From Patescibacteria group bacterium (GTDB taxonomy: Bacteria; Patescibacteriota; Patescibacteriia; 2-02-FULL-49-11): 64,000 nt of DNA. Below, one piece after another: positions 1 through 64,000 of this stretch. The notes under the pieces are model-generated. The model searched no databases. It was not told where the DNA came from and was given only the letters and a program-made list of their open reading frames with translations. The stretch's first letter is position 1. The number at the start of each line of letters is the position of its first letter. The stretch spans positions 102 through 64,101 of the forward strand of contig JBAZQN010000010.1 in assembly GCA_041645165.1 (NCBI GenBank), written 5' to 3'. The position numbers and the translations under genes are program-made.

Positions 1-164
1 AACAGTTTCTAATGATCTATATCGTAAATGTCGAAAAGATTGATGATTTTTGTGTTTTAACCTTTTAAGGTTTGTATTACAGAAGAATCGATATTTATTT
101 ATAGACCGCTTATATTGTGTATTCTCCTAATTTTTTTAGGTAACTCCTCACTTACCTAAATCTA

Positions 165-272
165 GAAGCGAAGGAATACCAATTTTTCGAGGACTTATGC
201 CTGTAGTCAGGTAGGTATAAGCGCGAGGGTAGTTGGGTCGCGTCCGCAGAAAAATTGTGTATTCCTGAGCGA
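165..272 (+). ncRNA. Conserved ~108-nt structured element (copy 1 of 2) in the 5' leader of clpC; three predicted stems
   Basis: Near-identical copy at 60359-60467 upstream of another + gene. Stem CTTATGCCT/AGGTATAAG is CTTATGCCT/AGGCATAAG in copy 2, a G-C to G-U neutral change. Stem CGCGA/TCGCG has a variable loop. Outer GGAATAC/GTATTCC pairing. Confidence 0.4.
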
Positions 273-346
273 GAAAGAACCTGAGTGAGCAGTCACTTTT
301 TTAGGGATTGACTAATTTTAATAAAACATCATAATAAGACCTATGT

Positions 347-2845
347 ATGACAGAAAACTCCATACTCAATAAATTCACCTCGCACTATCAGCATGTAGTG
401 AGCAATGCCTACCGCTTTGCGATGTATGCTAAGGCCCCCCACATTGAACCGATCCACCTCTTGTGGGGCTTGGTAAGCGAAACAGGATCGCTCGCGCACG
501 AAATCCTGCGAAAAGCAGGCCTTCCCCCTCCTCCCCTCCCGCCGCTTGAGGGGGAGATAAAAAGCGCGCCAAGCTCCGTCTTTGCCCTTCCCATCACCGA
601 TACGGTGAAGGCGGTGATAAAAAAATCAGTGCTGGCCGCTTCCCGCTACCATCACAAATACATCGGCACCGAACATCTGCTTCTTGGCCTTCTCAACAGC
701 AGGGACGCAGTGGTCGAGAGCGCGCTCCAAGACCATCGGATTACCATCCCTGCGCTCAAGAAACACGTCGCGCTCGTAATGAAATCCACCTCGCGCTTCC
801 CGGATCTCACCCAGGCAATCTCCCGCGATGAAATGGAAGACGAAGAAGATGAAACCCGCACCCATTCGTCGAAAACAAAAACGCCTGCATTGGATTTTTT
901 TGCCAATGAGCTGACCTCCGTTGCCGCGCAGGTGCGCCTAGATCCCGTCATAGGCCGCGCAAAAGAAATCAACCGCATCATCCAAATCCTTTCCCGAAAG
1001 ACAAAAAATAATCCTATCCTCCTCGGCGACCCCGGGGTGGGAAAAACAGCGATTGTGGAAGGGCTGGCAAAACGCATCTGGGAGGGTAATGTGCCAGATC
1101 TCCTTCTGCGCAAACGCATTTACAGCCTCGACCTTACCCTCCTGGTCGCCGGCACGATGTACCGCGGCGAGTTTGAATCGCGCATCAAGCAAGTGCTCGA
1201 TGAAGTGCGCGCCGATCCCAATATCATCCTTTTCATCGACGAGATCCATAATATTATCGGCGCAGGGTCGGCCTCCGGGTCGCTCGATGCGGCGAATATC
1301 CTGAAACCCGCGCTCGCGCGGGGGGAAATACACTGCATCGGCGCGACGACGTATGAGGAGTACAAACAGCACCTTGAAACCGATCCTGCCCTTGAGCGGC
1401 GTTTCCAGGCGGTGCAGGTAAGTGAGCCATCGGTCGATGAAACCGTAGAAATTCTCAAAGGAGTAAAGGCATCCTATGAAACGCATCACCATGTGAGCGT
1501 CGAAGACGACGCATTAACGGCGGCCGCGCACCTCTCCGCGCAATATCTGCCTGAAAAACGCCTTCCGGACAAGGCAATCGACCTGGTGGACGAAGCATCC
1601 GCCATGAAACGCATAAGCGGTTCAGAAAACCCCTATTTGCGCGAATTGCGGACAAAAGAATCGGCCTTCGAGGCGGTGAAGAAGGAAAAAGAGGAAGCGG
1701 TGAAGAAGGAAAATTTTCCCCTTGCGCTCCAGAAAAAAGAAGAAGAAAGAGCCATTGCCGCAGCTATTGCAGATTTGCATAAAAATGAACAAAACCGCGA
1801 ATCAAGCGCTTTGCGCTACGGTAACGTGACCCGGGAAGATATTATCCACGTGCTTTCCGACATTACCGGAATCCCCTTGGGACGGATTGAAGAGGAAGAG
1901 CGGGGCCACCTGTTAAATCTGGAAACGCTCCTTACTGAGCGGATTATTGGCCAGGAAGAAGCGCTCCATGAAGTGGCAAACTTTATCCGGCGTTCGCGCG
2001 CCGGCTTATCCGGCGACAAGCGCCCCTTGGGTTCATTCATTTTCCTCGGGCCTTCTGGGGTAGGGAAGACGGAAACCGCGAAAGTGCTCGCGGAAGTGGT
2101 GTTCCGCGATCCGGAAGCGTTCATAAGATTCGACATGTCGGAATTCAGCGAAAGCTTCAATATCTCCAAACTTATCGGCGCGCCCGCAGGCTACGTAGGG
2201 TATAGGGAGGGCGGAAAACTCACCGAACTCGTCAGGCGCAAGCCCTATTCAGTCATTCTCCTGGATGAAATAGAGAAAGCGCACCCCGATATATTCAATC
2301 TCTTCCTCTCGATCCTTGATGACGGTTTTCTGACCGATGCGACCGGGCGAAGAGTAAATTTCCGGAATACTATTATCATCATGACCTCGAACATCGGGCT
2401 CTCCTTGTTTAACGCGAATGCCTCGCTTGGGTTCTCGTCTGCAGACGCGAAACGCGGAACCGTATATGAAGAAACGAAAATGCGGGTGTTGGGCGAACTG
2501 CATGAACGGTTTCGCGCCGAATTTTTAAACCGCATCGACCGTATCATGGTCTTCCGCCCTTTAAACACCGCATCGCTTAAAACAATCGCCGAACAGCAGC
2601 TCCGCCAAATCCAAGCGCGCCTCGCCAAACAATCCATTACGCTCACATGGGATAAAAAAGCAGCCGATCTCATCACGAAGCTTTCCCAGAGTCCCAACGA
2701 GGGCGCGAGAAAAATTTCACGGGTTTTAAGGCAACACGTGGAGGACGCGCTCACCGATCTTTTGCTTAACAGTAAAGCGCGCACCGGCTCGGTGATCCGC
2801 CTTACTGTACGAAAAGACGCTATCGCGCTTGTGAGCTCCAAGTAA
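347..2845 (+). CDS. clpC: ATP-dependent Clp protease ATP-binding subunit (ClpC-type AAA+ chaperone)
   Basis: 832-aa ORF. Clp_N repeats. Two Walker A motifs ([16 protein letters not shown]). Short middle linker. LGF ClpP-docking tripeptide (NASLGFSS). Confidence 0.85.
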
Positions 2846-2847
2846 AC

Positions 2848-2899
2848 TAAGGAAACCACCCCCCTCCCTTCCTTTATAAGGAGTGGACAAGGGGAGGTC
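2848..2899 (+). repeat. Short variant of a conserved leader motif (TAAGGAAACCACCCC...CCTTCC...AAGGAG..GGGGAGGTCTC)
   Basis: Shares ends with 6448-6530 and with the reverse complement of 12887-12955. All three copies sit 5' of and co-oriented with the next gene. Confidence 0.4.
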
Positions 2900-2906
2900 T
2901 CAATAA

Positions 2907-3641
2907 TTAAATTCCAATACGAAATATAATTCTCTCTTTGATACCCTCCTCAACCTCATCACGCCCCGCGAATGCTTCCAATGCGGGAGCGTAGGCGCGT
3001 GGCTGTGCGCGCGGTGCACCGCGTCTCTTCCTCTGCTCCACCCAATCCCCTGCCCGGTATGCCAGCGCCCCACCACGGCGGGAAGCGCGCATATCCAATG
3101 CAGAAAAAATCTGGGATTAGAAGGCTGCCTGTTGGCTGCCAATCTTTCCCATAAAACCATGGAACTTTTGCTCTATGGATTGAAATACCACGGATTGAAA
3201 TCAGCGGCCATACCCTGTGCGCGTCTGCTTGCGCGCGCGCTCACGGAAAACTACTCTTTATCAGAGCGCCCGGTCTCCGCAGCCTTCTGCCCTATTCCTC
3301 TCCATCCACAGCGCGAGAGGGAACGCGGCTATAACCAAGCACGCTTGATCGGCAAGGCACTCTCGCATGAGCTTTCGCTTCCCCTTCGAGAGCTCCTTAT
3401 CCGCACACGCGCAACTAAGGATCAGGTGAAATTAAACCGCGCACAGCGGCTCCTCAACCTTGACGGCGCATTCGAACCGCAGCAAGATGCCATTCTGCAG
3501 GAACAGGTCGTGTTTCTTATTGATGACGTGGTCACCAGCGGCGCGACGCTGCATGCCGCGGCATCCGCCCTTCGGAAACAGTGGCCGCATTTACAAATCT
3601 GGGGACTGGCGGTGGCATACCATGCGCATGGAAACAATTAA
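2907..3641 (+). CDS. comF: ComF family protein (phosphoribosyltransferase domain with N-terminal zinc finger); start codon unresolved
   Basis: PRTase motif LIDDVVTSGATL. In-frame upstream region encodes LLNLITPRECFQCG...CARC...CPVC (ComF zinc finger). There is no ATG/GTG/TTG in frame before the TTG at 3132. Confidence 0.6.
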   Translation, partial: LNSNTKYNSLFDTLLNLITPRECFQCGSVGAWLCARCTASLPLLHPIPCPVCQRPTTAGSAHIQCRKNLGLEGCLLAANLSHKTMELLLYGLKYHGLKSAAIPCARLLARALTENYSLSERPVSAAFCPIPLHPQRERERGYNQARLIGKALSHELSLPLRELLIRTRATKDQVKLNRAQRLLNLDGAFEPQQDAILQEQVVFLIDDVVTSGATLHAAASALRKQWPHLQIWGLAVAYHAHGNN

Positions 3642-4052
3642 TTCTTAACTTTGTAATAAACTTGCCCAGTATATCAACATCCAACGCCACACGTGACGCG
3701 GATGGTAGTGTACTCTTGTATGGTTGCGAACTTGTAGTGTTGGTGCACAATCTTGTGTGAAGATAACGTGTGGCGATCGGTGAGGGAGGCGTGAAGGTAC
3801 ATCTCGACGTTCTTACCAGACCCTTCTATCTCATCATTATTTACTACTCATAAGTTTATGCCTCCCTCTTGGATGTTGTATTATCTGGGCTTGATTATTG
3901 TGAGATAATTTCGTATCCTTTCCCTGCTGGTTCTTTAACGCGGAGAAATGGCTGAATGCCAGTCAAAGACATCCGGCGGGCGTTCATAGACGCCCGGGCG
4001 ACACGAAACCTCAAATTTTATATTGCGAGGCATCGCCCGAACAAATTATATG

Positions 4053-4138
4053 GAGAGGTGGCTGAGTGGCCGAAAGCGGCGCCGTGCTAAGGCGTTAGGG
4101 ATGCAAGTCCCTCGTGGGTTCGAATCCCACCCTCTCCG
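4053..4138 (+). tRNA. tRNA-Ser (anticodon GCU), long variable arm
   Basis: Cloverleaf readable. Acceptor GGAGAGG/CCTCTCC. Anticodon loop GTGCTAA. T-loop GGTTCGAATCC. Long extra arm. Confidence 0.8.
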
Positions 4139-4290
4139 AATGAGTTTACGAATGAGGAAAGAGTTCCGCAACTGCTTGCGTGGCGTGTGGAATGAGAAAG
4201 GTTTGGCGATGTGCGCGAAGCGGAATCTTTACCCCGATGCATATCGGGGCCACCCTCTCCGAATTTGAAAATTATAAAATTAAAACACAT

Positions 4291-4378
4291 GGAGGGGTCG
4301 CATAGCGGTTTAGTGCACCGGTCTTGAAAACCGGAGTACCGCAAGGTACCGTGAGTTCGAATCTCACCCCCTCCGCCA
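4291..4378 (+). tRNA. tRNA-Ser (anticodon UGA), long variable arm, CCA encoded
   Basis: Acceptor GGAGGGG/CCCCTCC. Anticodon stem CCGGT/ACCGG with loop CTTGAAA. T-loop GTTCGAATC. 3' GCCA. Confidence 0.8.
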
Positions 4379-4406
4379 GACTTCGCCAAGGCTACGTCTA
4401 GGCTAG
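4363..4406 (+). repeat. 44-bp perfect direct repeat (copy 1) that includes the 3' end of tRNA-Ser(UGA); att-like
   Basis: CTCACCCCCTCCGCCAGACTTCGCCAAGGCTACGTCTAGGCTAG recurs exactly at 4705-4748. The repeats bracket the GIY-YIG ORF. Confidence 0.7.
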
Positions 4407-4438
4407 CCTGAAGCCTTGAATAAAATAAATAAAGTGAT

Positions 4439-4699
4439 ATGTTTTATACTTACATACTCAAAGAGAAACAAAAACATCATTTCTATGTTGGTTCGTCGAA
4501 TGATCTGAATGAACGCCTTCAAGAACACGCACAAGGATTAACAAGATCAACAAGAGGAAGGGTGTGGAATCTGTATTGTTATTTCGCATTCCCAAGTGAA
4601 ACGCTTGCAAGAAAATTTGAACAATATTTAAAGACTGGATCTGGAAGAGCTTTTGCCAAACGGCATTTTGAATTTCAAGTTGACGAAGCTTTAGCGTAG
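4439..4699 (+). CDS. GIY-YIG nuclease family protein (COG2827-like small ORF)
   Basis: 86 aa. MFYTYILKEK..FYVGSSNDLNERLQEH. Lies between the 44-bp direct repeats. Confidence 0.7.
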   Translation: MFYTYILKEKQKHHFYVGSSNDLNERLQEHAQGLTRSTRGRVWNLYCYFAFPSETLARKFEQYLKTGSGRAFAKRHFEFQVDEALA

Positions 4700-4704
4700 T
4701 CACT

Positions 4705-4748
4705 CTCACCCCCTCCGCCAGACTTCGCCAAGGCTACGTCTAGGCTAG
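4705..4748 (+). repeat. 44-bp direct repeat (copy 2)
   Basis: Identical to 4363-4406. Confidence 0.7.
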
Positions 4749-4851
4749 TACCGTATCTCGTTAACGTCCCATAGTGATCCGCTTCCAGATTTTATTAAAA
4801 CTCAAGCTGAAAGGCGTATTTCCCGCTATGGGAGACCAAAGAGATACGGCA
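4749..4851. mobile_element. ~103-bp palindromic MITE-like insertion with ~25-bp terminal inverted repeats, nested in the repeat-2 flank; possible CTAG duplication
   Basis: TACCGTATCTCGTTAACGTCCCATAG ... CTATGGGAGACCAAAGAGATACGGCA. The flanking homology (CTAG CCTGAAGCCTTGAATAAA versus CTAG TCTGTAGCCTTGAATAAA) resumes after the insert. Confidence 0.5.
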
Positions 4852-4955
4852 CTAGTCTGTAGCCTTGAATAAATAAAGCGCATCCGCCAATGAGGGAACA
4901 TAACCTCATATGAAGAAGAAACATACGGATGAATCGAATATGGTATACTGGAAAC

Positions 4956-6167
4956 ATGAAAAAATTCATGTTTTTCTTTTTTATTTTTGCGGCTTTTTTT
5001 GACACAGGAACGCGCGCGGAAGCGGCAGAGACGCTCGCGGAGCGCTTACGCGGGCGCATTCTCCTGCAAGTCGAGAGCTATGGCAGAGCATGGTATGTGA
5101 ATCCGGCGGATGGGACGCGGTATTATCTCAAGGACGGAGAAACCGCGTTTGAACTTATGCGCTCATTCGGGCTGGGGATTACGGACCGCGATCTCGCAAA
5201 AATTCCCATTGCACGCGGGCAGGCGGCGGATCGCACATTGGCAGCCCGGCTCTCAGGGCGCATTCTCCTGCAGGTGGAAAAGCGCGGAGAAGCGTGGTAT
5301 GTGAACCCTTCAGATGGCCTGCGCTATTACCTGCAAGACGGAAATGCGGCGTATGCGCTCATGCGCCAATTTGGGCTGGGGATAAAAGACAAGGACTTGC
5401 GGAAGATTGAAATGAACGATGTGCAGATCGTGCAAGATACTACGTTTGATGACGTGGCGTATGTGAAACTCTCGGGAGGCGACATTGTCGCGGAAAAACA
5501 CCAAAACCAAATCCTCCCTCCTGCTTCGCTCACGAAACTCATGACCGCACTCGTGCTTATCGACCATGATTTTGATTTTCACCGGACGCTAACCCTAACC
5601 GCCGATGCCCTTGCCTTCCCCAAGGCGCTCGTGGGCGACGATACCACCAGCGAGATTGAACTTGAAGCGGGAGACCAGGTGCAGGCCGACGATCTGTTTA
5701 TCGCCATGCTGGTGGCGTCTTCCAACCAGGCGGCGATTGCCTTGGTGGATGCGAGCGGCATGACGCGCGAGGAGTTTATCGCCGCCATGAACGCGCGCGC
5801 GAAAGCCATGGGATTGACGCGCACCCGCTTCTTTGATCCGGCGGGGCTCGACGCGCATACCGTCACGACGCCCTATGAAATGGCGCTCATTGCGCAAGAG
5901 GCGTTTCTCGCGCCGGAAATCTTTGCGGCCGCGCGGCAAGATGCGCATACCATTACCATGCAGCAGCCGCCGTACCGTTCATTGTTTGTCACTGACCGCA
6001 ATACCACGCTGAAGCCCTACCATCCTGACGCAGTAAAAGTCGGATTTCTCATCGAAGCCCAGCGCTGCGTGGCGTTGATGAAGGACGGCGATATTGTCGT
6101 GATCATGCATGCGCGGAGCATGAGCGAGAGAAACGGCATACTGAACAAGCTGCTCAGCCGCGAATGA
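4956..6167 (+). CDS. Serine-type D-Ala-D-Ala carboxypeptidase (peptidase S11) with a duplicated N-terminal ~55-aa domain
   Basis: Signal peptide MKKFMFFFFIFAAFF. SxxK (SLTKLMTA). SSN. Tandem repeat RLxGRILLQVE..G.AWYVNP.DG.RYYL.DG twice. Confidence 0.75.
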   Translation: MKKFMFFFFIFAAFFDTGTRAEAAETLAERLRGRILLQVESYGRAWYVNPADGTRYYLKDGETAFELMRSFGLGITDRDLAKIPIARGQAADRTLAARLSGRILLQVEKRGEAWYVNPSDGLRYYLQDGNAAYALMRQFGLGIKDKDLRKIEMNDVQIVQDTTFDDVAYVKLSGGDIVAEKHQNQILPPASLTKLMTALVLIDHDFDFHRTLTLTADALAFPKALVGDDTTSEIELEAGDQVQADDLFIAMLVASSNQAAIALVDASGMTREEFIAAMNARAKAMGLTRTRFFDPAGLDAHTVTTPYEMALIAQEAFLAPEIFAAARQDAHTITMQQPPYRSLFVTDRNTTLKPYHPDAVKVGFLIEAQRCVALMKDGDIVVIMHARSMSERNGILNKLLSRE

Positions 6168-6447
6168 CAAACCGTTTAAGACGACTGCGGCCGCAAGATA
6201 TCCCACCGCGCCCTTGCACCTTGAGACAGTAGAAGAACTCAAACGATGGTAGCTATTTTTCGACCTTCGGAAATTTTAAGCCCTTATTACACGATTTAAA
6301 CGACTCGTTTTCTTGAAAAAGCATTCTCAAAAGTATTGTTCTACAGTCTCACCTTATAATCCTCTTTTTACATACCCTGCGGTGGCGCCCTGGACAGCTA
6401 ACGAATGAAGAAAACTTGCCGCCTGGGTAAAAATCTACTACAGTGAA

Positions 6448-6530
6448 TTAAGGAAACCACCCCATCCCCTTCCCGCGTCAAGCTCGGGACAGGCTCTTAG
6501 TAAGGAGGGGACGTGAGGGAAGGTCTCTGT
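6448..6530 (+). repeat. Conserved ~80-nt leader element, full-length copy
   Basis: The 45-nt core is near-identical to the reverse complement of 12887-12940. Contains AAGGAGG followed by a 13-codon GTG-initiated mini-ORF. Confidence 0.45.
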
Positions 6531-6600
6531 GATGTGATTGAAATTCCGATGTAATGAGTTTTGGAAAATAACGATCATTATTTAATAAACACGCAGCCTT

Positions 6601-7089
6601 ATGGTAAATGACAACCCCGCGCCATTCTCTTATCCCCTCACGTGGTCCTTCCCGGAGTACCCGAAACATGAGAGAACCGCAGGATGGTTCATCATTGCGG
6701 TACTCATCGGCGGTGCGCTCTTCGCATATGCGCTCCTCACAGGCAATTATTTGTTCGCCAGCATCATTATATTCATATCGCTCATCATCGCCCTCCAGCA
6801 CTTCCGCCATCCCCTCACTATTGATTTTGCCATCACTGAGGACGGCATCAGCCTTGCCGGGAAAGCGCTGCCTTGGAAAGATATTAAGTCATTCTGGATG
6901 ATCTACGAACCGCCAGAGGTAAAAACACTTTACTTCACCTTCAAAGGGCTGCGCCCCACCCTGAAGATCCCCATTGCCGAGCAAAATCCCCTCCACATCC
7001 GCGAAGCGCTCAACCCTTATGCGGAAGAAGACCTGGAGCAAGAAAATGAATCGTTTTCAGATGCAGTGGGAAGGATGTTCAAATTGTGA
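6601..7089 (+). CDS. Hypothetical membrane protein (two TM helices)
   Basis: 162-aa ORF with a hydrophobic segment FIIAVLIGGALFAYALL...IIIFISLIIAL. Confidence 0.45.
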   Translation: MVNDNPAPFSYPLTWSFPEYPKHERTAGWFIIAVLIGGALFAYALLTGNYLFASIIIFISLIIALQHFRHPLTIDFAITEDGISLAGKALPWKDIKSFWMIYEPPEVKTLYFTFKGLRPTLKIPIAEQNPLHIREALNPYAEEDLEQENESFSDAVGRMFKL

Positions 7090-7090
7090 A

Positions 7091-7150
7091 ATTTTCAATG
7101 CTCAATTTCTCCCCCTACGAGAGATCTCCCGAAGGGAGACAATTTTCAAA
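7091..7150. repeat. ~60-bp intergenic repeat ATTTTCAATGCTCAATTTCTCCCCCTACG.G.GATCTCCCGAAGGGAGACAATTTTCAA (G/C-tract palindrome family)
   Basis: Near-identical at 53201-53260 and, inverted, at 51146-51205. Confidence 0.7.
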
Positions 7151-7245
7151 TAATTCTCAATGCATCAATATTTCAATGTTTGAAAATTGAATCATTGGAG
7201 CATTAATTGTAAATTGAGAATTGGAAATTGAAAATTTTATCATGT

Positions 7246-7317
7246 GCGCCCGTCGTTCAATGGATAGGACACAAGATTGCGGATCTTGTAATGCAGGTTC
7301 AATTCCTGCCGGGCGCA
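7246..7317 (+). tRNA. tRNA-Arg (anticodon GCG)
   Basis: Acceptor GCGCCCG/CGGGCGC. Anticodon stem CAAGA/TCTTG with loop TTGCGGA. T-loop GGTTCAATTCC. Confidence 0.7.
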
Positions 7318-7371
7318 AAAAGTGCGGGGTGAAATTCCCTGCAAGGACAACGATTGGCCTTATAATGATAG

Positions 7372-7400
7372 AAACCCTAGGTAGGGGGTTTTTATTTTTA
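7372..7400 (+). terminator. Probable intrinsic terminator after tRNA-Arg
   Basis: CCCTA-GG-TAGGG hairpin followed by GGTTTTTATTTTTA. Confidence 0.5.
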
Positions 7401-7427
7401 TACTAAAATGCCTGACTAATCGAATTT

Positions 7428-7531
7428 GTCATTCCTGATTTAATCAGGAATCCAGAAACAAAAATACGCAAAAACGTTCGTGGTGTCGGTTTTTATTTTC
7501 TTCTCTGGATTCCCGCTTTCGCGGGAATGAC
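7428..7531. mobile_element. ORF-less hairpin-bounded mini-element (GTCATTCC-hairpin-GGAATCCAGAAA ... TTCTCTGGATTCC-hairpin-GGGAATGAC)
   Basis: Same termini as the GIY-YIG-carrying elements at 15526-15897 and 19158-19612 and as the copy inside tsaC at 44401-44498. The left 25 bp recur at 56306-56330. Confidence 0.6.
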
Positions 7532-7559
7532 GACGGGGAAATCGAAAATGGAGTAGCAG

Positions 7560-10328
7560 TTGAGTATAGTTGATAATTTCATCCAACCGCCGCATACTGA
7601 TAACATGAATACCCTTTCTCTTTCTGATTCTCTTGCAGAACTCGGGCCCATGGGAAAACGGCTGAGCTCCCGTTTGAAGAGCCTCGGCATTATGAGCATC
7701 GAGGATCTGCTCTTTCACTATCCCTTCCGCTACGAGGACTGGTCTCGAGTTCTGCCTATCAAAAATCTCATCCCCGGCATGCAAGCCACGGTGAGCGCGA
7801 CGGTAAAAACTATTTCATTCCGTCCCGGGCGATGGAAGATAAAACCGCTCATTGAAGCGCTCCTTGAGGACCAGAACGGCGATCACATTCGCGCGGTATG
7901 GTTCAACGCGTCATACCTTATTAAAACCCTTACCCCGGGCACCGCGCTTCTGCTTTCCGGAAAAATTGACCGCTCAAAAGACGCGCTCCAACTCACCCAT
8001 CCCGTATGGGAAAAAAACACAACTCACGCCCCAATGCATACCGCGCGTATTATCCCGATTTATCATGCGACGAACACCATAAGCCAAAAACAGATCCGCT
8101 CGCTTATGGCAGTTTCTCTTCAAAATATCCCCTCCATCCCTGATCCGCTTCCCTCGTGGATAGCGTCAGGCGCCAAAATCATCCCTCTTGATCGCGCGAT
8201 CCGCGCCATCCATTTCCCGTCCACGTGGGCGGCTTTGAGTGCGGCGCAAACGCGGCTGAAATTCGACGAATTATTCCTTTTACAACTGCGCAGCGCGCTT
8301 GCCCGACAGGAGCTTACTGCGCTTAAAAGTACCCCCATTCCGTTCCATGAGACTCTTACGCGCACATTCGTTGCCCGTCTCCCTTTCAAGCTCACCACCG
8401 CACAGAGAAAAGCCGCCTGGGAAATTATTAAAGACCTCGGGAAGGGCAAGCCGATGAACCGCCTCCTGGAGGGCGATGTGGGATCGGGAAAGACCGTGGC
8501 CGCCGCCATTGCCGCCTTAAATGTGATTGCGAGCGGCCATCAGGTCGCCTATCTTGCGCCCACCGCCATACTCGCGGCACAGCAGTTCGCGACGTTTTGC
8601 CGTCTTTTTTCCGACACCCCCCTATGTCCCCCCCTTACGAAGGGGGGGAACGGGGGGGTCTTCACCATCGCGCTCATCACGCAGGGGGATATCAGGGTGA
8701 ATAAAATTCAAAGTTTCCCGCCTCAGCGGGATCCCGCATACCTTAGAGAATCAGATTCAAGGGGCGGGACAAAACCCAAAGTTCAAAATGAGAGAGGGTA
8801 TAAAAAAATTTCTAAGCAGGAGCTTGCAGTACTGTTAAGAAAAGGGAGAGTCGACATTTCGATTGGCACACATGCTTTACTTTCTGAACATATCCAATTT
8901 CAAAAACTGGCACTGGTCATCGTCGATGAACAGCACCGTTTCGGCGTCAACCAGAGAGCTGCGCTCCTGCGCAGATCAGCGCAGATAAAAACGCAGATAG
9001 ACGCAGATGCTGATGACTTTCTATATAAGGAATTGACATATCAAATAAGAGGAGCAGCATTTGAAGTGGCAAATAGCTTAGGCCTCGGTTTGAAAGAAAA
9101 TGTGTACCAAAAAGCACTTGAAGAATCATTAAAACAAAAAAGGCTCTTATATGAGCGAGAAAAATCAATTAATGTCTCATTCCACGATACGCGCGTGGGC
9201 AGCTTTAAGCCTGATTTTATTATTGACCAAAAGGTTATCGTAGAACTTAAAGCACTACCTTTTATTGGTAAAATTGAAGAAAAGCAACTCTGGAGTTACC
9301 TCAAAGGTTCAAATTACAAAGTTGCGTTACTCATCAATTTTGGCAACGATAAACTGGATATCAGAAGAATAATCTACGACACCGCGAGAGATAAAACGCC
9401 CCAACCGTCACCAAATCAGCATGCATCTGTGATTAATCAGCACATGTCTGCATCAAGTGATCTGCGACCATCTGCGTCTCATCTGCGTGAATCTGCGTAT
9501 GTGCCGCATCTGTTGTCCATGACCGCCACTCCCATTCCCCGTTCGCTTGCGCTGGTCGCCTACGCGGACCTAGATTTGTCAATCATCAATGAGCTGCCCA
9601 AAGGCCGCGCGCCGATTACCACTAAAATCATCCCGCCTGAACAACGGCAAGACGCGTATAATCTCATCAAGCAAGAGCTCTCATCCGGTCATCAAGCATT
9701 TATCATTTGCCCGCTCATTGATCCTTCCGATGCCTTAGGCGTGAAATCGGTGAAAGAGGAAGCAGAGCGCTTGAAACGAGAACACTTCCCCCATGTGAAT
9801 CTCGCCGCGCTCCATGGCCGCATGACGCCTGCGTCAAAAGACAAGATCATGGGCGCGTTTGCACAAGGAAGTATCCAGGTGCTGGTATCCACGCCAGTGG
9901 TCGAAGTGGGCATTGACGTGCCGAATGCCACGGTAATCCTTATAGAAAGCGCAGAACGGTTTGGGCTGGCGCAACTCCATCAGCTCCGCGGCCGGGTGGG
10001 AAGGAGCACCCACTCCTCGTGGTGCTTGCTCGCGACCGAAACAGAACAAGAGGAGGCGTTGAAACGCCTCCACGCGGCGGTCTCCTCCCGCGACGGCTTT
10101 GCGCTCGCCGAAATTGACCTAGAGATGCGCGGACCGGGAGAAGTGTACGGCACCCAGCAATCCGGCTTCCTCGACACTTTAAAAATCGCCAAGCTTACCG
10201 ATGTCATCATCCTTAAGCAATCAAAAGAGACGGTTGCCCGCCTCCTCCAAGAAGATCCCGCGCTTTCCCGCTACCCCTTACTCCAGCGCCGCCTCGCCGT
10301 ATTCGAGGAATCAGTGCATTTTGAATAG
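7560..10328 (+). CDS. recG: ATP-dependent DNA helicase RecG carrying three in-frame repeat or domain insertions
   Basis: Wedge N-terminus. Walker A GDVGSGKT. DEQH. TATPIPRS. RGRVGR. 922 aa against the ~700 typical of RecG, which is my recollection rather than a measured comparison. Confidence 0.85.
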   Translation: MSIVDNFIQPPHTDNMNTLSLSDSLAELGPMGKRLSSRLKSLGIMSIEDLLFHYPFRYEDWSRVLPIKNLIPGMQATVSATVKTISFRPGRWKIKPLIEALLEDQNGDHIRAVWFNASYLIKTLTPGTALLLSGKIDRSKDALQLTHPVWEKNTTHAPMHTARIIPIYHATNTISQKQIRSLMAVSLQNIPSIPDPLPSWIASGAKIIPLDRAIRAIHFPSTWAALSAAQTRLKFDELFLLQLRSALARQELTALKSTPIPFHETLTRTFVARLPFKLTTAQRKAAWEIIKDLGKGKPMNRLLEGDVGSGKTVAAAIAALNVIASGHQVAYLAPTAILAAQQFATFCRLFSDTPLCPPLTKGGNGGVFTIALITQGDIRVNKIQSFPPQRDPAYLRESDSRGGTKPKVQNERGYKKISKQELAVLLRKGRVDISIGTHALLSEHIQFQKLALVIVDEQHRFGVNQRAALLRRSAQIKTQIDADADDFLYKELTYQIRGAAFEVANSLGLGLKENVYQKALEESLKQKRLLYEREKSINVSFHDTRVGSFKPDFIIDQKVIVELKALPFIGKIEEKQLWSYLKGSNYKVALLINFGNDKLDIRRIIYDTARDKTPQPSPNQHASVINQHMSASSDLRPSASHLRESAYVPHLLSMTATPIPRSLALVAYADLDLSIINELPKGRAPITTKIIPPEQRQDAYNLIKQELSSGHQAFIICPLIDPSDALGVKSVKEEAERLKREHFPHVNLAALHGRMTPASKDKIMGAFAQGSIQVLVSTPVVEVGIDVPNATVILIESAERFGLAQLHQLRGRVGRSTHSSWCLLATETEQEEALKRLHAAVSSRDGFALAEIDLEMRGPGEVYGTQQSGFLDTLKIAKLTDVIILKQSKETVARLLQEDPALSRYPLLQRRLAVFEESVHFE
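8616..8661 (+). repeat. G/C-tract palindromic mini-insert inside recG, in frame (encodes ..PLCPPLTKGGNGG..)
   Basis: CACCCCCCCTATGTCCCCCCCTTACGAAGGGGGGGAACGGGGGGGTC. Same family at 15079-15117, 47275-47316 and 59489-59531. Confidence 0.7.
8715..8775 (+). repeat. CGGGATCCCG-core ~60-bp repeat unit inside recG, in frame
   Basis: TTCCCGCCTCAGCGGGATCCCGCATACCTTAGAGAATCAGATTCAAGGGGCGGGACAAAA. Same family at 15428-15490, 23123-23183 and 43921-44028. Confidence 0.65.
8958..9500 (+). mobile_element. In-frame insertion in recG encoding a GxxExxY (PD-(D/E)XK-like) domain, bounded by inverted heptamer arrays (CGCAGAT x4 on the left, ATCTGCG x4 on the right)
   Basis: Left array 8971-9009 and right array 9459-9497, period about 10-11 bp. 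The encoded segment LTYQIRGAAFEVANSLGLGLKENVYQKALEESL...VELKAL...LINFG has the hallmarks of the GxxExxY family and lies between the DEQH and TATPIPRS motifs. Confidence 0.6.
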
Positions 10329-10405
10329 CATCTGCGCTCCGCGCATATCGAAGATAAACGCCAATTATTACCGCGTATTTATCAAAGAAAAGTTTGAAAT
10401 AATTT

Positions 10406-11019
10406 TTACTTTAAACTAAACTCAATCAATGACTTTTTAACTTCGTTGTCATTAACTTTAAAGCCAGACAAATATACAACTTCTTCGCGGTAATCAACAT
10501 CATCAAAATAAGCAAGTTGATTTCGAAACATTCTTTCATTAAATTCACTTCCAAAAATCTGTCTAGTTTTTTTAATAATTTCCACGATTGAATGATAATC
10601 CCTCATGATGAAATAAAGATCCACGCAGTCTTTCCACTTGGCGCGCATGCCCAAAGCGTAAGCTTTCATGGCAGCTAATGTTAATAAATCAGGCATCTTA
10701 ATAATATCATCAAATTTTTTATTGTAATCTATCTTAAAATCATACTTGAAAAAAGTCATTTTTACCTTATTGACTATCAGATTAAATTGGTCTGTTTCAG
10801 CATAAAGTAATTTATCTATCTTTGCGAGTTGGCTTACTTTTCTCTTTATAACGGCGTTATTGAAACTCTTGTCAGTAAAAAGATCAAAATCAATAGAATG
10901 TCTGTGTCCAATATGCAATGCCACAGCAGTACCGCCAACTAAATCAAAATCCCGCGAAAAATATTTCACTACAGGCAGCAGTTTTATTTGCTCGATTGTT
11001 AATATCTCTTTATGCATAC
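10406..11019 (-). CDS. Nucleotidyltransferase, AbiEii/DUF1814-like
   Basis: LVGGTAVALHIGHRHSIDFDLF motif. The likely start, MHKEILTIEQ, overlaps the upstream ORF's stop (ATGCATAA). Confidence 0.5.
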
Positions 11020-11225
11020 CCAGTATATAAACTTCCCGCGCCAAACGCACGATTTTGACGAGTATAAGTTATTAATCTTAATTTTGTTGAAAAATTAAAA
11101 CCTTTATTATGTTCTTCCAATCGCTTCTTCAGGTTACGAGCAAACTCAATGTGCCTCTCGTCATCCTTCTTGCTTTCCAACACATAGACGCAGGAGAACA
11201 TACGGGAAGTTGTATTACTGGGCAT
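11010..11225 (-). CDS. Degenerate GIY-YIG-like small ORF
   Basis: MPSNTTSRMFSCVYVLESKKDDERHIEFARNLKKRLEEHNKG. GIY-YIG-like, but the YIG tyrosine and glycine are replaced. Confidence 0.3.
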   Translation of the reverse strand: MPSNTTSRMFSCVYVLESKKDDERHIEFARNLKKRLEEHNKGFNFSTKLRLITYTRQNRAFGAGSLYTGYA

Positions 11226-11472
11226 ATTTATTAAAATAAAGCCTGAAGTAATTTTTTGATTTTGGCAAATAATTGCACCTTTTCTGTTGCGACTTTTCCC
11301 TGAAAATCCGCGCCGCTTTTTTAATGCCCAAAATTTTAATAACTTTCTGCACATCGTCCCAGTCGCCGTAATTCAAAACCGCTTCCAGAATAGTCGCGTC
11401 TGAAAGTCCGTCATAGTTCTTTGTTGACCACACCAGGTATGGCTTTTTCTTTATATAATTTTGCAGCGTCAT
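11215..11472 (-). CDS. Hypothetical small protein
   Basis: 86-aa C-terminal portion (MTLQNYIKKKPYLVW...) of the 169-aa ORF. The upstream part of that ORF is translation of REP elements. Confidence 0.25.
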   Translation of the reverse strand: MTLQNYIKKKPYLVWSTKNYDGLSDATILEAVLNYGDWDDVQKVIKILGIKKAARIFREKSQQKRCNYLPKSKNYFRLYFNKYAQ

Positions 11473-11490
11473 AATTGAATTACACCGTTC

Positions 11491-11511
11491 GTTCAATCTT
11501 GCAGATTGAAC
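11491..11511. repeat. REP hairpin GTTCAATCT-TGC-AGATTGAAC plus conserved 3' flank
   Basis: The ~60-nt unit CGTTCGTTCAATCTTGCAGATTGAACGATTGTTTTTATCG.CGAACA..CCGGTA is also at 30436-30500 and 41497-41561. Confidence 0.75.
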
Positions 11512-11598
11512 GATTGGTTTTATCGCCGAACAGGCCGGTAATGCACATAATATCCAAGGATAGAGGCAGACGGTCGAATGGCTGATCAACTCTGCGGA

Positions 11599-11660
11599 TT
11601 CAGTCTGCAAGACTGAACCAACGTTAGTTCTATCTGCGTAAATCTGCGTTACATCAGCGT
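11599..11660. repeat. REP hairpin variant (TCAGTCT-GCA-AGACTGA) followed by an ATCTGCG heptamer array
   Basis: CAGTCTGCAAGACTGAACCAACGTTAGTTCTATCTGCGTAAATCTGCGTTACATCAGCGTTGATCTGCGTCC. Confidence 0.7.
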
Positions 11661-11730
11661 TGATCTGCGTCCATGTCGCCGCCTTCGCGCAATCGGCGCA
11701 TTTTGAGTAAAGCTGATCACGCACTCCTGT

Positions 11731-12864
11731 CTATCGAAATACTGTTTCAGGATAACATCTGCAACCTGACAATGATGAAGTACACCTGGTATAAATAGGG
11801 CCTGAAAATTCCTTCCCGCACCACTCACCATAATTACATTCACTATCAATCGTGCATACCCTACTGGGGTCCTTTTCACACTTCCATACTTCTTCACCGG
11901 ATCGAACATTTGTATAGCTCCTTGTACATTTATCAAATGGGGTACGACACCATAACGTGTAATCGTTAGTACCGTACTTACAGACCTCTCCATGCTTAAT
12001 ATGGCACCTTCGGCTCGTGCCCGACACATCGCAATACATCTGTATCATAAGACCGTCATCTCGATACTCCGGGCATCCCTGATCTTCCGCATTAACCTCA
12101 CAAGGATCACCTGGTTCAACTAATTCACAAATCCCAAGATCTCCAATTTCTTTATAACAGAAATTATAGAAAGGTGCGTCCGGAATCGAGGAATCTCTCT
12201 TAGATCTACATTCGATATTAGTCCTACATCCATCCAAGCACGCTTGTTTCTCAAAAGAACACACACAGGGCGGATTAGGACACTCGTTGCACGGCTCCCC
12301 TGTTGATTTAAACCCATTAGGAGATCCATTAGCATCAACCGTAACGCACGTATCAGCCGATGTGCCGGTGAGCGGCGAAAGCGTAGCGGGAGTTGCGCAC
12401 TTTTCCGTCGCCTTATACGCCCTGCACGGCGTGATCCACCACGCGTCATTTGAGAAAATGGTGGCAGGCTTGCCTTCGGTTGGAATGCCTTTGAGTGAAA
12501 TAATAATCCAGTTGGGCCATACCCATGCGGCAAGCAGGATGATGAATAACCCCACCACAGTGCCGGTTACCATCTTTTTGCCTTTTTCCACCTCTTCTGC
12601 CTTGCCTTGAGACATAAGAAGGCTAAATCCCCCGTAAATAAACAACGCAAGCGCAATAGCACCACAGAGCGACAGTAAAAACCTCACCCCTTTGCTTGCG
12701 ATGAGTAAAAGGTCGCACAGCGAACATGCGCCGCATGTAAAACAGTCAGTAGCTACTGCCTCTTTGGAAAAAAAGCTGTACGCCTGCGCAGAAAAAACGG
12801 AGTAACTAAACACTCCAACAATTATTAATAAGATGATAAGTATTGGTTTTCTTAAACTAGGCAT
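11731..12864 (-). CDS. Membrane protein with a VirB2/TrbC-like pilin module and a Cys-rich C-terminal ectodomain
   Basis: Helix-loop-helix AIALALFIYGGFSLLMSQGKAEEVEKGKKMVTGTVVGLFIILLAAW, then more than 40 Cys in about 250 aa. Confidence 0.45.
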   Translation of the reverse strand: MPSLRKPILIILLIIVGVFSYSVFSAQAYSFFSKEAVATDCFTCGACSLCDLLLIASKGVRFLLSLCGAIALALFIYGGFSLLMSQGKAEEVEKGKKMVTGTVVGLFIILLAAWVWPNWIIISLKGIPTEGKPATIFSNDAWWITPCRAYKATEKCATPATLSPLTGTSADTCVTVDANGSPNGFKSTGEPCNECPNPPCVCSFEKQACLDGCRTNIECRSKRDSSIPDAPFYNFCYKEIGDLGICELVEPGDPCEVNAEDQGCPEYRDDGLMIQMYCDVSGTSRRCHIKHGEVCKYGTNDYTLWCRTPFDKCTRSYTNVRSGEEVWKCEKDPSRVCTIDSECNYGEWCGKEFSGPIYTRCTSSLSGCRCYPETVFR

Positions 12865-12886
12865 AAATTAACGAAACCGCCCCTCA

Positions 12887-12955
12887 AGTCCCCTCCTTGC
12901 TAAGAGCCTGTCCCGAGCTTGACGCGGGAAGGGGATGGGGAGGTATCTCCTTAGT
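12887..12955 (-). repeat. Conserved leader element (minus orientation) immediately 5' of the 11731-12864 gene
   Basis: Reverse complement matches 6462-6515 almost exactly. Confidence 0.45.
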
Positions 12956-13035
12956 AAAAAAGATTGTCGTGCCAGAGGCAGATCAGCCCATGGCTGAAAA
13001 TTCCGATACGATAAATTAAATCCTAAAGAGCCGCC

Positions 13036-14541
13036 TCATGGGGTGATAACTTCATTATCTCCAGAATTTTGCCCACCTACCGTATATACGCCTGGCGGAC
13101 AATGCGATGACTGATGGGTTCCAAGATCCTGGCCTGACTCAAAATGCCACCACTCTTCGCAAAACCGATCTAAGCCCACTTCATTCATCTTCGCTTGGAA
13201 CTCCTTGACCACGGGACCCGTGGGCGGGGTGCCGCTAGGCGGTGTGTAAGCTCTGGTAAGCATATTGCATGCGGCGTCATTAATTACCCCTGAAGGTAAA
13301 ATGCCGCTTGATATTTCAAGGCACACGTCTACCGCATACCCTGCCTGGTGCGGCGCGTCGCATGAAGGCACTGCCGCTTTATTGCAACCTGTACAACTAT
13401 ACGGACAACTGGGAGGGGTAGGTACGCTGTAATCATAGCACCCTCGCAAGCCAGCCTGGTTCGCCATGGAGCGGTACGCCGAATTGATGACAAGCGTGAA
13501 TTTCACATTCGAGCTTTTCCAACTATTTTCTCCTTTAAGCCAATCTTCAAGCTTTTTATTATTAAGTTTCGCTATCACTTGAGACATAAGCCGCGGCGGC
13601 TGTTCCACCTGGCTATTATCAACGCGGATAGGTGCCTTGGGGAATACTGTGGGGTCCGCGATCGATAGAAAATTAGGCGACGATTCTGTCTTGGTGCACG
13701 CCTGCGGGCCGAAATTCATATTCACATTAGTCGCTTGCGATTTTACGTCTTCCAGAGTGCTCAATGCGGTATCAAACTCCACAAGACGCGGGTTGATGGT
13801 GTAAAAGAGCAGATAAGAGGTAAGCGCGATGATGAGCCCGGTGATGGCGCCCATGATGGTGCTTTTCGCGCTCGTGATTTTTTCAGGCGACCCGCCTGCC
13901 ATGAGGTACTGGAACCCGCCGATCATGATGCCAATCACCGCAAGAAGCCCTATGGACGCGATGATGAAATAATAAAGGCCGGCAATGTACTCGCCAATTG
14001 TTTTACTGCTCAAGTCAATGCTCCTCCCCGCGACAAAATCCGTGCCGGGAATAGATATTTGGGGTTTAAATTTAATTGCTTCGCGCGGTTTAGGTTCAAT
14101 ATACACTTTCAATTCGCCGCCGCCGGAAGGAACAAACGCCTGCACCGATTGTTTCACGTCCGGACACGCGCACTGGCCTGGATCTTGGTAATTGCACGCA
14201 TAGTATAAGCCATTCTGGGTTTTAACGCCTTTCACGGTTATCTCCCCTTTTACGGAACCTGCACTTACTATATTCTGCTTAGCTCCAGTATACGATTCAT
14301 AAATCAACGTTTGCCCACATTCACCTGGTTGGAGACCGCTAAAACAAATGTTTTTAACCTTATCATCTGTCTTTACGTTTTGCCCTAATAGAGCATTACT
14401 TTCAGCCGCTTGCGGATCATTAAGCTGGCACACGCAACACTGCGCGCTGGCAGCAAGGGGGAAAAAATGGATACCAACAATGCCTGTTATGAAAATTATT
14501 GAGAGAATTACCTTCTGTATCCTTAAACGGCAATATAACAT
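13036..14541 (-). CDS. Fusion protein: Cys-rich N-terminal region, VirB2/TrbC-like pilin module, and C-terminal M15 (VanY-like) peptidoglycan peptidase
   Basis: Pilin module IGIMIGGFQYLMAGGSPEKITSAKSTIMGAITGLIIALTSYLL. M15 motifs SAYRS, HQAGYAVDV, EEWWHFE. Confidence 0.6.
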   Translation of the reverse strand: MLYCRLRIQKVILSIIFITGIVGIHFFPLAASAQCCVCQLNDPQAAESNALLGQNVKTDDKVKNICFSGLQPGECGQTLIYESYTGAKQNIVSAGSVKGEITVKGVKTQNGLYYACNYQDPGQCACPDVKQSVQAFVPSGGGELKVYIEPKPREAIKFKPQISIPGTDFVAGRSIDLSSKTIGEYIAGLYYFIIASIGLLAVIGIMIGGFQYLMAGGSPEKITSAKSTIMGAITGLIIALTSYLLFYTINPRLVEFDTALSTLEDVKSQATNVNMNFGPQACTKTESSPNFLSIADPTVFPKAPIRVDNSQVEQPPRLMSQVIAKLNNKKLEDWLKGENSWKSSNVKFTLVINSAYRSMANQAGLRGCYDYSVPTPPSCPYSCTGCNKAAVPSCDAPHQAGYAVDVCLEISSGILPSGVINDAACNMLTRAYTPPSGTPPTGPVVKEFQAKMNEVGLDRFCEEWWHFESGQDLGTHQSSHCPPGVYTVGGQNSGDNEVITP

Positions 14542-14553
14542 AATACCACGGTT

Positions 14554-15426
14554 TTAAAATTCAAGCTCTACTAACCTCTCAATCTTTTTCTCCGTAATCT
14601 CTCCCGTCAAACGGTAAGAATTTATAAACAGGGCAGGTATCCCGTCAATATCAAGCGCCTGCGCCTCATCCATGCCCTGATTCACAAGATCAGTGGTCGC
14701 GCGGGTTTCTACACAGCGGTTGAATTCTTCAAGATTAAGCCCTAATTCTGATGCTATTATACCATACTTCGACGCAGATGCTCGCAGATAAGACGCAGAT
14801 TCACGCAGATCGTCGTTCATGACTTCGTCACGGGTCAATTTATCTATAAATTCCCAAAATTTACCTTGATTTTGCGCGCAACGGGCGGCAAGGGCGGCGG
14901 GGCGGGAGGCAGGATCTAAAGGATTCGGGAAATCTTTCCATACCAGATGCGCAGATGGTCGCAGATAAGACGCAGATTCACGCAGATCGTCGCGGATATA
15001 CGCAGATATTTGTTTCACCGCATCGCGGCACACTTCAACCACATGGTCGCAAAATAATACGATATTGACTGGTTCGACACCCCCCTCTTGCATCTCCCCC
15101 CTTTCTAGGGGGGAGGATATTGCTGGCAACACCGGGTCAGTGGGCAATACCGTGGGCGCAAACGGCGTATCTTCGCGCAGAGGCGCTAAAGGTTTAACCA
15201 GCGTGATGAGGGGGTCGCTAAAGGTGCCTTGCGCGAAACTGTCAGAGGCAAGCTCTGACGCTACATTTTGATTTTGGACTACTCTCTCTTGTTGATCGTC
15301 TTGAGACGACACAATGAACCCGAGCGCGCTCTTCCCAACTGCAAGCGCTCCCAAACCAAGGACGGCGAGAGAGAACAGCGTAATAGTGAGCGTGCGCGGG
15401 TGTATTTTCATAACTTTAAATCTCAA
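14554..15426 (-). CDS. DsbA-like thioredoxin-fold thiol:disulfide oxidoreductase carrying repeat-derived in-frame inserts
   Basis: DsbA-like C-terminus GIPALFINSYRLTGEI. Signal/TM N-terminus. Two direct CGCAGAT arrays (14770-14815, 14948-15010) encode DDLRESASYLR twice. G/C-tract insert at 15079-15117. Confidence 0.5.
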   Translation of the reverse strand: MRFKVMKIHPRTLTITLFSLAVLGLGALAVGKSALGFIVSSQDDQQERVVQNQNVASELASDSFAQGTFSDPLITLVKPLAPLREDTPFAPTVLPTDPVLPAISSPLERGEMQEGGVEPVNIVLFCDHVVEVCRDAVKQISAYIRDDLRESASYLRPSAHLVWKDFPNPLDPASRPAALAARCAQNQGKFWEFIDKLTRDEVMNDDLRESASYLRASASKYGIIASELGLNLEEFNRCVETRATTDLVNQGMDEAQALDIDGIPALFINSYRLTGEITEKKIERLVELEF

Positions 15427-15427
15427 A

Positions 15428-15490
15428 TCCTCACCGCTCAGGCGGGATCCCGCATACCTTAGATAAAATAATTCAAAGTGCGGGACAAAG
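15428..15490. repeat. CGGGATCCCG-core repeat unit (intergenic)
   Basis: TCACCGCTCAGGCGGGATCCCGCATACCTTAGATAAAATAATTCAAAGTGCGGGACAAAG. Confidence 0.65.
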
Positions 15491-15525
15491 TTTAAAGCTC
15501 AAATGGATGACAAAACTGCACTAAT

Positions 15526-15897
15526 GTCATCCCGGGCTTGACCCGGGATCCAGAAATAACAATAACACTAAAAATCATCAGAAAGATCTTTCCATCCTGG
15601 ATTTACCTCCTCAATCAAACGCAATTTCCACGCCCGTTTCCACCGTTTCATTTGTTTTTCCCTCGTGATTGCCGCATAGATATCAGAAAATTCTTCATAG
15701 TACACCAGTGTATGTACGTGATATTGCCGGGTAAATCCTGGTACCGCTCCCACCTTATGCTCATCTACTCTGCGTCTAAGGTCGTTCGGTACTCCAACGT
15801 ACAAAGTTCCGTTTTTCTGACTCGCCATGATGTACACGTAATAACTCTGCATGATTTTTGTTTATTTTTTCTGGATTCCTGCCTGCGCAGGAATGAC
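15526..15897. mobile_element. Hairpin-bounded element carrying a GIY-YIG gene
   Basis: Left end GTCATCCCGGGCTTGACCCGGGATCCAGAAA. Right end TTTCTGGATTCCTGCCTGCGCAGGAATGAC. Same termini as the ORF-less copies at 7428-7531 and 44401-44498. Confidence 0.6.
15568..15852 (-). CDS. GIY-YIG nuclease family protein
   Basis: 94 aa, YVYIMASQKNGTLYVGVPNDLRRRVDEH. About 80% identical to the 19200-19484 paralog. Confidence 0.7.
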   Translation of the reverse strand: MQSYYVYIMASQKNGTLYVGVPNDLRRRVDEHKVGAVPGFTRQYHVHTLVYYEEFSDIYAAITREKQMKRWKRAWKLRLIEEVNPGWKDLSDDF

Positions 15898-15949
15898 AAT
15901 GACTGAAAATTGAACATTGAGAATTGAAAATTTCCACACTGTTCTGCTT

Positions 15950-17251
15950 CTATTTCAGTCTAATGCGATACACTTTCTCAAACGTTTCCAAGAAAAGCGA
16001 AGAATTGTCGGGCGTAAGGTAGAGCTTCCGCACATCCTTGATAGTCTGCACTCCTTCTTCCACCGGCACCGCAAGGCGGCGATTGATGCCATTGCCCAAA
16101 TCGGTGCTCCATACGGTATATGTAATCCCCCGCGCGGATTCAGGCACGAGTCCCGCCCCTGAGGGAAGCTCATCAGGCACGGCGCAATACACGGTCACGC
16201 TGTCCTCTCCAAAAGCGCAGCGATCCACCCATGTGGAGAGCCCGAGCGCATATTGGCGCGCGCCCGTCCGGTCGCCCCCGACATCCGCCACCCAGAGCAT
16301 AGGCTGGTACCCCGCGCCCGCAAGAGTGGTGGAATAGAGCACTCTTCTGCCGTCAGGGGACCAAATACCGGAGAAGCCAGACCCTTGCACCTCAAGCGAT
16401 TTAAAATTCTCTCCCTGCATACCTATGAAAAATACTTCTTCGCGGTCAATGCCAGTCGGCTTATGGTACGTGGCGACTACTTTGTAATCCGGAGACCATT
16501 GGGGAGCGACCAGCATACCGCGGTCGCCGGTTGCCTGTACCGCTTGGGCGCCGGTCCCGTCCACATTGGAAACCACGATCCAATTATCCCTTGCGCTGCC
16601 CGTCTCCAGCTTGTAAGAAATGGCTCCCCCGTCCGACCTGAAAGACGGCGCGGTCAGGTCTTTGGGGAGCACGGCCGTTTTTTTGGTGGTAAAATCATAA
16701 TACACATTCGATCCGTCTTCATACTCTAATATAGCGCTATCGCCTTGCGGCGCCCACACCACCTCTGAAACGCCTGGGAAAGATTCGTTCGCAAGCAGCC
16801 GTTTTCCACTGCCGTCGGCATTCACGCGGTAAAATTTGGTATCGGTCGGATTATAATAGCTCAAGCCTCCGCTGGGGCTCACGTCAATATTCATAGGAAA
16901 CCCTTCCACTACCGCCTCTGTGCGCGTTTCCCTGCCGCGCGCCACGTCGTCAACCACGGGCCGATAGCCGGTGCCTGTTGTCCCCCCTGTGGGTTCTCCT
17001 CCGCCTTCAATGGGTAATCCCCCTTCCACAGGTTGCCGCACTAGCCCTCCGGGTCCTTCGCCCGCGCGCGGCAGCGCGCCCACGCCGCCCTCTGGCGGTT
17101 TTACCCCGGGCACGTTAAAAAGCCGGAAACGCCAACCAATAAAAAGAATAATGGCGGCAGTGCCGATGATGCCGAAAATAATCAAGCCGACGCCGATGAG
17201 GAAACGAATGTTAAAACGAGGCATATTCAATTGATAAATTCCAAATCCCAA
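15950..17251 (-). CDS. Membrane-anchored TolB-like beta-propeller protein
   Basis: N-terminal TM helix. Gly/Pro-rich linker. Repeated W.P.G-type blades (VWAPQGDS, QWSPDYK, IWSPDGRRV). Confidence 0.55.
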   Translation of the reverse strand: MGFGIYQLNMPRFNIRFLIGVGLIIFGIIGTAAIILFIGWRFRLFNVPGVKPPEGGVGALPRAGEGPGGLVRQPVEGGLPIEGGGEPTGGTTGTGYRPVVDDVARGRETRTEAVVEGFPMNIDVSPSGGLSYYNPTDTKFYRVNADGSGKRLLANESFPGVSEVVWAPQGDSAILEYEDGSNVYYDFTTKKTAVLPKDLTAPSFRSDGGAISYKLETGSARDNWIVVSNVDGTGAQAVQATGDRGMLVAPQWSPDYKVVATYHKPTGIDREEVFFIGMQGENFKSLEVQGSGFSGIWSPDGRRVLYSTTLAGAGYQPMLWVADVGGDRTGARQYALGLSTWVDRCAFGEDSVTVYCAVPDELPSGAGLVPESARGITYTVWSTDLGNGINRRLAVPVEEGVQTIKDVRKLYLTPDNSSLFLETFEKVYRIRLK

Positions 17252-17345
17252 TGTCCAATTTCCAATAAAATCCCAAGCCCCAATTCACAATTGGATATTT
17301 GGATTTTATTTGACATTGGGATTTGGTCATTGGGATTTCCCGGCA

Positions 17346-18254
17346 TTAGCCGGGAAGTTTCTTCTCCTCTGGCTTTGCCGGGAGCTTAGTGGCGATCTCG
17401 GAACGATACCAGATATAAAAAACGGAAAACGTCAAGATCGGCAGAAAGCCAAGCAGCGGCACACAGTCAATTAATGTGGGCAAAAGCGACTTTATAATCC
17501 GATCCGCAAATTCCATATTCTTGCGGCCAAGATAAAAAAAAGTGCAAAACCCCCACACCACTCCGATAATCCAAGTTAAAACCTGACCCAATGAAAGCGT
17601 TCCAATGTCAATCAAATCCTTGACAAGCGCCAATGATATCAGGAATCCCCACATGAATGTCGAATGATCTTTCGCTTGTATCCCCTGCTGTTTTTTTTTG
17701 CGCTTCAAAAACGCTTTCGCTTTATTCTTTAACCCCTTTTCTTTTTTCCATGCCTGCCGCTGCTTGTCATTCAAACGCTTGAAAGCCGCCTCTCTCTCCG
17801 CCATCATGCCCATGCCGCGATTGATTCCCACCCCGCTCTTTGCCAAGGCTCCAAAATTTTTTCCTAATACACTTCCCGCATTCCCGCCCGCTAATATCCC
17901 CAAAGCCCCCACTCCCAGCCTACGTCCTAAACCGCCCTGAGCCATACTAGCCACCCTCTTTTCGTTCTGCTTATCACGCGCAAGCTTCTGCGCATACTGC
18001 TGTTGTTGTTGTTCCTTATCGCGCTCTGCCTTGCGCTGGCGCATATTATCCAGAAATCCCTGCTTTTGACCTTCCGGCTGGCGTTGTCCGGTCGCGGCGT
18101 ATTGCCTATCATCTTTATTCTTCGCTTGCGTGCCGCCTGCTCCGCCAACAAATCCCCCACTACCAGAGAAAGCACCTCTCCCTTGATACGCATCCTTCAT
18201 TGCCTTCTTCATTGCTTTGCTGGGAATATTCGATTTTGCTTCCGTATCGGCCAT
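17346..18254 (-). CDS. Hypothetical membrane protein (Gly/Lys-rich N-terminal half, C-terminal TM helices)
   Basis: 302-aa ORF in the minus-strand block. C-terminal hydrophobic helices. Confidence 0.4.
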   Translation of the reverse strand: MADTEAKSNIPSKAMKKAMKDAYQGRGAFSGSGGFVGGAGGTQAKNKDDRQYAATGQRQPEGQKQGFLDNMRQRKAERDKEQQQQQYAQKLARDKQNEKRVASMAQGGLGRRLGVGALGILAGGNAGSVLGKNFGALAKSGVGINRGMGMMAEREAAFKRLNDKQRQAWKKEKGLKNKAKAFLKRKKKQQGIQAKDHSTFMWGFLISLALVKDLIDIGTLSLGQVLTWIIGVVWGFCTFFYLGRKNMEFADRIIKSLLPTLIDCVPLLGFLPILTFSVFYIWYRSEIATKLPAKPEEKKLPG

Positions 18255-18304
18255 ACCAGTATTATTAGTTTTTTACCGCCGCACATGATGGTAATATTCA
18301 ATCC

Positions 18305-18411
18305 GTAGCGTCGGAGCTCGTCTCCGACATCCGTGGTGGCAGACAAGCTGCCACGCTACAATTCCGCGGTTTCAGTCTGCAAGACTGAACCAACTTCTGC
18401 AAGACTGAACC
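18305..18411. repeat. Composite intergenic repeat: three-stem element (GTAGCG[GTCGGAG..CTCCGAC][GTGGCAG..CTGCCAC]CGCTAC) plus tandem REP hairpins plus ATCTGC repeats
   Basis: Three-stem unit also at 36432-36486 (reverse complement) and partly at 30515-30595. REP hairpins at 18370-18390 and 18395-18411. Confidence 0.6.
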
Positions 18412-18429
18412 AACGTTGGTCATTCTGCG

Positions 18430-19104
18430 TTAATCTGCTTCTACTTGCCGCCAATAGGCTCCTGACACCTTCCACATCCCTTCTTCTTTCGTCATGCGTA
18501 AATCAAGTTCCTGATAAAATACCTTTGTATTTCCTCCTGTCCCCTGCATTTGGACACGCTGGGTAGTAACGACATAAGACGCCGATCCTTGACTCGGATC
18601 AAATTGCTGTTCCTTCACGTTCAGCGCCTTCGTGCGCACTCCAAGATATACCGATGGGTCTGCCTGTGTAACAATCTGCGCGCGCTCTTGTGAGAGCGCA
18701 TACGTTTGCATTGCCGCCGTCATGAAGGGAAGGAGCGTGCGGATATTGGAAACGTCCTGCTGGTTCGAGTAGCTGCCCCACCGTTCCGCAAACACACTGC
18801 TAAGCTGGAGAAGATCGCTCTTCAATTGCACTAAAGGATCAGGAGGCGGCGCAGGAGCGCGATTGGCGGCGGGCGCGGGAGCAGCGTTTGATGCGGGCGT
18901 GGGGGTGGGGGATGTTGCCTGCGGAGCTGCGGGAGAAGGCTGCTTTTGCACCGATTCAATCAATGCTTTCGTATCGGAGGGGGGAGGCGCAATTGTTCTG
19001 CGTGCAACAAAAAAGTACGCAAAGGCGGCAATCAATACAAAGCTGGAAAATATTAGCAATAATTTAATTTTAGAGGACATACGGTACGATATATAACATA
19101 ACAT
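18430..19104 (-). CDS. Hypothetical membrane-anchored protein (Pro/Ala-rich linker)
   Basis: 224-aa ORF. TM helix LLLIFSSFVLIAAFAYFFV. Confidence 0.4.
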   Translation of the reverse strand: MLCYISYRMSSKIKLLLIFSSFVLIAAFAYFFVARRTIAPPPSDTKALIESVQKQPSPAAPQATSPTPTPASNAAPAPAANRAPAPPPDPLVQLKSDLLQLSSVFAERWGSYSNQQDVSNIRTLLPFMTAAMQTYALSQERAQIVTQADPSVYLGVRTKALNVKEQQFDPSQGSASYVVTTQRVQMQGTGGNTKVFYQELDLRMTKEEGMWKVSGAYWRQVEAD

Positions 19105-19157
19105 TCAAGATTCATTTTAATTTTCAATTTCAAATTATTCAGTCGGCCTCTTCACTT

Positions 19158-19612
19158 GTCATCCCCGACTAGGTCGGGGATCCAGAAAAAACAATAACAT
19201 TAAAAATCATCAGAAAGATCTTTCCATCCTGGATTTACCTCCTCAATCAAACGCAATTTCCACATACGTTTCCATTTCTTTAATTGTTTCTCTCGCTGGA
19301 TGGCAATTTTTATATCAGTGTATTCCTCATAGTAGACCAGCAAATGTATGTGATATTGTTGGGTAAATCCCGGTATCAGTCCATTCTTATGCTCATCTGC
19401 TCTGCGTCTAAGATCGTTGGTTACCCCAATGTACAACGTCCCATTTTTCTGGCTTGCCATGATGTACACATAGTAACTCTGCATGATTTTTGTTTATTTT
19501 TTCTGGATTCCTGCTGGAGTTTATCCCGTACCGCGATACGGGGCAGGAATGACGAGATAGGGTGGATTCCTGTAGGAGTTTACCTCGTACTGCGATACGG
19601 GGCAGGAATGAC
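19158..19612. mobile_element. Hairpin-bounded element carrying a GIY-YIG gene; right terminus duplicated
   Basis: Left end GTCATCCCCGACTAGGTCGGGGATCCAGAAAAAA. Right end CTGGATTCCTG...GGGGCAGGAATGAC occurs twice (19503-19553, 19562-19612). Confidence 0.55.
19200..19484 (-). CDS. GIY-YIG nuclease family protein
   Basis: 94 aa. Paralog of 15568-15852. Confidence 0.7.
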   Translation of the reverse strand: MQSYYVYIMASQKNGTLYIGVTNDLRRRADEHKNGLIPGFTQQYHIHLLVYYEEYTDIKIAIQREKQLKKWKRMWKLRLIEEVNPGWKDLSDDF

Positions 19613-19749
19613 AGCGATTTGTGAACCCCTCCCTGCGGCAGAGACCGCAGGGCATCAGGTCTTACGGCAAGGATGGTTATCATCCCTGTGGCAAAGACCA
19701 CAGGGTATTCACGTAAATAAATTAGCATTGAAAATTTATCGATCGTTGG

Positions 19750-21660
19750 CTACTTCCCTGCAGCAACGGCCGGCGCTCCTTCCTGCTCCAGCGTCTGGTT
19801 AAACTGGCGCTTTGCCTCCTCGATTTCCAAAAGCTGGCGCGGGTCAGAGGTGATGATCTGGTCTTCTGTATAGGAGGCAACCACCTTGATGGCCGCGTGC
19901 TTGCTGCCCGCGAAGAAAATGCCTTCGCCCACGCCGCTCTCGAGCAGCAGATACCGCTCGCCCTGGGTGAGCAAGAATACTTTCGACACCGCATCCACGG
20001 CAGAGGGCGATTGACGGAGCAGTATCTGGAGCCCGGAATTATTTACAATCGCCTGTCCATAGGGTGAACCTAAAAAGTCGTTCACATCCTGCGTAATAGT
20101 GGTCAAACCCAGGTAGTATTTGCGGCAACGCTTTGCCAAGGCGTAGATGAATTTTGCCGAATCCTCATGCTGCATGAGCCACCATGCCTCGTCGATCACG
20201 AGAATGCGCTTCTTAATGGAGGAACGGACGACATTCCAGATGAAATTAATAATAGTATAAATCGCCATGGGCCGCAGTTCATCTTCGAGGTCCCGCACCG
20301 AGAACACCACGAGCTGGTTATTGAGATTGATGTTCGTGCGATTATTGAGAAGCCCCGCAAACGTGCCTTCAGTGTATTTTTTTAGGCGCAGCGCCACGTC
20401 ATCACCGCCCTCCATGCCGCGCAAAATGTCTTCTAGGTCTGAAAGCACCGGCATCTCCGCGTGAGTAAGATCCGAAGAAGGGGTAATATCCTTTTTCGCA
20501 TACGTCTCAAGGATTGCGCGGTCGAGGAGCGAATCTTCCTGATGCGAGAGCTCCCCAATCATGATCCGGATAAGCCCTTTCAAAGTGATCACCGCCGAGC
20601 GGATGATGTCGCCCGCCTTCAAATCTTCTCCTATGGCGCGAGGAAGGTCAAAAGGATTAATCTTGCTGTCGGAATTCAGGGAGATATTGATATAGGTGCC
20701 TCCCACCGCCTGCGCCAGATACTGGTATTCTCGCTCTGGGTCAATAATGATAATCTCCGTGCCGAACATGAGCGAGCGCAGGATTTCAAGCTTAATGGCA
20801 TACGACTTGCCCGCGCCTGATGTGGCGAAGACTACCATGTTTGCATTAGGGAGCGAAAAACGGTCAAAAAGGATGAGGGAGTTATTATGGCGGTTGATAC
20901 CGTAAAGGACGCCATTGTCGCTCGAGAGTTCAGAAGAGACGAAGGGGAAGGATGACGCGGCAGGAGAAGTATTCATATTGAAACTGACGCCCAGCTCGTC
21001 TATTCCCAGAGGCAGCGTTGAATTAAATCCCTGCTCCGCCTGCCACGTGGCGCGCCGGGTAAATACCAGCTTCGATCCGATAACGCTTTCTACCCTCTCC
21101 GTAAGCCTGTTAAGCTCCTTTATATTTGATGAGTATAAGGTGATATACAGCGCGCATTGGAAGAAATGCTCCGTTCCTTGCGTAATATCGTCCCGCAATT
21201 TTTCAATATCCTGGAGCGCAGTCTCCCGCACCGGGTCGCGAGGCGCCCCTTTCTCCCTGTCAGCAGAAAGCTGCGCTTCCAGCACCCCCACCTTGTTCCT
21301 CAATTGTTTTAAGATAATCTCTGGCTCTATGGGATAAAAAAATATTCCCACGTCAAAAGTGGCGCTCATGTCAATAATAGGCTCAAACCACCCCACCGAG
21401 ACATAGCGAGGATATGTCACCACGAAAAGCGTGCGCACAAACATACCCCCCAGCTCCAAATGATCTGACTGCACCCGGAGGGAAGAAGGCGCGATAAAAT
21501 CGCGGATAGATACGGTCCCCTCGCGATACACCTTTTCCGCGCGCAGGAGCTCCTCGGAGGGAAGCGCTGTTTTTTCAACCCGCGACACATCCGCATTCGC
21601 TTCCTGCGCAGGACGGGGCGCTTTCGCCGATTGAGATCGTTTCTTTAAGAAGTTGAACAT
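19750..21660 (-). CDS. virB4: Type IV secretion/conjugation ATPase, VirB4/PrgJ family (C-terminal ATPase part)
   Basis: Walker A GAGKS. Typical VirB4 C-terminal architecture. Confidence 0.8.
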   Translation of the reverse strand: MFNFLKKRSQSAKAPRPAQEANADVSRVEKTALPSEELLRAEKVYREGTVSIRDFIAPSSLRVQSDHLELGGMFVRTLFVVTYPRYVSVGWFEPIIDMSATFDVGIFFYPIEPEIILKQLRNKVGVLEAQLSADREKGAPRDPVRETALQDIEKLRDDITQGTEHFFQCALYITLYSSNIKELNRLTERVESVIGSKLVFTRRATWQAEQGFNSTLPLGIDELGVSFNMNTSPAASSFPFVSSELSSDNGVLYGINRHNNSLILFDRFSLPNANMVVFATSGAGKSYAIKLEILRSLMFGTEIIIIDPEREYQYLAQAVGGTYINISLNSDSKINPFDLPRAIGEDLKAGDIIRSAVITLKGLIRIMIGELSHQEDSLLDRAILETYAKKDITPSSDLTHAEMPVLSDLEDILRGMEGGDDVALRLKKYTEGTFAGLLNNRTNINLNNQLVVFSVRDLEDELRPMAIYTIINFIWNVVRSSIKKRILVIDEAWWLMQHEDSAKFIYALAKRCRKYYLGLTTITQDVNDFLGSPYGQAIVNNSGLQILLRQSPSAVDAVSKVFLLTQGERYLLLESGVGEGIFFAGSKHAAIKVVASYTEDQIITSDPRQLLEIEEAKRQFNQTLEQEGAPAVAAGK

Positions 21661-21763
21661 ATATGCGCTGAATGACGCTGACCGTCACGCTTGCCTTAAT
21701 CGCGGACTAACGCGGAAAATCGATGTCAGCGTGAGTCCGCGTAACGTCTGCGTACGTCTGCGT

Positions 21764-22450
21764 TTATTCCTCCACCTCCATCTTCCCTATCTCCGGCGCC
21801 TTTTCGCTCACTACCACCTCTGGATTATAGGTCGCATACAAAAGTTCTATAAGCGACTGGGTATCAAGCTCCACCGAATTAAGGCCAATCGCCTGCAAAC
21901 CGCCTTTCAGGTGCGCCACATTCCTGTCTAGGCTTGAGCGGTACTGGCGGAACTTTTCCTCTTTCATCTTTATCACCTTGGTTAAGGAAAAAGTTTCCGA
22001 CATGCGCGTGACCAAACTTTTCTGTTTGTCGGAAACCGGATTATACGGCACTACGACATAAAACCGCTTCGATACGATAGCGCCAAGGCTCACCAGCTCC
22101 GTGATGAACTGCCGATAATCTGCCATCTGTATGCGAAGGAGATCATTTGACTGCTCGCGTTCGCGCTGTTTCAAATCGTCAAGGTAGGTATCAATGATGA
22201 ACCGGCGCGACTGGATGATAATTTGCACTGAAAAGGAAAGGGAATTAAGAAATGAAATATACCCTTGCACGGTGGCAGCCTGCTCTTCGGGGGATTTGAG
22301 CGCGAAGTTTACTGACGATACCAAAAGAACGGAACGCAAACTCCCGTCTCTTAAAATAATGGTATCTTCACGAACCTCCGCAATGGGCAGATACCGCTGC
22401 GTGGAGGGCGGATGGGTCTTTTTTTTGCTGACACCTTGCTGAAAAGGCAT
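21764..22450 (-). CDS. VirB4 N-terminal-domain-like protein (apparently split VirB4)
   Basis: YLPIAEVREDTIILRDGSLRSVLLVSS..ALKSPEEQ resembles the VirB4/TrbE N-terminal domain. Sits immediately upstream of the ATPase ORF. Confidence 0.4.
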   Translation of the reverse strand: MPFQQGVSKKKTHPPSTQRYLPIAEVREDTIILRDGSLRSVLLVSSVNFALKSPEEQAATVQGYISFLNSLSFSVQIIIQSRRFIIDTYLDDLKQREREQSNDLLRIQMADYRQFITELVSLGAIVSKRFYVVVPYNPVSDKQKSLVTRMSETFSLTKVIKMKEEKFRQYRSSLDRNVAHLKGGLQAIGLNSVELDTQSLIELLYATYNPEVVVSEKAPEIGKMEVEE

Positions 22451-22626
22451 AGTGCTATAAATCCCTTAGTAGGCAATTCCGAACCCTAAATTTATAAATA
22501 TTAGAATTTTCAATGCTCAATTTCCAATTTTCAATCAATGTCTCAATGCCGCAATTTTCAAACGTTTGATAATTGTTTCATTGAAAATTAAATGAAAATT
22601 GAGACTTGAAAATTGAAAATTATCAA

Positions 22627-23058
22627 TTAGGATTTTTCTTGCTCTGCCTCATAGACCCCTCCGGTATCTACCTCAAGCGCAAGTTCAGCGAGGCGCGTGC
22701 GGCTAAAACGCCGGTGAGGCTGCTCAAGCACTGCGGAGAGATCCTCGCCTTGAGGCGCCGCTTCTAGACCTTCAGCGTCAAATTTGTTCCATACCCGCAA
22801 GGAGGGCTTCATGCCGAGCTGAAAAACGGAAAGGAGAAAATGATGGAAATACCGACCGTTCACCTTATAAAACCCAAACACACCTACCATCGCAAAGGTG
22901 AAAAGCGCAACCAGGATAAACAGGGAAATATCAAACAGCTTATAACACACGACGAGGAAGAGTCCTGCCACGATCATCATGATGAACTGCCGCGTGGTGA
23001 TCGGCCCGAGGATTTTATCTTCCACGTCGATAAATTGAGGAACGACGAATTGATCCAT
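22627..23058 (-). CDS. PrgI/VirB3-like small T4SS membrane protein
   Basis: MDQFVVPQFIDVEDKILGPITTRQFIMMIVAG... fits the PrgI family N-terminal pattern. Two TM helices. Precedes VirB4. Confidence 0.55.
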   Translation of the reverse strand: MDQFVVPQFIDVEDKILGPITTRQFIMMIVAGLFLVVCYKLFDISLFILVALFTFAMVGVFGFYKVNGRYFHHFLLSVFQLGMKPSLRVWNKFDAEGLEAAPQGEDLSAVLEQPHRRFSRTRLAELALEVDTGGVYEAEQEKS

Positions 23059-23122
23059 AAACTTTGATAAATCCTAAACTCTCTCGCTACGCGAGATCTG
23101 GCGTAGCCAGATAAATCCGAAA

Positions 23123-23183
23123 TCTCCCGCCCAGACGGGATCCCGCAAACATTAAATTAAGTAAATTCATAGTGCGGGACTAA
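23123..23183. repeat. CGGGATCCCG-core repeat unit
   Basis: TCTCCCGCCCAGACGGGATCCCGCAAACATTAAATTAAGTAAATTCATAGTGCGGGACTAAAC. Confidence 0.6.
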
Positions 23184-23277
23184 ACAAATACAAACAGTAA
23201 AATTCAAAACGCGATTTGTATTTTTGAACATTTGGGCTTGTTTAGAGTTTCGTGCTTAGGATTTAGAATTTCTCATA

Positions 23278-24483
23278 TTAGTATGCCAGTTTTCGGTTAA
23301 TGTCCGCAATAGCGTCAAATTCTTCTTTGGTAAATACTGGGTGGTTTTTCTTCGTATGCTCTTCAATCACGTGCGCCACATCCATACCTTTCTCCAGACT
23401 TTCTGCGCCGACCACCAAATAGAGTTGATGAAGAGGTGAGGACTTCCACGCCATCAGCCCCTCGTTTCTCTTCAAGAGAGATTCATCGGCGAGCAATTCT
23501 ATCTTTTCCACCACTTTTGACGCCATCATGGATACCGTCGTGCCTAAACGGCGGAAATCCTCTATTGTCATGGTCTTGAGTTCGTCGATGGGTCCCATCA
23601 CCCTACGAAGGGTACGCACGTCAGTGACCGTGGGGCGCAATTCCGCCGTTGGCATCTTAGGAGGCGGCGGAGGCGACGACGGCGCAAGAGGGATTCTTGA
23701 TTTTTGATTTTTGATTCTAGATTCTTCAAGCTGGTACGACGGATGGATGAACGGCCGCGGTTCCTTGACAATGAGCGGCGGCGGAGGTGGAAGCGGTTTT
23801 GGAGGAACCACTTCAGTTTTCACTGGTGTTAGGATTGGCGGAGTGAGATGGAAACTGGCAAGGGCAGGCGTCACCTTAACCCCCCGCACCTCATCTTCAA
23901 ATGCGGGCCTCCGCTCTTCTATAAGCTGCAGGAGCGTATTCGCGGACGCATTGTCCATATTCACGCCTCCCAAATTCCGCGGCCGTGTGAGCGTCTCTTT
24001 TGTTTCAATAAGATCCCTAATGTCTTTGAGCCGGGAAACTATCACGCGGGCGAGCCGAGGCTGGACTTCTGCATCAACCACAAGACCCGAAGCCTTTAAA
24101 ATCTCATCAGCCTTTTTACTCGCAAGCTCATGAATCTTCTCGATGCGGTCTTTATCGCCCGTCTGCCGGTATCCGTCAACCTCCTCTTCATCGCTCACGT
24201 CCACATAATAACGGGCAACCGGCTTCGGAACGGGGACAAGGGAAGAGGGTATAAGAGGGCGCGCAGGGAGGTTTGAAACGGCGCGAGGGGCTGCGGGAGG
24301 AAACATAGAGACACCCACGGGCGCAGGAGTCCGTTCGATATTCATACGCTTCACGCGGTCATCTTGCGACGTGAGTGACGCATCCCAATCCTCCAAAACG
24401 CCATTTTTAAGCACCTTGAAGCGGCCGTCCGCGTCACGGACGACTAGCTCGCCAATGTGGGTTTTATCTACAGGATCTGGCAT
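23278..24483 (-). CDS. Hypothetical Pro-rich protein
   Basis: 401-aa ORF with PPPPP tracts. No recognised domain. Confidence 0.4.
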   Translation of the reverse strand: MPDPVDKTHIGELVVRDADGRFKVLKNGVLEDWDASLTSQDDRVKRMNIERTPAPVGVSMFPPAAPRAVSNLPARPLIPSSLVPVPKPVARYYVDVSDEEEVDGYRQTGDKDRIEKIHELASKKADEILKASGLVVDAEVQPRLARVIVSRLKDIRDLIETKETLTRPRNLGGVNMDNASANTLLQLIEERRPAFEDEVRGVKVTPALASFHLTPPILTPVKTEVVPPKPLPPPPPLIVKEPRPFIHPSYQLEESRIKNQKSRIPLAPSSPPPPPKMPTAELRPTVTDVRTLRRVMGPIDELKTMTIEDFRRLGTTVSMMASKVVEKIELLADESLLKRNEGLMAWKSSPLHQLYLVVGAESLEKGMDVAHVIEEHTKKNHPVFTKEEFDAIADINRKLAY

Positions 24484-24526
24484 AAATATAAATGCTTTTA
24501 ACTAGTGTATCATAATTCTCCTCACC

Positions 24527-25306
24527 TCACTTATTCTGAAACTTCTCGCGAATGCGCGCCTGCTCCACCTGGTGCCATTTCTGCTCGTCAGCTAACTTCT
24601 TCTCCAGCGATTCAACCAGTTTTCTCAATAACCAATCGGTTTTATTGATAAGCTCATAGAATATCTCATAACTCAAATCATTTACAGTGATTTTGGCTAA
24701 AGGCGGATAAAGGATAGTTAAAGGACGATATAAGAAATCCTTGTTTTCCTTTTTCCTCCTTTGATCTCCTTTACCATCCTTTAACGCCCAATTGAACTCA
24801 CCAAGATCAACTCCGATCCCGACGAGACTCGATCCCGGCCTTGACACAAGAAACCCATCTTCGGTCATCTCCCTCACATCACCCTTCACCTCTTCCAAAC
24901 TCCCTTGGCTAAAACCCCAGAAATCCAGGTATTCGCGCGTGGTCGCTCGCTTATAGCCTTCCTCAATATTCCGCACTACACTCCGCGCCGCATCGTCTAA
25001 CTGCGCCTTGCGCCTATATTCAGACCTCGGCAATGCATCAGTCGCAAGACGAACCAAATAGCGCAACAGCACCGCGTTCGACCACTGCACGAGATAACGG
25101 TAGCCTTCTGGATCCTGCCACACCCGAGACCGCTGCTGTGGACGCTCCGGCCGCGACAGCTCCCATACTGTCTTGATGCTCATGGATGCTCCCAACTCGC
25201 TCGACGACAACCCACTCAATTCACAATTTGGAAAATTCTCCGGCGCTTCTGACCAATCAGGATTCTTAAAATCAAACGTCTCGATAAATACCCTTACGCT
25301 GGTCAT
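24527..25306 (-). CDS. Four-helix-bundle protein (23S rRNA IVS-protein family-like)
   Basis: LVRLATDALPRSEYRRKAQLDDAARSVVRNIEEGYKR ... FSQGSLEEV. Confidence 0.4.
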   Translation of the reverse strand: MTSVRVFIETFDFKNPDWSEAPENFPNCELSGLSSSELGASMSIKTVWELSRPERPQQRSRVWQDPEGYRYLVQWSNAVLLRYLVRLATDALPRSEYRRKAQLDDAARSVVRNIEEGYKRATTREYLDFWGFSQGSLEEVKGDVREMTEDGFLVSRPGSSLVGIGVDLGEFNWALKDGKGDQRRKKENKDFLYRPLTILYPPLAKITVNDLSYEIFYELINKTDWLLRKLVESLEKKLADEQKWHQVEQARIREKFQNK

Positions 25307-25349
25307 ACACCCCTATTATTTTTTCTTTATACTCCTCCTCTCTCCTCCA

Positions 25350-26813
25350 TTACTTTTCTTTTATTGCATCCATCCACTTAAACTCGCCCGTTTGTAAATC
25401 ACCATACGCCAAATGCGCGTACTCTTCTTCCCCCGCTTTTCTGCATTCATTGCTTAACGTGAGGACAACCAGCTTCGCCGATTCTTCCGGCAATTTCAAA
25501 CGTTCGATCAAAATATGCTTCAAAAACGCCAAGAGGTGTTTCGCCGCCGCCGGATCTTGCTTGAATTCCTCTATTTGGGATCTGTCCCGCTCCTTGTATG
25601 TTGTTTTCAAGGGTAAGCGGGATCCCGCCTGAGCGGGAGAATTTGGGATTTGGGATTTTTCGATTTGGTGTTCCCAATACCGCTGATATCGAGCGGAAAT
25701 CCCCACCGTTGTTTTAAGCGTCTTCCTTCGACCAAGCTCCCAAAGTGTCGCAATGACTTGAGGGATTTGACTACGGTTAATGCCACTAAAAAATTCTTCC
25801 TCTAGTTCGATCGATCCGAGGGGCTCTTCTCTTTTCACATTTTCCTCTAATTGTTTAAGCGCCTTCTGAATGACAGGTTCCTCCGTCCACTTACGATATT
25901 GCTCAATCATCTTGTCTGCAGGAGAGGTAACTCCCAGCTCTTTCATCGCCGCTTCTCGCTTCTCTTTAAATTCATCTTCAATCGCTTTCATCGCAAGCTC
26001 GGTCAATCGCTTGTATTCTGCATACTGCCCAGGAGGGATCTCCTCAAGTTTTCCTTCCTTGAGCGTCACAGGCTTCCCATCCTTAACCGCAGAGACCGTC
26101 TCCTCGAGACCCTCAAGAGTAGCGGAAGACAGCGGGAGCTTATCGCGCAACATCAGTATCATGCGAACGCGTATTTTTTCATTTTCTGGAAGCCGTACAA
26201 TACTAGAACCCTTGGTGAGATATGCTGAACGCTTGAACGCGTCAGCATATCCCGTCCCGACATTAGAAATGTAATCTTTAATCCAATTTTCTATGGTCGG
26301 CGTTGCTTCACGGCCGCCAAGGAGAGGACCTTGAGCGGTAATACGCTCCTGGCTGCGTATAAGGGTATCTAAAAGCCTTTGTTTTATCTCATCTCTCCTT
26401 TTATAGCTATATTCTTTCTGCACAAACGCTTTTACTGCATCCATGCTCTCTTTGCCATGAATATCCAGTACGAGCCCCAAATGGGCATTAAATAATTCTG
26501 TTACTTCATCTAATTCAAGAAGAGGAACACAAATAGCGCGGCATACCCACATCATATTCGTTATCTTCTGGTATGCTTCCGGATACTTCATGAGCAAATC
26601 CGGATACCCTTTAAGGAGCAGCTTAAACGCCCGTAGCTGCTCAAACGCATCTTCCATCATCACGAACTCGCGGAGGTAAGCTACATACTCGTCATATTGC
26701 GCGAGCGCCTCCGTATTCACAAATGTTTCCACGGGCGGGGGCGCCGTGAGGTTACCGGCATCCTGTACTTCATCAGGCTGCGCCAGAGGAGTAAGTTGTG
26801 GTTCATCTGCCAT
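25350..26813 (-). CDS. Hypothetical protein
   Basis: 487-aa ORF. No recognised domain. Confidence 0.4.
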   Translation of the reverse strand: MADEPQLTPLAQPDEVQDAGNLTAPPPVETFVNTEALAQYDEYVAYLREFVMMEDAFEQLRAFKLLLKGYPDLLMKYPEAYQKITNMMWVCRAICVPLLELDEVTELFNAHLGLVLDIHGKESMDAVKAFVQKEYSYKRRDEIKQRLLDTLIRSQERITAQGPLLGGREATPTIENWIKDYISNVGTGYADAFKRSAYLTKGSSIVRLPENEKIRVRMILMLRDKLPLSSATLEGLEETVSAVKDGKPVTLKEGKLEEIPPGQYAEYKRLTELAMKAIEDEFKEKREAAMKELGVTSPADKMIEQYRKWTEEPVIQKALKQLEENVKREEPLGSIELEEEFFSGINRSQIPQVIATLWELGRRKTLKTTVGISARYQRYWEHQIEKSQIPNSPAQAGSRLPLKTTYKERDRSQIEEFKQDPAAAKHLLAFLKHILIERLKLPEESAKLVVLTLSNECRKAGEEEYAHLAYGDLQTGEFKWMDAIKEK

Positions 26814-26825
26814 AAAGAAGGAATA

Positions 26826-29800
26826 TTAATATCCTCGGAAGAATCGCTCAAGAAGAAAATTATTTCTCCTTACATCGCCAAAACCAGGTGGTATGGCACG
26901 CATTGATGATAAAAGCTGACGATTTACATCTCTCATCGCAGCCCTATCCGCAGGCATCTCCTGAGACAGTCGGCTTAGGATGTTTAGTGCCTCTGGCGAG
27001 CCAAGATTCTTCTGCATACTCGGCTGCATGCGGCCCTGGCTCAATAATCTTGGCATCTTAAAGTAGTTACGTGCATAAAGAGTTACACCCATCGGCATGA
27101 TATGTCCTTCCCGGTTACCGGTTTTGCGAAAATCTTCCGAACTGAACGGAACTTCATTAAAGAGCGCGAGACGGTTCCGGTTACGCATGAAACTCTCAAA
27201 GTCTACCTTTTCTATTTCAGCCAAACATTCAATATTCCGTTCGATCTCTTTCGCCCACATTGGCTCGCCCGTGAAGTAGTCAATGTCCACCGCTCGCGCC
27301 ACGCCCCAGTGGCCAATCCCCTCGCCGGTATAGCTCACATCGTTGCCCACTGCCAAACCAATATCAGAAGTAAGCCCTAATCCTGGCTTATTCTTGAATC
27401 CCTGACGTTTAATGCCATATTGATCAATATAATCATCCCACGACAAGTCCATCTTCTCTGCCATCTCCTTTGTGAGTCCGCCTTTATTTCCTACCAATTC
27501 TCCCATAACAAATTCTTTCAGACCTCCGGCGTTTGAACCATAGTTAAACCAATTCTGCAGCTCATTCTCATTACCATACCTCGTAGCCTTTCTTAAGGCA
27601 GCCGCAGCACGCACGCCGTCTTTTTCCTTAATCGCGTCCTCCGCAATTCTCACCAGCTCTTTCCAGTTATCAGTGGTAAGCTTCCGCTCTTCTTCGTCAA
27701 TGTCATGGCGCGTATGTTGGCGCGTCTCATAATCGAAAGATGGCCTGATTTGGTCAGCATCTTTTTTAATTTTGTCTATTTCAACATCGAGCATTTCCAC
27801 CTCACGCCGCTTCTCTTCCCGATCAGCCTCAGTAATTCGGGGAGTATCTTGTAACTTTTTGTACATTTGCGCTTGCTTCTTCGCGGCCTCGATAAATCCT
27901 TGGTTAAATTTTTCCTCTTCTACACTTGCCAATAATAATTTCTTTCCACCATCATATTTTTTTCCTTGTAATTCATCAAATTGACTTAATCGGTCTAACA
28001 ACTGTCCTCTTGTTTCTGCTGCCCCACGGGCGTCCCCGCCCGCAATAGCGCGGGCAAGTTTATTTGGCAACTCTTCCAAGTCCTTATGAAGCTTCTTGAA
28101 GTCCTCAAGCGCCTTTGCTTCTTTCTTTAATTCCTGTATCATCTTTTCTTGTTTTTCTTTTTGAATCTTCAATGCAGGTGTTTCTCCCTCTTTCGTTATC
28201 TTATCCTCAACAAATTTAAGATCCCCCTCTGCCCTCTTTATAACTCCACCTGGAGCATTAAGTTCTATCAGGCGTGCTTCGCGCTCTTTAACCTGCTGCT
28301 TCGTAAGTCCTCCTTTTGTGAATAAATCTGCTCTCTCCTGTTCATTTATTTCTTTTTGTGCAAAGTATGCCATTGCTCGTTGCTCGAAGTCAGCAGGCGA
28401 TTCCTTTTTGATTTTTTCAAGATCATCAATAGTTTCTTTTATTTCTTTTTTCTTATTTAAAATGCTATTAGGGTCTTTCTCGCTAAGCAGACCTTTCAGC
28501 TCTATAATGCGTGTTTGCTTTTCTTTCCACCTCGCCGATCTGTCCTCTTCATCGAATTTCTCTTCATCTTCCTTTTCTTTTACCATGGCATCCACACTAT
28601 GTTCGAATCTTATCACATCAGCCATAGCTTCCTTCATCTGTTCAGGTTTAAGAGCGGAAAACTCCTGCCGCCGCTTGAACTCTTCTCTTAGTTTATCAGG
28701 ATCATCCTTACCTTCATTATCTTCAAGATATTCTTCTACGGTTCCAATACCCTTCGCCGGATCAATTGATGTATATATACGCTTCTCCCTATTTAGTGCT
28801 TTTTTTGCCTCATCAATATCTAGACTTTCCAACTCGCCCCGAAAAGATTGCTCCATCTGGCTATAAGCATCATGATCTACTTGAATTTTCCCTATCATTG
28901 CTTCTCCTATATTCCCTTGTGCTATCTCTGCTTCGATCTCCTCTTTTCTCTTTCCCACCGCCTCTGCCTCTTCTCTCATCTTTTGATATTTTTTTCCAAA
29001 CACCACTCCAGGCCCCTTGGTGACTAGCTCTTTGAGTGTTCTCGTGTCCCATCTATGGCGCAAATTATACGCGGGAGCCGAGAGGAATTGTTTCATGCTC
29101 CCCGCTTCCTCACGCTTCTTTTGGATCCGGTCCACTCTCTGGCGGCGCCAGCGTTTCCCCTTCTCCGTCACGTTCTCTGTCCATAGTTTCTTTAATCCCT
29201 CTTTTGAAAGCAACTCTTCTGAGATACCTAGTCGCGATGCTGCATCCTTCCCTATACCGGCCCCTGCGGCTTTCCCCAAACCGCCCACGCCTTTCGCGAT
29301 TCCCTTAAAAGGCGCGGCGCCCCACTGCTGCAGCTTTCCGGACACCGTGCCGGCGAATTGGCCGCCCATGACCCCAAGCTGCTGGGTGAGGGTAAGAGAC
29401 CCGACGAGGAGCGAGATCACGATGATAAAGTTGATAAGGCTGTCAGTCCTGCCCACTTTCGTCTCAAACGGATTGTATTGGTCTATAGTCGTCTTTTCGC
29501 CCGCCAAAAATTTGCCAAAGGTGGTATTTTCCCGCCGGACAAACGATCCCTGCTGCATGATGGCAAACGTGAGCCACAAAAAAAACGCGAGGACCGGGCC
29601 GACGATCAGGTGGGAAGTGAATTTTTCCCACCACTGGCTTGAATATTTCTGGCCGCCCGGGAACGCCGAAAGGAGATACGCAAGGGGAGAGAGCACGGTA
29701 AGCGTCCAGAGCATAATGACGCGGAACACCAAGACCAAGATAAACGCAAGGAGCACGCCTGCCGTCACCGCCGCCACGGCAAGCCCCAAAAGAAGCCCCC

Positions 29801-30413
29801 CCAGCACTTTCATAGACTCCACGTTTCCCAGGGATGCGGTCGTCTTAGCTGAATAACTCAAAATGTCCCCAATGCCTACCGCATCAATGATATTCCCGCC
29901 GGCGATGTCCCGAAATGAATTCACAAACGTGAGCATGATGATCTGGGCAAGGTCAATGAAGAACCCTGTGATCATCCGGGAAAAATTGATGAGTACCGCC
30001 ATGATGAGGAGCTTCGGAAGGAGCGCGCGATAAGAATAGGATTCCACTTTAAATATAGTCGCGACCGCGATCACCAAGAGCACTACGATGAAAAACATGT
30101 TGGACACGTCCCGCACCACGGTCCATCCGAGCTGTACCCCGTACTCGGTCGCGAAATCGTTATAACTTGCCACCATCACCAAAATGGGAATCAGCGTCAC
30201 GGTGACCAACATGCCAAAAAACCACACGATCCCATAGATGAGCGTGGTAACCATTGTGATGAGCGTTCCTTCTGCTATATTCACAAGCCATCCTAGCTGC
30301 GCATGCGCGCCGGGAACCAATAAAAACACGCCCATCAGCGCGAGCGCCGCGCTCATAAATATCGTAGCATGGCGAAAATGCATTTTTTTAAATTGTGCAA
30401 AGCAAGTAGACAT
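26826..30413 (-). CDS. VirB6/TrbL-like polytopic membrane protein with a very long Lys/Glu-rich coiled-coil extension and a C-terminal globular domain
   Basis: 1195 aa. Signal peptide plus about 7 TM helices in the first ~350 aa, then a long charged heptad-like region. Confidence 0.45.
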   Translation of the reverse strand: MSTCFAQFKKMHFRHATIFMSAALALMGVFLLVPGAHAQLGWLVNIAEGTLITMVTTLIYGIVWFFGMLVTVTLIPILVMVASYNDFATEYGVQLGWTVVRDVSNMFFIVVLLVIAVATIFKVESYSYRALLPKLLIMAVLINFSRMITGFFIDLAQIIMLTFVNSFRDIAGGNIIDAVGIGDILSYSAKTTASLGNVESMKVLGGLLLGLAVAAVTAGVLLAFILVLVFRVIMLWTLTVLSPLAYLLSAFPGGQKYSSQWWEKFTSHLIVGPVLAFFLWLTFAIMQQGSFVRRENTTFGKFLAGEKTTIDQYNPFETKVGRTDSLINFIIVISLLVGSLTLTQQLGVMGGQFAGTVSGKLQQWGAAPFKGIAKGVGGLGKAAGAGIGKDAASRLGISEELLSKEGLKKLWTENVTEKGKRWRRQRVDRIQKKREEAGSMKQFLSAPAYNLRHRWDTRTLKELVTKGPGVVFGKKYQKMREEAEAVGKRKEEIEAEIAQGNIGEAMIGKIQVDHDAYSQMEQSFRGELESLDIDEAKKALNREKRIYTSIDPAKGIGTVEEYLEDNEGKDDPDKLREEFKRRQEFSALKPEQMKEAMADVIRFEHSVDAMVKEKEDEEKFDEEDRSARWKEKQTRIIELKGLLSEKDPNSILNKKKEIKETIDDLEKIKKESPADFEQRAMAYFAQKEINEQERADLFTKGGLTKQQVKEREARLIELNAPGGVIKRAEGDLKFVEDKITKEGETPALKIQKEKQEKMIQELKKEAKALEDFKKLHKDLEELPNKLARAIAGGDARGAAETRGQLLDRLSQFDELQGKKYDGGKKLLLASVEEEKFNQGFIEAAKKQAQMYKKLQDTPRITEADREEKRREVEMLDVEIDKIKKDADQIRPSFDYETRQHTRHDIDEEERKLTTDNWKELVRIAEDAIKEKDGVRAAAALRKATRYGNENELQNWFNYGSNAGGLKEFVMGELVGNKGGLTKEMAEKMDLSWDDYIDQYGIKRQGFKNKPGLGLTSDIGLAVGNDVSYTGEGIGHWGVARAVDIDYFTGEPMWAKEIERNIECLAEIEKVDFESFMRNRNRLALFNEVPFSSEDFRKTGNREGHIMPMGVTLYARNYFKMPRLLSQGRMQPSMQKNLGSPEALNILSRLSQEMPADRAAMRDVNRQLLSSMRAIPPGFGDVRRNNFLLERFFRGY

Positions 30414-30435
30414 GAATGGTTATCGGTTTCACGTG

Positions 30436-30616
30436 GTTCGTTCAATCTTGCAGATTGAACGATTGTTTTTGCCGCCACACAGGCTGGTAATACATCGTAT
30501 CGGAATATCAATCTGTAGCGTCGGAGCTTGTCTCCGACTCAACCGATCGTGTGGCCCCTTTAATACAAACTGTCAGGCGGCTGATCAACCCTACAGTTCA
30601 GTCTACAAGACTGAAC
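30436..30616. repeat. Composite intergenic repeat block: REP unit, partial three-stem element, REP hairpin variant
   Basis: GTTCGTTCAATCTTGCAGATTGAACGATTG at 30436-30465. GTAGCGTCGGAGCTTGTCTCCGAC at 30515-30538. GTTCAGTCTACAAGACTGAAC at 30596-30616. Confidence 0.65.
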
Positions 30617-30728
30617 CAACAATGATTGAAAATTTAGTCATTGAAAATTAATTGAAAATTGAACATTGAGAATTGAAAATTGCACTTAGCTTTATTTGAC
30701 ATTGGGATTTGGAAATTGGGATTTTATG

Positions 30729-33700
30729 CTATGGTCTCACCCTTATCACCCCGCCATAGGCTTTCCAGACTTGCGGATTCGGGAGCGGGCTTGCGGCGGG
30801 TGTAGCGCACATGGATCCCGCGCATGCAACAGCCGTGCCTGGCGGATTCTCGCAGCTGCCATTGCATAGACCCCAATTATCCATCACCTGCACGTATGGT
30901 TTGAAGAGACAATAGGTGCCATCCCAACAATTTACCCCGCCCGCGCCACATACAGGCAGATCATACTCCCCTTCAGGGCCAATCTGTTTGCCGCCCACGC
31001 CGCACTGATACGTGTGCGTAACAATATGCGGATCCTGCGAGGATTGTTTGGGCTCTATCCGCAATCCTTCCACTGAAGTAATCTGCGAACCATCGCGCCA
31101 GTCGACGCGATATGAAGTCAAAGGTTTATGGTCCTCATCCACGCTACTCGTAAATTTAAGCGCCACGCCGCCGGCGCGCTTAAACATTTTGAGGAGGCCA
31201 TCGATCCATATTTGCTTCACTCGCGGCTGGGCCGCTATTTTAAGGGCGTCGGGGTCGGTGCCATCCAGAATATCCCACGCGTCCACGCAGCGATCTGATA
31301 CTCGGCCGACACACCCTGCCGTCGTTCCCGGCGTACAGCAGTAGCCGTATCTCCCCGTTTGAGGATTAAAAGCCCACACGCTATAGGCTTTCGCAAAAAG
31401 CTCGCGCAAAGTCCCCTTGCCGCGTTCCGCGCCGCCATCAAGGGCAGTATAGAAATTCTCCCAATTCTTCATCTCTTTTGGCTTATCAACCCCCGCGCAA
31501 ATGCCTGGCGCTCCCACATCGCCCTTGACGTAGCCGCAATTCGTTTCCTCATCACATAACTTCCCCACTTTTTCATCGCTTCCCGTGATGCACACTCTGC
31601 CCCCCTCTGTTCCACTAACACCGCTGCAAATCCCGGATATGGCACATTTGACTTTGATAGCGATCTCGTCATTAGGATTGCACTCAATACTGCCATTATT
31701 GCTACAATAATAAGCTGCATAACCATCTATGTCTGGGCCCTTGGCGCACGCACCAGCATAATTGCAATCTTCATCTTCCTCACACTCAGCGCCTACATTG
31801 CCGGCGCTGCACACCTTCTTCACCGCCCGGATCCCATACGGCGCGCCTGCGCGGTACTGGTACGGCGCTGTCTGCCCTTGAGTTATGGGCGCTTCCACGT
31901 ATGCAGGGCCTGGCCACGTGGCAGGATCGCCAGGATCAATGCCTGACCCTCTCGGCAGCACAAGGCCGCCATACGGCTCGTAATCCTGTTCGTATGGATA
32001 CTTGGGCGCGTTATACGGGGACTTAAAGCCGCCTGGCCCAATCCGTGTCGCATACGGCAGGGTTTCACCGTCCTGCGTCACCACTTGCGCAATCACGTTG
32101 CACCGCTCCCCGCGGTAGGTGATGATGCCTTTAAACTTAACTCTCCCTGAACCACCGCTGCCATCCTTATAATACACATGCAGGATTTTTAATTTGTTAT
32201 TCTCGCCAAATTCCAGCCATGCCGAAATCATATTACAATCATTTTCATGGGCGCCTTTTTCGCACCGCAAATAGGCATAGGGATTGTAGAGAGCATGATA
32301 TTTATCTTTATCATCGTCAGGACCGCAGTTCTTGGTGGAGGTAAGACCATTGCGCCAATGATCTTTATTCGACTGGTTCAAAATAATCGTTCCCTTCTTT
32401 CCACTTAATGAGAGATTAATATCTGTATCATCATTCCTCATTGTGCAGTCGTACGAATCGGAAGTGCCATCATCCATCTGTATGTCATCAATCCTCACTT
32501 CAATTATTTCATTTTTATATATATCCAACCAACTAAGATCAATAGGAAAACTGCAAGACTCACTCTGACATTGGCCGTATGTGTCGCTGGTAATCGCCCG
32601 ATCATAATACGGCCAGTCGCCTTTTGACTCGAGACAGTAATACAAGGGCTTCCTGCCAGTATAGCCTGCCACAGGCTCGCTTGAGAACAAATCAGAGGTC
32701 CCCAAAAGCACGTCCACCGGCCACCAAATCAGGCAGTCGTTTGCGGGATCAAGGTAGCGGCTAGGATTTGGATCCTGCCGCTCCACGCAATAGCCTTTCC
32801 ACCCTTTATACTCTTTGCCGGACGCTGCTTCCAGAAAATCGCAGGCAGGCGCGTCTTGCGTAGGATACGTGCGGCAGGAGCGCGGAAGCGTGCGCCCTTC
32901 CGCGATGGCAAGCGCGGGCTGGATAGTAACATCGTCAATATAGAAAGGGCTTGGCGCGATCGCGCTGCTTTCCTGCTGCACGAACTGAAGGAAGGCTTGC
33001 CCGCTTAAATTTTCAGGAAGCTTGCCATCCTCTGCCTTGGTGCCAAGCCGCATCTGATACGTCACCCAGCTGTTGTCAAGGGTAACTTTCTGCGCTCCTT
33101 TCCCAATCACAAAATTATGATAATCATTGCCAATGGCAAGCTGAGCGCGAATTGCCCTCAACACGCACTCTTCGCGCTCATCGTGAAATATAGGGCAATC
33201 CGCGCTGATGTCGCACAGTCGCGTTTTAGTTCGTTCGCAATGCCCTTCGTTTTTATCGGTGCGGGCGCGGAACGTAAGCATCATCGTGTCCATGCCAGGC
33301 GCGGAAATAAATGTGCCTAAGGGGATAAACGCGCCAGACCAATGCTCTGCCCCCGGCACCACCTTCAAGATAAATGTAGAATAGAACGCATAGCCTGATT
33401 TGCGTTCAACATAAATGCTTGCGCCATAGCGCGGCTGCCATGGCGAGGGGGCGCCAGTTTCAAAATTGCCATTCTGCACCTTTACGGTTCTGCCGACTTC
33501 ATTCATGCGCACGTACGGGTAGAGGCCGTCAACGCGCGGGTATATGCACACGCCATCCGCTGCGGGACATGCATTGGTTGCGGAGCACTCTCGAGTTGTA
33601 GTAATAGAGCAATAGCCAATGCTCCAGGCTAAACCTACTTTAGAATACCCTGATACGTCCTTAATGAAGTGTATCTGCGACGGCGTGTCAAAGGTGAGGT

Positions 33701-35678
33701 TTGCCCGGCCAGTTGCGCCTTCCAGCGCCACAGGATTTGCGCATTCCCCTTTCGGATCGAGCGTATCGCACACGCCAAGGTCAAAACACATGTCTTCATA
33801 CTTGCCCTGCTGGTTTTTTAAGCGTACTGCTGACTGGCAGTAGAGCCAGTTCTTGCACACGCGGTCGCGCGTGACTTTCATGATCTGGTTCGCGTCCGGC
33901 TCGATCGCAGGACACGCAGGTACCGTCACCCTCCAATACTTGGGACCCGCAGTCTCCGGGGGATTAGCGATTTGCGCGGTAATGTTTACGCAATACGAAA
34001 AGAGACATTGGGCGGGAGCGGCACAGTCGATATTACTGCTACAGGAGTCAAAAGGCGATTTTGAACATCTGCCGGTTGTTGGTGAGAGCGGTGTTGCCAC
34101 CACTGCGTGGGATAGGGTATACACCTCATCAGTCCGTGAACCTTCCGGTGCAGTCACACGACAACTTCCTAAACCCCATGGAATGTTTTGCCACGATACG
34201 GTCCCTCGTGCAGGCTTTGTCGTGCCATAAGTCACGCGGAAGGAACGACAGGTAACATCAGAAATGCCCGCGTCTACAATCCGCAGTGTCTCCGCGGTAG
34301 AACCGCTCACGATAAACTGCCCGTTATACTCGGCTTGCACAAACCCTGTCACGTTGCAGGTAATATGAAACGAATATGTTCCTCCTGCATTGAGCCCTGG
34401 GAATACTACTTTGTGGGAAATGGGATTGCCAGTTGATATCTGCGAAAGACCGCCAGGGGTCAAGGTGGTGGTGCACACGCTTGGCATGAAAGTTTCAGGA
34501 TAAGTCACCCACGTAATAGTCTCTTCAGCCGGAGCCGATGTTTCAGAAATTACATGGTGGATATAGAGCTGTTTGGGCACGATGGAAGAACAGGGCTTGG
34601 TGCAGCACACGTCGGTGGTGGCGGCGCCCGCAGCGTCTACATCCGGCACTTCTTCCCCTTCTATGCAGATGCTTGCGGTCGAACATGCCGCGTAATGCTG
34701 GCATCCTAAATCGTCCACGCACGTCACGGTGGCATCATACACACACTTTCCCGTTGTTATATTGCATCCCACATCAGCGCGGCACGTTTCTGACAAACCG
34801 TGACCGGAATAGCAACCATTGTGCGCGGGATCATTCACTACGCATTCATCCCCTGAACCGCCGCCGTTCACATCCCGGCAATGCCCAAACAACGCCAAGG
34901 GGCATCCCGCTGACGTTGTGCACGGATCGCCAATGTTCAAACCGTCTTGGCACACCATGAGCGCAGGATTACAAAAATATCCTCCCCAGCCACTAGGCGG
35001 CGGATCTATGCAGGTGCGCAAGCCAATCGTGTACGTACCGCCGTGCAACCCATTGGGAGCAAGTACGTCAGCAACGCCGCCGTTAGGCGCGACATAAACC
35101 ACGTGGTTCCTGATAGCAGCATCTGGATTGTTTTGGTCAAAATTCACTTCGGTGACGCCCGGGGTAGTTCTGGTCCGAAATATAAGAGTCACAAATGTGG
35201 CATCATCAAACACGCCCTTAGGCGCGCCGCGCACGATATGAATCGTATTGCGGTCAGTCAGGACGCCTGGAATTATGTCCTGAACCGTTACTTGGGTAAA
35301 AGGGTCTGCTGCGCTAATACACGCATCTTGCAAACCACTAGCCTCGCAGTCATCCTTCCTGATATCCAGCATTGTGGGATCATACGTAATCACCACTTCT
35401 GCCGCATACAAGGGCTGTTGAGAAGGGTTAGAAATCATCACATTCAACGGCATGGCGGTGTTAAAAGAATACCTGCCGCTTGCCGGCCGCAGGGAAAGCT
35501 CCACATTGGGATTTCCAGCTGGGTTTGGAGTCACTTGCGCAAAGAGCAATCCTACCCCTGCGGCCACCGCGAGGAATATCACGATCTTGACCCACAGCGA
35601 AAGCGCGCCAAACCAGCTATGGAAGCGCTGCCACAATTCCTTTACACTCAAATGCATTTGTTCATTATTGTCAGGCAT
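30729..35678 (-). CDS. Giant (1649-aa) Cys-rich secreted or surface protein with an N-terminal signal-anchor
   Basis: TM anchor WFGALSLWVKIVIFLAVAAGVGLLFA. More than 100 Cys. Gly-rich. No recognised catalytic motif. Confidence 0.6.
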   Translation of the reverse strand: MPDNNEQMHLSVKELWQRFHSWFGALSLWVKIVIFLAVAAGVGLLFAQVTPNPAGNPNVELSLRPASGRYSFNTAMPLNVMISNPSQQPLYAAEVVITYDPTMLDIRKDDCEASGLQDACISAADPFTQVTVQDIIPGVLTDRNTIHIVRGAPKGVFDDATFVTLIFRTRTTPGVTEVNFDQNNPDAAIRNHVVYVAPNGGVADVLAPNGLHGGTYTIGLRTCIDPPPSGWGGYFCNPALMVCQDGLNIGDPCTTSAGCPLALFGHCRDVNGGGSGDECVVNDPAHNGCYSGHGLSETCRADVGCNITTGKCVYDATVTCVDDLGCQHYAACSTASICIEGEEVPDVDAAGAATTDVCCTKPCSSIVPKQLYIHHVISETSAPAEETITWVTYPETFMPSVCTTTLTPGGLSQISTGNPISHKVVFPGLNAGGTYSFHITCNVTGFVQAEYNGQFIVSGSTAETLRIVDAGISDVTCRSFRVTYGTTKPARGTVSWQNIPWGLGSCRVTAPEGSRTDEVYTLSHAVVATPLSPTTGRCSKSPFDSCSSNIDCAAPAQCLFSYCVNITAQIANPPETAGPKYWRVTVPACPAIEPDANQIMKVTRDRVCKNWLYCQSAVRLKNQQGKYEDMCFDLGVCDTLDPKGECANPVALEGATGRANLTFDTPSQIHFIKDVSGYSKVGLAWSIGYCSITTTRECSATNACPAADGVCIYPRVDGLYPYVRMNEVGRTVKVQNGNFETGAPSPWQPRYGASIYVERKSGYAFYSTFILKVVPGAEHWSGAFIPLGTFISAPGMDTMMLTFRARTDKNEGHCERTKTRLCDISADCPIFHDEREECVLRAIRAQLAIGNDYHNFVIGKGAQKVTLDNSWVTYQMRLGTKAEDGKLPENLSGQAFLQFVQQESSAIAPSPFYIDDVTIQPALAIAEGRTLPRSCRTYPTQDAPACDFLEAASGKEYKGWKGYCVERQDPNPSRYLDPANDCLIWWPVDVLLGTSDLFSSEPVAGYTGRKPLYYCLESKGDWPYYDRAITSDTYGQCQSESCSFPIDLSWLDIYKNEIIEVRIDDIQMDDGTSDSYDCTMRNDDTDINLSLSGKKGTIILNQSNKDHWRNGLTSTKNCGPDDDKDKYHALYNPYAYLRCEKGAHENDCNMISAWLEFGENNKLKILHVYYKDGSGGSGRVKFKGIITYRGERCNVIAQVVTQDGETLPYATRIGPGGFKSPYNAPKYPYEQDYEPYGGLVLPRGSGIDPGDPATWPGPAYVEAPITQGQTAPYQYRAGAPYGIRAVKKVCSAGNVGAECEEDEDCNYAGACAKGPDIDGYAAYYCSNNGSIECNPNDEIAIKVKCAISGICSGVSGTEGGRVCITGSDEKVGKLCDEETNCGYVKGDVGAPGICAGVDKPKEMKNWENFYTALDGGAERGKGTLRELFAKAYSVWAFNPQTGRYGYCCTPGTTAGCVGRVSDRCVDAWDILDGTDPDALKIAAQPRVKQIWIDGLLKMFKRAGGVALKFTSSVDEDHKPLTSYRVDWRDGSQITSVEGLRIEPKQSSQDPHIVTHTYQCGVGGKQIGPEGEYDLPVCGAGGVNCWDGTYCLFKPYVQVMDNWGLCNGSCENPPGTAVACAGSMCATPAASPLPNPQVWKAYGGVIRVRP

Positions 35679-35732
35679 ATAGCCTAGTAGGATTTATAAG
35701 ACCTATACGACTTATAAGACTTATCCGTCTTA

Positions 35733-36455
35733 TTATTTTACAATAAACGCCTCATCTTTCACATCCGTAAACACATATTTCTCCGCGGTCATGTACGGCA
35801 CGAACTGCGATTCTTGTTTATCAATAGTAAAGATGATCTCTCCTGCTTTCAGAGGCTTCACCTTGATCCCTGAAAGCAGCCCGCTGCCCGCAAATCCTCC
35901 CTCGCCTCCTTTTGCCCCGGGACCGGGAATAAAGCGCACGATTTCTATCCGCCCTGTAGTCTCAAGCGCACCCGGAGGATTTGCTTCCATAGGCAGGCTT
36001 GTGCCCTTCGCATTTAAACCCTTAAACTCAACCTGCTTCGGATCATAGGTGAGCACCGCTCGCACGACCGTAATATGCGTATCATAGGTATCAAAACGAA
36101 TTTCAACCAATCCTTCTTTTCCCACGCTTAAACTCGTCTTCCCTTCAGGAAGCGATAGGGAAATCGCGCCTTTCAAATCCGGCCGCACGATGGGCGCTGG
36201 TGGTGATTGTCTTTGCGCGGGGAGGGGTGATGGCGGCGCCGGTTTTGGTGGTTTTGGCGTGAAATAATTCACCGCGAGCGCCACTACTACTACCCCCGCC
36301 AGCGCTCCAAGCAGCACAAGAAGGCGGGAAGAAGAACGAGGCTTTGCATCTGTTGATGGAACATTAGTTTGAGAATCTTGTGGAGACATATGATTGATGT
36401 TAATTTTTATAAATAAATGCAAAGTTTCATTGTAGCGTGGCAGCTTGTCTGCCAC
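35733..36455 (-). CDS. Hypothetical membrane-anchored protein
   Basis: The annotated N-terminus is translation of the three-stem repeat. The true start is probably the MSPQDSQTN Met near 36389. Confidence 0.4.
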   Translation of the reverse strand: MADKLPRYNETLHLFIKININHMSPQDSQTNVPSTDAKPRSSSRLLVLLGALAGVVVVALAVNYFTPKPPKPAPPSPLPAQRQSPPAPIVRPDLKGAISLSLPEGKTSLSVGKEGLVEIRFDTYDTHITVVRAVLTYDPKQVEFKGLNAKGTSLPMEANPPGALETTGRIEIVRFIPGPGAKGGEGGFAGSGLLSGIKVKPLKAGEIIFTIDKQESQFVPYMTAEKYVFTDVKDEAFIVK

Positions 36456-36486
36456 CTGTGAGTCGGAGGCAAGCTCCGACGCTACC
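36432..36486 (-). repeat. Three-stem composite repeat (reverse-complement copy)
   Basis: Reverse complement matches 18305-18359. Confidence 0.6.
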
Positions 36487-36536
36487 AGATCTGGGTAATT
36501 CGGGGGTACTACTGGGGTCTGCCGCCTTAGAGTTTA

Positions 36537-39500
36537 TCACTGTTGGTACCCGCATGTTCCTCCCGTATCGCAATCATTATCCGTAATACATGGACGCGGA
36601 TTCCCCACAGGAGAGTTAGAACAATGCTTCGCGGTGATAATGGTATCTGGCCCGCCGCCGGTCTCATGGAGCCCCACGCATCCTGCTTCAGGATCAAGCT
36701 CGCCTTTGCAGTCGCTTAATTGGCTCTGGATTTTATCTTTCGGCACATAGAGGAAATCGCACGCAGACACCGAGCAGGTGCCACCGGGCCCTGGCGGGGT
36801 TGCCGTAGTGCTGCATTGCGCGTCCGTGGTACACGCAAACGCTCCGTCTTCGCTGCATGCTTTCTGCCCATACACGAGCGCCCTTGAACACCCCTCCGGC
36901 AGCCGCGGATCCTGATACTCGGTGCAGGTGGACACTTGCGGTTTGCAGCGCGCCACTGCGTTCGAGCAAAGGCCTTGGCTGCCCGGGCGGCTAAAATCCA
37001 TGCAGTCTGCGTCGCTCAAACAGCGGTTCTTCACTTTCGGATACGTCACGCCTCCTGATATCGCATCACGCACGGCTCTGCCGCCTATGCAAAATCCTAA
37101 CGGACGGCAGGTGCCGCCTTCAGGGCATTGCGTCGTCGCGTTCGTGCAACTCCGATACGGCGCGTTCGAACATACGCTTGTCACAGTAGGGCAAGGAGTG
37201 GAGGTGCCGAGCTGATACCACGTCGTGACAGTGCCCTCAGTCTCATACTCGCAGGTGTAGCCGGTCGGATCTTTGAATGAAGGAAAGGAGCTATTATCAG
37301 TCCTAGTCAATGTCGCACAATACTCTTCAGGGAGTGTGCAGAGACTCGTGATCTCCCCGATCTTACCGATCTCATCGCTGAACGTGTCAGGATCAACCAT
37401 GACAATAGTGTCGGCATACGTGCTGGTGGCCACTCCATTCGCGGAATTCCAAAACGCCACACTCGCCTGCCCCAGGAGCGTGCAGCCTGCCTGATTTGCA
37501 CTGCATGCCGCGTCTTGAGAAGGGATAAGGTAGGCAAGCGCATCAGCGGGCACGGTTACTATTGATGCAGGGCTATTGAAGCGATCCGTGGCATTGGAGT
37601 TATAGAACGTCTGCTCGGCTGGATTACTCGAATTCTGCGTGTCAATGAGCGCTTCGCATCCCACGAACCGTTCAGGGCACAGCGTAGAAAACTTCTTGAA
37701 ATAGTATGTCTTCTCTGTCCCTCCTTGACGGTACGCCGCGCAGTTGAGCTGGGCACCCGCTACCGTAGTTATGGGGGGAACTTGACTATTTTGATCGCAC
37801 GTCTCTGGCGTATACCAACTATCTTTAATCGCATACACCTGCGCGGTCTGCACTATTACATTATCAATATAGGTAGTGCTTCCTACCGTTATCCTCACTT
37901 GGGCAGGTGATGCGCTTGTTGCAGTAAATGGACCAAGCGTATACGACTTCCATGACGTGGTAACACTGTCCGCATAGGACGCAGGAGTGGCCACCGCTGC
38001 CTGCCCAGTGGAATCCACAAGCGAAGCGGAGATAGTGCTTGCAGAGTCAGCGCGCGCCCAGAATTTTACATTATAGAGCCTGCCTGTTTCCACGGAAAAC
38101 CCAGGCCGATACGCACTCGCGCTCCCCGCCGTACCTCCCGCCATTTTAAGTGAATGGTTATTGAGCACGGCAGCTTCATTGGAAATAGATAGCGCCGTTC
38201 CAGCAGCCGGGGACCATGGCTCATACGACCCGCTCTCAAAGGTATCAGAAAAAAGCTGCTGCACATTGCTGCCGTCGCCGCGGCGGTATTCGCGGCACCC
38301 CGCGGATGATGGCGCACATGTGGCACTATAATAGGGAATTGCTTGATACACACAGTGGCCATTTGCATCCGCTTCTCCCCGGTGTTGCGCGCACCAGCCG
38401 CCCGCATCTGGCAACGTGCGCCGCAGAGGGTGGCAATCGTCAGATGCTATAATCACTTTGGAGAAATAGCGATAGTAATAAGTAAGATTGCTATCAATGA
38501 ACTCTCGGCAGTCAAGATCAGGGTTGAGCGAGTTAAAGTCATTCTGGCAGTTGATGCCATCAGGGCTCCGCAAGGAATCTACTATTTTTGCTCCAGTGAC
38601 CGCGGGCTCGCTTGTCGCGCCTCCGCTCGGGATCAATGTCCACACCTTCAGCTGGAATCCAACCGTGTCAGACCCCTCCCAGGTGTAATAAGTTGCTTCG
38701 CCGCTCCCGGGAAGTTCGCATTGTTTCAATTCTGTATAATACTCCTTGCCTTCGCCGCCTTGGGCAACCTTGTCGAGATTGGTAAATTCATCGCACCCGG
38801 CGTCTTGCGCCGGGCATGAATGCGCAGTGGCGGGAATAAATTGGGCTACCGGAGCAGGAGGCATATTGGTGATAGGAATACCAGCTTCAAAATTCGTCTG
38901 CATTTGCTCATACTTCTTATATCCCACACATTCTGCCGGGCACTCATCATTCCAATTGCTCACCGTATTGGTTGCCGGAGCAATAGTAGCCATGGTCGGT
39001 TTTGCCGGAATGCCTATCTGCAGCTCGGTAGGATCAAGCGGGGTATAGAGGGCGCAACCCGCATACATACCCTCTTGGCCTACAGGTCCCATGCACGATT
39101 GCGCGGTATTATTAAGATAAACCGATTCTGCTTCTCGTGGAGCTCCTTGTTGCGGCGGCGTGGGCGTGCCGCGATACGTATCAGTAGGAGGATCCGAGGT
39201 TACATCTTGTAACACATCTGCATATTCTTGAGCGGTAAGTAAATGCTTTGCCTCATCCCTATGCCGAAGACGAATATAATCTTTGCACCCCACTGCATTC
39301 GGCTCTTTGCACGCGGCCTCTGCCATGGTAAGCGCTGATTGGTTCAGGAAATAATTATCCGGCGCAGCCACGCTGTCCACCCATCCGCCGGCATCCCTGC
39401 GTCTCGCGTACCTGCGGCACCCTTCAGACGCCACTCTCGTGCACCCTTGCGCATCCGTAGTATTGAGGAGAAAGCTTACGGTCTGATCTGATCCTGCCTT

Positions 39501-41561
39501 TTTAAGCTCTAGGCATGACGCATACTGCGCGGGGCACGACTCGCCCAAAGACCACACTTGCTTTTCCGTCGCGCAATACCCATACGCCAAGCACCCTGTA
39601 GCTCCCCCTTCCACGATGCAGGAGCGCTGATTCGTGCACACGTTCTCGCGGCTGATGGCAGGGGACGCGATATCAGGAGGGCAGAGAATCGTGCCGTTCC
39701 CGTTCGTGTCAGTGTCGCAGATGGGTAAAGTGGCGAGCGTTACCTTCAGGTCCGCTTCTCCCGGCCCTTCCCGCACGCACTTGGTAAGAGGCGCTTTCAG
39801 AATCCAATTGGGATCTACGAGCCTGCAATATGGAGACAAAAGCCCGCCATTTTGTCCGCACTTGTCATGCGCGTCGAGAAGTTCGCCTAATGTCACGCGC
39901 GTTTGCGCAAAATTCTTGATATAGAGCGCAGCAAGCTCCCAGCCTACGGGCACGATGCGGTACTTGCGCAAAATCACGATGGAACGGTAAGGGATTCCTG
40001 ATTGCCAGTCCGGTTGCGAACCGCCTTGTTCAAAACCAAAGGTAAGATTGCGGGAAAGAAGCCCTTGGCACTTGGGACAGCCCCCTGTCCCTACAGGCTC
40101 CACTGCTTCTCGCACTGACAAATGGGGATTCACGTCAATCGCCAACCTGAACAGTTCCGAAATCACGCGGTTCTCCGGGCCAGTGGTATTGGATGAAAGC
40201 TCCGAGAGCAGATCCACCGCGCTGTCAGTCGTGAAATCTGTCTTCATAATTTCGGCAAATGCGAGCTGCGCGCCCGCGGTAAATCCAATGAGGCCGCTTG
40301 AAGGGCCGTAACTTGACAAAGACCGGTCAGTCGCAGGATTGAATCCGCCGCTGGTAATGCGCTTGAATAGTTTGCTTACTAAAGTGTTCGTGAACACCTT
40401 AAATGCATCAGCGACCGCGTCGCCGGTGAAGAGGAGCATAGGACCATATGGCTTCTTAGTGAGCGCCTCTCTGGTCGACTCGGATACTAGTGTCGTCGGC
40501 GTCTTGAGCTCACCTGTTATTAAATCTTTCACTGGATTAAATCCTTCCCCCTCTTTCCGTTCTAGCTCCTTCGCCGTACGCGCTTTCGTCTGCGCGCTAT
40601 ACCCTTCTGCCACGATGGAGAGCACCGCGCCGATGTCATTCTCCGCAGGATTGAAGTATGTGGCAAACTTGGGCAGGTCTTTGAGCTTCAACTGCTTATA
40701 GTCAGTGCGGAAAATATCCAAACCATTGATGCGCACTGATGTCCGCGGCAGATTTTTCCTGATCTGGCTAAAGGTGCACAAAGGTTTTGAAGGCGCCAGG
40801 ATTTCACGCGCGGTAAGTTTTATTTTCGCTTCAATGTCTACGGATATGGGAGAGCAGAGGGTAAGCTTCTGATGGAGCGTACCGCGGAGTTTAGCTTTAC
40901 TCGCATTACTTTTATCACGCGCAGCCTGCGTCTTTTTATTTTTTATCTGACATTGCATGAGTTTTTCTGCCACTGCCTCGTATTCAGAACTACCAAAGCT
41001 AAGACATAAACCATCACCCTGTAATTCGCTACAACCAGCATTCCCTTGCTCATCAATTTTCCATTTTCCTTGGCAACAGTACTTCGCACACTCCTCTGGC
41101 ATTTCTGGCTTAGTAAGCTCATCAATCGCCACATCAACGCCAGTGGTTAAAAATATTCCCAACGCTTCGTCTTTCGCATCGTCCAAATACTTCTTCCACC
41201 CTTGAGTGATGAACGCGGGCTTCTGGCCTTGCCCTCCGCTTCCTAAATAGCTAGCATAGTCGTAGGCCACCTTATTCAAAAAATACTGCAAACCGCTTTT
41301 ATACGCCACCGCCACTACGGTCTTCAAGGCTTTGTCAATAACTCTCCAGATTGTATCCAAAATAGTCTTCTTTTCTTGAGCGACATCTACTACGACAGCC
41401 TGTGCATTGACATAAGGGATATGTAAAAAAGGAACGACAGCAAAACTCATCGTCACACACAGGAGGGCAATAATCGCGAACCATTTACGACGAGCCACCG
41501 TTCGTTCAATCTTGCAGATTGAACGATTGTTTTTATCGTCGAACAAACCGGTAGTGCTCAT
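36537..41561 (-). CDS. Giant (1674-aa) Cys-rich secreted or surface protein
   Basis: Signal/TM segment WFAIIALLCVTMSFAVVPFL. Cys-rich throughout. The N-terminal 20 codons are translation of a REP unit. Confidence 0.6.
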   Translation of the reverse strand: MSTTGLFDDKNNRSICKIERTVARRKWFAIIALLCVTMSFAVVPFLHIPYVNAQAVVVDVAQEKKTILDTIWRVIDKALKTVVAVAYKSGLQYFLNKVAYDYASYLGSGGQGQKPAFITQGWKKYLDDAKDEALGIFLTTGVDVAIDELTKPEMPEECAKYCCQGKWKIDEQGNAGCSELQGDGLCLSFGSSEYEAVAEKLMQCQIKNKKTQAARDKSNASKAKLRGTLHQKLTLCSPISVDIEAKIKLTAREILAPSKPLCTFSQIRKNLPRTSVRINGLDIFRTDYKQLKLKDLPKFATYFNPAENDIGAVLSIVAEGYSAQTKARTAKELERKEGEGFNPVKDLITGELKTPTTLVSESTREALTKKPYGPMLLFTGDAVADAFKVFTNTLVSKLFKRITSGGFNPATDRSLSSYGPSSGLIGFTAGAQLAFAEIMKTDFTTDSAVDLLSELSSNTTGPENRVISELFRLAIDVNPHLSVREAVEPVGTGGCPKCQGLLSRNLTFGFEQGGSQPDWQSGIPYRSIVILRKYRIVPVGWELAALYIKNFAQTRVTLGELLDAHDKCGQNGGLLSPYCRLVDPNWILKAPLTKCVREGPGEADLKVTLATLPICDTDTNGNGTILCPPDIASPAISRENVCTNQRSCIVEGGATGCLAYGYCATEKQVWSLGESCPAQYASCLELKKAGSDQTVSFLLNTTDAQGCTRVASEGCRRYARRRDAGGWVDSVAAPDNYFLNQSALTMAEAACKEPNAVGCKDYIRLRHRDEAKHLLTAQEYADVLQDVTSDPPTDTYRGTPTPPQQGAPREAESVYLNNTAQSCMGPVGQEGMYAGCALYTPLDPTELQIGIPAKPTMATIAPATNTVSNWNDECPAECVGYKKYEQMQTNFEAGIPITNMPPAPVAQFIPATAHSCPAQDAGCDEFTNLDKVAQGGEGKEYYTELKQCELPGSGEATYYTWEGSDTVGFQLKVWTLIPSGGATSEPAVTGAKIVDSLRSPDGINCQNDFNSLNPDLDCREFIDSNLTYYYRYFSKVIIASDDCHPLRRTLPDAGGWCAQHRGEADANGHCVYQAIPYYSATCAPSSAGCREYRRGDGSNVQQLFSDTFESGSYEPWSPAAGTALSISNEAAVLNNHSLKMAGGTAGSASAYRPGFSVETGRLYNVKFWARADSASTISASLVDSTGQAAVATPASYADSVTTSWKSYTLGPFTATSASPAQVRITVGSTTYIDNVIVQTAQVYAIKDSWYTPETCDQNSQVPPITTVAGAQLNCAAYRQGGTEKTYYFKKFSTLCPERFVGCEALIDTQNSSNPAEQTFYNSNATDRFNSPASIVTVPADALAYLIPSQDAACSANQAGCTLLGQASVAFWNSANGVATSTYADTIVMVDPDTFSDEIGKIGEITSLCTLPEEYCATLTRTDNSSFPSFKDPTGYTCEYETEGTVTTWYQLGTSTPCPTVTSVCSNAPYRSCTNATTQCPEGGTCRPLGFCIGGRAVRDAISGGVTYPKVKNRCLSDADCMDFSRPGSQGLCSNAVARCKPQVSTCTEYQDPRLPEGCSRALVYGQKACSEDGAFACTTDAQCSTTATPPGPGGTCSVSACDFLYVPKDKIQSQLSDCKGELDPEAGCVGLHETGGGPDTIITAKHCSNSPVGNPRPCITDNDCDTGGTCGYQQ
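41497..41561. repeat. REP unit at the 5' end of the giant gene
   Basis: CGTTCGTTCAATCTTGCAGATTGAACGATTGTTTTTATCGTCGAACAAACCGGTAGTGCTCAT. Confidence 0.7.
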
Positions 41562-41652
41562 AAAATCAAAACTGGATATTTAGATTATGCAACTGAACAA
41601 AATCTTGACGTCAGTGGAACAGGCATGCCTGTTCCCTACGATCACTTGGTTC

Positions 41653-41673
41653 GTTCAATCTTGCAGATTGAAC
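41653..41673. repeat. REP hairpin (loop TGC) flanking the RAYT gene
   Basis: GTTCAATCTTGCAGATTGAAC. Confidence 0.75.
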
Positions 41674-41693
41674 CATTGATTTGAAGGACGAAA

Positions 41694-42191
41694 TTAAACA
41701 GGAGTAACCACGATCCTCGTCGGATACCTGCTTGCCGACGACCACCGCCAATCTTCTGGCGCATACACGTATCCTTTGCGCACGGGATTGTTATGAATAT
41801 ACTGCATCTTCTGTCTTAAAAATTCCTCTGACTCAACGAGTTCCGGATAATTTCCGCTCTGCCAGAACTGATATCCTCGCTCGGCCGCGAATATCCTCAA
41901 TACACTCGGTTCGGTTGCGATAATGTTCTTCTGCAATTCTTTCGATAAAAACGTCTTCATGTCCCTGATCACGCCGATGAGATCGCGGGCTGAACCGATG
42001 AAATGAAGGTGATTGAGCATAAAGACGAACGCGTAGATTCTTAATTGTTTCTGCTTTTGGCAATATACGAAACTATCTTCTAAGATTTCAAAGCGATGAT
42101 GGCGGTCAAAGATATAATACCAGTTTTTAACGGTAAACGTCATGAAGTAGACGCCGTCCTTTCCTGCTCTCGGTATTCGTACTGATGGCAT
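41694..42191 (-). CDS. REP-associated tyrosine transposase (RAYT; IS200/IS605 TnpA-like Y1 HUH enzyme)
   Basis: HUH motif NHLHFI. C-terminal YIHNNPVRKGYVYAPEDWRWSS. Flanked by inverted REP hairpins. Confidence 0.7.
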   Translation of the reverse strand: MPSVRIPRAGKDGVYFMTFTVKNWYYIFDRHHRFEILEDSFVYCQKQKQLRIYAFVFMLNHLHFIGSARDLIGVIRDMKTFLSKELQKNIIATEPSVLRIFAAERGYQFWQSGNYPELVESEEFLRQKMQYIHNNPVRKGYVYAPEDWRWSSASRYPTRIVVTPV

Positions 42192-42217
42192 ACTTCATAC
42201 CGCTCATTAAACGGGTG

Positions 42218-42275
42218 GTTCAATCTGCAAGATTGAACCAACGTAATACTATCTGCGTTCTTCTGCTTCTACTAG
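42218..42275. repeat. REP hairpin (loop GCA, inverted relative to 41653) plus ATCTGCG/TCTGCTTC repeats
   Basis: GTTCAATCTGCAAGATTGAACCAACGTAATACTATCTGCGTTCTTCTGCTTC. Confidence 0.75.
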
Positions 42276-42277
42276 AG

Positions 42278-42958
42278 TTAAGGTTGTGGTTGCTGCTGCA
42301 CGGTCTGTTCCTGTTCTTTGAGCGTATCCTGATACATCTGCATTAAAGTAGCGTCGTCAATCTGTTTGAGCTGGTCTTCTGTCACCTGCCCAGTAGCCAA
42401 AAGGAGCGTCCTCAACTCTTGGGGCGTCATTTTTGAAAGGTCAGGAGGAGGCGCCGCAGTTTCATTTCCCTGTGCAGGGGGAATAAGTTCATTGAATTGC
42501 GGCGTGGAACCTACGGGCGCAGGCTGGCCTGCCTGCGCAGGCAGGCCTGTGCGGCATTCCGTGCCTTTCGGGCAATTGGGATCGTTATTCGAATCAATTT
42601 CAACCTTGTCGGTATACGTATCGCCGTCAGAATCTTTCAAGTAAGGCGAAGTGCCGTACACATTCAGTTCATCATAATCAGAAAGCCCGTCGCTGTCAGT
42701 GTCTTTCGTCTTTAGTTCCTCATTATTCGTTGAAAACTGGGCAGTTACCTGTGGCGCGCTCACAGCGCCGAATTGATTCTCTTGGCCTGCCTGCGCAGGC
42801 GGGCCTCCAGAAAGCCGCAGATCGCGCCAAATCTTAAATCCTCCCACGCCAAGGGCAAGAAACCCAAAAAATAAAATAGACCCAAATAGCACTTTTGGGT
42901 TCATTCCTTTTGATTCCACTTCTTCGCTTTTATTTTGTGGCAAAGATGAGTCAGGCAT
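42278..42958 (-). CDS. Membrane-anchored protein with thrombospondin-type-3/dockerin-like calcium-binding aspartate repeats
   Basis: DTDSDGLSDYDE..DSDGDTYTD. N-terminal TM helix. GLPAQAGQ occurs twice. Confidence 0.45.
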   Translation of the reverse strand: MPDSSLPQNKSEEVESKGMNPKVLFGSILFFGFLALGVGGFKIWRDLRLSGGPPAQAGQENQFGAVSAPQVTAQFSTNNEELKTKDTDSDGLSDYDELNVYGTSPYLKDSDGDTYTDKVEIDSNNDPNCPKGTECRTGLPAQAGQPAPVGSTPQFNELIPPAQGNETAAPPPDLSKMTPQELRTLLLATGQVTEDQLKQIDDATLMQMYQDTLKEQEQTVQQQPQP

Positions 42959-43045
42959 CTATTGTATTTTATCTTGCATTTTAACGAATAGAGAAGAGGA
43001 AAAGGCTGATAACAATATAGCATAAAATTACATTCTTGTCAAAAT

Positions 43046-43903
43046 TCATATTTCACCATATTTTGAACGAAAAAGCGCTATCCAATCGTCTATATCTAGC
43101 TCTCCCGGACGCCTCTCTATTAACGCAGATAAACGCGGATTAAGACGCGGATTAACGCAGATATCGTTATCGTGAGGTAACGATAACGTGGTATGAATCT
43201 TACGCCGGGGAAAACGGAATGCAGGTTTGATGAAGCTGAAAAACGTTTCACTCTTGATATTTCCTCGCCGCTCGGCCGCTTGAGCGTCGCGAAGATCAAT
43301 CCGCACCAATGCGCTCTCAACCGCCGGCTGGGGCCAAAACGCAGAACGAGGAATAATCCTTAAAATTTCAACCTTGCCATACCATTGCACAATCACCGAA
43401 AGGAGAGACATATGCGGCGGACGTGCGTAAATCCTCTCTGCAACTTCTTTCTGAATAATGAGCACCATACGCTTCGGCAGATGATCATCCCGCAAAATGT
43501 AAGAAAAAAAATCAGAAGTAATGGAATAGGGAAGGCTTGCGACGACCACGAAATCCGACCACTGATGAACTGATGAACTGATGAACTGAATCGCATCTCC
43601 CTCAACAATCTCAACATTCTTCATTGAGCGGCGCTTGCACTCTTCTCGCAAAAATTTCACTAACTTCGACTCAATCTCTATCGCAGTCACGCGTCCTGCC
43701 GCGCCCGCAAGCGCAAATGTCAGCGCGCCGAATCCAGGACCGATCTCGTACACTGCATCAGCTGGCGTAATGCCCGCCGCCGCCACGGCGTCTTTCACCA
43801 CGCTCTCGTCAATTAAAAAATTCTGGCCGCGGTCTTTTGTCGGCCTGATGCGGTATTGCTCGCACAAAGATTTTAATTCGGGAACAGAAAGGAGAGAAGA
43901 CAT
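43046..43903 (-). CDS. rsmA: 16S rRNA (adenine1518/1519-N6)-dimethyltransferase
   Basis: RGQNFLID. VYEIGPGFGALT. Contains an in-frame 9-bp x3.5 tandem repeat (CTGATGAAC) at 43556-43590. Confidence 0.8.
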   Translation of the reverse strand: MSSLLSVPELKSLCEQYRIRPTKDRGQNFLIDESVVKDAVAAAGITPADAVYEIGPGFGALTFALAGAAGRVTAIEIESKLVKFLREECKRRSMKNVEIVEGDAIQFISSSVHQWSDFVVVASLPYSITSDFFSYILRDDHLPKRMVLIIQKEVAERIYARPPHMSLLSVIVQWYGKVEILRIIPRSAFWPQPAVESALVRIDLRDAQAAERRGNIKSETFFSFIKPAFRFPRRKIHTTLSLPHDNDICVNPRLNPRLSALIERRPGELDIDDWIALFRSKYGEI

Positions 43904-43920
43904 TAGAAAAAATTTTCAAT

Positions 43921-44028
43921 TTCTCCCGCTTAGGCGGGATCCCGCTGACATTTAAAGAAAATGATCAAAGAGCGGGACAATTCTCAATTTTTCCCGCTTG
44001 GCGGGATCCCGCTGTGGCGGGACATTCA
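43921..44028. repeat. Two tandem CGGGATCCCG-core repeat units
   Basis: TTCTCCCGCTTAGGCGGGATCCCGCTGACA...AGCGGGACAA, then TTTCCCGCTTGGCGGGATCCCGCTGTGGCGGGACA. Confidence 0.6.
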
Positions 44029-44093
44029 ATGACTCAATGATGCAAATGATTGAAAATTGAAACATTGAAAATTATTTGAAAATTGTAAATTGG

Positions 44094-44822
44094 TCATTGA
44101 ACATTTAGTCTGAGTGACCCTACTCGCAATACCCTCACTGAACCATCAGTATTTACTTGAACGACAGTTGAAGGCTTCCTCCTCAGCAGTGTTCCCCCAT
44201 CAATGACGAGGTCTGGTTTAAATTTTTTTCCGCTGAATGCGCGCACTGTCGCTGATGCGCTATAGAGCGCTTGCGTGCCGGAAACATTCGCGCTTGTGGC
44301 GATGAGGGGTTTGTCTAATCCACAAACGAGCTTGTGGGCGATTGGGTGCGGCGAGATGCGGAGGGAGAGTGTAGGGATAGATCTCGGTTCACTATTCACC
44401 GTCATCCCGGGCTTGACCCGGGATCCAGAAACAAAAACAAACAAACCCGCGCGATTTTTGTTTTTTCTTGTCTGGATTCCCGCCTGCGCGGGAATGACAG
44501 TTGTTTGAACGTATGAAGATGCGCGTTTCAACGGCAACACCAAAGATAACGGCCCCGGCCAATAGTGCCGTGCGAGCCGACGGGCAACAGGAGAAAATAC
44601 TACGTAACGCTCTGCCATTGACCTTGAAGCAACGATGACTGACAGCGGCTTTCCCTGCGGCCTTTGTTTGATGCGCCTTACTTTCATATGAACCTTCGGG
44701 TTCGTCCAATCACCGCCCAGACCATACGAAGTTTCGGTGGGAAAGGCCACCACGCCACCCTCACGGAGCACTCTTAATGCCACGCGAAGTAGTATCGGGT
44801 CATTAACTGAAATTACCTTCAT
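44094..44822 (-). CDS. tsaC: L-threonylcarbamoyladenylate synthase (TsaC/YrdC) interrupted in frame by a ~98-bp hairpin-bounded mini-element
   Basis: PTETSYGLG. HYWPGPLSLVLP. ATSANVSG. Inserted segment TTVIPAQAGIQTRKNKNRAGLFVFVSGSRVKPGMTV is encoded by the element at 44401-44498. Confidence 0.75.
   Translation of the reverse strand: MKVISVNDPILLRVALRVLREGGVVAFPTETSYGLGGDWTNPKVHMKVRRIKQRPQGKPLSVIVASRSMAERYVVFSPVARRLARHYWPGPLSLVLPLKRASSYVQTTVIPAQAGIQTRKNKNRAGLFVFVSGSRVKPGMTVNSEPRSIPTLSLRISPHPIAHKLVCGLDKPLIATSANVSGTQALYSASATVRAFSGKKFKPDLVIDGGTLLRRKPSTVVQVNTDGSVRVLRVGSLRLNVQ
44401..44498. mobile_element. ORF-less hairpin-bounded mini-element inserted in frame in tsaC
   Basis: GTCATCCCGGGCTTGACCCGGGATCCAGAAAC...TCTGGATTCCCGCCTGCGCGGGAATGAC. 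Confidence 0.65.
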
Positions 44823-44984
44823 ACGCTAAGCGCGGTGGAAATCCCAATACCCAAACCCCAATGACCAATTAAATCCCAATTACCAATACCAAAATTGAGC
44901 ATTAGGGAATTTGAGCATTGATTGAGCATTGGACATTGGAAATTGGTCATTAATTTGACATTTGAAATTTGTCATTGAGATTTC

Positions 44985-47900
44985 TCAATCTTGTGTAACA
45001 AGATTGAGCAGTTTCCCTTTCACATACACCTTCCTCGCCACCTCTTTTCCTTTCAAATACTTCTGAATCTCGGGCAGTGCGTTTGCCGCCGCATATACCT
45101 CTTCTTCTCCCGCATCGCGGGACACTTCTGCCACTCCCCGCTTCTTCCCATCGATCTGTATGACCACCTGCACAGTCTCCTGTGTCATCAGCGCGAGATC
45201 AAAAGCCGGCCACGGCTCTTTGAAAATAGACCGTGCGTTGCCAAGCTGTTCCCATAACTCTTCCGTGATATGCGGCGCAAACGGCGCAAGAAGAATGAGG
45301 AGCGCCTTGTAGCCGGATAAAGTATCAGCGCGGTCTTCAAGGGCAGGTAATTCGTTCGTGTACGTCATGAGCTGTGCGATCGCAGTATTAAATTTAAACG
45401 CTTCAATATCTTCTGTAACTTTCTTAATCGTCTGATGCGCCAAACGCGCAAGCGCGTCGCTTTTAAACGCACTTACTACGCCCTTAAACGCCTGCGTATG
45501 AATGCGTGGTGAATGCGTATGAATGCGGGTCCCCAAGGACCATACGCGCTCCAAAAACCTCCTTATCCCTACGATGCTGCGCATGCTCCAAGGTTTTGCA
45601 TCTTCAAACGGGCCCATGAACATTTCATACAATCGCATAGTGTCTGCGCCGTAGATTTCGATGACTTCATCGGGATTGATGACATTGCCTCGCGATTTCG
45701 ACATCTTTTGCCCGTCCTCTCCCAAGATCAGCCCTTGATTTTTTAACGTAAGGAAAGGCTCGTCAAAATCAATAATCCCCAGCCAATGCAGCACCTTGGT
45801 AAAAAACCGCGCATACATCAGATGCATGACTGCATGCTCTGCCCCGCCGACATAGAGGTCTACCGGAAGCCACGCATGAATCTTCTCGCGGCTTGCAAAT
45901 TCTTTCGCATTGCGAGGATCCGTATAGCGGAAAAAATACCAGGAAGAGTCCACAAAAGTATCCATCGTATCGCACTCCCTCCGCACGTCTTCGCCATACG
46001 AACCGCACTTGGGGCATCTCACCTCATGGAATTTTTTTGACCGCTTAAGAGGCGACTCCCCCGTAGGCCGGAAATCAACATCATCAGGCAACCGCACCGG
46101 TAGATCTTTTTCCGGGACCGGCACCTCACCGCACTTCACACAATAGATAATGGGAATCGGCGCTCCCCAATAGCGCTGACGCGAGATGAGCCAATCACGC
46201 AGACGATAGGTAACCTGCTTCCTGCCAAACTTTTCTGCCATTTTTAAAAGAGCCTCTTCCGACGACAGTCCGGTAAACTCCCCCGACTCGACAAGCATCC
46301 CGTGTCCTATATAACATCCTACATCCATAACCTCCTTGAGTAATTCCGGAAATTCAAGGGTCCCCATATCTTTCATCGTGAAATGTCCCCGTCCTTTTAA
46401 TTCTCTCAGTTCAGCGTTTAATTCCTTCGCATACCACCGTGCACTTTCCTTGCGGTATTCTTCTTCATTGTCGGAAATAAAGATGATAATTTTTCTCACC
46501 TGATCCTTAATCTTTGGATTTATGTCAAAATCATATAACGGACCAAGACGCTGACGATTCTCGGTGATGGTTTTCCTACCAGGCGCCACCAAAAGGAGGG
46601 TATCAATTTTTGCATCCGTCTCTCCCAGCCACCGCACCGCAAATGCGCCGCCCGCGCTATGCCCTATCACTACTGAATTTTCATCTAAGGGAAGGTGTGC
46701 TACCTGCTTTTTCCATTCATCATATTGCGGCTCCCAAGCATTCGGCATGAGTGGATTAAATACCTTGAAACCTCGTTCTTCCAACTTCGGCGTTATCCAT
46801 CCCAACCAGTGATGGGTATTTTCTGGAATATAATCAGCTTTCCCGCGTGGATCAGATTTTGGAGATCCGTGTACCATAAGCACCTTTCTCTCTTTTGGCC
46901 GTATTACACACTTGATCGGCAAATTGAATTTTTTTGCAAACACATAATCCCGCTCGTCATGTGCCGGAACGGCCATAATTGCGCCCGTACCATAACCCAT
47001 GAGCACGTAATCAGCAATCCAAATTGGTATCTCTTCCTTAGTGGCGGGATTGATTGCGGTTATCCCTTGTAATTCAACACCAGTTTTTTCCTTCTGTAAC
47101 TGACCACGCTCCAGTTCAGTTTTGCTTTTAGCGCTCTGAATATATTGTTCAACAAATTTGAAATTTGAAATTTGAAATTTGAAATTTTCAATTATGGGGT
47201 GTTCCGGTGCGAGCACCATGTAAGTCGCCCCAAATAACGTATCCGGCCTCGTGGTGAATACTTCGATCCATAACTCCCCCTCTCCCCCTCTTACCTTAAG
47301 AGGGGGTTGGGGGGCGTTACTCACTATAGGAAATTTTATCAATGCTCCTTCACTTCTCCCAATCCAATTCTGCTGCATGAGTTTGATAGGTTCCGGCCAA
47401 TTAATCTTTTCAAGGCCTGAAAGCAGTCCTGCCGTGACTCGCTTGTTCCTTTTCGCGTCTTGTGTCCGATCCTCGATAAAATCAGTGATTTTGAAAAACC
47501 ACTGCGCAAGCTCTTTCTGCACTACCGTATGCTTGCAGCGTTCGCATTTCCCGTCCACCACTTGCTCGCGCGCGAGCACGGTTTGGCAGTGTGCACACCA
47601 ATTCACCGGGGCTAATCTCTTATAGGCCAAGCCGTGTTGGTAGAGCAAGAGGAAAAACCATTGCGTCCAGCGGTAATAATCAGGATCTGCGGTATTCACT
47701 TCCCGCGACCAATCATAGGAAAACCCCAGCGACTTGATCTGGCGCCGAAAATTTTCAATGCTCTTCGCAGTGGTCTCCGCGGGATGCACACCCACTTTGA
47801 TCGCGTAATTCTCCGCAGGAAGCCCGAACGCGTCCCATCCCATCGGATGAAGCGCCATAGAGCCCCGCATGCGCAAATAGCGGCTCACGATATCGGTGGC

Positions 47901-48104
47901 AGTATAGCCTTCGGGGTGCCCTACATGGAGCCCTTGCGAGGAAGGATAGGGAAACATGTCGAGCACATAGCGGCGATCTTCGCGCTTTCTCCCCTCATCA
48001 TCAGCGCGAAACGCGCCCTGCGCTTCCCAGCGCTCCTGCCATTTCTGCTCAATTTTTTTATGGTCGTAGGAGTGAGACATAACAGTACATAATCCAAAAA
48101 CCAA
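44985..48104 (-). CDS. leuS: Leucyl-tRNA synthetase with an in-frame ~200-aa alpha/beta-hydrolase domain insertion and two small repeat inserts
   Basis: HPEGY-type HIGH region and KMSKS. Insert ...VHGSPKSD...VVIGHSAGGAFAVRWL...LLLVAPG lies between the editing domain and YRLRDWLISRQRYWG. G/C-tract insert at 47275-47316. AAATTTC x4 at 47155-47185. Confidence 0.85.
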   Translation of the reverse strand: MVFGLCTVMSHSYDHKKIEQKWQERWEAQGAFRADDEGRKREDRRYVLDMFPYPSSQGLHVGHPEGYTATDIVSRYLRMRGSMALHPMGWDAFGLPAENYAIKVGVHPAETTAKSIENFRRQIKSLGFSYDWSREVNTADPDYYRWTQWFFLLLYQHGLAYKRLAPVNWCAHCQTVLAREQVVDGKCERCKHTVVQKELAQWFFKITDFIEDRTQDAKRNKRVTAGLLSGLEKINWPEPIKLMQQNWIGRSEGALIKFPIVSNAPQPPLKVRGGEGELWIEVFTTRPDTLFGATYMVLAPEHPIIENFKFQISNFKFVEQYIQSAKSKTELERGQLQKEKTGVELQGITAINPATKEEIPIWIADYVLMGYGTGAIMAVPAHDERDYVFAKKFNLPIKCVIRPKERKVLMVHGSPKSDPRGKADYIPENTHHWLGWITPKLEERGFKVFNPLMPNAWEPQYDEWKKQVAHLPLDENSVVIGHSAGGAFAVRWLGETDAKIDTLLLVAPGRKTITENRQRLGPLYDFDINPKIKDQVRKIIIFISDNEEEYRKESARWYAKELNAELRELKGRGHFTMKDMGTLEFPELLKEVMDVGCYIGHGMLVESGEFTGLSSEEALLKMAEKFGRKQVTYRLRDWLISRQRYWGAPIPIIYCVKCGEVPVPEKDLPVRLPDDVDFRPTGESPLKRSKKFHEVRCPKCGSYGEDVRRECDTMDTFVDSSWYFFRYTDPRNAKEFASREKIHAWLPVDLYVGGAEHAVMHLMYARFFTKVLHWLGIIDFDEPFLTLKNQGLILGEDGQKMSKSRGNVINPDEVIEIYGADTMRLYEMFMGPFEDAKPWSMRSIVGIRRFLERVWSLGTRIHTHSPRIHTQAFKGVVSAFKSDALARLAHQTIKKVTEDIEAFKFNTAIAQLMTYTNELPALEDRADTLSGYKALLILLAPFAPHITEELWEQLGNARSIFKEPWPAFDLALMTQETVQVVIQIDGKKRGVAEVSRDAGEEEVYAAANALPEIQKYLKGKEVARKVYVKGKLLNLVTQD

Positions 48105-48173
48105 AGATCAAAAATCAAAATTATGGAGTCCCGTAATTACGGGACGAAATTCCTTCATTTTGCATTTTGAGTT

Positions 48174-49571
48174 TTGCATTTTGAGTTACATGTTGATTGT
48201 ACCATTGACTCAATGAATTTCCAATGGTATACCCAAGTAATGATACGGTCACATAATACCATGCCCAAATTATTCCGCCATATTACCCTCGCCTTTCTAC
48301 GTTTCCTCGTCCGCCTACTCACTGGATTAGGCAAAGGCATCGCGCTTGCGGGAAGACGTCTCTATCGCTCGCTCTCCTCCTCGACGAAAATCGTGTCAGG
48401 CATAAAGGGTATCATGGTGCGCCTGTATGAAACCCTCCGTACACTCCGCGCAAACGCGCGCGTAATCCATCCTCAAGGAAAAATACGCATCCTCCTCACC
48501 CATCCCTACACCCTTAAGGTAATCATTGCGGGAATGATTCTTCTAGTTATCTTCACAAACATTAACTCGCGCTCCGTCGCTGCTGATGAACTGGGGCACA
48601 ACAGCCTCATCTACCGCTTGATCTCCATTGATGCCCGCATGATCGTGGTCGACGCGAGCCCTGCAGCGCTCCCTCAAGCAGGCAGAACATTCAGGGATAC
48701 CATTGAGAGAGAAAATTCCACGAATGAGGGGATCGCGGGCATGCCGTTAGCGCTCGATACGAGTATCGGCACAATAGTGCGCCCAAACCCCACTGAAACC
48801 TTGCGCGGAAGCCGCCCGCGCGACAGCATTATCACTTACACGGTACAGCAGAATGATACCATAAGCGGCATTGCCTACCGTTTCACGCTCTTCGCGCGTA
48901 CGATTCTTTGGGCGAATAATTTAAGCGGCACCTCCGTAATCCGTCCCGGCGACTCTCTGGTCATACCTCAAGTGGACGGCGTGATCCATACGGTAAGGCG
49001 CGGTGACACTCTCCAGGGGATTGCGACGAGATACCGCTCAACCATTGATAAAATTACCGCGCTCAATAATATCTCACAAGGAGCAAAACTTGAACCCGGC
49101 ACGCTCCTCACCGTTCCGGATGGCCGCCCCCCATCCGTAAGCGTCCCTGCGCAAACCCGAGTTGCCACGCGCACTGCACCAAGAAATGTGGGGAGCGCGC
49201 GTTCTCCTAGCGGTGGCCTTATCTGGCCCACCACTGGCCGCGCCATAACCCAATATTTCAGCTGGCGCCACGGAGGACTCGATATCGATGGCAACCTTAG
49301 TTCCCCGATCTACGCGGCGGAAAGCGGCACGGTAGAAATCGCGCAGGGAGGGTGGAATGGCGGATATGGCAACGTCATCGTCATAAGCCATAGTAAAAGC
49401 ACAAAGACAAGGTATGGCCACCTTTCCCGCCTCTATGTGCGTCCGGGAGAACAAGTGCAGCGAGGGCAGATCATCGGTATGATGGGGTCCACCGGCCGTT
49501 CTACAGGATCCCACCTCCATTTCGAAATCCTTATTAACGGCGCGCGCAAAAATCCGTTAAGCTACTTTTAA
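48174..49571 (+). CDS. LysM-domain M23 family metallopeptidase
   Basis: Two LysM motifs (YTVQQNDTISGIA, HTVRRGDTLQGIA). M23 HLHFEI. N-terminal TM helix. Start uncertain. Confidence 0.75.
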   Translation: MHFELHVDCTIDSMNFQWYTQVMIRSHNTMPKLFRHITLAFLRFLVRLLTGLGKGIALAGRRLYRSLSSSTKIVSGIKGIMVRLYETLRTLRANARVIHPQGKIRILLTHPYTLKVIIAGMILLVIFTNINSRSVAADELGHNSLIYRLISIDARMIVVDASPAALPQAGRTFRDTIERENSTNEGIAGMPLALDTSIGTIVRPNPTETLRGSRPRDSIITYTVQQNDTISGIAYRFTLFARTILWANNLSGTSVIRPGDSLVIPQVDGVIHTVRRGDTLQGIATRYRSTIDKITALNNISQGAKLEPGTLLTVPDGRPPSVSVPAQTRVATRTAPRNVGSARSPSGGLIWPTTGRAITQYFSWRHGGLDIDGNLSSPIYAAESGTVEIAQGGWNGGYGNVIVISHSKSTKTRYGHLSRLYVRPGEQVQRGQIIGMMGSTGRSTGSHLHFEILINGARKNPLSYF

Positions 49572-49935
49572 TTAAGGAGTTTGACCCCGTTAGAGGTCGC
49601 CCTGCCGAAGGCACGGCTTCAACCGCCTAAGGGGCGGCTTACCTCTCACGGTACGCGCTCACTGGGGGCATCGCCATCCTCGCGGTTTAAGCCCCCCTCT
49701 TGGTCTCCCCCCTGATAAGGGCGCTTAAAAAAATAACATTTCACTTGTCCCATAGGTTTGTCCTTATTTTGTTGACGTACGGCGTAGATGGCGGGATATG
49801 TTATTTTTTTACGGCGCCTAAGGGGGAGACCACACGCCTTGTCCTCCCCCTATGGCTTCGCCATATCTTGATGATATAAAGGGGGAGGTTTGGTGGGGGT
49901 GTTGATGGTCAGTGAGCGCTTACCTCCTTACGGGG

Positions 49936-49964
49936 TTGACTGTTCGGTTTTTGTTCGGTATACT
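49936..49964 (+). promoter_or_regulatory. Sigma70-like promoter upstream of lexA: TTGACT, 17 bp, TATACT
   Basis: Consensus-like hexamers with 17-bp spacing. The spacer contains TGTTCGG twice. Confidence 0.45.
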
Positions 49965-50146
49965 ATATTTAGTTTTCCACAGATAATACTACTTCTGTCT
50001 TTTCCTAATAACTCGCTCACAGTCACCATTCAGGCTCGAATGCAAAAATCAAAATCCAAAAGTCAAAATGAAAATGTAAAATCTTTAAATTTTGATCTAT
50101 CATTTTGCATTTTGAGATTTACATTTTACATTTACCCACATTTCCT

Positions 50147-50755
50147 ATGCTCACCAAACAACAAACCAAAGTTTTAGACATTATTAAAAATTGCATTAAG
50201 GACCACGGGTATGCTCCTTCCATCCGGGAAATCGCGGAAGAAATGGGTGTTTCCTCCCCTGCCACGGTAAACGAGCACCTCGAAGCGCTCGTGCAAAAGG
50301 GATTCTTGAAAAAAACGGACCGCGCCATCCGCAATATTGAACTCACGAAAAAGGTGTGGATGCTCAGCAAAAGCATTGAGCTGCCGCTCGTGGGGCTCAT
50401 TGCGGCAGGCGAGCCGATTGAAGCGATTGAACAAAGGGGAGAAACCGTCGCCGTACCCACCGAGCTTGCGGGCGACGAGAACTGCTACGTGCTGCGGGTG
50501 AAAGGCGATTCCATGATGGAAGACGGGATCTTAAATGGAGACTACGTGATTGTGGAACGCACCTTCTATCCTAAAAATGGCGACGTGGTGGTGGCGCTTC
50601 TGGATAATGAACACGCGACGCTCAAACGGTATTACCGGGAAAAAGACAGGATCCGGCTGCAGCCCGCAAATAAAAACTACAACCCTCTCTTCGTAAAGAA
50701 TCCCGCGATTCAGGGAATTGTTAAGGGATTGATAAGAAAATTTGCGGTAGCATAA
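50147..50755 (+). CDS. lexA: LexA repressor
   Basis: wHTH N-terminus. S24 peptidase C-terminus with cleavage-site region AAGEP, Ser (GDSM) and Lys (LKRY). Confidence 0.85.
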   Translation: MLTKQQTKVLDIIKNCIKDHGYAPSIREIAEEMGVSSPATVNEHLEALVQKGFLKKTDRAIRNIELTKKVWMLSKSIELPLVGLIAAGEPIEAIEQRGETVAVPTELAGDENCYVLRVKGDSMMEDGILNGDYVIVERTFYPKNGDVVVALLDNEHATLKRYYREKDRIRLQPANKNYNPLFVKNPAIQGIVKGLIRKFAVA

Positions 50756-50819
50756 TGCCGAATTTCAAAATCTCACCGCTCAGGCGGGAAACTTTGAGCT
50801 TTGTCATTTCAAAAGGAAT

Positions 50820-51068
50820 ATGTCCCTCACCTCGTACCACGACCCCATTTCGGTGCTTGCCTCCTTCCGCGGAGGCGAAGTGAAACCCGTGGCGTTCAAA
50901 TGGGGAGGGCGCGACTGGCACGTAAAACAGGTGAATCTCGTGAGCGCCTCGCGCGACGGCCGCGCCAAACTCATATATTTCTCCGTCTCAGACGAAGCAA
51001 ACGCGTTCAAACTCCAATTCAATAGCGAAACATTGGAGTGGGCGCTGGAGGAAGTGTGGCATGATTAA
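50820..51068 (+). CDS. Hypothetical small protein between lexA and dinB
   Basis: 82-aa ORF in the same orientation. No recognised motif. Confidence 0.35.
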   Translation: MSLTSYHDPISVLASFRGGEVKPVAFKWGGRDWHVKQVNLVSASRDGRAKLIYFSVSDEANAFKLQFNSETLEWALEEVWHD

Positions 51069-51145
51069 TTTTCAATTATCAATTTTCAATCAATGACCTA
51101 ATGAATCAATTTTCAAACTTTGAACATTGCGAAATTGAAAATTGT

Positions 51146-51205
51146 TTGAAAATTGTCCCCCTTCGGGAGATCCCCCGTAGGGGGAGAAATTGAGCATTGA
51201 AAATT
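51146..51205. repeat. Inverted copy of the ~60-bp intergenic repeat
   Basis: Reverse complement matches 53201-53260 and 7091-7150. Confidence 0.65.
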
Positions 51206-52620
51206 CACTCACTATGCTCCATCAACGAGTAGTGCTTCACATCGACATGAACAGCTACTTCGCCTCGGTGGAGCAGCAGGCAAACCCGTTCCTGCGCGGA
51301 AGAGCGGTGGCAGTCTGCGCCTATCTCTCTCCGAACGGATGCGTCATTGCATCGTCCCGGGAGGCAAAGGAAAAAGGGGTGAAAACCGGCCTGCGCGTGC
51401 GGGATGCGCGCTCGCTCTACCCTCCCACTATCTTTCTCCAAAACGATCCTATCAAATACCGCACGACGACCGAGGCCATTTTTGGCATCTTTGCAGAATA
51501 TTCTGACCGCATAGAGCCGTATTCCATTGATGAGGCGTTTATCGACCTCACGGGTTATGCCGCGGATCTTAAACACGGCGCCGAAATAGGCAGGGAAATC
51601 AACCGCAGAATCAAGGAGGAAGTGGGCGAGTGGCTGCGCTCCTCCGTAGGGATCGCGGAAACGCGCTTCATCGCGAAGCTCGCCTCGGACACGGGCCCCA
51701 AAGACAGCGTTACGGTCCTCCCCTCTTCCCAACTTGCTTCTTATCTCAAGACGATCTCTTTGCGGGACATTTGGGGCATCGCAGGAGGCCTGGAGCGCCG
51801 CCTTGCATCAATCGGCATCACAAGCCCTTTAAGATTCCGGCAAGTGCCCATGATGCACATCCTGTCATCCTTAGGGAAACCAGGCTATTATCTCTGGGCA
51901 TCGCTTAATGGAATTGAGCTCAACGGGGTAGCGAAGGAAGAAGAGCATACACAAAAGTCTATCGGGCACTCTTACTGCCTGCCTAAAAAAACAAACGATC
52001 CAAAAACACTTGCGGCGATCCTCATGAAACTCTGCGAGAAGACCGGCCGCCGCTTGCGCGCGGCGCGCGTTGAAGCATGGAATATTTCTGTGGGACGACG
52101 GTGCGAAAATCCTCTAGCCTTCCACCAGTATCCCTCTCCACGAGGACGTTCGATTGGAAAAAACCCTCCGCAGCTTGCCCGAGCACGACCCCTCGATGCA
52201 ATCGAGGGTCGGGCGAGCGAGGCGGAGCACGGTCGCGCGCAGGAGCGACCGATGCGTGTTTTTTCAACGAACGTCCGAGCTCCCTTATTTGATTCTTTCG
52301 ATATCTTCCGCGAAGCGTGGCGGCTTCTCAAAGCCGATACGATTTCGAGTCCCGTCTCCATGCTTGCCGTGTCCGTATCGCGCCTGATGCCCCCTTCTGC
52401 CCAGTTCAGCCTTTTCCCTTGCCGTCGCGGCGGCTCCCGCAGGGTGGCATGCGCGCTTGATGCCATCAACGACCGCTGGGGCGAATATACGGTGATGCGC
52501 GGCGCCATGTGGCATACACAAAAAAATGCTCCCGATAGAATTGGCTATCGGAAGAGCACTGAAATCCCAAAATGGAGGGAGACAATCCAGTCTATCCCTT
52601 TGGCGGAAGATGCAGAATAA
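51190..52620 (+). CDS. dinB: DNA polymerase IV (Y-family, DinB) with an unusual C-terminal extension
   Basis: VLHIDMNSYFASVEQ. SIDEAFIDLTG. The extra C-terminal ~120 aa contains a palindrome CGACCCCTCGATGCAATCGAGGGTCGG at 52190-52216. Confidence 0.8.
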   Translation: MSIENSLTMLHQRVVLHIDMNSYFASVEQQANPFLRGRAVAVCAYLSPNGCVIASSREAKEKGVKTGLRVRDARSLYPPTIFLQNDPIKYRTTTEAIFGIFAEYSDRIEPYSIDEAFIDLTGYAADLKHGAEIGREINRRIKEEVGEWLRSSVGIAETRFIAKLASDTGPKDSVTVLPSSQLASYLKTISLRDIWGIAGGLERRLASIGITSPLRFRQVPMMHILSSLGKPGYYLWASLNGIELNGVAKEEEHTQKSIGHSYCLPKKTNDPKTLAAILMKLCEKTGRRLRAARVEAWNISVGRRCENPLAFHQYPSPRGRSIGKNPPQLARARPLDAIEGRASEAEHGRAQERPMRVFSTNVRAPLFDSFDIFREAWRLLKADTISSPVSMLAVSVSRLMPPSAQFSLFPCRRGGSRRVACALDAINDRWGEYTVMRGAMWHTQKNAPDRIGYRKSTEIPKWRETIQSIPLAEDAE

Positions 52621-53161
52621 CCTCCGTGATCTTCTCAACTGTTTCATTAAGTTTCCCCTCCCGGTTCACCACGCGATAATCATAGTCATGCGCGGCCTTG
52701 AGCTCTTCCATCGCCTCATGCCAACGAACGTTCAGCTGCTCATCGGAGAATCCTTTTTCCACCATGCGACGCCGGATGCTCTCTAAGCTGTCAGGCTCAA
52801 TGAAAATACGCACTGCGTCCGCATACATATCCATCACTTGTTCAGCGCCTCTGACGTCAATTTTCAGCAGCACATTGCGCCCCCCGCGAAGCGCCGTTTC
52901 TACCGCTTGCCGCGGCGTGGCAAATTTCCTGTTGCGCACGGGCGCCCATTCTAAAAACTCGCCCCGAGCAACCCGCGCATCAAACTCTTTATTATCAACA
53001 AAATAGTGGTCTATGCCGTCTACTTCTTCGGGGCGCTGTTCGCGCGTCGTCACGGTAATAATCCGTGCAAGGTTCAGCGCAGGCCTTTTCAAGAGCTCCT
53101 TGACGACTGCGTCTTTGCCCACTTGCGAGGGTCCTGAAATGATGATAATGCGGCCGGGCAT
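52592..53161 (-). CDS. gmk: Guanylate kinase
   Basis: ISGPSQVGKDAV P-loop. TTREQRPEEVDGIDHYFV..EFLEWAPV. Confidence 0.75.
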   Translation of the reverse strand: MPGRIIIISGPSQVGKDAVVKELLKRPALNLARIITVTTREQRPEEVDGIDHYFVDNKEFDARVARGEFLEWAPVRNRKFATPRQAVETALRGGRNVLLKIDVRGAEQVMDMYADAVRIFIEPDSLESIRRRMVEKGFSDEQLNVRWHEAMEELKAAHDYDYRVVNREGKLNETVEKITEVILHLPPKG

Positions 53162-53200
53162 GACAGAAATTCTAATTTCTAAATCCTAAAAACTCTAAAA

Positions 53201-53260
53201 ATTTTCAATGCTCAATTTCTCCCCCTACGGGGGATCTCCCGAAGGGAGACAATTTTCAAT
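53201..53260. repeat. ~60-bp intergenic repeat copy
   Basis: Near-identical to 7091-7150. Followed at 53275-53350 by an AT-rich unit near-identical to 22545-22630. Confidence 0.7.
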
Positions 53261-53357
53261 CAATATCCCAATGTCATAATTTTCAAACGTTTGATAATTG
53301 TTTAATTGAAAATTAAATGAAAATTGAAGCTTGAAAATTGAAAATTATCAAAACAGC

Positions 53358-54371
53358 CTAGGATTTACTGCGCTGAAGAAGTGTATACACTTGCTGCAAC
53401 TCAACAGGTAAGGGCGCATGATAAGTCTTTACCTCTCCTTGCAGATCAGTAAATGTAAGAGATGATGCATGGAGAAATGGGCGATTGAGGGTTGTTTTTA
53501 TTTGCCTGCGCGCCTTTCCTCCATAAAGCGGATCCCCGATGATAGGATGCCCTATCGCGGCAAGGTGTACCCTGATCTGATGCGTACGACCTGTCTTAGG
53601 AAATACCTTAAGAAAGGTGAGACGGGGGAAGCGCCTCGCGACTTCAAACCTTGTCAACGCTTCTCTCGCGTTGTGAGAAATTTTCAACGTTTCTGCGTCA
53701 GTCTGTGACCTCCTCTTATGAGGAAGCGCTGTCATTGTACCACGCCTTCGCGGACTCGTGCTACGCGTGAGAGGGAGCGCAATTTCGCCATGGTCATTCA
53801 CAAAGGTCCCCGCAACCAGCGCGTGATATTCCTTTTCGATTTTGCGTTCGCGAAATGCGCGGGAAAAATAATCAAACGCCTGCGGCGTACGGGCAATGAT
53901 CATCACGCCGGATACCAGCTTGTCCAGACGGTGCACAATCCCCGGGCGAGATGGATCTCCCCCAATCTTGCGCAATTCAGGATACCGAGGAAGGAGTAAA
54001 TCAATAAGGGTTGCGCCATGAATCCCAGGCGCAGCATGGACCGCGATCCCTGCCGGCTTATCAACGATGAGATAGTCATCCGTTTCGGCAATAATGGAAA
54101 TTTTCACATCTGCGTTGATCCGCGATAAAACCAAACGTGACGATCCGCGTTGATCTGCGATCTGTTTCACCTCCTCAACCTTCTGCCCTTCCTTCAGCGC
54201 GTAATGCGGCGTCATTGACTTTCCCTCAACCACCCACCTCCCTGCCTTAATATCACGCTGTATGGCAACCCGCGACTGTTCTGGCAATTTCTCCACCAAA
54301 AATTTATCTAATCGCTTGCCTTTGTCTGCTGGTTCAACAATAAATTGGGAGGTCATACGCAATGAGAACAA
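53358..54371 (-). CDS. rluD: RluA/RluD-family 23S rRNA pseudouridine synthase with an S4 domain
   Basis: HRLDKLVSGVMIIART catalytic motif. N-terminal S4-like RLDKFLVEKL. Confidence 0.8.
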   Translation of the reverse strand: MFSLRMTSQFIVEPADKGKRLDKFLVEKLPEQSRVAIQRDIKAGRWVVEGKSMTPHYALKEGQKVEEVKQIADQRGSSRLVLSRINADVKISIIAETDDYLIVDKPAGIAVHAAPGIHGATLIDLLLPRYPELRKIGGDPSRPGIVHRLDKLVSGVMIIARTPQAFDYFSRAFRERKIEKEYHALVAGTFVNDHGEIALPLTRSTSPRRRGTMTALPHKRRSQTDAETLKISHNAREALTRFEVARRFPRLTFLKVFPKTGRTHQIRVHLAAIGHPIIGDPLYGGKARRQIKTTLNRPFLHASSLTFTDLQGEVKTYHAPLPVELQQVYTLLQRSKS

Positions 54372-54403
54372 TGTTGCTCTGTAATTTCTTATAAAAATTT
54401 TAT

Positions 54404-54943
54404 TTATTCCTCTGTCCGTAGGACTATATGTCGCCTCACATACTCATTTTTGATAAATTTTGATGAGTATGGCAGATATTTTTTCTGCAGACTTTCGCTT
54501 AAGGTAAAAAAGTCACTTGTTACCTTTCCTGAACAGTTTTTGTTTCCGCAATTGCATTTCCAAGTATTGCCAGTATGAGCATTGATTCGGTAGTCAACGG
54601 TTATTTCTTCTCCTTTCTTGATTGATTTCAATGCAAAGTATGGTACCTTCTTTTTTGAAGACTCTTTCGGGATTGCATTTGGATTACAGGAATGATTCAC
54701 GAAGCGTCCTGGCGGATTCATAATTTCCCACGTTTCTCTATCTATTTCATTCAGATGATCTCCTTCGCTTTTTAGAATTTTTTCTAAATCTCTTTCTTTC
54801 ACCGACCGTCCGCGATAATTAACAAAAACTACTTCACCTTTACGAAAATTCCTAAGAGCGAATACTCCTTTCCCTTTCTTCTCGGCTTCTTTTATTTCTA
54901 CACCTTTTCTCATAATTTTCCTTTTCCTTACGCCCAATAACAC
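54404..54943 (-). CDS. SET-domain protein (putative protein-lysine methyltransferase)
   Basis: GKGVFA. FVNHSCNPN. GEEITVDY. Post-SET CNCGNKNCSG. Confidence 0.6.
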   Translation of the reverse strand: MLLGVRKRKIMRKGVEIKEAEKKGKGVFALRNFRKGEVVFVNYRGRSVKERDLEKILKSEGDHLNEIDRETWEIMNPPGRFVNHSCNPNAIPKESSKKKVPYFALKSIKKGEEITVDYRINAHTGNTWKCNCGNKNCSGKVTSDFFTLSESLQKKYLPYSSKFIKNEYVRRHIVLRTEE

Positions 54944-54952
54944 CTTTCGAAA

Positions 54953-55579
54953 TTACTTCAATGTCCACAGATAAAACCTGAATTTCTTTTCACTTCCTTT
55001 GATATTTGCACGAATGCCGACTCTTCGAGCGGTTAAAATGTCTTCTTTATGCACTACCACATCTCGGTCTTCCAACCAAAGTATATTGTCAGTAAGGTCA
55101 GCGCCATAAAGATGAGTAGTGATCCCAAAAGACTTGCATAAATTGCCGGGAGATTTTGTGAGCCCTTCTTCCGCAACATCTTTGCCGAAATTCTTTTTCA
55201 TCAGATTAATGCCCTCTTCAGGAATGAGTGCTCTTATAAAAACGACCTCGGGTATATCCTTTTTATTCACCACCACCGCACACTGGTAATGCATCCCATA
55301 AATCTTATATACGTACGCATAGCCGCCATCGCGATACATCACCTCGGTTCTCTTCGTCCTTTTATTCCCGTGCGACACATGATCTACAAACGCGGGATAA
55401 GCCTCAACATCCGTAATCATTCCCGAAATGATTCCTTGCTCCGTTTTATGCACCAAATACTTGCCAAGGAACTTCGGCGCTAAGGCTACTGCACCCTCTT
55501 GATAGAATAATTTTGGCAGTTTCTTATTCATGGTTTCATCTTTTGTTCCGTTATGCTTTCTCAATTTTATCCTACTCAC
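54953..55579 (-). CDS. mpg: DNA-3-methyladenine glycosylase (Mpg/AAG family)
   Basis: ALAPKFLGKYLV. ITDVEAY. SPGNLCKSFGIT. Confidence 0.7.
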   Translation of the reverse strand: MSRIKLRKHNGTKDETMNKKLPKLFYQEGAVALAPKFLGKYLVHKTEQGIISGMITDVEAYPAFVDHVSHGNKRTKRTEVMYRDGGYAYVYKIYGMHYQCAVVVNKKDIPEVVFIRALIPEEGINLMKKNFGKDVAEEGLTKSPGNLCKSFGITTHLYGADLTDNILWLEDRDVVVHKEDILTARRVGIRANIKGSEKKFRFYLWTLK

Positions 55580-56298
55580 GTAGAAATCCTCCTTAGGAGC
55601 GCTGTCCCATCACGATAATGTTCGGCCTTAAGAATAAAAGAGAAACGATCTAAATCCAAACAGAGATCAAAGTCTCTTTCCGGCTTCCATGTCTTCTGCG
55701 GATCAAAGAAGGATTGGCTTGCTTCGCTATATCTCAGACGGTTAATGAGAGGAGCAAATTCTTGTGCTACACCTTCCAACGCATTCCGCACATAACCTGC
55801 ACATTCCGTATCTTCATCAGACAACTGAACGCCGCCTCTCCCCATGCATACCAACGACACCTTACGAGGTGCCATACGGTTCACATACTTCACCACTGCT
55901 CCTGCGTTGATAAAACTTCCAGTGATGACTTCATCTGCATTAGTCGCGTTCACAATACCCTGCGTACCGGAGGAGGTTGTAAGAATAAGCGTTTTTCCAC
56001 TAAAGTCAACATGCTCAATTTCAGTGGGGGAGTTCCCATAGTCGAATCCCGCTACTTTCTTCCCGTCCCTTTCTCCGATAAGGATACTCTCTGGTATCTT
56101 ACTTTTAAGTTGTAATGCCTGAGTGACGCCACCAACGCATATCATACGCGCCGCACCATTACCAAACGCGTAACAGGCGGTAGAAAAAGCGCGAAACACA
56201 TCGATAATCACCGTAAGGCCTTCTGCCTTCTTAGCTCCCTCGATCAATTGAAGAATACTAATTTCCATACATTGCCTACAAATATACTGAATGAGCAA
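55576..56298 (-). CDS. comB: 2-phosphosulfolactate phosphatase family protein (ComB-like)
   Basis: VIIDVFRAFSTA. LTTSSGTQG. Confidence 0.55.
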   Translation of the reverse strand: MLIQYICRQCMEISILQLIEGAKKAEGLTVIIDVFRAFSTACYAFGNGAARMICVGGVTQALQLKSKIPESILIGERDGKKVAGFDYGNSPTEIEHVDFSGKTLILTTSSGTQGIVNATNADEVITGSFINAGAVVKYVNRMAPRKVSLVCMGRGGVQLSDEDTECAGYVRNALEGVAQEFAPLINRLRYSEASQSFFDPQKTWKPERDFDLCLDLDRFSFILKAEHYRDGTALLRRIST

Positions 56299-56357
56299 CC
56301 TAATCCCGAATTTGTCATTCCTGATTTAATTTCGATGTTATACACCTTAAAAAATTT

Positions 56358-56855
56358 CTATTTTTTCAATAAAAATTGCTTTAATTTTAATGTCGCCTCA
56401 TCAACCTTGGTCAAGTTACTTTTGGTTTTAAAAGTTTTCTTAGCGAACTCCATAATTGGACGCACAGATTCTATTTTTCTGCCAAATTTTCTTTTCATCC
56501 AATCAAAACGTGGAAATACCCAAACGTGGAAATGATGCAACGTGTCTTCTTCCTGGATAAGGTAAACAACCTTAACGCCAAGAACCTGCCTTAAGGCTGA
56601 ACGTAAGCGATATAATAATTTTATGAAATCCCGTTGTTCTTTGTCAGTAAATTCATCAACACTTTGAATATGCCTTCTGGATGAAATAATCACAAAACCC
56701 GGAATAGGAATTTCATAGTCTTGGTGGGCATCAAAATATTTTGACTTTACAATATCGCCTAGGCTTATTTCACCTTTTTCACGGGTACACCCAAGGCAAG
56801 TTATTTTTTTCACTTGGCCTGTATAATTGATTATTTTATTAATTGACCTTGACAT
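56358..56855 (-). CDS. HIT-like protein (degenerate histidine triad)
   Basis: LHHFHVWVFPR. The canonical HxHxH is incomplete. Confidence 0.4.
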   Translation of the reverse strand: MSRSINKIINYTGQVKKITCLGCTREKGEISLGDIVKSKYFDAHQDYEIPIPGFVIISSRRHIQSVDEFTDKEQRDFIKLLYRLRSALRQVLGVKVVYLIQEEDTLHHFHVWVFPRFDWMKRKFGRKIESVRPIMEFAKKTFKTKSNLTKVDEATLKLKQFLLKK

Positions 56856-56904
56856 ACCATGAAATTAAATTTTTCAATAATGAAGAGAATACGAATTATA
56901 TTTA

Positions 56905-57468
56905 TCACGAAAAAGTGCTCATTTCAGTGAGATATTTTTTTGCTTCCTCATACCACGGCTGGGCAATCTGTTTGGCGAAAGGAGACGATATCCTGTGAAA
57001 CACCATACGTATTCTCCTCCCCGCCTCGCTGGTACTGCCATCACGCATAGATTTCTTGGCAAGGCTTACGGCCTTTTCTTCCAAAAATGCCAAACAATCG
57101 GCATCGCACAATACATTTTGATCTTCATCGCCCCCTGTCTCATGATTCGCCACAAAGTGCTTGACTCGCGCGATGAGTTCTTCTTCCGCACCTTCGTGCC
57201 GCAGGAATTTTTCAATATCAACCGCGCTTAAGTCCTGATGTTTGCGCAATAGTGCGGGATCATCAGACCCCTTTTTCCAGTCTCCATAAAACGCCCTTTC
57301 AATATCATGCGCTATCCCGGCAATGAGCAATGCCTCATCCGCGTCAGGTTTAAGCTTCTTAATCCAGTATACGGTGCGCTGGTGATGCGAGATATTGCTC
57401 AAGGCTCCCGCCTCCGTGAAAGCATCTATAACAAACCGTTCCACCTTATCAAACATAATGTGATCCAT
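56905..57468 (-). CDS. HD-domain phosphohydrolase
   Basis: LIAGIAHDIER HD motif. Confidence 0.55.
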   Translation of the reverse strand: MDHIMFDKVERFVIDAFTEAGALSNISHHQRTVYWIKKLKPDADEALLIAGIAHDIERAFYGDWKKGSDDPALLRKHQDLSAVDIEKFLRHEGAEEELIARVKHFVANHETGGDEDQNVLCDADCLAFLEEKAVSLAKKSMRDGSTSEAGRRIRMVFHRISSPFAKQIAQPWYEEAKKYLTEMSTFS

Positions 57469-57501
57469 TTAACTTTTGCTTATATGTTCCCTAGAGACTG
57501 A

Positions 57502-58410
57502 CTAATCAAACACGACGGTAGTCATCATTAAATCAAAAACACTGTTCACTGGCCCCAGCGTTGTCTCAAAAATGTAATTGATCCCGTTATGCTTAATCAT
57601 GTAACCGTACCCTGAACCCATGCCCACATATTTAAACTTTCTAAATTCTTGGTTATTGATGGTTTCGTTGAAAGTGAAATAAGCCCCTTCCACGCTGTCG
57701 CTCCCCGTCGTCCTGACGTGAAACCTGTTCCCGGGATGGTTTTGCGTTATGATGAAATAATTATTTTCCGGCGTCTCCACGGTATATGACCCGTCGTTTG
57801 GATATTTTATGCTCACGCCCAAGTTTCGATAACTCTTCCACGCCGAGGTGGTATCAGCTATCTTAAAAGTTTTCACGATATCTTCGATTTCCCGCATTCT
57901 CGCAACCATCGTTTCATTGATAGCGCCTTGCGAGGATGAATATCCAAAGACATATTCACCACTTTCACCCAGATAGGTCGGTGCAGGATCCTCTTCTGAT
58001 TTTATTTGCTGCCACTGGCTCTTTGTGTGCATACTGATGTTAAATAATGAATCCTGGGTAGGAAATCCAAAATCAATGGAATCACTGATGCCAAACGAAC
58101 CCCAATCAAGTGTTCGATTTTTTGTGGCATAACCGCTCCATGTGTTCGACAGGGTTAACGTGAATCCGTATTGCGCATTATCGTAGACAATTATTCCAGC
58201 ATCGTCGGCTCCTTGATTAATATTCTGAGATTCGTCTGCAATGGGCTGTCCGCCATTATTTTCACCTGCTGCGGAAGGCGCACTGTTTTGAGCGGTTGGG
58301 GTAGAGCTGATCGGCTTATTTTGATCCGCCTGCCGCTGACTGCAGCCGGTAAACAGAATGATGCCCAATGTGAGTATGCTTAAAAATATATATTTCCTCA
58401 TATTTTTCAT
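57502..58410 (-). CDS. Putative lipoprotein
   Basis: Signal peptide with lipobox-like FTGC. Ser/Gly/Asn-rich linker. Confidence 0.45.
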   Translation of the reverse strand: MKNMRKYIFLSILTLGIILFTGCSQRQADQNKPISSTPTAQNSAPSAAGENNGGQPIADESQNINQGADDAGIIVYDNAQYGFTLTLSNTWSGYATKNRTLDWGSFGISDSIDFGFPTQDSLFNISMHTKSQWQQIKSEEDPAPTYLGESGEYVFGYSSSQGAINETMVARMREIEDIVKTFKIADTTSAWKSYRNLGVSIKYPNDGSYTVETPENNYFIITQNHPGNRFHVRTTGSDSVEGAYFTFNETINNQEFRKFKYVGMGSGYGYMIKHNGINYIFETTLGPVNSVFDLMMTTVVFD

Positions 58411-59984
58411 TAATTTGATAATATAACGAGATAATGCTTCGCTTCTTCTTGAGTGGTGATTTTTCCTTCCAGCTGCGCTTCGCGGATGCGCGTTAATATT
58501 TTCCCCACTTCCGGCCCCTCGCCTATGCCAAGCATGGTCATGATGTCGTGACCGGAGAGAAGCGGTTTTGGCAGGGTATGCTTGCCTTTTTCCTTGAGCG
58601 CCTCAATGCGAACGCGCATACGTTTATAGTCGGCAATCGTCCCCTTGCCATCCTTGGCAATCGTAGCCGCTCCATCCGCATAAGAGAGCTTGAGAAGTTC
58701 TTCGCCTAATAAGGGATCGCGGAAGAAATATTTCTCAATGGTACTGGGGCGCAATTCGTCCACATCGCCGTGGACAAAAAGAAGGTGATGGCGGATGAGC
58801 GCACATACGCGATTCGCATCAACTCCGATGCCGGTGGGGCTGGTGAGTTTGAGCCGCTCAATAAGAGAAGCTACCATTTCCGCGCCCACCCTGTCGTGGT
58901 CGTTAAACCGTATCCGATCGGCGCCATGCGCTTCAGGGGTGGTGAGCGTGGGGGGTTTCCCTATGTCATGCAAAAGCGCCGCAAGCGCCAACTCCGCATT
59001 CCAAAGCGGCTGCGGAGCAGGAAGCAAAACAGGATTGCCGAATTCTTGGGCAAAAGCAGGAGACTCAATCACCGCGAGCGCAAGCCGCGTGTGAGTCCAC
59101 ACGTCTCCCTCCGTATGGAATTCTTGCGGTTGCGGGCACCCTTTCATCGCCAGAAGCTCCGGCATCAAAATGGAAAATGTACCGCTCGACTCAAAAAGGT
59201 CAAACGCCGCCAAGGGATGTACATCAAGCGCTTTCAAGAATTCTTGCGCTATTACTTCCGCAGGAATAATCCTTGCGCCTTGGCTATCAAGGTCAAGTAA
59301 ATGTGTGATACTGCGCGCGATCGCATCCCAGGTAGAGGCCTCAATTGTAAACCCAAGAGATACGGCAAACCGCAAGCCGCGCAATGCGCGGGAGTAATCT
59401 TCTCTCATGCGCTCATCAGGGTTCCCCACCGTCCTTAATTTTTTATCCGTGAGATCCTCTAAACCGTTAAACTCATCAACAAGGATACCTCCCTTTTGTC
59501 CCCCCCTTAATAAGGGGGGGATGGGGGGGTCGGTCACCCGCATGGCCATCGCATTGATGGTAAAATCCCGCCGCCCTAAATCCTCCTTCAAGGGAAGCGC
59601 TGGGTCGGATTGCGTATCCACATCGCGGTATTTCCCCGTGCCCCACGCGTGTTCGGTGCGCGGGAGTGCAATATCAAGGGCTTCCACAGAGGAAGGTTCT
59701 GTCAGTTTCAATTTATATACCCCAAATGTCTTGCCGACATAATTCACCGCGCCGAAACGCGACAACTGGGCTTCAAGTTCCGGCGTTTCGACATTGCGCA
59801 CCACAAAATCATAGTCCTTCGTATCAGCGCGCTCCAATAGGCAATCCCGCACTGCCCCTCCCACTAAATACACCTCTGTCTGCGGCAGCGATGCACAGAG
59901 CGCGTCAGCCCAACCCAAAATACCGCTTTTGCGCAGTTCGTCCCTATAGGCTTTGAGAACACTATTGGCTTTTTGCGAATCCAT
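58410..59984 (-). CDS. cca: CCA-adding tRNA nucleotidyltransferase with HD domain; carries an in-frame G/C-tract insert
   Basis: YLVGGAVRDCLL. DYDFVV. HD motif LHDIGK. Insert PPIPPLLRGGQKGG is encoded at 59489-59531. Confidence 0.8.
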   Translation of the reverse strand: MDSQKANSVLKAYRDELRKSGILGWADALCASLPQTEVYLVGGAVRDCLLERADTKDYDFVVRNVETPELEAQLSRFGAVNYVGKTFGVYKLKLTEPSSVEALDIALPRTEHAWGTGKYRDVDTQSDPALPLKEDLGRRDFTINAMAMRVTDPPIPPLLRGGQKGGILVDEFNGLEDLTDKKLRTVGNPDERMREDYSRALRGLRFAVSLGFTIEASTWDAIARSITHLLDLDSQGARIIPAEVIAQEFLKALDVHPLAAFDLFESSGTFSILMPELLAMKGCPQPQEFHTEGDVWTHTRLALAVIESPAFAQEFGNPVLLPAPQPLWNAELALAALLHDIGKPPTLTTPEAHGADRIRFNDHDRVGAEMVASLIERLKLTSPTGIGVDANRVCALIRHHLLFVHGDVDELRPSTIEKYFFRDPLLGEELLKLSYADGAATIAKDGKGTIADYKRMRVRIEALKEKGKHTLPKPLLSGHDIMTMLGIGEGPEVGKILTRIREAQLEGKITTQEEAKHYLVILSN

Positions 59985-60358
59985 ACGGTACGATTATTCC
60001 AGTTAGGCCTCTTTACAGTCGGCGCTAACCGCAGACCCGCCTGCCTACGCCAGTTGCGGGGAACGGTAGTATGCTTAATGTTAAAATCTTCCCTGACGTA
60101 CGGAGCGTTCCCGAGGAAAGGCAATGGCGGGCAGGTAAACGCAGATCGTCACGCCCGCCTGCCATAAACCTGTCCACGAGATGAGTGATATCTGAAAAGG
60201 TCGGTACCAACAACGTTATTCTGTTGAACCTTCAAGGAAGGCACTGGCGGGCAGGCTTGACCTTATCGCAGATAAACGCAGATATTCTTCTTACTCATTG
60301 TACGATATTCTCTTATGAGATAATAGAGTATAGAGTGATTGTTTATTGTTCTTAACCA

Positions 60359-60467
60359 AGAAGCGAGGGAATACCAATTTTTCGAGGACTTATGCCTGTA
60401 GTCAGGCAGGCATAAGCGCGAGGCAGCTTAGGTCGCGTCCGCAGAAAAATTGTGTATTCCTGAGCGC
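60359..60467 (+). ncRNA. Conserved ~108-nt structured element (copy 2) ending 6 nt before the methyltransferase start codon
   Basis: See 165-272. Same orientation relative to the downstream gene. Confidence 0.4.
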
Positions 60468-60472
60468 GGAAT

Positions 60473-61054
60473 ATGGCCGACGATATATCACAATTAAAAC
60501 AAGATATCATATTCACTGCCAACCTGCGAGGGCATGAGTTCACTTTCCATAGCGCGTACGGCCTGTTCAGCCCCAAAGAGATCGACCGCGGGTCTCTTTT
60601 GCTGATTGAAACCGTTGCCGTAAATCCTCACGACACCATCCTCGATGTCGGCTGCGGCTATGGCGCCATTGGGCTCACCCTGGCAATGCTCGCGCCTCAA
60701 GGCAGGGTCCACATGGTTGATAAAGATTTTGTCGCGGTTGAATACGCGAAGCAAAATGCCGCCCTCAATGGCATCGCCAACTGCGAAATTTATTTAAGCA
60801 ACGCGTTCAGCGCAGTGCCTGATATCAAATTCGACACCATCGTTTCTAACCTTCCCGCAAAAGCAGGCAATGAATTTTTTACTATCCTTTTCCATGACGC
60901 CAAAGCGCATCTGAAACCGGGAGGCAAGCTCTATGTCGTGACGCTCGCGGGAATGAAGAAATATATCAAAAGAAATTTCCAGGAACTATTCGGCAATTAC
61001 AAAAAACTACGCCAAGGCAAAACTCACGCCGTGTCGCTGGCAATACGTGAATAA
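60473..61054 (+). CDS. Class I SAM-dependent methyltransferase (small-domain, RsmC/RlmG-like)
   Basis: LDVGCGYGAIGLTLA. IVSNLPAKAG. Confidence 0.6.
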   Translation: MADDISQLKQDIIFTANLRGHEFTFHSAYGLFSPKEIDRGSLLLIETVAVNPHDTILDVGCGYGAIGLTLAMLAPQGRVHMVDKDFVAVEYAKQNAALNGIANCEIYLSNAFSAVPDIKFDTIVSNLPAKAGNEFFTILFHDAKAHLKPGGKLYVVTLAGMKKYIKRNFQELFGNYKKLRQGKTHAVSLAIRE

Positions 61055-61213
61055 GGACGGCTCGTCTGTAGATAAAGATACAAATTTTTATGATTGATAC
61101 CGCCAGAATAACATCAATGCCACCTAATGCCACAAGAAGCACGCTTTTAAATACAAAAAGGTCTATAGCATGTTAATGCGAGAAACCTCCGCATGGTGCG
61201 AAGGTAATAACAT

Positions 61214-61304
61214 GGTGGTCTATTCTTAAAGTAGTTCGGACGCATTTCGCCGCCTGCGGCGGCGAGAAAATCCCCCCGCAAAATTCCGAACCGAAATCCT
61301 GAAC
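61214..61304. repeat. Left 91-bp imperfect inverted repeat; outer 38 bp identical to the partner
   Basis: GGTGGTCTATTCTTAAAGTAGTTCGGACGCATTTCGCC...AAATTCCGAACCGAAATCCTGAAC. Reverse complement of 62575-62666. Confidence 0.7.
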
Positions 61305-61342
61305 TTTGACAATTTCAAGTTTTTCTTTGGCGGCAAATTCTT

Positions 61343-62425
61343 TTACCGCGTTAGGAAACTCCACCAAGGCTTCTTTACTGAAATGACATTTCCGGATTCA
61401 GCACTTACTTTGGTTTCGATCTGCATTGAAACAGGAATTACGAAAAGAAGTTTGGCTTGTTTTGTTCCCTTAACAGAATATATTGGTTGTTGAGATTCTT
61501 CTTTAAGTTCAATTGTGCTAACTTCGGTTCCCGCCGCCACTTTAGATGAGGCTTCTTCTGGCAAAATTTTGATTTCCTTATTTCCAGTTGATGTTTTAAG
61601 GGATAATTTATTCCCTTCAATAACAAGTTTTTCTGTTGTAACTGCAGTTGCTTTTTCAGATTGGAGAGATAGACCATTCGGGACTTTTTCTATGGAGACT
61701 GATTTTACGCCCGATTCTGAAGAAGAAATTTTTGCCTCAATGGGTTTTATTCCCTCTACTGGACAAGTTGTGGTATCTCCGGAACAAGTGCAGCCCACCG
61801 GACATTGTTTTCCCGGACAAGAATAAATTGGACAGCCGTTAGAATCTTTTTGAGCAGTAGGAATTCCACCAACGCAAGCGGTACAGGCGATGGGCGGTTC
61901 TACTGGACAAGTGCAAGTATCTCCGCTTTTCACGCAAGGAGCTTTACAAGATGGCACTGGACAAGTTGTGGTATCTCCGGAACAAGTGCAGCCCACCGGA
62001 CATTGTTTTCCCGGACAAGAATAAATTGGACAGCCGTTAGAATCTTTTTGAGCAGTAGGAATTCCACCAACGCAAGCGGTACAGGCGATGGGCGGTTCTA
62101 CTGGACAAGTGCAAGTATCTCCGCTTTTCACGCAAGGAGCTTTACAAGATGGCACTGGACAAGTTGTGGTATCTCCGGAACAAGTGCAGCCCACCGGACA
62201 TTGTTTTCCCGGACAAGAATAAATTGGACAGCCGTTAGAATCTTTTTGACCAGTAGGAATTCCACCAACGCAAGCGGTACAGGTAACTGAAGTTGTAATT
62301 TGCGTTGGATTTATTTCGATTGATTTAACAGAAGAAACGGTTGATTGAGCGTTTGCTGTTAGAACCAAAAACAAACCGCCTGACAATATCAGAGTTAGTA
62401 ATAAAATGTTTCGTTTCGCATTCAT
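61343..62425 (-). CDS. Secreted Cys-rich protein with three tandem 59-aa repeats
   Basis: Signal peptide. DNA tandem repeats of 177 bp across about 61790-62290. CxxC- and CP-rich units. Confidence 0.5.
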   Translation of the reverse strand: MNAKRNILLLTLILSGGLFLVLTANAQSTVSSVKSIEINPTQITTSVTCTACVGGIPTGQKDSNGCPIYSCPGKQCPVGCTCSGDTTTCPVPSCKAPCVKSGDTCTCPVEPPIACTACVGGIPTAQKDSNGCPIYSCPGKQCPVGCTCSGDTTTCPVPSCKAPCVKSGDTCTCPVEPPIACTACVGGIPTAQKDSNGCPIYSCPGKQCPVGCTCSGDTTTCPVEGIKPIEAKISSSESGVKSVSIEKVPNGLSLQSEKATAVTTEKLVIEGNKLSLKTSTGNKEIKILPEEASSKVAAGTEVSTIELKEESQQPIYSVKGTKQAKLLFVIPVSMQIETKVSAESGNVISVKKPWWSFLTR

Positions 62426-62574
62426 AGTTTTTGAAATTAAATGTTAATAATTTTTAGAAAAGTCGACTAACTTTTCTACTTATTTCTAATTAAAATAATA
62501 TGAAAAATTTTCTTTTCCCAAAATTAAAATACAGTTCGAGCCGATATTTTTATCAGGTTTTTTGGCAGTTTTTA

Positions 62575-62666
62575 AGTTCAGAATTTCGGTTCGGAATTTT
62601 TGGCCAGACCCTCGCCCCGCCCTGGCGGGGCGAAATGCGTCCGAACTACTTTAAGAATAGACCACC
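62575..62666. repeat. Right 91-bp inverted repeat
   Basis: Reverse complement of 61214-61304, with perfect 38-bp and 23-bp terminal blocks and a divergent centre. Confidence 0.7.
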
Positions 62667-62806
62667 AGACAGGAAATTGCAAGCAAGAGGCAGTCGCCTC
62701 CCCCGCATCAAGTGCGGGGTCGGCGACCAAATCATAAGGTTTTCTGGGCGAAAAAATCAGTTGGCGATTCTGCATTTTGGGAAAAGAAATTTTTAATCAA
62801 AACCAT

Positions 62807-64000
62807 ATGAAATACATACTTTACGCTCGCAAGAGCACCGAAGATGAGGACAGGCAGATTTTAAGCATTGAGGCCCAAGTCTTTGAATTAAAAGAATTTG
62901 CCGCCAAAGAAAAACTTGAAATTGTCGATCCGATTTTCGTCGAGACCAAAACTGCCAAAGAACCTGGGCGAATTAAATTCGCAGAAATGTTGTCATTGAT
63001 TGAAAGAGGGAAAGCAGAGGGGATACTTTCTTGGAATCCGGATAGATTAGCTCGTAATTCCGTTGATGGAGGGCGAGTAATTCACATGATAGATCGCGGC
63101 TTGATTAAATCATTGAAATTTCCAACATTTTGGTTTGAGCCAACACCGCAAGGACTTTTTATGCTCCAAATTGCTTTTGGTCAAAGTAAATATTATGTGG
63201 ATTCACTTCGAGAAAATGTAACTCGTGGAATGAGGCAGAAAGTAAGAAATGGAGTATGGCCAAGCAAAGCACCGCTCGGCTATCTCAACAATCCAAAAAC
63301 CAGAGGAATTGATGTTGATAGAGAAAAAGCACAAAAAGTGAAAAAGATTTTTGAACTCTACGCCACCAGAAATTACAATCTCCGCGAAATAGCCGAGTGG
63401 TGCAAACGGGTAAATCTCAAAAGCAATTTAGGCAACAGCATTTCAATTGGAAAAGTCCATGAGCTTTTACAAAACGTTTTCTACATCGGTCTTATGAAGT
63501 ATAAAGGCGAAATTCATGAGGCAACTCACGAGCCGCTAATTTCAAAGAAACTTTTTGATAAAGTGCAGGAAATTATGCGAGAAAAAGGCAAGCCGCAAAA
63601 AGTTAAGAAACATAATTTTGCTTTTCTCGGGTTTATGAAATGTCCTTGCTCGGCGGCGATAACAGCAGAAAAGAAAATTAAACCAAGTGGCAGAGAATAT
63701 GTGTATTATCGTTGCACAAAAAAGAAAGGGCCATGCCAAGAAAAACACTTTTTGCGACAGGAAGAATTATACGAACAGATTAAATCTTTTCTTCAAAAAG
63801 TTTCTTTGTCGAGCCACGACACAGAAAACGTTTTAGCCGAACTCGAAAAAGAAGAAATACAAACAAAAGAGCAAGCCAAAACAACTGTTCAAAATCTTAA
63901 AGTACAATTAGCTGAAATTGAAATAAGACTTGAAAAACTGCTCGACGTTTTTCTTAACGAGGTTATCTCTGTTGAAGATTACAAGGCGAGAAAAGAAAAA
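62807..64000 (+). CDS. Large serine recombinase (integrase/resolvase family), truncated at the window end
   Basis: Resolvase-type N-terminus YARKSTEDEDRQ...SIEAQ. Recombinase domain. Zinc ribbon CPCS...YYRCTKKKGPC. Coiled-coil. No stop before 64000. Confidence 0.75.
   Translation, partial: MKYILYARKSTEDEDRQILSIEAQVFELKEFAAKEKLEIVDPIFVETKTAKEPGRIKFAEMLSLIERGKAEGILSWNPDRLARNSVDGGRVIHMIDRGLIKSLKFPTFWFEPTPQGLFMLQIAFGQSKYYVDSLRENVTRGMRQKVRNGVWPSKAPLGYLNNPKTRGIDVDREKAQKVKKIFELYATRNYNLREIAEWCKRVNLKSNLGNSISIGKVHELLQNVFYIGLMKYKGEIHEATHEPLISKKLFDKVQEIMREKGKPQKVKKHNFAFLGFMKCPCSAAITAEKKIKPSGREYVYYRCTKKKGPCQEKHFLRQEELYEQIKSFLQKVSLSSHDTENVLAELEKEEIQTKEQAKTTVQNLKVQLAEIEIRLEKLLDVFLNEVISVEDYKARKEK

Follow-up and report, generated by a model that had tools for sequence, protein, structure and literature searches.

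Structured sequences upstream of clpC and a methyltransferase gene in a member of the Patescibacteria may belong to a family of small foldback repeats

The stretch of contig JBAZQN010000010.1 analyzed here, 64,000 nucleotides in length and referred to as the window, carries two look-alike sequences on the plus strand, one upstream of clpC and the other upstream of a methyltransferase gene. By its Pfam domains, the gene at positions 347 to 2845 (plus strand) encodes an 832-amino-acid ClpC, and it is nearly leaderless. The gene at 60473 to 61054 (plus strand) encodes a 193-amino-acid class I SAM methyltransferase that is RsmC-like, with homologues named 16S rRNA G1207 methylase RsmC. The conserved core upstream of clpC, copy A, spans 165 to 272 (covariance-model match at 163 to 275, 130.9 bits), and that upstream of the methyltransferase gene, copy B, spans 60359 to 60467 (match at 60358 to 60470, 131.8 bits). 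A preliminary description had located this pair correctly, and the identity that it gave, about 88%, was slightly low for the core, where we find about 92%: 100 of 108 positions agree by blastn (164 to 271 against 60359 to 60466), and 99 of 108 columns agree when counted over 165 to 272. A repeat search of the window gave 89% over the wider 121 nucleotides from 156 to 276 and 60351 to 60471. One 29-mer of the element has just two occurrences in the window and none in 100 shuffles, and neither nhmmer nor two covariance models found a third copy in the window.

The element does not resemble a known RNA family. The preliminary description recognized no riboswitch or ribosomal-protein leader, and an Rfam scan agreed: Rfam 15 matches at gathering score were tRNAs only, and nothing relevant appeared at an E value of ≤10 for copy A or ≤1 for variant copies. 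Coding capacity across the element was absent in a translated open reading frame search, and plasmid and phage collections contained nothing similar to it. The sequences upstream of the copies share no −10 or −35 box at a fixed distance, a single weak promoter-like site was found (upstream of copy L006b only), and no intrinsic terminators were found at the copies. An integron attC site was considered and rejected, as the ends read AAGCGAGGGAA ... TTCCCUGAGCG rather than as R''/R' boxes (RYYYAAC ... GTTRRRY), and the sole GTTRRRY match is located, in some copies, within the P3 loop, with neither an array nor an integrase.

Both copies are predicted to fold into a stable Y shape, in which a closing stem of 17 bp leads through a tandem G.A loop to two hairpins. 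The minimum free energies of −43.7 and −50.3 kcal/mol correspond to z scores of −5.5 and −5.8, and none of 200 shuffles folded as well as the two window copies. In copy A (plus strand; the helices of copy B lie at these coordinates plus 60195), the closing stem P1 pairs 172 to 188 (AGGAAUACCAAUUUUUC) with 249 to 266, leaving U258 bulged, and its outer part is the GGAAUAC/GUAUUCC pairing that had been proposed to close the structure. Positions 189 to 193 comprise the internal-loop GA (189 to 190) and P1b (GGA), and facing them are UCC (243 to 245), GCA (246 to 248), and then G249-A250, in a tandem G.A arrangement. The P2 hairpin (CUUAUGCCUG...UAGGUAUAAG) occupies 194 to 221 and the P3 hairpin (CGCGA, an 11-nucleotide loop, and UCGCG) occupies 222 to 242, with a hypervariable loop at 227 to 237. 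Both stems had been predicted earlier, and both stand with amendments. The P2 stem (CUUAUGCCUG/CAGGCAUAAG) differs between the copies not by one neutral change but by two C/U changes that produce two G.U pairs in copy A, and the P3 loop, once called completely different, differs at 5 of 11 positions and is better called variable. Outside the core, helix P0 pairs 147 to 154 (CUCACUUA) with 282 to 289 (UGAGUGAG), and core plus outer arms, which pair end to end, make up a full foldback unit at 141 to 296 that is bounded by direct repeats (−55 kcal/mol; z score, −4.8).

Every subtype conserves the internal loop, including the short ones, which lack the 5' half of P3, and the GA/GA arrangement is retained in copies L047 and L049a. 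The region around 189 to 193 may be k-turn-like. In the long subtype, GUCC-GCA-GA-AAAA lies opposite UUUC-GA-GGAC, matching the C-stem, 3-nucleotide bulge, tandem G.A pairs, and A/U-rich noncanonical stem of a k-turn. Here, however, the likeness is one of sequence pattern alone, present in six long-type copies, and in the short subtypes the GA/GA loop is symmetric and the 3-nucleotide bulge is missing.

The preliminary description placed the element in the 5' leaders of both genes, and that placement failed at one gene and held at the other. At clpC, a promoter (TTGACT-16-CATAAT, 308 to 335, plus strand; promoter scan score of 10 out of 12) lies between copy A and the ATG. Its hexamers are invariant and its spacer is variable across six related genomes (including L047, L049, L050, L052, and L053), and it lies 7 to 11 nucleotides before the start codon. 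Because the element is separated from the start codon by a conserved promoter, copy A lies outside the clpC leader. Copy B, in contrast, lies in the interval from promoter to ATG. Upstream of copy B is a block at 60296 to 60328 (plus strand; CATTGTAC...GATAAT AGAG) that is also found in L054 and L055. A simple consensus promoter scan did not call this block, and we infer that it is the methyltransferase promoter because it is conserved and because the intergenic DNA of L055 is only 68 nucleotides long. In L055, just 9 nucleotides (AAGTCAGAC) separate the conserved block (CATTGTACGATATTC...ATAATAGAG) from the ATG, and in the window they are replaced by 60329 to 60472, roughly 144 nucleotides more, which contain copy B and its left outer arm, the right outer arm being absent. 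Since copy B lies between the putative promoter and the ATG, it appears to be a 5' untranslated region (UTR) insertion. The ATG follows the final P1 base of copy B by 11 nucleotides and is not contained in the predicted fold.

We considered whether the element is a gene-specific cis-regulatory leader, such as a riboswitch, an RNA thermometer, or a protein-binding leader, that coregulates clpC and the methyltransferase gene. Each window copy lies upstream of and in the same orientation as the next gene, copy B is in a 5' UTR close to the ATG, and the structure is stable, conserved, and, like that of riboswitches, built on a multihelix junction upstream of genes. The fold offers no expression platform, however, as there is no terminator and neither the Shine-Dalgarno sequence nor the start codon is sequestered, and a 17-bp closing stem with almost no unpaired junction bases is unlike a ligand pocket. 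Moreover, the association with particular genes does not hold elsewhere. Twelve distinct copies, each 90 to 156 nucleotides long, are known from five genomes or assemblies. MGER01, a related Uhrbacteria metagenome-assembled genome, has four near-identical copies and one short-type copy beside ftsW/rodA, a rodZ-like gene, dnaK, dnaJ, and uvrC, and four of the five (three of the near-identical ones) are antisense to the adjacent gene. A single 22-kb locus in GCA_040757655 has two copies. Over eight sites, the copy is sense and upstream of a gene at four and either convergent or antisense at the other four, and the full list of neighbors (clpC, the RsmC-like methyltransferase gene, uvrC, ftsW/rodA, the rodZ-like gene, dnaK, dnaJ, and a pilin gene) forms no coherent set. 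Relatives have orthologous genes that lack the element or carry a different subtype. Thus, the sense-oriented, gene-tied leader of the preliminary description is not sustained by the wider set of copies; for clpC, with its promoter downstream of copy A, a gene-specific leader is largely refuted, and for the pair of genes together we regard it as highly improbable.

The element is present at some orthologous sites and absent from others. Upstream of clpC, the site is filled in the window, L047/L048, L049, and L050, where ClpC is 81 to 94% identical, and empty in L051 to L053, where ClpC is 63 to 65% identical. Upstream of the methyltransferase gene, it is filled in the window and L054 and empty in L055, where the protein is 89% identical. 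Close relatives carry diverged subtypes at both sites, and copies A, L047, and L049a share the clpC site yet differ in their inner parts. Cores resemble each other within a genome rather than across orthologous sites, and copies L049a and L049b, for example, are nearly identical over about 95 nucleotides. Cores are thus genome specific and outer arms site specific. In A, L049a, and L047, the outer arms appear to be orthologs that have covaried: the outer helix is kept in L049a and L047 with its sequence changed, and P0 and P1 both persist despite sequence turnover across the genomes with ClpC 81 to 94% identical. This covariation suggests long residence of the arms at the clpC site under constraint and not repeated new insertion. 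The intergenic regions upstream of clpC and of the methyltransferase gene also hold other insertions.

Direct repeats flank three of 11 copies. Unit A lies between two occurrences of the 9-mer TTTTTTAGG on the plus strand, at 132 to 140 and at 297 to 305, the latter continuing into GGGATTGACT of the clpC promoter, and they are candidates for a target-site duplication. The 9-mer occurs only four times in the window, counting both strands. Repeats of 7 to 9 nucleotides lie at concordant offsets, with TTTTTTAGG at −31/+22 of A, TGGGAAGA at −29/+22 of L049b, and GGGATTG at −31/+32 of L049a (or −33/+30 when read as a 9-mer with eight matches). The units so bounded pair almost end to end, with pairing of the outer arms reaching the extremities in A and L049a. 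Flanking repeats were not found at B, L002, L005, L006a, L006b, or L007, a group that includes the four long-type copies of MGER01, and those of L047 and L054 were not convincing. The outermost arms differ among copies, which is unusual for inverted repeats recognized by a transposase.

Such features might instead reflect an element that acts as DNA, perhaps a cruciform or protein-binding site near promoters or a single-stranded substrate for an HUH-type enzyme (IS200/IS605 or REP/RAYT-like) or a hairpin-targeting recombinase, in which case a host hairpin, interrupted when the core inserted, could have supplied the outer arms as its two halves. Site-specific arms around genome-specific cores are expected of insertion into preexisting palindromes, copy B and the MGER01 copies lack a target duplication, and the clpC −35 box is left intact by copy A and its orthologues, which lie directly against it. 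An asymmetry between strands, by which G.T is tolerated on one of them, is also independent of the direction of neighboring transcription. Pfam scans of 40 open reading frames in the window found no transposase, HUH transposase, RAYT, TnpA(Y1), recombinase, or integrase, however, and the two inner hairpins are dissimilar, whereas the ends of IS200/IS605 elements resemble each other. A split hairpin predicts no direct repeats outside the outer arms, and three units have them. Finally, L049a and L049b, which are separated by 9 kb, point in opposite directions, making a strict replication-strand bias less likely. The element resembles REP/BIME sequences with RAYT and other IS200/IS605-derived palindromes in its strand-specific hairpins, its intergenic position, and the lack of target duplication at most copies, but REPs are single hairpins of 20 to 40 nucleotides, and here dissimilar inner hairpins are enclosed by a long stem that joins both ends, with no RAYT or TnpA(Y1) found in the window. 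We consider a purely DNA-level element unlikely.

Pairing is conserved in the element. When further copies were added, as the preliminary description had recommended, pairing was found to be kept through G.U pairs and double changes. In an alignment of eight related sequences fitted to the model, 94.7% of cells were paired and both sides had changed in 14 of 35 pairs, a level reached by none of 500 shuffles, and slid controls paired in 33 to 51%. Double changes affected 5 of the 17 pairs of P1, and a G-C pair of P2 became U-A in L002 and L007. G.U cells outnumbered A.C cells 17 to 3 (binomial P = 0.001 by cells and 0.07 by positions), which indicates that one strand is the folded strand, and the same strand folds better in every subtype, by 3 to 10 kcal/mol. 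Five of the nine differences between A and B fall in the 11-nucleotide P3 loop (hypergeometric P = 4 × 10⁻⁴), and three in stems preserve pairing. Copy L006a has a compensated 1-nucleotide deletion involving a U run and an A run.

Conserved pairing of this kind led to the earlier reading of the element as a functional RNA. The family could consist of small RNAs, or it could be a modular RNA element to which protein binds, built around a three-way junction and a G.A loop resembling a k-turn; its plus strand would be transcribed, its structure selected, and its loci homogenized by gene conversion. The pairing statistics, the avoidance of stems by A/B differences, the compensated deletion, the retention of P0 and P1 at the clpC site, and the GA/GA loop of every subtype would all be accounted for. 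The element is not accompanied by a conserved promoter or terminator, however, and copy A and its orthologues are flanked by two divergent promoters, placed back to back, in a segment that is not known to be transcribed. Half of the copies could be read by neighboring transcripts only as the reverse complement, L005 is degraded in its 3' arm and L006a in P3, close relatives lack the element at the same sites, and the pair counts come from few, related sequences in a model-fitted alignment. A functional RNA is therefore a tentative alternative that we hold to be improbable, albeit the least so of those considered. What survives of the earlier reading is a structured, strand-specific fold with conserved pairing; dispersal, insertion polymorphism, and flanking direct repeats point to a repeat element.

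We favor the explanation, with a probability of roughly 0.55, that A and B are lineage-specific, small, noncoding foldback repeats, of the type represented by MITE, ERIC, and Correia elements, within a "Candidatus Uhrbacteria" clade (Patescibacteria). The copies are dispersed, confined to intergenic DNA in either orientation, turn over in subtype, leave orthologous sites empty, keep their pairing with strand asymmetry, and are devoid of coding capacity, a promoter of their own, and a terminator. A core of about 90 to 120 nucleotides (the closing stem P1, an internal loop with tandem G.A, a short helix, and either one or two hairpins at the apex) is lengthened in many copies by copy-specific outer arms to a rod of about 135 to 155 nucleotides. 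Inverted-repeat arms (the 17-bp P1), dispersed small noncoding copies, and presence/absence polymorphism are traits of MITEs. No mobilizing gene was found among the 40 window open reading frames scanned, few copies are known, only 3 of 11 have flanking direct repeats, the outer arms at the clpC site suggest long residence, and compensatory pairing and the avoidance of stems by A/B differences also fit a functional RNA, all of which weigh against a repeat. The carriers are a few related groundwater bacteria.

ERIC/IRU elements of enterobacteria and Yersinia are noncoding imperfect palindromes of about 127 bp that are exclusively intergenic and occur in both orientations. Orthologous loci may have or lack them, and they vary in length by internal insertions and deletions and are cotranscribed as a long RNA hairpin inside operons. 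The element described here is likewise a small, noncoding, intergenic palindrome of either orientation with length variants and presence/absence at orthologous loci, but it has no sequence similarity to ERIC, its hosts are Patescibacteria, its core is not a simple hairpin but a Y shape containing a tandem G.A loop, and its known copy number is very low. The Correia/NEMIS elements of Neisseria and other bacterial MITEs are comparable in length (about 100 to 155 nucleotides), in having a long stem made by terminal inverted repeats, in subtypes with differing internal parts, in insertion near or within promoter regions and 5' UTRs, and in candidate target-site duplications. Correia elements, however, duplicate TA and have well-conserved 26-bp inverted repeats, whereas the candidate duplications here are 7 to 9 nucleotides, occur at 3 of 11 copies, and surround units whose outermost arms vary from copy to copy. 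Bacterial MITEs also include those of Coxiella (PMC5896051).

How foldback repeats of this kind would spread can be outlined. Copies may spread and overwrite each other by transposition, recombination, or both, perhaps driven by a putative trans-acting enzyme. Pairing may persist either through use of the folded single strand as the substrate or through templating of the palindrome arms by each other. Copy A, upstream of its promoter, is probably silent cargo. Copy B, downstream of its promoter, would be cotranscribed, placing a structure of −50 kcal/mol 11 nucleotides before the start codon, with possible effects on translation or on the stability of the mRNA. Two further observations fit a repeat family: the element coincides with breaks in two public assemblies, L026 (which starts at model position 80) and L050 (which likewise starts within it), and the window is rich in other families of small palindromic intergenic repeats.

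The repeat upstream of clpC and of an RsmC-like methyltransferase gene is best explained as a lineage-specific foldback repeat of the same kind as MITE, ERIC, and Correia elements, a reading to which we give a probability of roughly 0.55. It is favored because the element is small, noncoding, palindromic, intergenic, found in either orientation, polymorphic, and divided into subtypes. The two copies in the window, copy A (165-272) and copy B (60359-60467), are co-oriented and at least as alike as the preliminary description reported. They align without gaps, with 100 of 108 positions identical by blastn and 99 of 108 by column count over 165-272, and the similarity reaches 121 nt at 89% (156-276 versus 60351-60471). 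The G+C content of the window is 48.8%. A 29-nt word taken from the element was present exactly two times in the window and in none of 100 shuffles, and no third copy was found in the 64 kb by nhmmer or by two covariance models, one of which was run without filters.

Copies A and B have an identical predicted fold. In the coordinates of copy A, a 17-bp closing stem (P1) pairs 172-188 with 249-266 and leaves U258 bulged, an internal loop sets GA opposite GCA, a short helix is formed by GGA/UCC, and two hairpins, P2 (194-221) and P3 (222-242, with an 11-nt loop), are stacked on a three-way junction. The stems named previously are all present in the computed fold of both copies. The loop of the second stem, said to be completely different between the copies, is indeed variable, but only 5 of the 11 P3-loop positions differ. 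The minimum free energies are -43.7 kcal/mol for copy A and -50.3 kcal/mol for copy B (z-scores of -5.5 and -5.8), values that none of 200 shuffles equaled for either copy, and the reverse strands fold worse by 7 to 9 kcal/mol. An outer helix (P0) did not emerge as a general feature, as a copy's own flanks and cross-copy flanks were indistinguishable by duplexfold (means of -17.0 and -15.5 kcal/mol), and P0 was accepted only for copies whose full fold shows it. A search of the window for sequences that match the variable P3 loops or could pair with them gave nothing beyond chance.

Pairing was compared in a model-guided alignment of eight distinct copies, which are few and related and whose alignment leans toward the model; with that bias, standard pairs occupied 94.7% of cells and 14 of 35 pairs had changed on both sides, so covariation was borne out by the additional copies. 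None of 500 column shuffles matched the real alignment on any of five measures, and sliding the 3' partners by 1 to 3 columns lowered pairing to 33 to 51%. Moreover, P1 of one copy (L006a) carries matching 1-nt deletions in its U-run and A-run. Complementarity between the arms of a palindrome can persist even if no RNA is under selection. Selection of the fold as RNA is the main rival to a foldback repeat, and we regard it as possible, at well under even odds. For it speak strand-specific G.U pairs, which fill 17 cells against 3 for A.C (P = 0.001 when cells are counted, 0.07 when independent positions are), and the better-folding strand is the same one in every subtype. Substitutions also spare the stems: of the nine differences between copies A and B, the P3 loop holds five (P = 4e-4), stems hold three, all G.U compatible, and one lies outside the fold. 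Selection on RNA, however, is hard to square with decayed copies, which include L005 (3' arm) and L006a (P3), or with the lack of transcription signals, as neither a promoter nor a terminator of the element's own was found. A strand asymmetry independent of host transcription would also be explained if the element acted as DNA or as a single-stranded DNA substrate, a reading we consider improbable.

In the long type, UUUC-GA-GGAC faces GUCC-GCA-GA-AAAA across the internal loop, and in short types GA faces GA; we infer a tandem G.A motif that in the long type follows the k-turn pattern. Somewhat more doubtful than RNA selection in general is the proposal that the element is a hitherto undescribed, reusable structured RNA module of Patescibacteria, Y-shaped or rod-like, with a conserved tandem G.A, k-turn-like protein-binding loop and its plus strand under selection. 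Gene conversion or hairpin-targeted insertion would have spread such a module from one promoter-proximal site to another, and a tiny-genome bacterium would then use one module on unrelated housekeeping genes to tune how they are expressed or how stable their mRNAs are.

Rfam searches of the window, copy A, and variant copies, at the gathering score and at permissive E-values, returned only tRNAs and noise, in keeping with the initial failure to recognize a known riboswitch or ribosomal-protein leader. No Rfam family covers the element, and a literature search turned up no account of repeats like it in Patescibacteria; in kind, it is not a new class. Hammerhead, twister-sister, and Y RNA were rejected because there was no Rfam match and the junction leaves almost no core bases unpaired. 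Retron msr/msd, IS110 bridge RNA, and TnpB/IscB omega RNA were rejected because no reverse transcriptase, recombinase, or TnpB/IscB domain was found in the scanned window ORFs, including the genes beside both copies. The ends of the element do not fit the R-box consensus of an integron attC site. An operator for CtsR, HrcA, or LexA at the P2 palindrome was discarded because the element occurs at non-stress genes and its conservation over 108 nt far exceeds an operator. The three open translated frames of the element matched none of 5.8 billion proteins, blastn against plasmid and phage collections found nothing similar, and two pattern scans of viral contigs gave chance matches alone, with none confirmed by covariance model.

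Copy A does not lie in the 5' leader of clpC, contrary to what had been proposed. ClpC homologs were searched and their contigs retrieved for comparison of the orthologous site; apart from L050 and L053, whose contigs stop just upstream of clpC, every one has clpC and pilM in divergent arrangement. All compared genomes share TTGACT-N16/17-CATAAT just before the clpC start (TATAAT in L051 and CATACT in L053), with an invariant -35 hexamer, a nearly invariant -10 hexamer, and a variable spacer. In the window this promoter occupies 308-335, matches the consensus at 10 of 12 positions, and precedes an ATG at 347. As the conserved promoter sits between copy A and the ATG, copy A is outside the leader and, on sequence evidence, lies between two predicted back-to-back promoters. 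Diverged homologs of the element occupy the same site in L047/L048 (ClpC 94% identical), L049 (81%), and L050 (90%, the contig beginning inside the element), with scores of 37.1 and 28.7 bits under the first covariance model and 66.7 and 51.9 bits under the second. There, P1 is retained through compensatory changes (GGAAUACC/GUGUAUUCC to GGAACUGC/GUCAGUUCC), and the inner part is a single hairpin without the 5' half of P3. Such long retention is a further point in favor of selection on RNA. No element was found in the clpC intergenic region of L051 to L053 (ClpC 63 to 65% identical). We note that clpC is apparently nearly leaderless (308-350), as CATAAT ends 7 to 11 nt before the start codon, and that the window differs from L047 at the clpC start by a 4-nt duplication (ATGTATG). 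In L050 a different repeat, GTTCCGCGTTATTCTGCG...GCGGAAACTTACGCGGAAATGCGC (115-240), stands between the conserved promoter and the ATG and is called as a 41-aa ORF.

Copy B, by contrast with copy A, does lie in a leader. A block, CATTGTACGATATTC...(G/T)ATAATAGAG, is found upstream of the methyltransferase gene in the window and in two relatives, L054 and L055. In L055, whose protein is 89% identical, the block is followed after only 9 nt (AAGTCAGAC) by the ATG and the entire intergenic region is 68 nt, an empty site, whereas the window has about 144 nt there, including copy B (60329-60472). We conclude from this difference in spacing that copy B is a genuine 5'-untranslated-region insertion, as its proposed place in the leader implied. 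L054 (protein 90% identical, from the same assembly as L047) has about 175 nt at the site. Its insertion was detected by neither covariance model, folds as a similar rod (-47.7 kcal/mol, z-score of -4.8), and shares with the family the junction words CGAGGAC ... CCGCAG flanked by CAAUU/AAUUG. The site is polymorphic among close relatives, with different subtypes, and empty sites count against selection on RNA. With copy B, a very stable predicted structure precedes the start codon by 11 nt, no Shine-Dalgarno sequence is obvious there, and methyltransferase expression may be influenced. The same intergenic region holds a second insertion unrelated to copy B, about 290 nt (59996-60285) between the CCA-enzyme gene start and the promoter block, which contains the repeated words GGCGGGCAGG/CCCGCCTGCC and AAACGCAGAT and is absent from L054 and L055.

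Further copies occur in either orientation. One genome per species was scanned for the junction pattern TTTCGAGGAC-N32-62-GTCCGCAGAAA, which gave four more copies, all on separate contigs of Candidatus Uhrbacteria RIFCSPLOWO2_02_FULL_49_11 (MGER01), and six chance matches; a scan of metagenome contigs returned only the same four and chance matches. Window ClpC shares 93% identity with the ClpC of a Candidatus Uhrbacteria MAG. The MGER01 copies are 82 to 95% identical to those of the window, and their flanks resemble the window only in other dispersed repeats. L002 is antisense to both of its neighbors, a small minus-strand ORF whose start lies on one side and ftsW/rodA, whose stop lies on the other; L005 and a rodZ-like gene converge; and L006a is on the opposite strand between dnaK and the next gene. 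L007, upstream of uvrC, is the sole co-oriented case among the four. The first three contexts argue against a dedicated leader, and a gene-specific leader or riboswitch, as first envisaged, is very unlikely; antisense placements also weigh against selection on RNA. A second covariance model, built on eight sequences, added two diverged copies: L006b, of the short type seen in L047 and antisense 33 nt upstream of dnaJ, and L049b, in sense orientation between two minus-strand genes. L049b is nearly identical over about 95 nt to the clpC-site copy of the same genome (L049a) but has different flanks. Likewise, cores are alike within the window genome yet differ between genomes at one site (copy A versus L047 versus L049a; copy B versus L054), while the outer arms at clpC look orthologous (GTAACTCCTCACTTA versus GTACGTGCTCACTGA; TGAGTGAGCAGTCAC versus TCAGTGAGCATTTAC). 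Cores are thus genome specific and outer arms site specific. Either a currently active core may have inserted repeatedly at the same places, or cores may have undergone gene conversion.

Signs of insertion accompany some copies. Copy A with its outer arms (unit A, 141-296) pairs nearly end to end and is flanked by TTTTTTAGG at 132-140 and 297-305, a 9-mer found only four times on both window strands. L049b is flanked by TGGGAAGA at offsets of -29/+22 (-31/+22 at unit A), and L049a is flanked by GGGATTG or by 8 of 9 positions of a 9-mer. Deleting unit A and one repeat in silico yields ...TTTTTTAGGGATTGACT... directly upstream of the -35 box. These direct repeats suggest target-site duplication, which is not established, as the other eight copies have no convincing flanking repeat. 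Two public assemblies, L026 and L050, break inside the element, as expected of a multicopy repeat. The outer ends GTAACTCCTCACTTA/GTGACTGCTCACTCA may resemble IS1 inverted repeats, a likeness given no weight here. Among 40 window ORFs, none had a transposase, recombinase, or reverse transcriptase domain, and how the foldback repeat moves is something we infer. The intergenic DNA of the window genome is crowded with other small palindromic repeats, and the same two loci carry further insertions.

Genomes of Patescibacteria (CPR) are small and commonly described as streamlined. As this window shows, their intergenic DNA can be dense in small palindromic repeats, which come and go between close relatives and insert in promoter regions and 5' untranslated regions. 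This family is a tractable example: its orthologous sites include both filled and empty ones, it has several subtypes, and its pairing is clearly conserved. If merely selfish, it would matter for annotation, since such repeats break assemblies and mimic regulatory RNAs, and would bear on how mobile DNA persists in reduced genomes without an obvious transposase. If instead the RNA structure is under selection, it would join a short list of candidate regulatory RNAs from this phylum. The case cautions against taking two-copy structured repeats for regulatory RNAs and is relevant to CPR annotation and to repeat dynamics in reduced genomes.

The window has other features of note. AT-rich blocks of GAAAATTG-like periodic units of 7 to 8 nt fill many intergenic sites (7140-7241, 15897-15933, 22512-22640, 30621-30730, 44045-44106, 44916-44989, 47151-47206, 51067-51156, and 53199-53351; also L007 2843-2955) and are common to the window and a related MAG at about 80% identity. 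Two further families of short G+C-rich hairpin repeats are GTCATCCCGGGCTTGACCCGGGATCCAGAAA with its partner ...GGATTCCCGC..GCGGGAATGAC and GCGGGATCCCGC (7428-7531, 15526-15565 and 15856-15897, 19158-19197, and 44401-44498; 8704-8787, 15420-15503, 23113-23154, and 43912-43995). A 300-nt repeat is present at 15525-15824 and 19157-19456, and 61758-62351, within a Cys-rich, 360-aa minus-strand ORF, consists of three 198-nt units in tandem (100%, 100%, and 77% identity). The helicase part of RecG (7560-10328) is interrupted by a PD-(D/E)XK nuclease domain (PDDEXK_3, aa 490-604) that the RecG orthologs in L047 (737 aa) and L049 (735 aa) do not show, and leucyl-tRNA synthetase (44985-48104) carries an inserted alpha/beta hydrolase domain (Ser_hydrolase) at aa 429-587. 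A type IV secretion-like cluster (11731-23058 and 26826-41561) encodes two T4SS_pilin proteins, a TraG/VirB4-like ATPase, and PrgI and is followed by three giant ORFs (1195, 1649, and 1674 aa) nearly devoid of Pfam matches. Finally, a 44- to 75-nt repeat (GTTCGTTCAATCTTGCAGATTGAACGATTG...) at 11483-11557, 30432-30506, 41496-41570, and 41649-41692 is found close to where several large minus-strand ORFs begin and may code for an N-terminal or signal sequence that they have in common.

Follow-up and report, generated by a model that had tools for sequence, protein, structure and literature searches.

The locus lies in a 64-kb window, the whole stretch of DNA that was analysed, on a contig from a Patescibacteria metagenome-assembled genome. 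ARAGORN called three tRNAs in the window, tRNA-Ser(GCU) at 4051-4139, tRNA-Ser(UGA) at 4291-4378 and tRNA-Arg(GCG) at 7245-7318, and both serine tRNAs were also called by Rfam. The tRNA-Ser(UGA) gene (forward strand; Rfam tRNA, 60.3 bits) is intact, encodes its CCA and is the putative insertion target of a small cassette of which the intact unit, 4376-4701, adjoins it. This bears out the first-pass annotation of the DNA, which had placed a GIY-YIG cassette at the 3' end of this tRNA. The perfect direct repeat reported there as 44 bp proved correct in position and perfection but is one base longer, 45 nt (4362-4406 = 4704-4748; repeat finder; blastn-short E 6e-20 against the window), and consists of 17 nt of tRNA, from about position 60 to the CCA, followed by 28 nt beyond the tRNA. 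The tRNA part comprises the last T-loop base, the 3' T-stem strand, the 3' acceptor strand, the discriminator and the CCA (copy 1, 4362-4378); its second copy (4704-4720) is displaced and resembles a target duplication, both being on the forward strand. The two copies of the repeat are separated by 297 nt with one credible ORF (4439-4699), in agreement with the earlier description of a segment of about 300 bp holding only an 86-aa GIY-YIG ORF. A short, A+T-rich leader (4403-4438, forward strand) leads to the start codon from a hairpin motif, here termed F, and the cassette unit measures 342 bp. Between the repeats the ORF list shows the GIY-YIG gene only; the cassette has no integrase, as had been noted before. 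Neither a sigma-70-like promoter nor an intrinsic terminator was found in 3900-5000.

The ORF, on the forward strand, encodes a single-domain GIY-YIG nuclease that matches Pfam PF01541 over residues 1-69 (54.6 bits against a cutoff of 22.6; E 1.4e-14). GIY-YIG was the sole Pfam family above its curated cutoff, and no transposase class (DDE, HUH, Ser, Tyr or Cas1) was present. The core residues Y5, Y16, G18, H30 and E61 are invariant among 26 family members and R26 is at least 90% conserved. A profile search of the PDB returned the UPF0213 structure 1zg2 (E 4.5e-11), SLX1 (7cq2, E 5e-9) and I-TevI (E 0.14), and by these similarities the protein is assigned to the stand-alone Slx1-like/UPF0213 branch, which has no auxiliary domain. 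Its C-terminal motif, FEQYLKTGSGRAFAKRHF, is distinctive. A profile search at E<=1e-10 gave a clade of 4,218 cluster representatives, with protein lengths of 78-166 aa among the 150 best-scoring of them. The closest homologue of the ORF (70% identity) is found at locus L001, from another Patescibacteria metagenome-assembled genome. The G+C content of the ORF is about 35-39%, compared with about 55% in the flanks. Searches of phage and plasmid collections with tblastn gave no homologue of the 86-aa protein, and carriage of the cassette by phages or plasmids was rejected on this ground. To our knowledge, the biology of single-domain GIY-YIG proteins is almost unknown outside Neisseria SsnA.

Absent from the first-pass annotation were the inverted hairpin ends of the cassette, F and its counterpart R. 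The first copy of F (4376-4402, forward strand; covariance model R1, 36.9 bits, E 2.6e-7) reads CCAGAC-TTC-GCCAAGGC-TAC-GTCT(A)GG. Its outer stem opens with the tRNA's own CCA (CCA-NNN / N'N'N'-TGG) and encloses, in the consensus, TTC and T(A/T)C on either side of a variable inner hairpin that GC/GC closes. F begins at the CCA in most parsed loci, and where the tRNA does not encode CCA the outer stem overlaps the last acceptor bases instead. The support for F is comparative, the short F of the window being thermodynamically unremarkable by itself (z -0.15). In an alignment of 24 loci from many phyla, chosen partly by pairing, 93% of the cells were paired and 10 of the 11 pairs changed on both sides; the covariation score was 0.434 against 0.124 for shuffled alignments, with none of 500 shuffles equalling it and slid controls collapsing. 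A test of the two halves of F by position only found complementarity in 14/14 triplets, with seven pair types, where permutations gave a mean of 5.0 and a maximum of 11. Across the whole 64 kb, model R1, built from the 24-locus alignment, matches significantly at two places only, 4376-4402 and 4718-4744, with 36.9 bits for either; both are cassette copies, and the idea of F as an NTS-like dispersed repeat was therefore rejected. Across 163 related loci the model gave 256 matches at E<=0.1, on both strands and grouped just upstream and downstream of the ORFs. A strict regular expression for F was overly stringent, missing even the window copy, and was replaced by the covariance model. Rfam returned no family for F or for the spacer between tRNA and ORF (window at E<=1; 20 loci at gathering scores; L011 at E<=5).

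The inverted hairpin R (4682-4701, reverse strand; GACGAAGCTTTAGCGTAGTC on the forward strand) overlaps the stop codon and is matched weakly by R1 (11.9 bits, E 1.3). It agrees with the reverse complement of F at 16 of 20 positions and pairs with the second copy of F across the tRNA-end copy (dG -10.2, z -2.2). F and R constitute the terminal inverted repeats of the cassette, and an inverted motif at the stop codon recurs in many loci; R also adjoins the tRNA-end copy in L001, L005, L007 (twice), L014, L018, L034, L104, L109 and L141.

The ownership of F is decided by L001. The 27 nt that follow its tRNA are identical at 26 positions to what appeared to be flank in the window (CAGACTTCGCCAAGGCT[A/C]CGTCTAG), and 20 of 21 nt around the stop codon are identical as well, the ORF DNA between the two being far more diverged. 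The L001 cassette follows tRNA-Ser(GCU), not UGA, and directly after the unit comes a second copy of 15 nt from the end of that tRNA-Ser(GCU); the tRNA-Ser(UGA) of L001 has neither F nor ORF. Since F is kept at 26/27 behind a different tRNA, it is part of the cassette and not host flank; at other loci it stands behind 26 tRNA species. The 28 nt downstream of the tRNA were thus rightly recognised as repeated in the first-pass annotation, but they are cassette sequence, the hairpin F, and only the 17-nt part of the repeat is tRNA-derived.

With F belonging to the cassette, the 45-nt repeat resolves into two parts, 17 nt of duplicated tRNA end and the F motif that a second unit, lacking an ORF, contributes. 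The second copy of F (4718-4744, forward strand; R1 36.9 bits) is read as the start of an older cassette remnant. A palindromic element had been described immediately after the second copy of the repeat, interrupting the continuing homology and possibly flanked by a CTAG duplication, and each of these points held up. The MITE-like insert is 103 nt long (4749-4851; fold and repeat finder), lies in the leader of the older remnant and has CTAG on both sides (4745-4748 and 4852-4855). It folds, as the proposed check was to establish, into one long imperfect hairpin (DNA dG -20.2 kcal/mol, z -4.8; 0/200 shuffles fold as well) with arms 79% complementary over 33 nt. No second copy was found within the 64-kb window, and as the label of a sequence present once there, MITE is plausible. 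Past the insert the homology picks up again, with 20 of 22 nt identical between 4852-4873 and 4403-4424; the rest of the older leader runs up to 6 nt short of the expected ATG position. The rest of the older leader and a following TCCGCCA (4883-4889) occupy 4852-4889 on the forward strand (repeat finder; direct reading), and the TCCGCCA is a possible remnant of an earlier tRNA-end copy. We would read the second F and its leader (4718-4880) as an older unit that lost its ORF and gained the palindromic element, with the displaced tRNA-end copy at 4704-4720 still attached to it, and the intact unit at 4376-4701 as a newer insertion stacked ahead of this decayed copy. The repeat would reach 45 nt, and the homology would run on beyond it, because the tRNA-end copy is still joined to the F and leader of the older unit. 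The repeat ends near the start codon both in the window and in L141, which simple decay of the older unit does not predict.

The association with tRNA genes extends well beyond the window. In a comparison set of 165 related loci from genomes and metagenomes, 140 non-redundant ORFs had at least 400 nt of upstream sequence, and 87 of them (62%) were preceded within 400 nt by a tRNA on the same strand, at a median gap of 123 nt; none of the 140 had an opposite-strand tRNA in that interval, and a tRNA within 400 nt downstream was found for just 6 of 149 ORFs. The tRNA-linked ORFs cover 26 tRNA species, and a tmRNA gene precedes one group of identical proteins (L169-L174). Linkage of this kind could also be expected of a resident, non-mobile host module that shares its transcripts with tRNAs and in which F serves, as RNA, in 3' trailer processing or regulation; the repeat of the window would then stem from a local tandem duplication or slippage. 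In keeping with such a module, F takes its start from the CCA, with which it pairs, the lack of a detected promoter or terminator suggests co-transcription, and the repeat of the window runs on through the leader. In Bradyrhizobium the gene keeps a syntenic position, at tRNA-Ala GGC, and an Slx1-like domain is known to occur fused to TrmH, a hint of functions connected with RNA (PMC1564403). In many proteobacterial and acidobacterial loci F and R both lie upstream of the ORF, with no duplication, and these loci look vertically inherited; this, and a duplication in only 17% of the tRNA-linked loci, counts against the mobile-cassette reading favoured below. A resident module fits poorly, however, with tRNA partners that vary among close relatives, with a gene that is patchily present and absent at the corresponding tRNA in relatives, and with the low G+C content of the ORF; moreover, the characterised relative SsnA is inactive on RNA (PMC11893778). 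We regard it as an unlikely account of the locus, the more so in view of the duplications described below.

A search for further tRNA 3'-end duplications, as proposed in the first-pass annotation, was productive both at loci with the gene and at tRNAs without it. Of 88 tRNA-linked loci, 15 (17%) repeat at least 12 nt of the 3' end of their own tRNA exactly, no more than 110 nt past the ORF, against 0.6% in a permuted control. The copies begin 12-18 nt before the tRNA end and reach to 0-2 nt from it, as delimited by ARAGORN, with the exception of L142, where the copy begins at 20 nt and stops 8 nt short. The duplication is thus 12-18 nt long and tied to tRNA positions (45-46 nt with F included), and such variable length is unlike the product of a fixed staggered cut. 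The combination of an inverted R with a copy of the local tRNA end, in 15 independent loci, argues against a resident module. Tandem arrangements recur too. Two complete units stand in tandem in L007, and L141 has a 46-nt perfect repeat in which 16 nt from the end of tRNA-Gln are followed by F and CTATGC. In L144 the F stacked behind the tRNA-end copy is of another variant, which again argues against a resident module. In L169 an ORF-less insert of about 100 nt adjoins the tmRNA, and F, R and the ORF are attached to the distal copy of the tmRNA end. The tRNA species switches readily, 9 of 16 clusters of proteins at >=70% identity spanning more than one species and one of them seven.

The full design (tRNA end, hairpin, ORF, inverted hairpin, tRNA-end copy) was found in 14 further loci from other assemblies, with unit sizes of 322-396 bp and with F and R adjoining the repeats exactly. 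For this reason we think it very improbable that the 45-nt repeat and the tandem structure of the window arose by a mis-join in metagenome assembly, despite a contig that is itself metagenome-assembled and a protein known from that one contig. The same architecture appears in many independent assemblies and sources, and the sequence between and after the repeat copies is unique.

Duplicated tRNA ends are not confined to loci with a nuclease gene. They surround ORF-less inserts at 7 of 31 tRNAs without the cassette gene, and in the window the end of tRNA-Ser(GCU) is duplicated as well (4127-4141 / 4250-4264). We considered the 108-nt insert between these copies (4142-4249) as a decayed GIY-YIG gene and rejected the idea, the family HMM finding nothing in six frames. 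A search for the empty site in a very closely related genome, guided by orthologues of the peptidase encoded downstream, gave none: the nearest relative found, L165 (best orthologue, 70% aa identity), has a different tRNA-Ser ahead of its peptidase gene, with an ORF-less insert of 117 nt and a tRNA-end copy of 18 nt, and three others are non-syntenic.

These duplications at gene-less tRNAs imply that other, trans-acting machinery could make them, and they bear on whether the repeats are integrase-made att sites. The locus would then be a tiny integrative cassette or the remnant of an island, placed by a trans-acting tyrosine recombinase using the T-loop sublocation, with the GIY-YIG gene as cargo and the repeats as attL and attR. 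The repeat does run from the T-loop to the 3' end, as is reportedly classic for integrases that target tRNAs; the tRNA-end copy, with R on one side and F on the other, makes up a structure of inverted repeat, spacer and inverted repeat; and L003 carries a Phage_integrase gene beside tandem cassettes. Homologues of that L003 enzyme are, however, found in just 3 of the 165 loci, and the ORF list has no integrase in the unit or its vicinity. A general linkage to integrases was rejected on the same count, a rejection that covers homologues of the L003 enzyme only. The small size of the units, 322-396 bp, and hairpins that abut the repeats exactly also argue against this reading. Near-identical hairpins and ORFs stand behind different tRNA species, with a copy that always matches the local tRNA; a sequence-matched attP would then leave chimeric tRNAs. 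The first-pass annotation had described the geometry correctly as att-site-like, but there is no single 44-bp att core and the switching between tRNAs argues against an attP/attB pair. An integrase is unnecessary to account for the pattern, and we give its involvement little credence.

The anatomy of the locus, its linkage to tRNA ends, the covariation of the hairpin, the recurrent duplication, the switching of tRNA species and the stacked arrays are established observations, and these descriptive claims are well supported; comparison among the loci supports mobility, and we infer from it that the cassette moves or has moved. In our judgement the locus is probably a minimal nuclease-hairpin cassette that targets the 3' ends of tRNA genes, or of tmRNA genes in one group of relatives. 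One unit would consist of F, a short leader, a gene for a single-domain GIY-YIG protein of about 80 aa, and the inverted R, set directly after the CCA of the tRNA. After it would stand a copy of the last 13-18 nt of the tRNA, from the T-loop/T-stem junction to the 3' end, and because this copy follows the unit, the tRNA is kept intact. By analogy with the Ssn/NTS pair, the folded single strands of DNA formed by F and R, and possibly by the T-arm, would be what the nuclease recognises, and it would cut beside F/R or beside the T-arm; a candidate cut site is the T-loop/T-stem junction, where the duplication has its left edge. A hydrolytic GIY-YIG nuclease alone cannot ligate DNA, and host repair or recombination would, on the same analogy, complete the insertion. 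Each new insertion would land beside the tRNA, displacing earlier units together with a copy of the tRNA end, and the stacked arrays of L007, L141, L144 and L169 fit such successive insertions at a functional 3' end. As 3900-5000 showed no promoter, transcription is probably supplied by the position behind the tRNA, with read-through from the promoter of that tRNA as a plausible route. A more far-reaching proposal, which we consider possible and advance tentatively, is that of a new class of autonomous mobile element: its sole protein, a GIY-YIG nuclease of about 80 aa, would act on single-stranded DNA, recognising there the folded ends of the unit and the T-arm/3' end of the tRNA; insertion would be site-specific, behind tRNA and tmRNA genes, and accompanied by a duplication of 13-18 nt, and the ORF-less hairpin inserts at other tRNAs would be non-autonomous derivatives of the element.

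The locus and its relatives link one abundant GIY-YIG clade to a defined target, the 3' end of tRNA and tmRNA genes, and they also provide its cognate hairpin, a motif with its beginning at the CCA. Together they offer concrete substrates for biochemistry (the tRNA end with F, and R) and a testable model of how a nuclease-only gene spreads, as well as a possible explanation for the small tRNA-end duplications that are common in CPR/Patescibacteria genomes. Should hairpins guide the nuclease as they guide Ssn, ssDNA-cutting tools would gain a second, orthogonal specificity. The literature covered, outside which most subscription journals fall, gave no account of GIY-YIG genes that are linked to the 3' ends of tRNAs together with a hairpin anchored at the CCA.

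Among known elements, those of tyrosine integrases at tRNA and tmRNA genes share with the cassette the insertion at the 3' end, a repeat running approximately from the T-loop to the 3' end, an intact tRNA, and stacked arrays with the newest unit beside the tRNA. The cassette has the tRNA 3'-end direct repeat of such an integrative element at both junctions, but it contains no integrase, is only about 340 bp long with one nuclease gene, ends in inverted hairpins and, among close relatives, uses many tRNA species. Casposons are elements of 8-20 kb with a Cas1 casposase, and some families integrate at the 3' ends of tRNA genes; they resemble the cassette in combining terminal inverted repeats with a target duplication (about 14-15 bp), whereas the cassette has no Cas1 and is far smaller. 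IS200/IS605 and REP/RAYT elements rely on HUH Y1 transposases, which act through covalent intermediates and make no target duplication. A comparison with these two groups has also been raised for Ssn (PMC11893778). The cassette resembles them in its very small size, its subterminal hairpins, the existence of non-autonomous hairpin derivatives and the proposed recognition as folded single-stranded DNA, but its only protein is a hydrolytic GIY-YIG nuclease and its duplication measures 13-18 nt.

A selfish, free-standing GIY-YIG gene associated with tRNA genes is known from phage T4, where the homing endonuclease SegB cuts within the tRNA gene region and its spread depends on the recombination of host or phage (PMC2330249). 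Seg proteins and I-TevI are, however, about 200-250 aa long with a DNA-binding domain, compared with 86 aa here, and no phage or plasmid homologues of the cassette were found. Homing leaves neither a flanking duplication nor hairpin ends, both of which the cassette has. Against the homing-endonuclease model TIGR01453 the 86-aa protein scored 25.6 bits, below the cutoff of 56.05, and it is not placed in that family.

The closest parallel is offered by Ssn, a 94-aa single-domain GIY-YIG nuclease that binds an oriented NTS/SRM hairpin only as single-stranded DNA (Chenal et al. 2025, PMC11893778) and cuts a few nucleotides upstream of it. Ssn genes are typically flanked by such hairpins, in an architecture called identical to that of insertion sequences, and SsnA does not act on RNA; neither tRNA linkage nor tRNA-end duplication is mentioned, the word 'tRNA' occurring 0 times (PMC11893778). 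Two genes of Ssn type, both with NTS-type hairpins on their flanks, are present in the window itself at 15568-15852 and 19200-19484, as well as two orphan hairpin pairs; the hairpin at 7505-7532 is an exact match to the Neisseria NTS consensus. Matches to the SRM/NTS pattern fall at 7428-7531, 15526-15897, 19158-19612 and 44401-44498.

The cassette protein, like Ssn, is a single-domain GIY-YIG protein of about 80-95 aa from the Slx1-like/UPF0213 branch, and in both systems the gene is flanked by oriented hairpins that are often inverted on its two sides. In contrast, the family profile gives 126 bits for the 86-aa protein and 39 bits for the Ssn-like proteins of the window, and the C-terminal motif differs. 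The Ssn-type proteins of the window, taken as a stand-in for cd10448, align with the 86-aa protein only over the N-terminal ~32-66 residues, at 41% identity, and this points to a sister clade of Ssn. The hairpins likewise have a different consensus: the SRM (HGTCWY...RNCYNB) has no match in 4291-4860, and F is not dispersed in the window. The Ssn/NTS nuclease-hairpin pair is therefore the nearest known analogue of the cassette, from which it differs in both clade and motif. We classify the pairing of nuclease and hairpin as one of known Ssn type, and the target, the tRNA end, together with the ends of the element, as new.

An insert lacking any ORF (4142-4249, 108 nt) lies at the tRNA-Ser(GCU) gene of the window, between two copies of CCACCCTCTCCGAAT, which comprises the 3' end of this tRNA plus 3 nt and occurs at 4127-4141 and 4250-4264 (offset 123 nt). 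The insert is closed at its end by the perfect hairpin CCCCGATGCATATCGGGG, and no GIY-YIG remnant was detected within it by the family HMM. Copies of the local tRNA 3' end also bound ORF-less inserts of 50-250 nt in six loci from other genomes or metagenomes (L165, L051, L149, L078, L058 and L066; e.g. L165 2825-2975 and L051 1674-1874), each with a small hairpin immediately ahead of the second tRNA-end copy. The L165 and L051 inserts share the right-end motif GGGGTCGCGA-hairpin-TTGTGAC; that of L149 ends with the R-like GCGACGAA (R being the inverted copy, near the ORF stop codon, of the hairpin motif F at the cassette start) and a hairpin. The inserts of these six loci could represent relatives that are non-autonomous, or else belong to an element type of their own. 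In L080, F and an inverted R without an ORF (2755-2931) follow tRNA-Gly(UCC), directly 3' of a GIY-YIG cassette that itself lies behind tRNA-Tyr.

Identical 79-aa GIY-YIG genes were found behind the tmRNA gene in L169-L174 (about 1230-1500). The tmRNA 3' end, GACTCCCGCCACCTCCACCA, is present twice in these contigs, the distal copy carrying F, R and the ORF, and the sequence 3' of the cassette differs between contigs. Locus L003 contains GIY-YIG cassettes in tandem (1096-3364; period 369 nt, three spacer copies) adjoining a Phage_integrase gene, and no tRNA was detected across this 6.2-kb locus.

The RecG helicase gene of the window (7560-10328) carries a PD-(D/E)XK domain inserted mid helicase core (residues 490-604; Pfam PDDEXK_3, E 8.5e-33). 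A 114-aa ORF (11010-11354, minus strand) containing a fused, truncated N-terminal GIY-YIG fragment (family profile, 26 bits) overlaps an AbiEii-like toxin gene (10406-11050, minus strand), with neither a tRNA nor an F motif nearby.

Hairpins of the NTS/SRM type occur as orphan pairs with no adjacent nuclease gene (7428-7453 and 7505-7532; 44401-44426 and 44474-44498), that at 7505-7532 matching the Neisseria NTS consensus exactly, on the minus strand, in a Patescibacteria genome. Two Ssn-type GIY-YIG genes of 94 aa each, both on the minus strand (15568-15852 and 19200-19484), lie within 15526-15897 and 19158-19612 respectively, and both have NTS/SRM-type hairpins in inverted orientation on either side, as described for the single-domain Ssn nucleases (PMC11893778).

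Follow-up and report, generated by a model that had tools for sequence, protein, structure and literature searches.

Do the short palindromes that interrupt four housekeeping genes of this stretch, part of a MAG of an uncultured Patescibacteria (CPR) bacterium, belong to a family of mobile DNA and, if so, what kind of family would it be? The first-pass annotation of the window (the whole 64,000-nucleotide stretch that was analysed) had placed G/C-tract units in recG, a dsbA-like gene, leuS and cca, had read a peptide in frame from each, and had compared them with Rickettsia palindromic elements (RPEs). All four units were found where it had put them, re-translation returned the same peptides in frame in all four genes, and its core reading is now backed by empty orthologous sites and by alignable subfamilies. 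The evidence supports palindromic mini-repeats inserted in frame that are RPE-like in action, but not members of the RPE families.

Table 1. Coordinates of the palindromes, the genes that host them and the intergenic repeats of the window
Feature	Position	Strand	Basis
recG, host gene, 907-922 aa	7605..10328	+	Pfam, repeats, ortholog alignment, alignment to 1GM5
Type-1 composite palindrome in recG	8621..8662		filled versus empty site, protein alignment, fold
dsbA-like thioredoxin-fold host gene	14554..15426	-	Pfam Thioredoxin_4 and DSBA, ortholog comparison
Half-composite in dsbA-like gene	15079..15117		fold, ortholog without insert
leuS, host gene, 1031-1039 aa	44985..48104	-	Pfam
Type-2 composite palindrome in leuS	47271..47319		orthologs, composite-pattern match, fold
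cca, CCA-adding enzyme with HD domain, 524 aa	58410..59984	-	Pfam, homologs, PDB matches
Type-1 composite palindrome in cca	59487..59530		orthologs, fold, AlphaFold model
Intergenic double-hairpin repeat, copy 1; first hairpin degenerate	7091..7150	+	repeat alignment, fold
Intergenic double-hairpin repeat, copy 2, inverted	51146..51205	-	97% complementary to copy 3 (I4)
Intergenic double-hairpin repeat, copy 3 (TCCCCCTACGGGGGA + TCTCCCGAAGGGAGA)	53201..53260	+	repeat alignment, fold
Nested palindrome, 360 nt, intergenic	49575..49935		sequence, RNA fold

The coding elements (n = 4) are nested C-run/G-run palindromes of 40-55 nt with stems of 9-10 bp. Type 1, found in recG and cca, reads T-C7-TTA-NN-AA-G7-A and, after a spacer of 2-3 nt, G7-TC, and its sister form in leuS, type 2, reads TAAC-N-C5-6-NN-C5TCTTA-NNN-TAAGAG5-NN-G5-6-N-GTTA. 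The recG block, 42 nt that are missing in the closest orthologs, is CCTATGT-C7-TTACGAA-G7-AAC-G7-TCTT (peptide context ...TPLCPPLTKGGNGGVF...), and the full folded unit extends over 8616-8659, its left outer C-run being partly borrowed from host CACCCC. The cca element, CCTCCC-TTTTGT-C7-TTAATAA-G7-AT-G7, gives the peptide DPPIPPLLRGGQKGG (within ...TDPPIPPLLRGGQKGG...), that of leuS, TAAC-T-C5-TCT-C5TCTTA-CCT-TAAGAG5-TT-G6-C-GTTA, gives NAPQPPLKVRGGEGE (within ...NAPQPPLKVRGGEGELW...), and the half-composite of the dsbA-like gene, which reads as ...SSPLERGEMQEGG..., joins an inner hairpin, CTCCCCCCT-ttct-AGGGGGGAG (15094-15115), to a single outer C6 run (15080-15085). These four hairpins exceed chance: within the window the pattern C5-N2-12-G5 has 10 matches against 0.5 expected, the composite CCCCCYCTT-N1-7-AAGRGGGGG-N1-4-GGGGG has 4 against 0.00 in shuffles, there are 15 perfect C4+/G4+ hairpins with 6 bp or more where shuffled sequence gives 1.8, and in that scan C/G-tract stems reach 9 bp in just four cases, the coding copies themselves. 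As single-stranded DNA the four fold at -18.7, -16.2, -17.4 and -10.6 kcal/mol, with z-scores that span -2.7 to -5.2 (-18.7 kcal/mol and z -3.2 for recG).

Not everything that had been grouped with these copies belongs there. The three 60-nt intergenic repeats were annotated as relatives; they are real repeats, 83-97% identical to one another, and the inversion of one is correct, but they form a separate subfamily, with a small adjacent hairpin pair (TCCCCCTACGGGGGA, TCTCCCGAAGGGAGA) within heptamer repeats, and gave no alignment with the coding copies. Another proposed relative, at 49690-49870, does have G/C-run stems (GGTCTCCCCCCT...AAGGGGGAGACC and CCTCCCCCT...AGGGGGAGG) and is part of the larger 360-nt palindrome, whose RNA fold reaches -161 kcal/mol (z -4.8), for which an Rfam search returned no family, and which is probably a MITE-like element or a set of nested elements. 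The window holds other modules as well: recG also carries an in-frame GCGGGATCCCGC element (8704-8787) and an in-frame PDDEXK_3/GxxExxY domain (about 9027-9372) flanked by inverted in-frame (CGCAGAT)n repeats (8965-9008 and 9459-9503), of which solo copies lie in frame elsewhere. The GIY-YIG genes have their own inverted hairpins on both sides, and Sua5 has an in-frame hairpin pair without a gene between. The GIY-YIG and GxxExxY modules offer, within the window, an analogy for palindromes that bracket a gene and also occur as solo copies.

Ortholog comparison demonstrates insertion polymorphism, the inserted peptides being mostly missing from the orthologs of all four genes. Sharing by orthologs had been named as grounds for refutation, and it does occur among cca relatives at 85-89% identity, in one LeuS at 64% and, as a different copy at the same site, in one RecG at 71%. 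The recG site is empty in orthologs that are 88% and 81% identical (protein alignment). At nucleotide level the empty site (L123, L126) reads ...GACACCCC|GCA|CACCATC..., and in the window the 42-nt block replaces GCA for a net gain of 39 nt, without target-site duplication and imprecisely (GCA lost, TCTT gained); insertion boundaries at this resolution rest on this one site only. The window and L125 have filled recG alleles with a common ...TCTT(T)|CAC junction, and a single old insertion, later lost in P0122 and P0123, fits this as well as two independent hits do. The dsbA-like insert is missing from the syntenic ortholog in L125, while that of cca is absent from orthologs at 61-65% identity and its element shows little or no change in relatives 81-86% identical overall. 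For leuS, whose product is 100% identical to database protein P0001 (Patescibacteria group bacterium), nearly all of the 60 orthologs compared have an empty site, one at 64% identity has its insert at the same site, and the element matches the copy in that ortholog (L001) at 89% nucleotide identity (whole gene 62%) and at 83% of third codon positions (40% gene-wide). In both leuS and cca the element is more conserved than its host gene.

Mapping onto structures, which had been proposed as a check, establishes that the in-frame inserts lie in loops. The LeuS insert makes 13 extra residues relative to T. thermophilus LeuRS (2V0C), in the turn of the beta-hairpin entering the CP1 editing domain; the AlphaFold model of CCA falls below pLDDT 50 only at residues 156-164, the insert, in the head domain past the RRDFTINA strand; and the alignment of RecG to 1GM5 breaks between residues 443 and 460. 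The insertion sites are hypervariable loops at which CPR orthologs hold many unrelated inserts. That one LeuS site and one RecG site have been used more than once could be due to selection for the few permissive loops and not to targeting.

The same DNA occurs far beyond this genome. Family membership is secured by two alignable subfamilies that retain spacing, run length and a TTA...TAA core in hundreds of copies elsewhere, which disposes of the objection that nothing would align beyond the homopolymers, and in the consensus the inner hairpin C5-7(T)(C)TTA-NNN-TAA(G)(A)G5-7 lies between an outer C-run and an outer G-run, the whole often being enclosed by (CA)TAAC...GTTA(TG). An exact-pattern scan demonstrates cross-phylum spread, with the hairpins in Cyanobacteria, Planctomycetota, Nitrospirota, Desulfuromonadota, Proteobacteria and viral contigs (103 stretches with the motif), and types 1 and 2 recur, run lengths and spacers unchanged, in at least 120 loci of other genomes among the matches listed; the family is not CPR-specific. 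Elsewhere the hairpins are often in frame, with hosts that include LeuS, UvrA, transketolase, PolA, SbcC, PolX, a CHAT protein and a histidine kinase, and open frames of at least 250 aa hold 54%-60% of the hairpins in CPR, cyanobacterial, planctomycete and Nitrospirota loci. The remark that such inserts had not been described for this kind of genome stands in that full-text literature searches found no prior description of the hairpin family, but these inserts are not peculiar to such genomes.

What, then, travels with these palindromes? DUF559 genes adjoin five motif-selected loci from four phyla, as well as the recG ortholog in L126, the adjacent genes matching Pfam PF04480 with E-values of 1e-30 to 1e-35. 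An independent test took 80 DUF559 (Vsr-like endonuclease) loci that had been chosen on protein patterns alone, with the motif unused: perfect C4+/G4+ hairpins with 8 bp or more lie no more than 130 nt upstream in 59 of them and around the stop codon in 41, whereas outside these positions the loci have 0.029 per 145 nt. The association is thereby demonstrated statistically and is not evidence of mechanism; the DUF559 copies to which these 80 are most closely related had themselves mostly been found via the motif, and the link may be restricted to one DUF559 subfamily. In the home layout the palindromes bracket a small gene of about 120-125 aa for a Vsr-like PD-(D/E)XK endonuclease, with ATG following GTT and the stop often in or beside the downstream palindrome; the G-run serves as ribosome-binding site, and the arms of the palindromes overlap with the start and stop codons of the gene. 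Solo copies are much the commoner form: DUF559 was found in 5 of 120 genome loci (among the matches listed), in 0 of the 103 viral loci with the motif, and nowhere in the 64-kb window.

We consider it likely that the four coding hairpins are solo copies of pan-bacterial nested G/C-tract palindromes, RPE/REP-like and non-autonomous, that are tied to a DUF559 selfish gene. Such copies would behave as non-autonomous selfish DNA of the RPE or REP/REPIN kind, gained and lost at orthologous sites, and would persist in genes because C- and G-runs give Pro and Gly in every frame, because each strand has one or more frames in which the core is open, and because selection spares only in-frame insertions at permissive surface turns or linkers. 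Translation of the inserts, as opposed to their removal, is an inference drawn solely from the continuity of the reading frame, and how the hairpins move is likewise inferred. By analogy with RAYTs and REPs, the DUF559 nuclease might act on the hairpin or cruciform and propagate copies in trans, a tentative proposal with no test behind it, since neither the window nor the 103 viral loci hold DUF559; the presence of one sequence in many phyla is inferred to result from horizontal transfer of the DUF559 unit.

A less probable account makes the solo hairpins scars, in which a DUF559 homing-type gene with 5' and 3' hairpins invades, its ORF is deleted and a palindrome stays in frame, solo-LTR-like. 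Solo copies such as those of leuS and L063 do retain the DUF559 ribosome-binding site and start GGGGGAGTTATG, the codon-arm overlap suits this history, the GIY-YIG and GxxExxY modules exist in full and gene-less forms, and free-standing Vsr-like homing endonucleases with RBS-sequestering 5' hairpins fracture host genes (PMC2677866). However, an essential gene (leuS, cca or recG) would be cut in two by a DUF559 ORF with its own stop, PF04480 lies at or near the sites in 0 of 120 LeuS, RecG and CCA orthologs (among the matches listed), and the genome and viral counts above leave solo copies far commoner. Improbable to a greater degree is movement as REP/REPIN-type elements by a Y1 (RAYT or IS200-like) transposase with DUF559 adjacency secondary: REPs are normally lineage-specific and lack the cross-phylum conservation seen here, a GTAG or CGTC tag occurs in 0 of 4 coding copies, and no Y1 transposase was seen among about 50 window proteins scanned, even though the doublet-like nesting and the duplication-free recG insertion would fit, a Y1_Tnp (PF01797) insert is present in some of the LeuS orthologs from CPR, and intragenic REPs are described in DNA repair/replication genes (UvrA, UvrB, PolA, RecBCD; PMC3733652). 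We give little credence to attC-like sites of a cassette system whose site-specific recombinase inserts ORFs between palindromes; the type-2 ends recall the attC R''/R' boxes AAC/GTT, the DUF559 ORF sits exactly between two palindromes and L111 has six copies, four about 220 nt apart, but most copies stand alone within housekeeping genes instead of in arrays, the window showed no integrase, and hairpin sequence is conserved across phyla whereas what attC sites preserve from one lineage to another is structure, not sequence. Ordinary lineage-specific Pro/Gly loops or an assembly artefact, with palindromy incidental, are already contradicted, hypervariable sites notwithstanding, by empty sites in near-identical orthologs, third-position conservation far over gene background, concordant independent assemblies and the same DNA recurring across unrelated genes and phyla, with isolate and complete genomes (such as Oscillatoria PCC 10802, Calothrix PCC 7716 and Pseudanabaena minima) among the carriers. 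Pro/Gly-loop hairpins together with DUF559 bracketing point to a selfish-DNA family for which no description was found in the literature.

Among known systems, integron attC sites share imperfect nested palindromes between ORFs and AAC...GTT ends, and differ as the hairpins here are mostly solitary and intragenic, conserved in sequence as well as structure across phyla, and no integrase context was seen for them. MITEs are likewise non-autonomous, with terminal inverted symmetry, stable hairpins and occasional in-frame fusions (PMC10969869), but the present hairpins are far smaller, lack target-site duplication at the one resolved junction and have no parent IS with a DDE transposase. Vsr-like homing endonuclease genes are also small Vsr-fold nuclease genes that invade hosts (there are no activity data for DUF559 homing) with a hairpin just 5' of the start able to sequester the ribosome-binding site; the free-standing ones are phage or intein/intron-associated and fracture their hosts (Dassa et al., 2009, PMC2677866; I-Bth0305I, PMC3239194), and no dispersed solo palindromes have been described for them. 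REP/REPIN-RAYT systems (REPtrons) share short GC-rich palindromes, doublet or nested, no target duplication (PMC3116915, PMC2817692, PMC3733652) and a single nuclease-type gene bracketed by cognate palindromes (PMC3116915, PMC2817692), but here the GTAG or CGTC tag is absent, the bracketed gene is PD-(D/E)XK (Vsr-like, DUF559) and not a Y1 transposase, and the hairpins are conserved across phyla, in several of which over half lie in coding sequence. RPEs, about 100-150 bp, Rickettsia-restricted and with no known partner enzyme (PMC10969869; after Ogata et al., 2000), are also palindromic selfish DNA, in frame in unrelated housekeeping genes, polymorphic between relatives (PMC10969869) and adding surface peptides compatible with the fold (translation being inferred for the inserts here), whereas the hairpins described above measure 40-55 nt, consist of C/G homopolymer runs, occur across many phyla and show an association with DUF559 genes.

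Four genes of the window, recG, the dsbA-like gene, leuS and cca, carry palindromes of 40-55 nt built of C-runs and G-runs in this Patescibacteria MAG, and a re-reading of the sequence bore out the positions and peptides that the first-pass annotation had assigned to them. The window, with a GC content of ~49% and a coding density of ~83%, holds 10 matches to C5-N2-12-G5 where 0.5 would be expected, 4 matches to the composite pattern against an expectation of 0.00 and 15 perfect G/C hairpins against 1.8 in shuffled sequence, and within it stems of 9-10 bp made of C/G tracts occur only in the four intragenic copies. Folded as single strands, the coding copies form nested hairpins in which an outer C-run/G-run stem surrounds an inner hairpin, with energies of -10.6 to -18.7 kcal/mol (z -2.7 to -5.2). 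The recG and cca copies belong to one form, type 1 (T-C7-TTA-NN-AA-G7-A followed, after a short spacer, by G7-TC), the leuS copy to a sister form, type 2 (TAAC-N-C5-6-NN-C5TCTTA-NNN-TAAGAG5-NN-G5-6-N-GTTA), and the dsbA-like copy is a half unit. Copies that failed to align beyond their homopolymer tracts would, according to the first-pass annotation, have refuted a family; the coding copies share form-specific spacing, and in other genomes both types reappear with run lengths, spacers and TTA...TAA core unchanged. Neither an assembly error nor a poly-G artefact is tenable, since isolate and complete genomes carry the element, as do independent assemblies; the window DNA is also covered by ENA contig ERZ27249422 k141_570798. 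Rfam at gathering thresholds returned only three tRNAs in the window, and likewise only three tRNA hits in 20 loci carrying the DUF559 gene considered below, so the hairpins are not a curated RNA family.

The proposal that these are in-frame palindromic inserts like those of Rickettsia is supported by the four in-frame copies and by orthologs without inserts, and the expectation that orthologs would lack the peptides held for recG, for the dsbA-like gene, for more distant cca relatives and for most LeuS proteins, with exceptions in cca and leuS and a different copy in one RecG. RecG orthologs 88% and 81% identical to that of the window (P0122 and P0123) read FCRLFSDTP-HTIALITQGD where the window reads FCRLFSDTPLCPPLTKGGNGGVFTIALITQGD, and the empty site in DNA is GACACCCC/GCA/CACCATC, the GCA being replaced in the window by 42 nt (8621-8662) whose left outer C-run is made in part from the host CACCCC. 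No target duplication or direct repeat was found at this single filled/empty junction. In the syntenic relative L125, this site of RecG (71% identical) is occupied by another type-1 copy, which differs in loop and spacers and has the ...TCTT(T)/CAC junction in common with the window; judged from these sequences, one old insertion with later loss and two separate hits both remain possible. The L125 ortholog of the dsbA-like gene lacks SSPLERGEMQEGG. The CCA insert is common to relatives 85-89% identical, with no or almost no differences in the DNA of the element, and is missing from orthologs at 61-65% identity. Similarly, the LeuS peptide is missing from nearly all of 60 orthologs and present in one that is 64% identical (protein P0021, locus L001), where the element is 89% identical in DNA (third codon positions 83%) and the whole gene 62% (40%). 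Whether the recG and leuS sites reflect independent insertions or a single ancestral one could not be resolved with so few orthologs having DNA.

Placing the inserts on protein structures, as had been suggested, puts them at a turn in CCA, at the entry to the editing domain in LeuS and in the connection after motif Ia in RecG. Mean pLDDT in the AlphaFold CCA model is 90.7, and the model's only segment below 50, residues 156-164, is the insert, at the turn after the RRDFTINA strand. Aligned to Thermus thermophilus LeuRS (2V0C), the LeuS insert is a 13-residue gap between 'ILFPVEG' and 'KEVRIPVFTTRPDT', and the alignment of RecG to 1GM5 breaks off at residue 443 and restarts at 460. In other Patescibacteria (CPR bacteria) this LeuS turn is occupied by many unrelated inserts, whole hydrolase domains included, and it can thus be regarded as a permissive hot spot. 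Window LeuS also carries an inserted Ser_hydrolase domain, and CPR LeuS orthologs carry inserted hydrolase, NUDIX, Ham1, Y1_Tnp and PDDEXK_3 domains; the large hydrolase-type insert of many orthologs lies at the CP1-entry turn, which is the G/C hairpin site of window LeuS, and CPR LeuS orthologs have at that site K/S/Q-rich low-complexity peptides that look like translated heptamer-like repeats.

An exact-pattern scan with one genome per species found at least 120 loci, and the carriers among the matches listed include cyanobacteria (Microcoleus, Oscillatoria PCC 10802, Calothrix PCC 7716 and Pseudanabaena), Planctomycetota, Nitrospirota, Desulfuromonadota/Geobacter, Proteobacteria, Omnitrophota, Dehalococcoidia and many Patescibacteria; on this distribution of sequence matches, the family is pan-bacterial. 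Many copies are in frame within well-known proteins, namely LeuS and SbcC of Microcoleus, UvrA of Nitrospirota, PolX of a gammaproteobacterium and transketolase and PolA of CPR bacteria, and these typically lie in inter-domain linkers. Open frames of at least 250 aa contain 54-60% of such hairpins in the CPR, cyanobacterial, planctomycete and Nitrospirota loci and 12% in Desulfuromonadota, percentages that are descriptive only because the loci were picked by the motif and long frames can arise by chance in GC-rich genomes (the planctomycete loci have 62% GC).

At motif-selected loci of four phyla, and at L126, a locus adjoining a recG ortholog, the palindromes are immediately next to a gene of ~125 aa that matches Pfam DUF559 (PF04480), a Vsr-like nuclease family, with E-values of 1e-30 to 1e-35, and MTES_1575 as well. 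An independent test used 80 DUF559 loci from metagenomes chosen by protein patterns only, with the caveat that all are closely related (44-58% identity) to the seed proteins. In 59 of the 80, a perfect C4+/G4+ hairpin with 8 bp or more lies no more than 130 nt upstream of the start, and in 41 one is located from -40 to +130 nt relative to the stop; the parts of these loci more than 300 nt off gave a background of 22 such hairpins in 111 kb (0.029 per 145 nt). The canonical layout can be written as (C4-5TCTTAAGnTAAGAG4-5)-NNN-GGGGGAGTT-ATG ... TAA-C5-6-NNNN-(C5-6TTAnnnTAAG5-6), and full composites often stand on both sides. Among the 61 loci with a small complete DUF559 ORF, the start codon directly follows GTT in 23 and has a G-run with terminal GTT before it in 17, most commonly as GGGGGAGTT-ATG, while CCCC lies within 3 nt of the stop in 16 and the TAA inside a hairpin serves as the stop in 8 more. 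The window itself has no DUF559 gene. An array of the palindromes was seen only in L111, a Desulfuromonadaceae MAG locus, where six type-2 palindromes occur within ~1.5 kb (2755-4250), the first four ~220 nt apart, with one DUF559 gene inside, immediately upstream of a 1082-aa ORF, so that the whole looks like a cassette array. On viral contigs the motif is present in 103 stretches; phage-borne DUF559 as a transfer vehicle finds no backing there, as none of these stretches contains DUF559.

The window contains further repeats and nuclease modules (see table). The intergenic stretches at 7091, 51146 and 53201, named by the first-pass annotation as relatives of the coding copies, are genuine 60-nt repeats; they form a subfamily of their own, in which two small hairpins lie side by side, and have only small G/C hairpins in common with the coding family; its fourth relative (49690-49870) proved to be part of a 360-nt nested palindrome with 38-nt inverted ends (GGTCTCCCCCCTGATAAGGGCGCTTAAAAAAATAACAT). 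This palindrome, which resembles a MITE or may be a structured RNA, has no Rfam family, and scanning 49400-50150 by E-value yielded a single hit, at chance level. Both GIY-YIG genes are bracketed by inverted GTCATYCC...GGRATCC hairpins, and the gene-less pair in Sua5/YrdC encodes VIPAQAGIQ...SGSRVKPGMT and splits the Pfam domain into two stretches. The PDDEXK_3/GxxExxY domain occurs in many CPR RecG proteins (~830-910 aa) and is missing from the 88%-identical ortholog, and one ortholog keeps the repeat-encoded peptide only; solo (CGCAGAT)n repeats differ in copy number from L125. By analogy, the GIY-YIG and GxxExxY modules support a general nuclease-plus-palindrome model. A third repeat family has an in-frame copy in recG (QSFPPQRDPAYLRESDSRGGTKPKVQ) that is present in the 88% ortholog and not in those at 81% and 71%, and heptamer-like arrays (TGAAAAT/AATTTTC, TTGGTCA-like) fill many intergenic spacers. 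Other observations are an ORF without Pfam match that contains tandem repeats and has perfect inverted repeats of 38-39 nt in its flanks; a 75-nt block found at the 5' end in each of three genes of the minus strand, including ORFs of 1195 and 1674 aa, and probably coding for an N-terminal signal or pilin-like leader that they have in common; and a 23S_rRNA_IVP domain in a 259-aa ORF, perhaps one more case of a small 'selfish' gene joined on in frame, genes of this family being free-standing (126-130 aa) in L125.

Palindromes, repeats and nuclease modules of the window
Feature	Positions	Location	Detail
Coding palindrome, type 1	8621-8662	recG	
Coding palindrome, half unit	15079-15117	dsbA-like gene	
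Coding palindrome, type 2	47271-47319	leuS	
Coding palindrome, type 1	59487-59530	cca	
360-nt nested palindrome	49575-49935	intergenic, M23 peptidase / lexA	RNA fold -161 kcal/mol, z -4.8
GIY-YIG nuclease genes, 94 aa each	15568-15852, 19200-19484 (both minus strand)		bracketed units 15524-15898, 19156-19553
Gene-less GTCATYCC...GGRATCC hairpin pair, 75-80 nt apart	7427-7532	between tRNA-Arg and recG	
Gene-less GTCATYCC...GGRATCC hairpin pair, 75-80 nt apart	44399-44499	in frame in Sua5/YrdC (44094-44822, minus strand)	
PDDEXK_3/GxxExxY domain	~9027-9372	in frame in RecG	inverted (CGCAGAT)n flanks, whole 8965-9503
Solo (CGCAGAT)n repeats, in frame	14772-14811, 14944-14988; 43119-43162	dsbA-like gene; ksgA	read as 'DLRESASYLRPSA'
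Third repeat family, GCGGGATCCCGC core	8704-8787, 15420-15503, 23113-23154, 43912-43995, 25574-25645	first copy in recG	
Heptamer-like arrays (examples)	7140-7241, 22502-22640, 30611-30730, 44035-44105, 44837-44989, 47155-47206, 51056-51155, 53237-53351		
Ser_hydrolase domain (PF06821)	46344-46820	LeuS aa 429-587	
Three tandem 198-nt repeats	61758-62351	ORF 61343-62425 (minus strand)	100%, 100%, 77% identical
Perfect inverted repeats	61213-61251/62629-62667, 61308-61345/62889-62926	flanks of ORF 61343-62425	
75-nt block	11483-11557, 30432-30506, 41496-41570 (and 41649-41692)		75-89% identical
Motif related to 75-nt block	11604, 18376, 18396, 42224	upstream	TCTGCAAGA(C/T)TGAACCAAC
ORF of 259 aa	24527-25306		23S_rRNA_IVP domain (four-helix-bundle, PF05635) at aa 74-144

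The observations are best explained by a family of non-autonomous selfish palindromes linked to DUF559 nuclease genes, the palindromes' mode of movement not having been shown. Whatever the reading frame, their C-runs encode Pro and their G-runs Gly, so that copies could survive at permissive loops. Going further, I would suggest, tentatively and at rather less than even confidence, that a single family shared by CPR bacteria, cyanobacteria, planctomycetes and Nitrospirota is the cis-element of a DUF559 selfish nuclease, similar to REP/RAYT on a different nuclease fold and with a sequence shaped for coding DNA by this Pro/Gly reading, and that together with the GIY-YIG- and GxxExxY-linked palindromes it is a major ongoing source of lineage-specific insertions in CPR housekeeping proteins. 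The kind of phenomenon is already known, since intragenic REPs in repair genes (PMC3733652) and RPEs (PMC10969869) have been described; the searchable literature, queried in full text and with literal sequence strings, holds no description of this palindrome family, its cross-phylum spread, its CPR occurrence or its DUF559 partnership, nor does it report MITEs from Patescibacteria or DUF559- or GxxExxY-linked palindromes. In-frame selfish palindromes have so far been regarded as a Rickettsia curiosity, plus scattered intragenic REPs, and here the same 40-55 nt element is fixed in LeuS, CCA, RecG, UvrA, PolA, PolX, SbcC and transketolase across very distant phyla. DUF559 is a very common domain of unknown function, and if the link is true it would gain a biological role, there would be a second model beside REP/RAYT for the way in which bacteria gain and spread short palindromes, part of the unusual CPR protein insertions would be explained, and annotators and structure predictors would be warned that such Pro/Gly loops are mobile DNA and not functional motifs. 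The hairpins also offer a simple marker of recent insertion and loss in uncultured populations.

As for how the copies move, mobilisation in trans by DUF559 remains a candidate by analogy with REP/REPIN, where the cognate RAYT is flanked by repeats, whereas here the repeat-flanked gene, found elsewhere, is DUF559; REPs are high-copy and mainly extragenic; in the window, which is only a part of the genome, all four long-stem copies are intragenic. Scars of homing-endonuclease invasion and decay also remain a candidate, and there are known examples of free-standing Vsr-like homing endonucleases that have 5' hairpins (PMC2677866): DUF559, although not in the window, provides the small Vsr-fold nuclease ORF, and the hairpin just upstream of the start, overlapping the RBS, is present in the same 59 of 80 loci. 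A Y1 transposase likewise remains, with no Y1_Tnp (RAYT) among ~50 proteins scanned in these 64 kb of the genome, as does attC-like site-specific recombination, for which the type-2 ends TAAC...GTTA(TG) recall the R''/R' boxes (RYYYAAC ... GTTRRRY), whereas type 1 lacks them, the full 7-nt consensus is unmatched and no recombinase was found in the window. DDE-type MITEs share terminal inverted repeats with these units, the whole unit here being a nested palindrome, and membership is rejected because the one recG junction has no target-site duplication and no locus examined has an IS or transposase bracketed by the palindrome ends, the bracketed gene being DUF559. REP membership in the strict sense, which includes a GTAG/CGTC tetranucleotide at one palindrome end (PMC3733652), fails because all four coding copies lack the tag on either strand. 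The window units are not members of RPE-1 to RPE-10 (~100-150 bp, Rickettsia), differing in length and composition from the published description (PMC10969869; without direct alignment to an RPE consensus), and they meet the feature by which RPEs are known, a palindromic repeat lying in frame within protein-coding genes.
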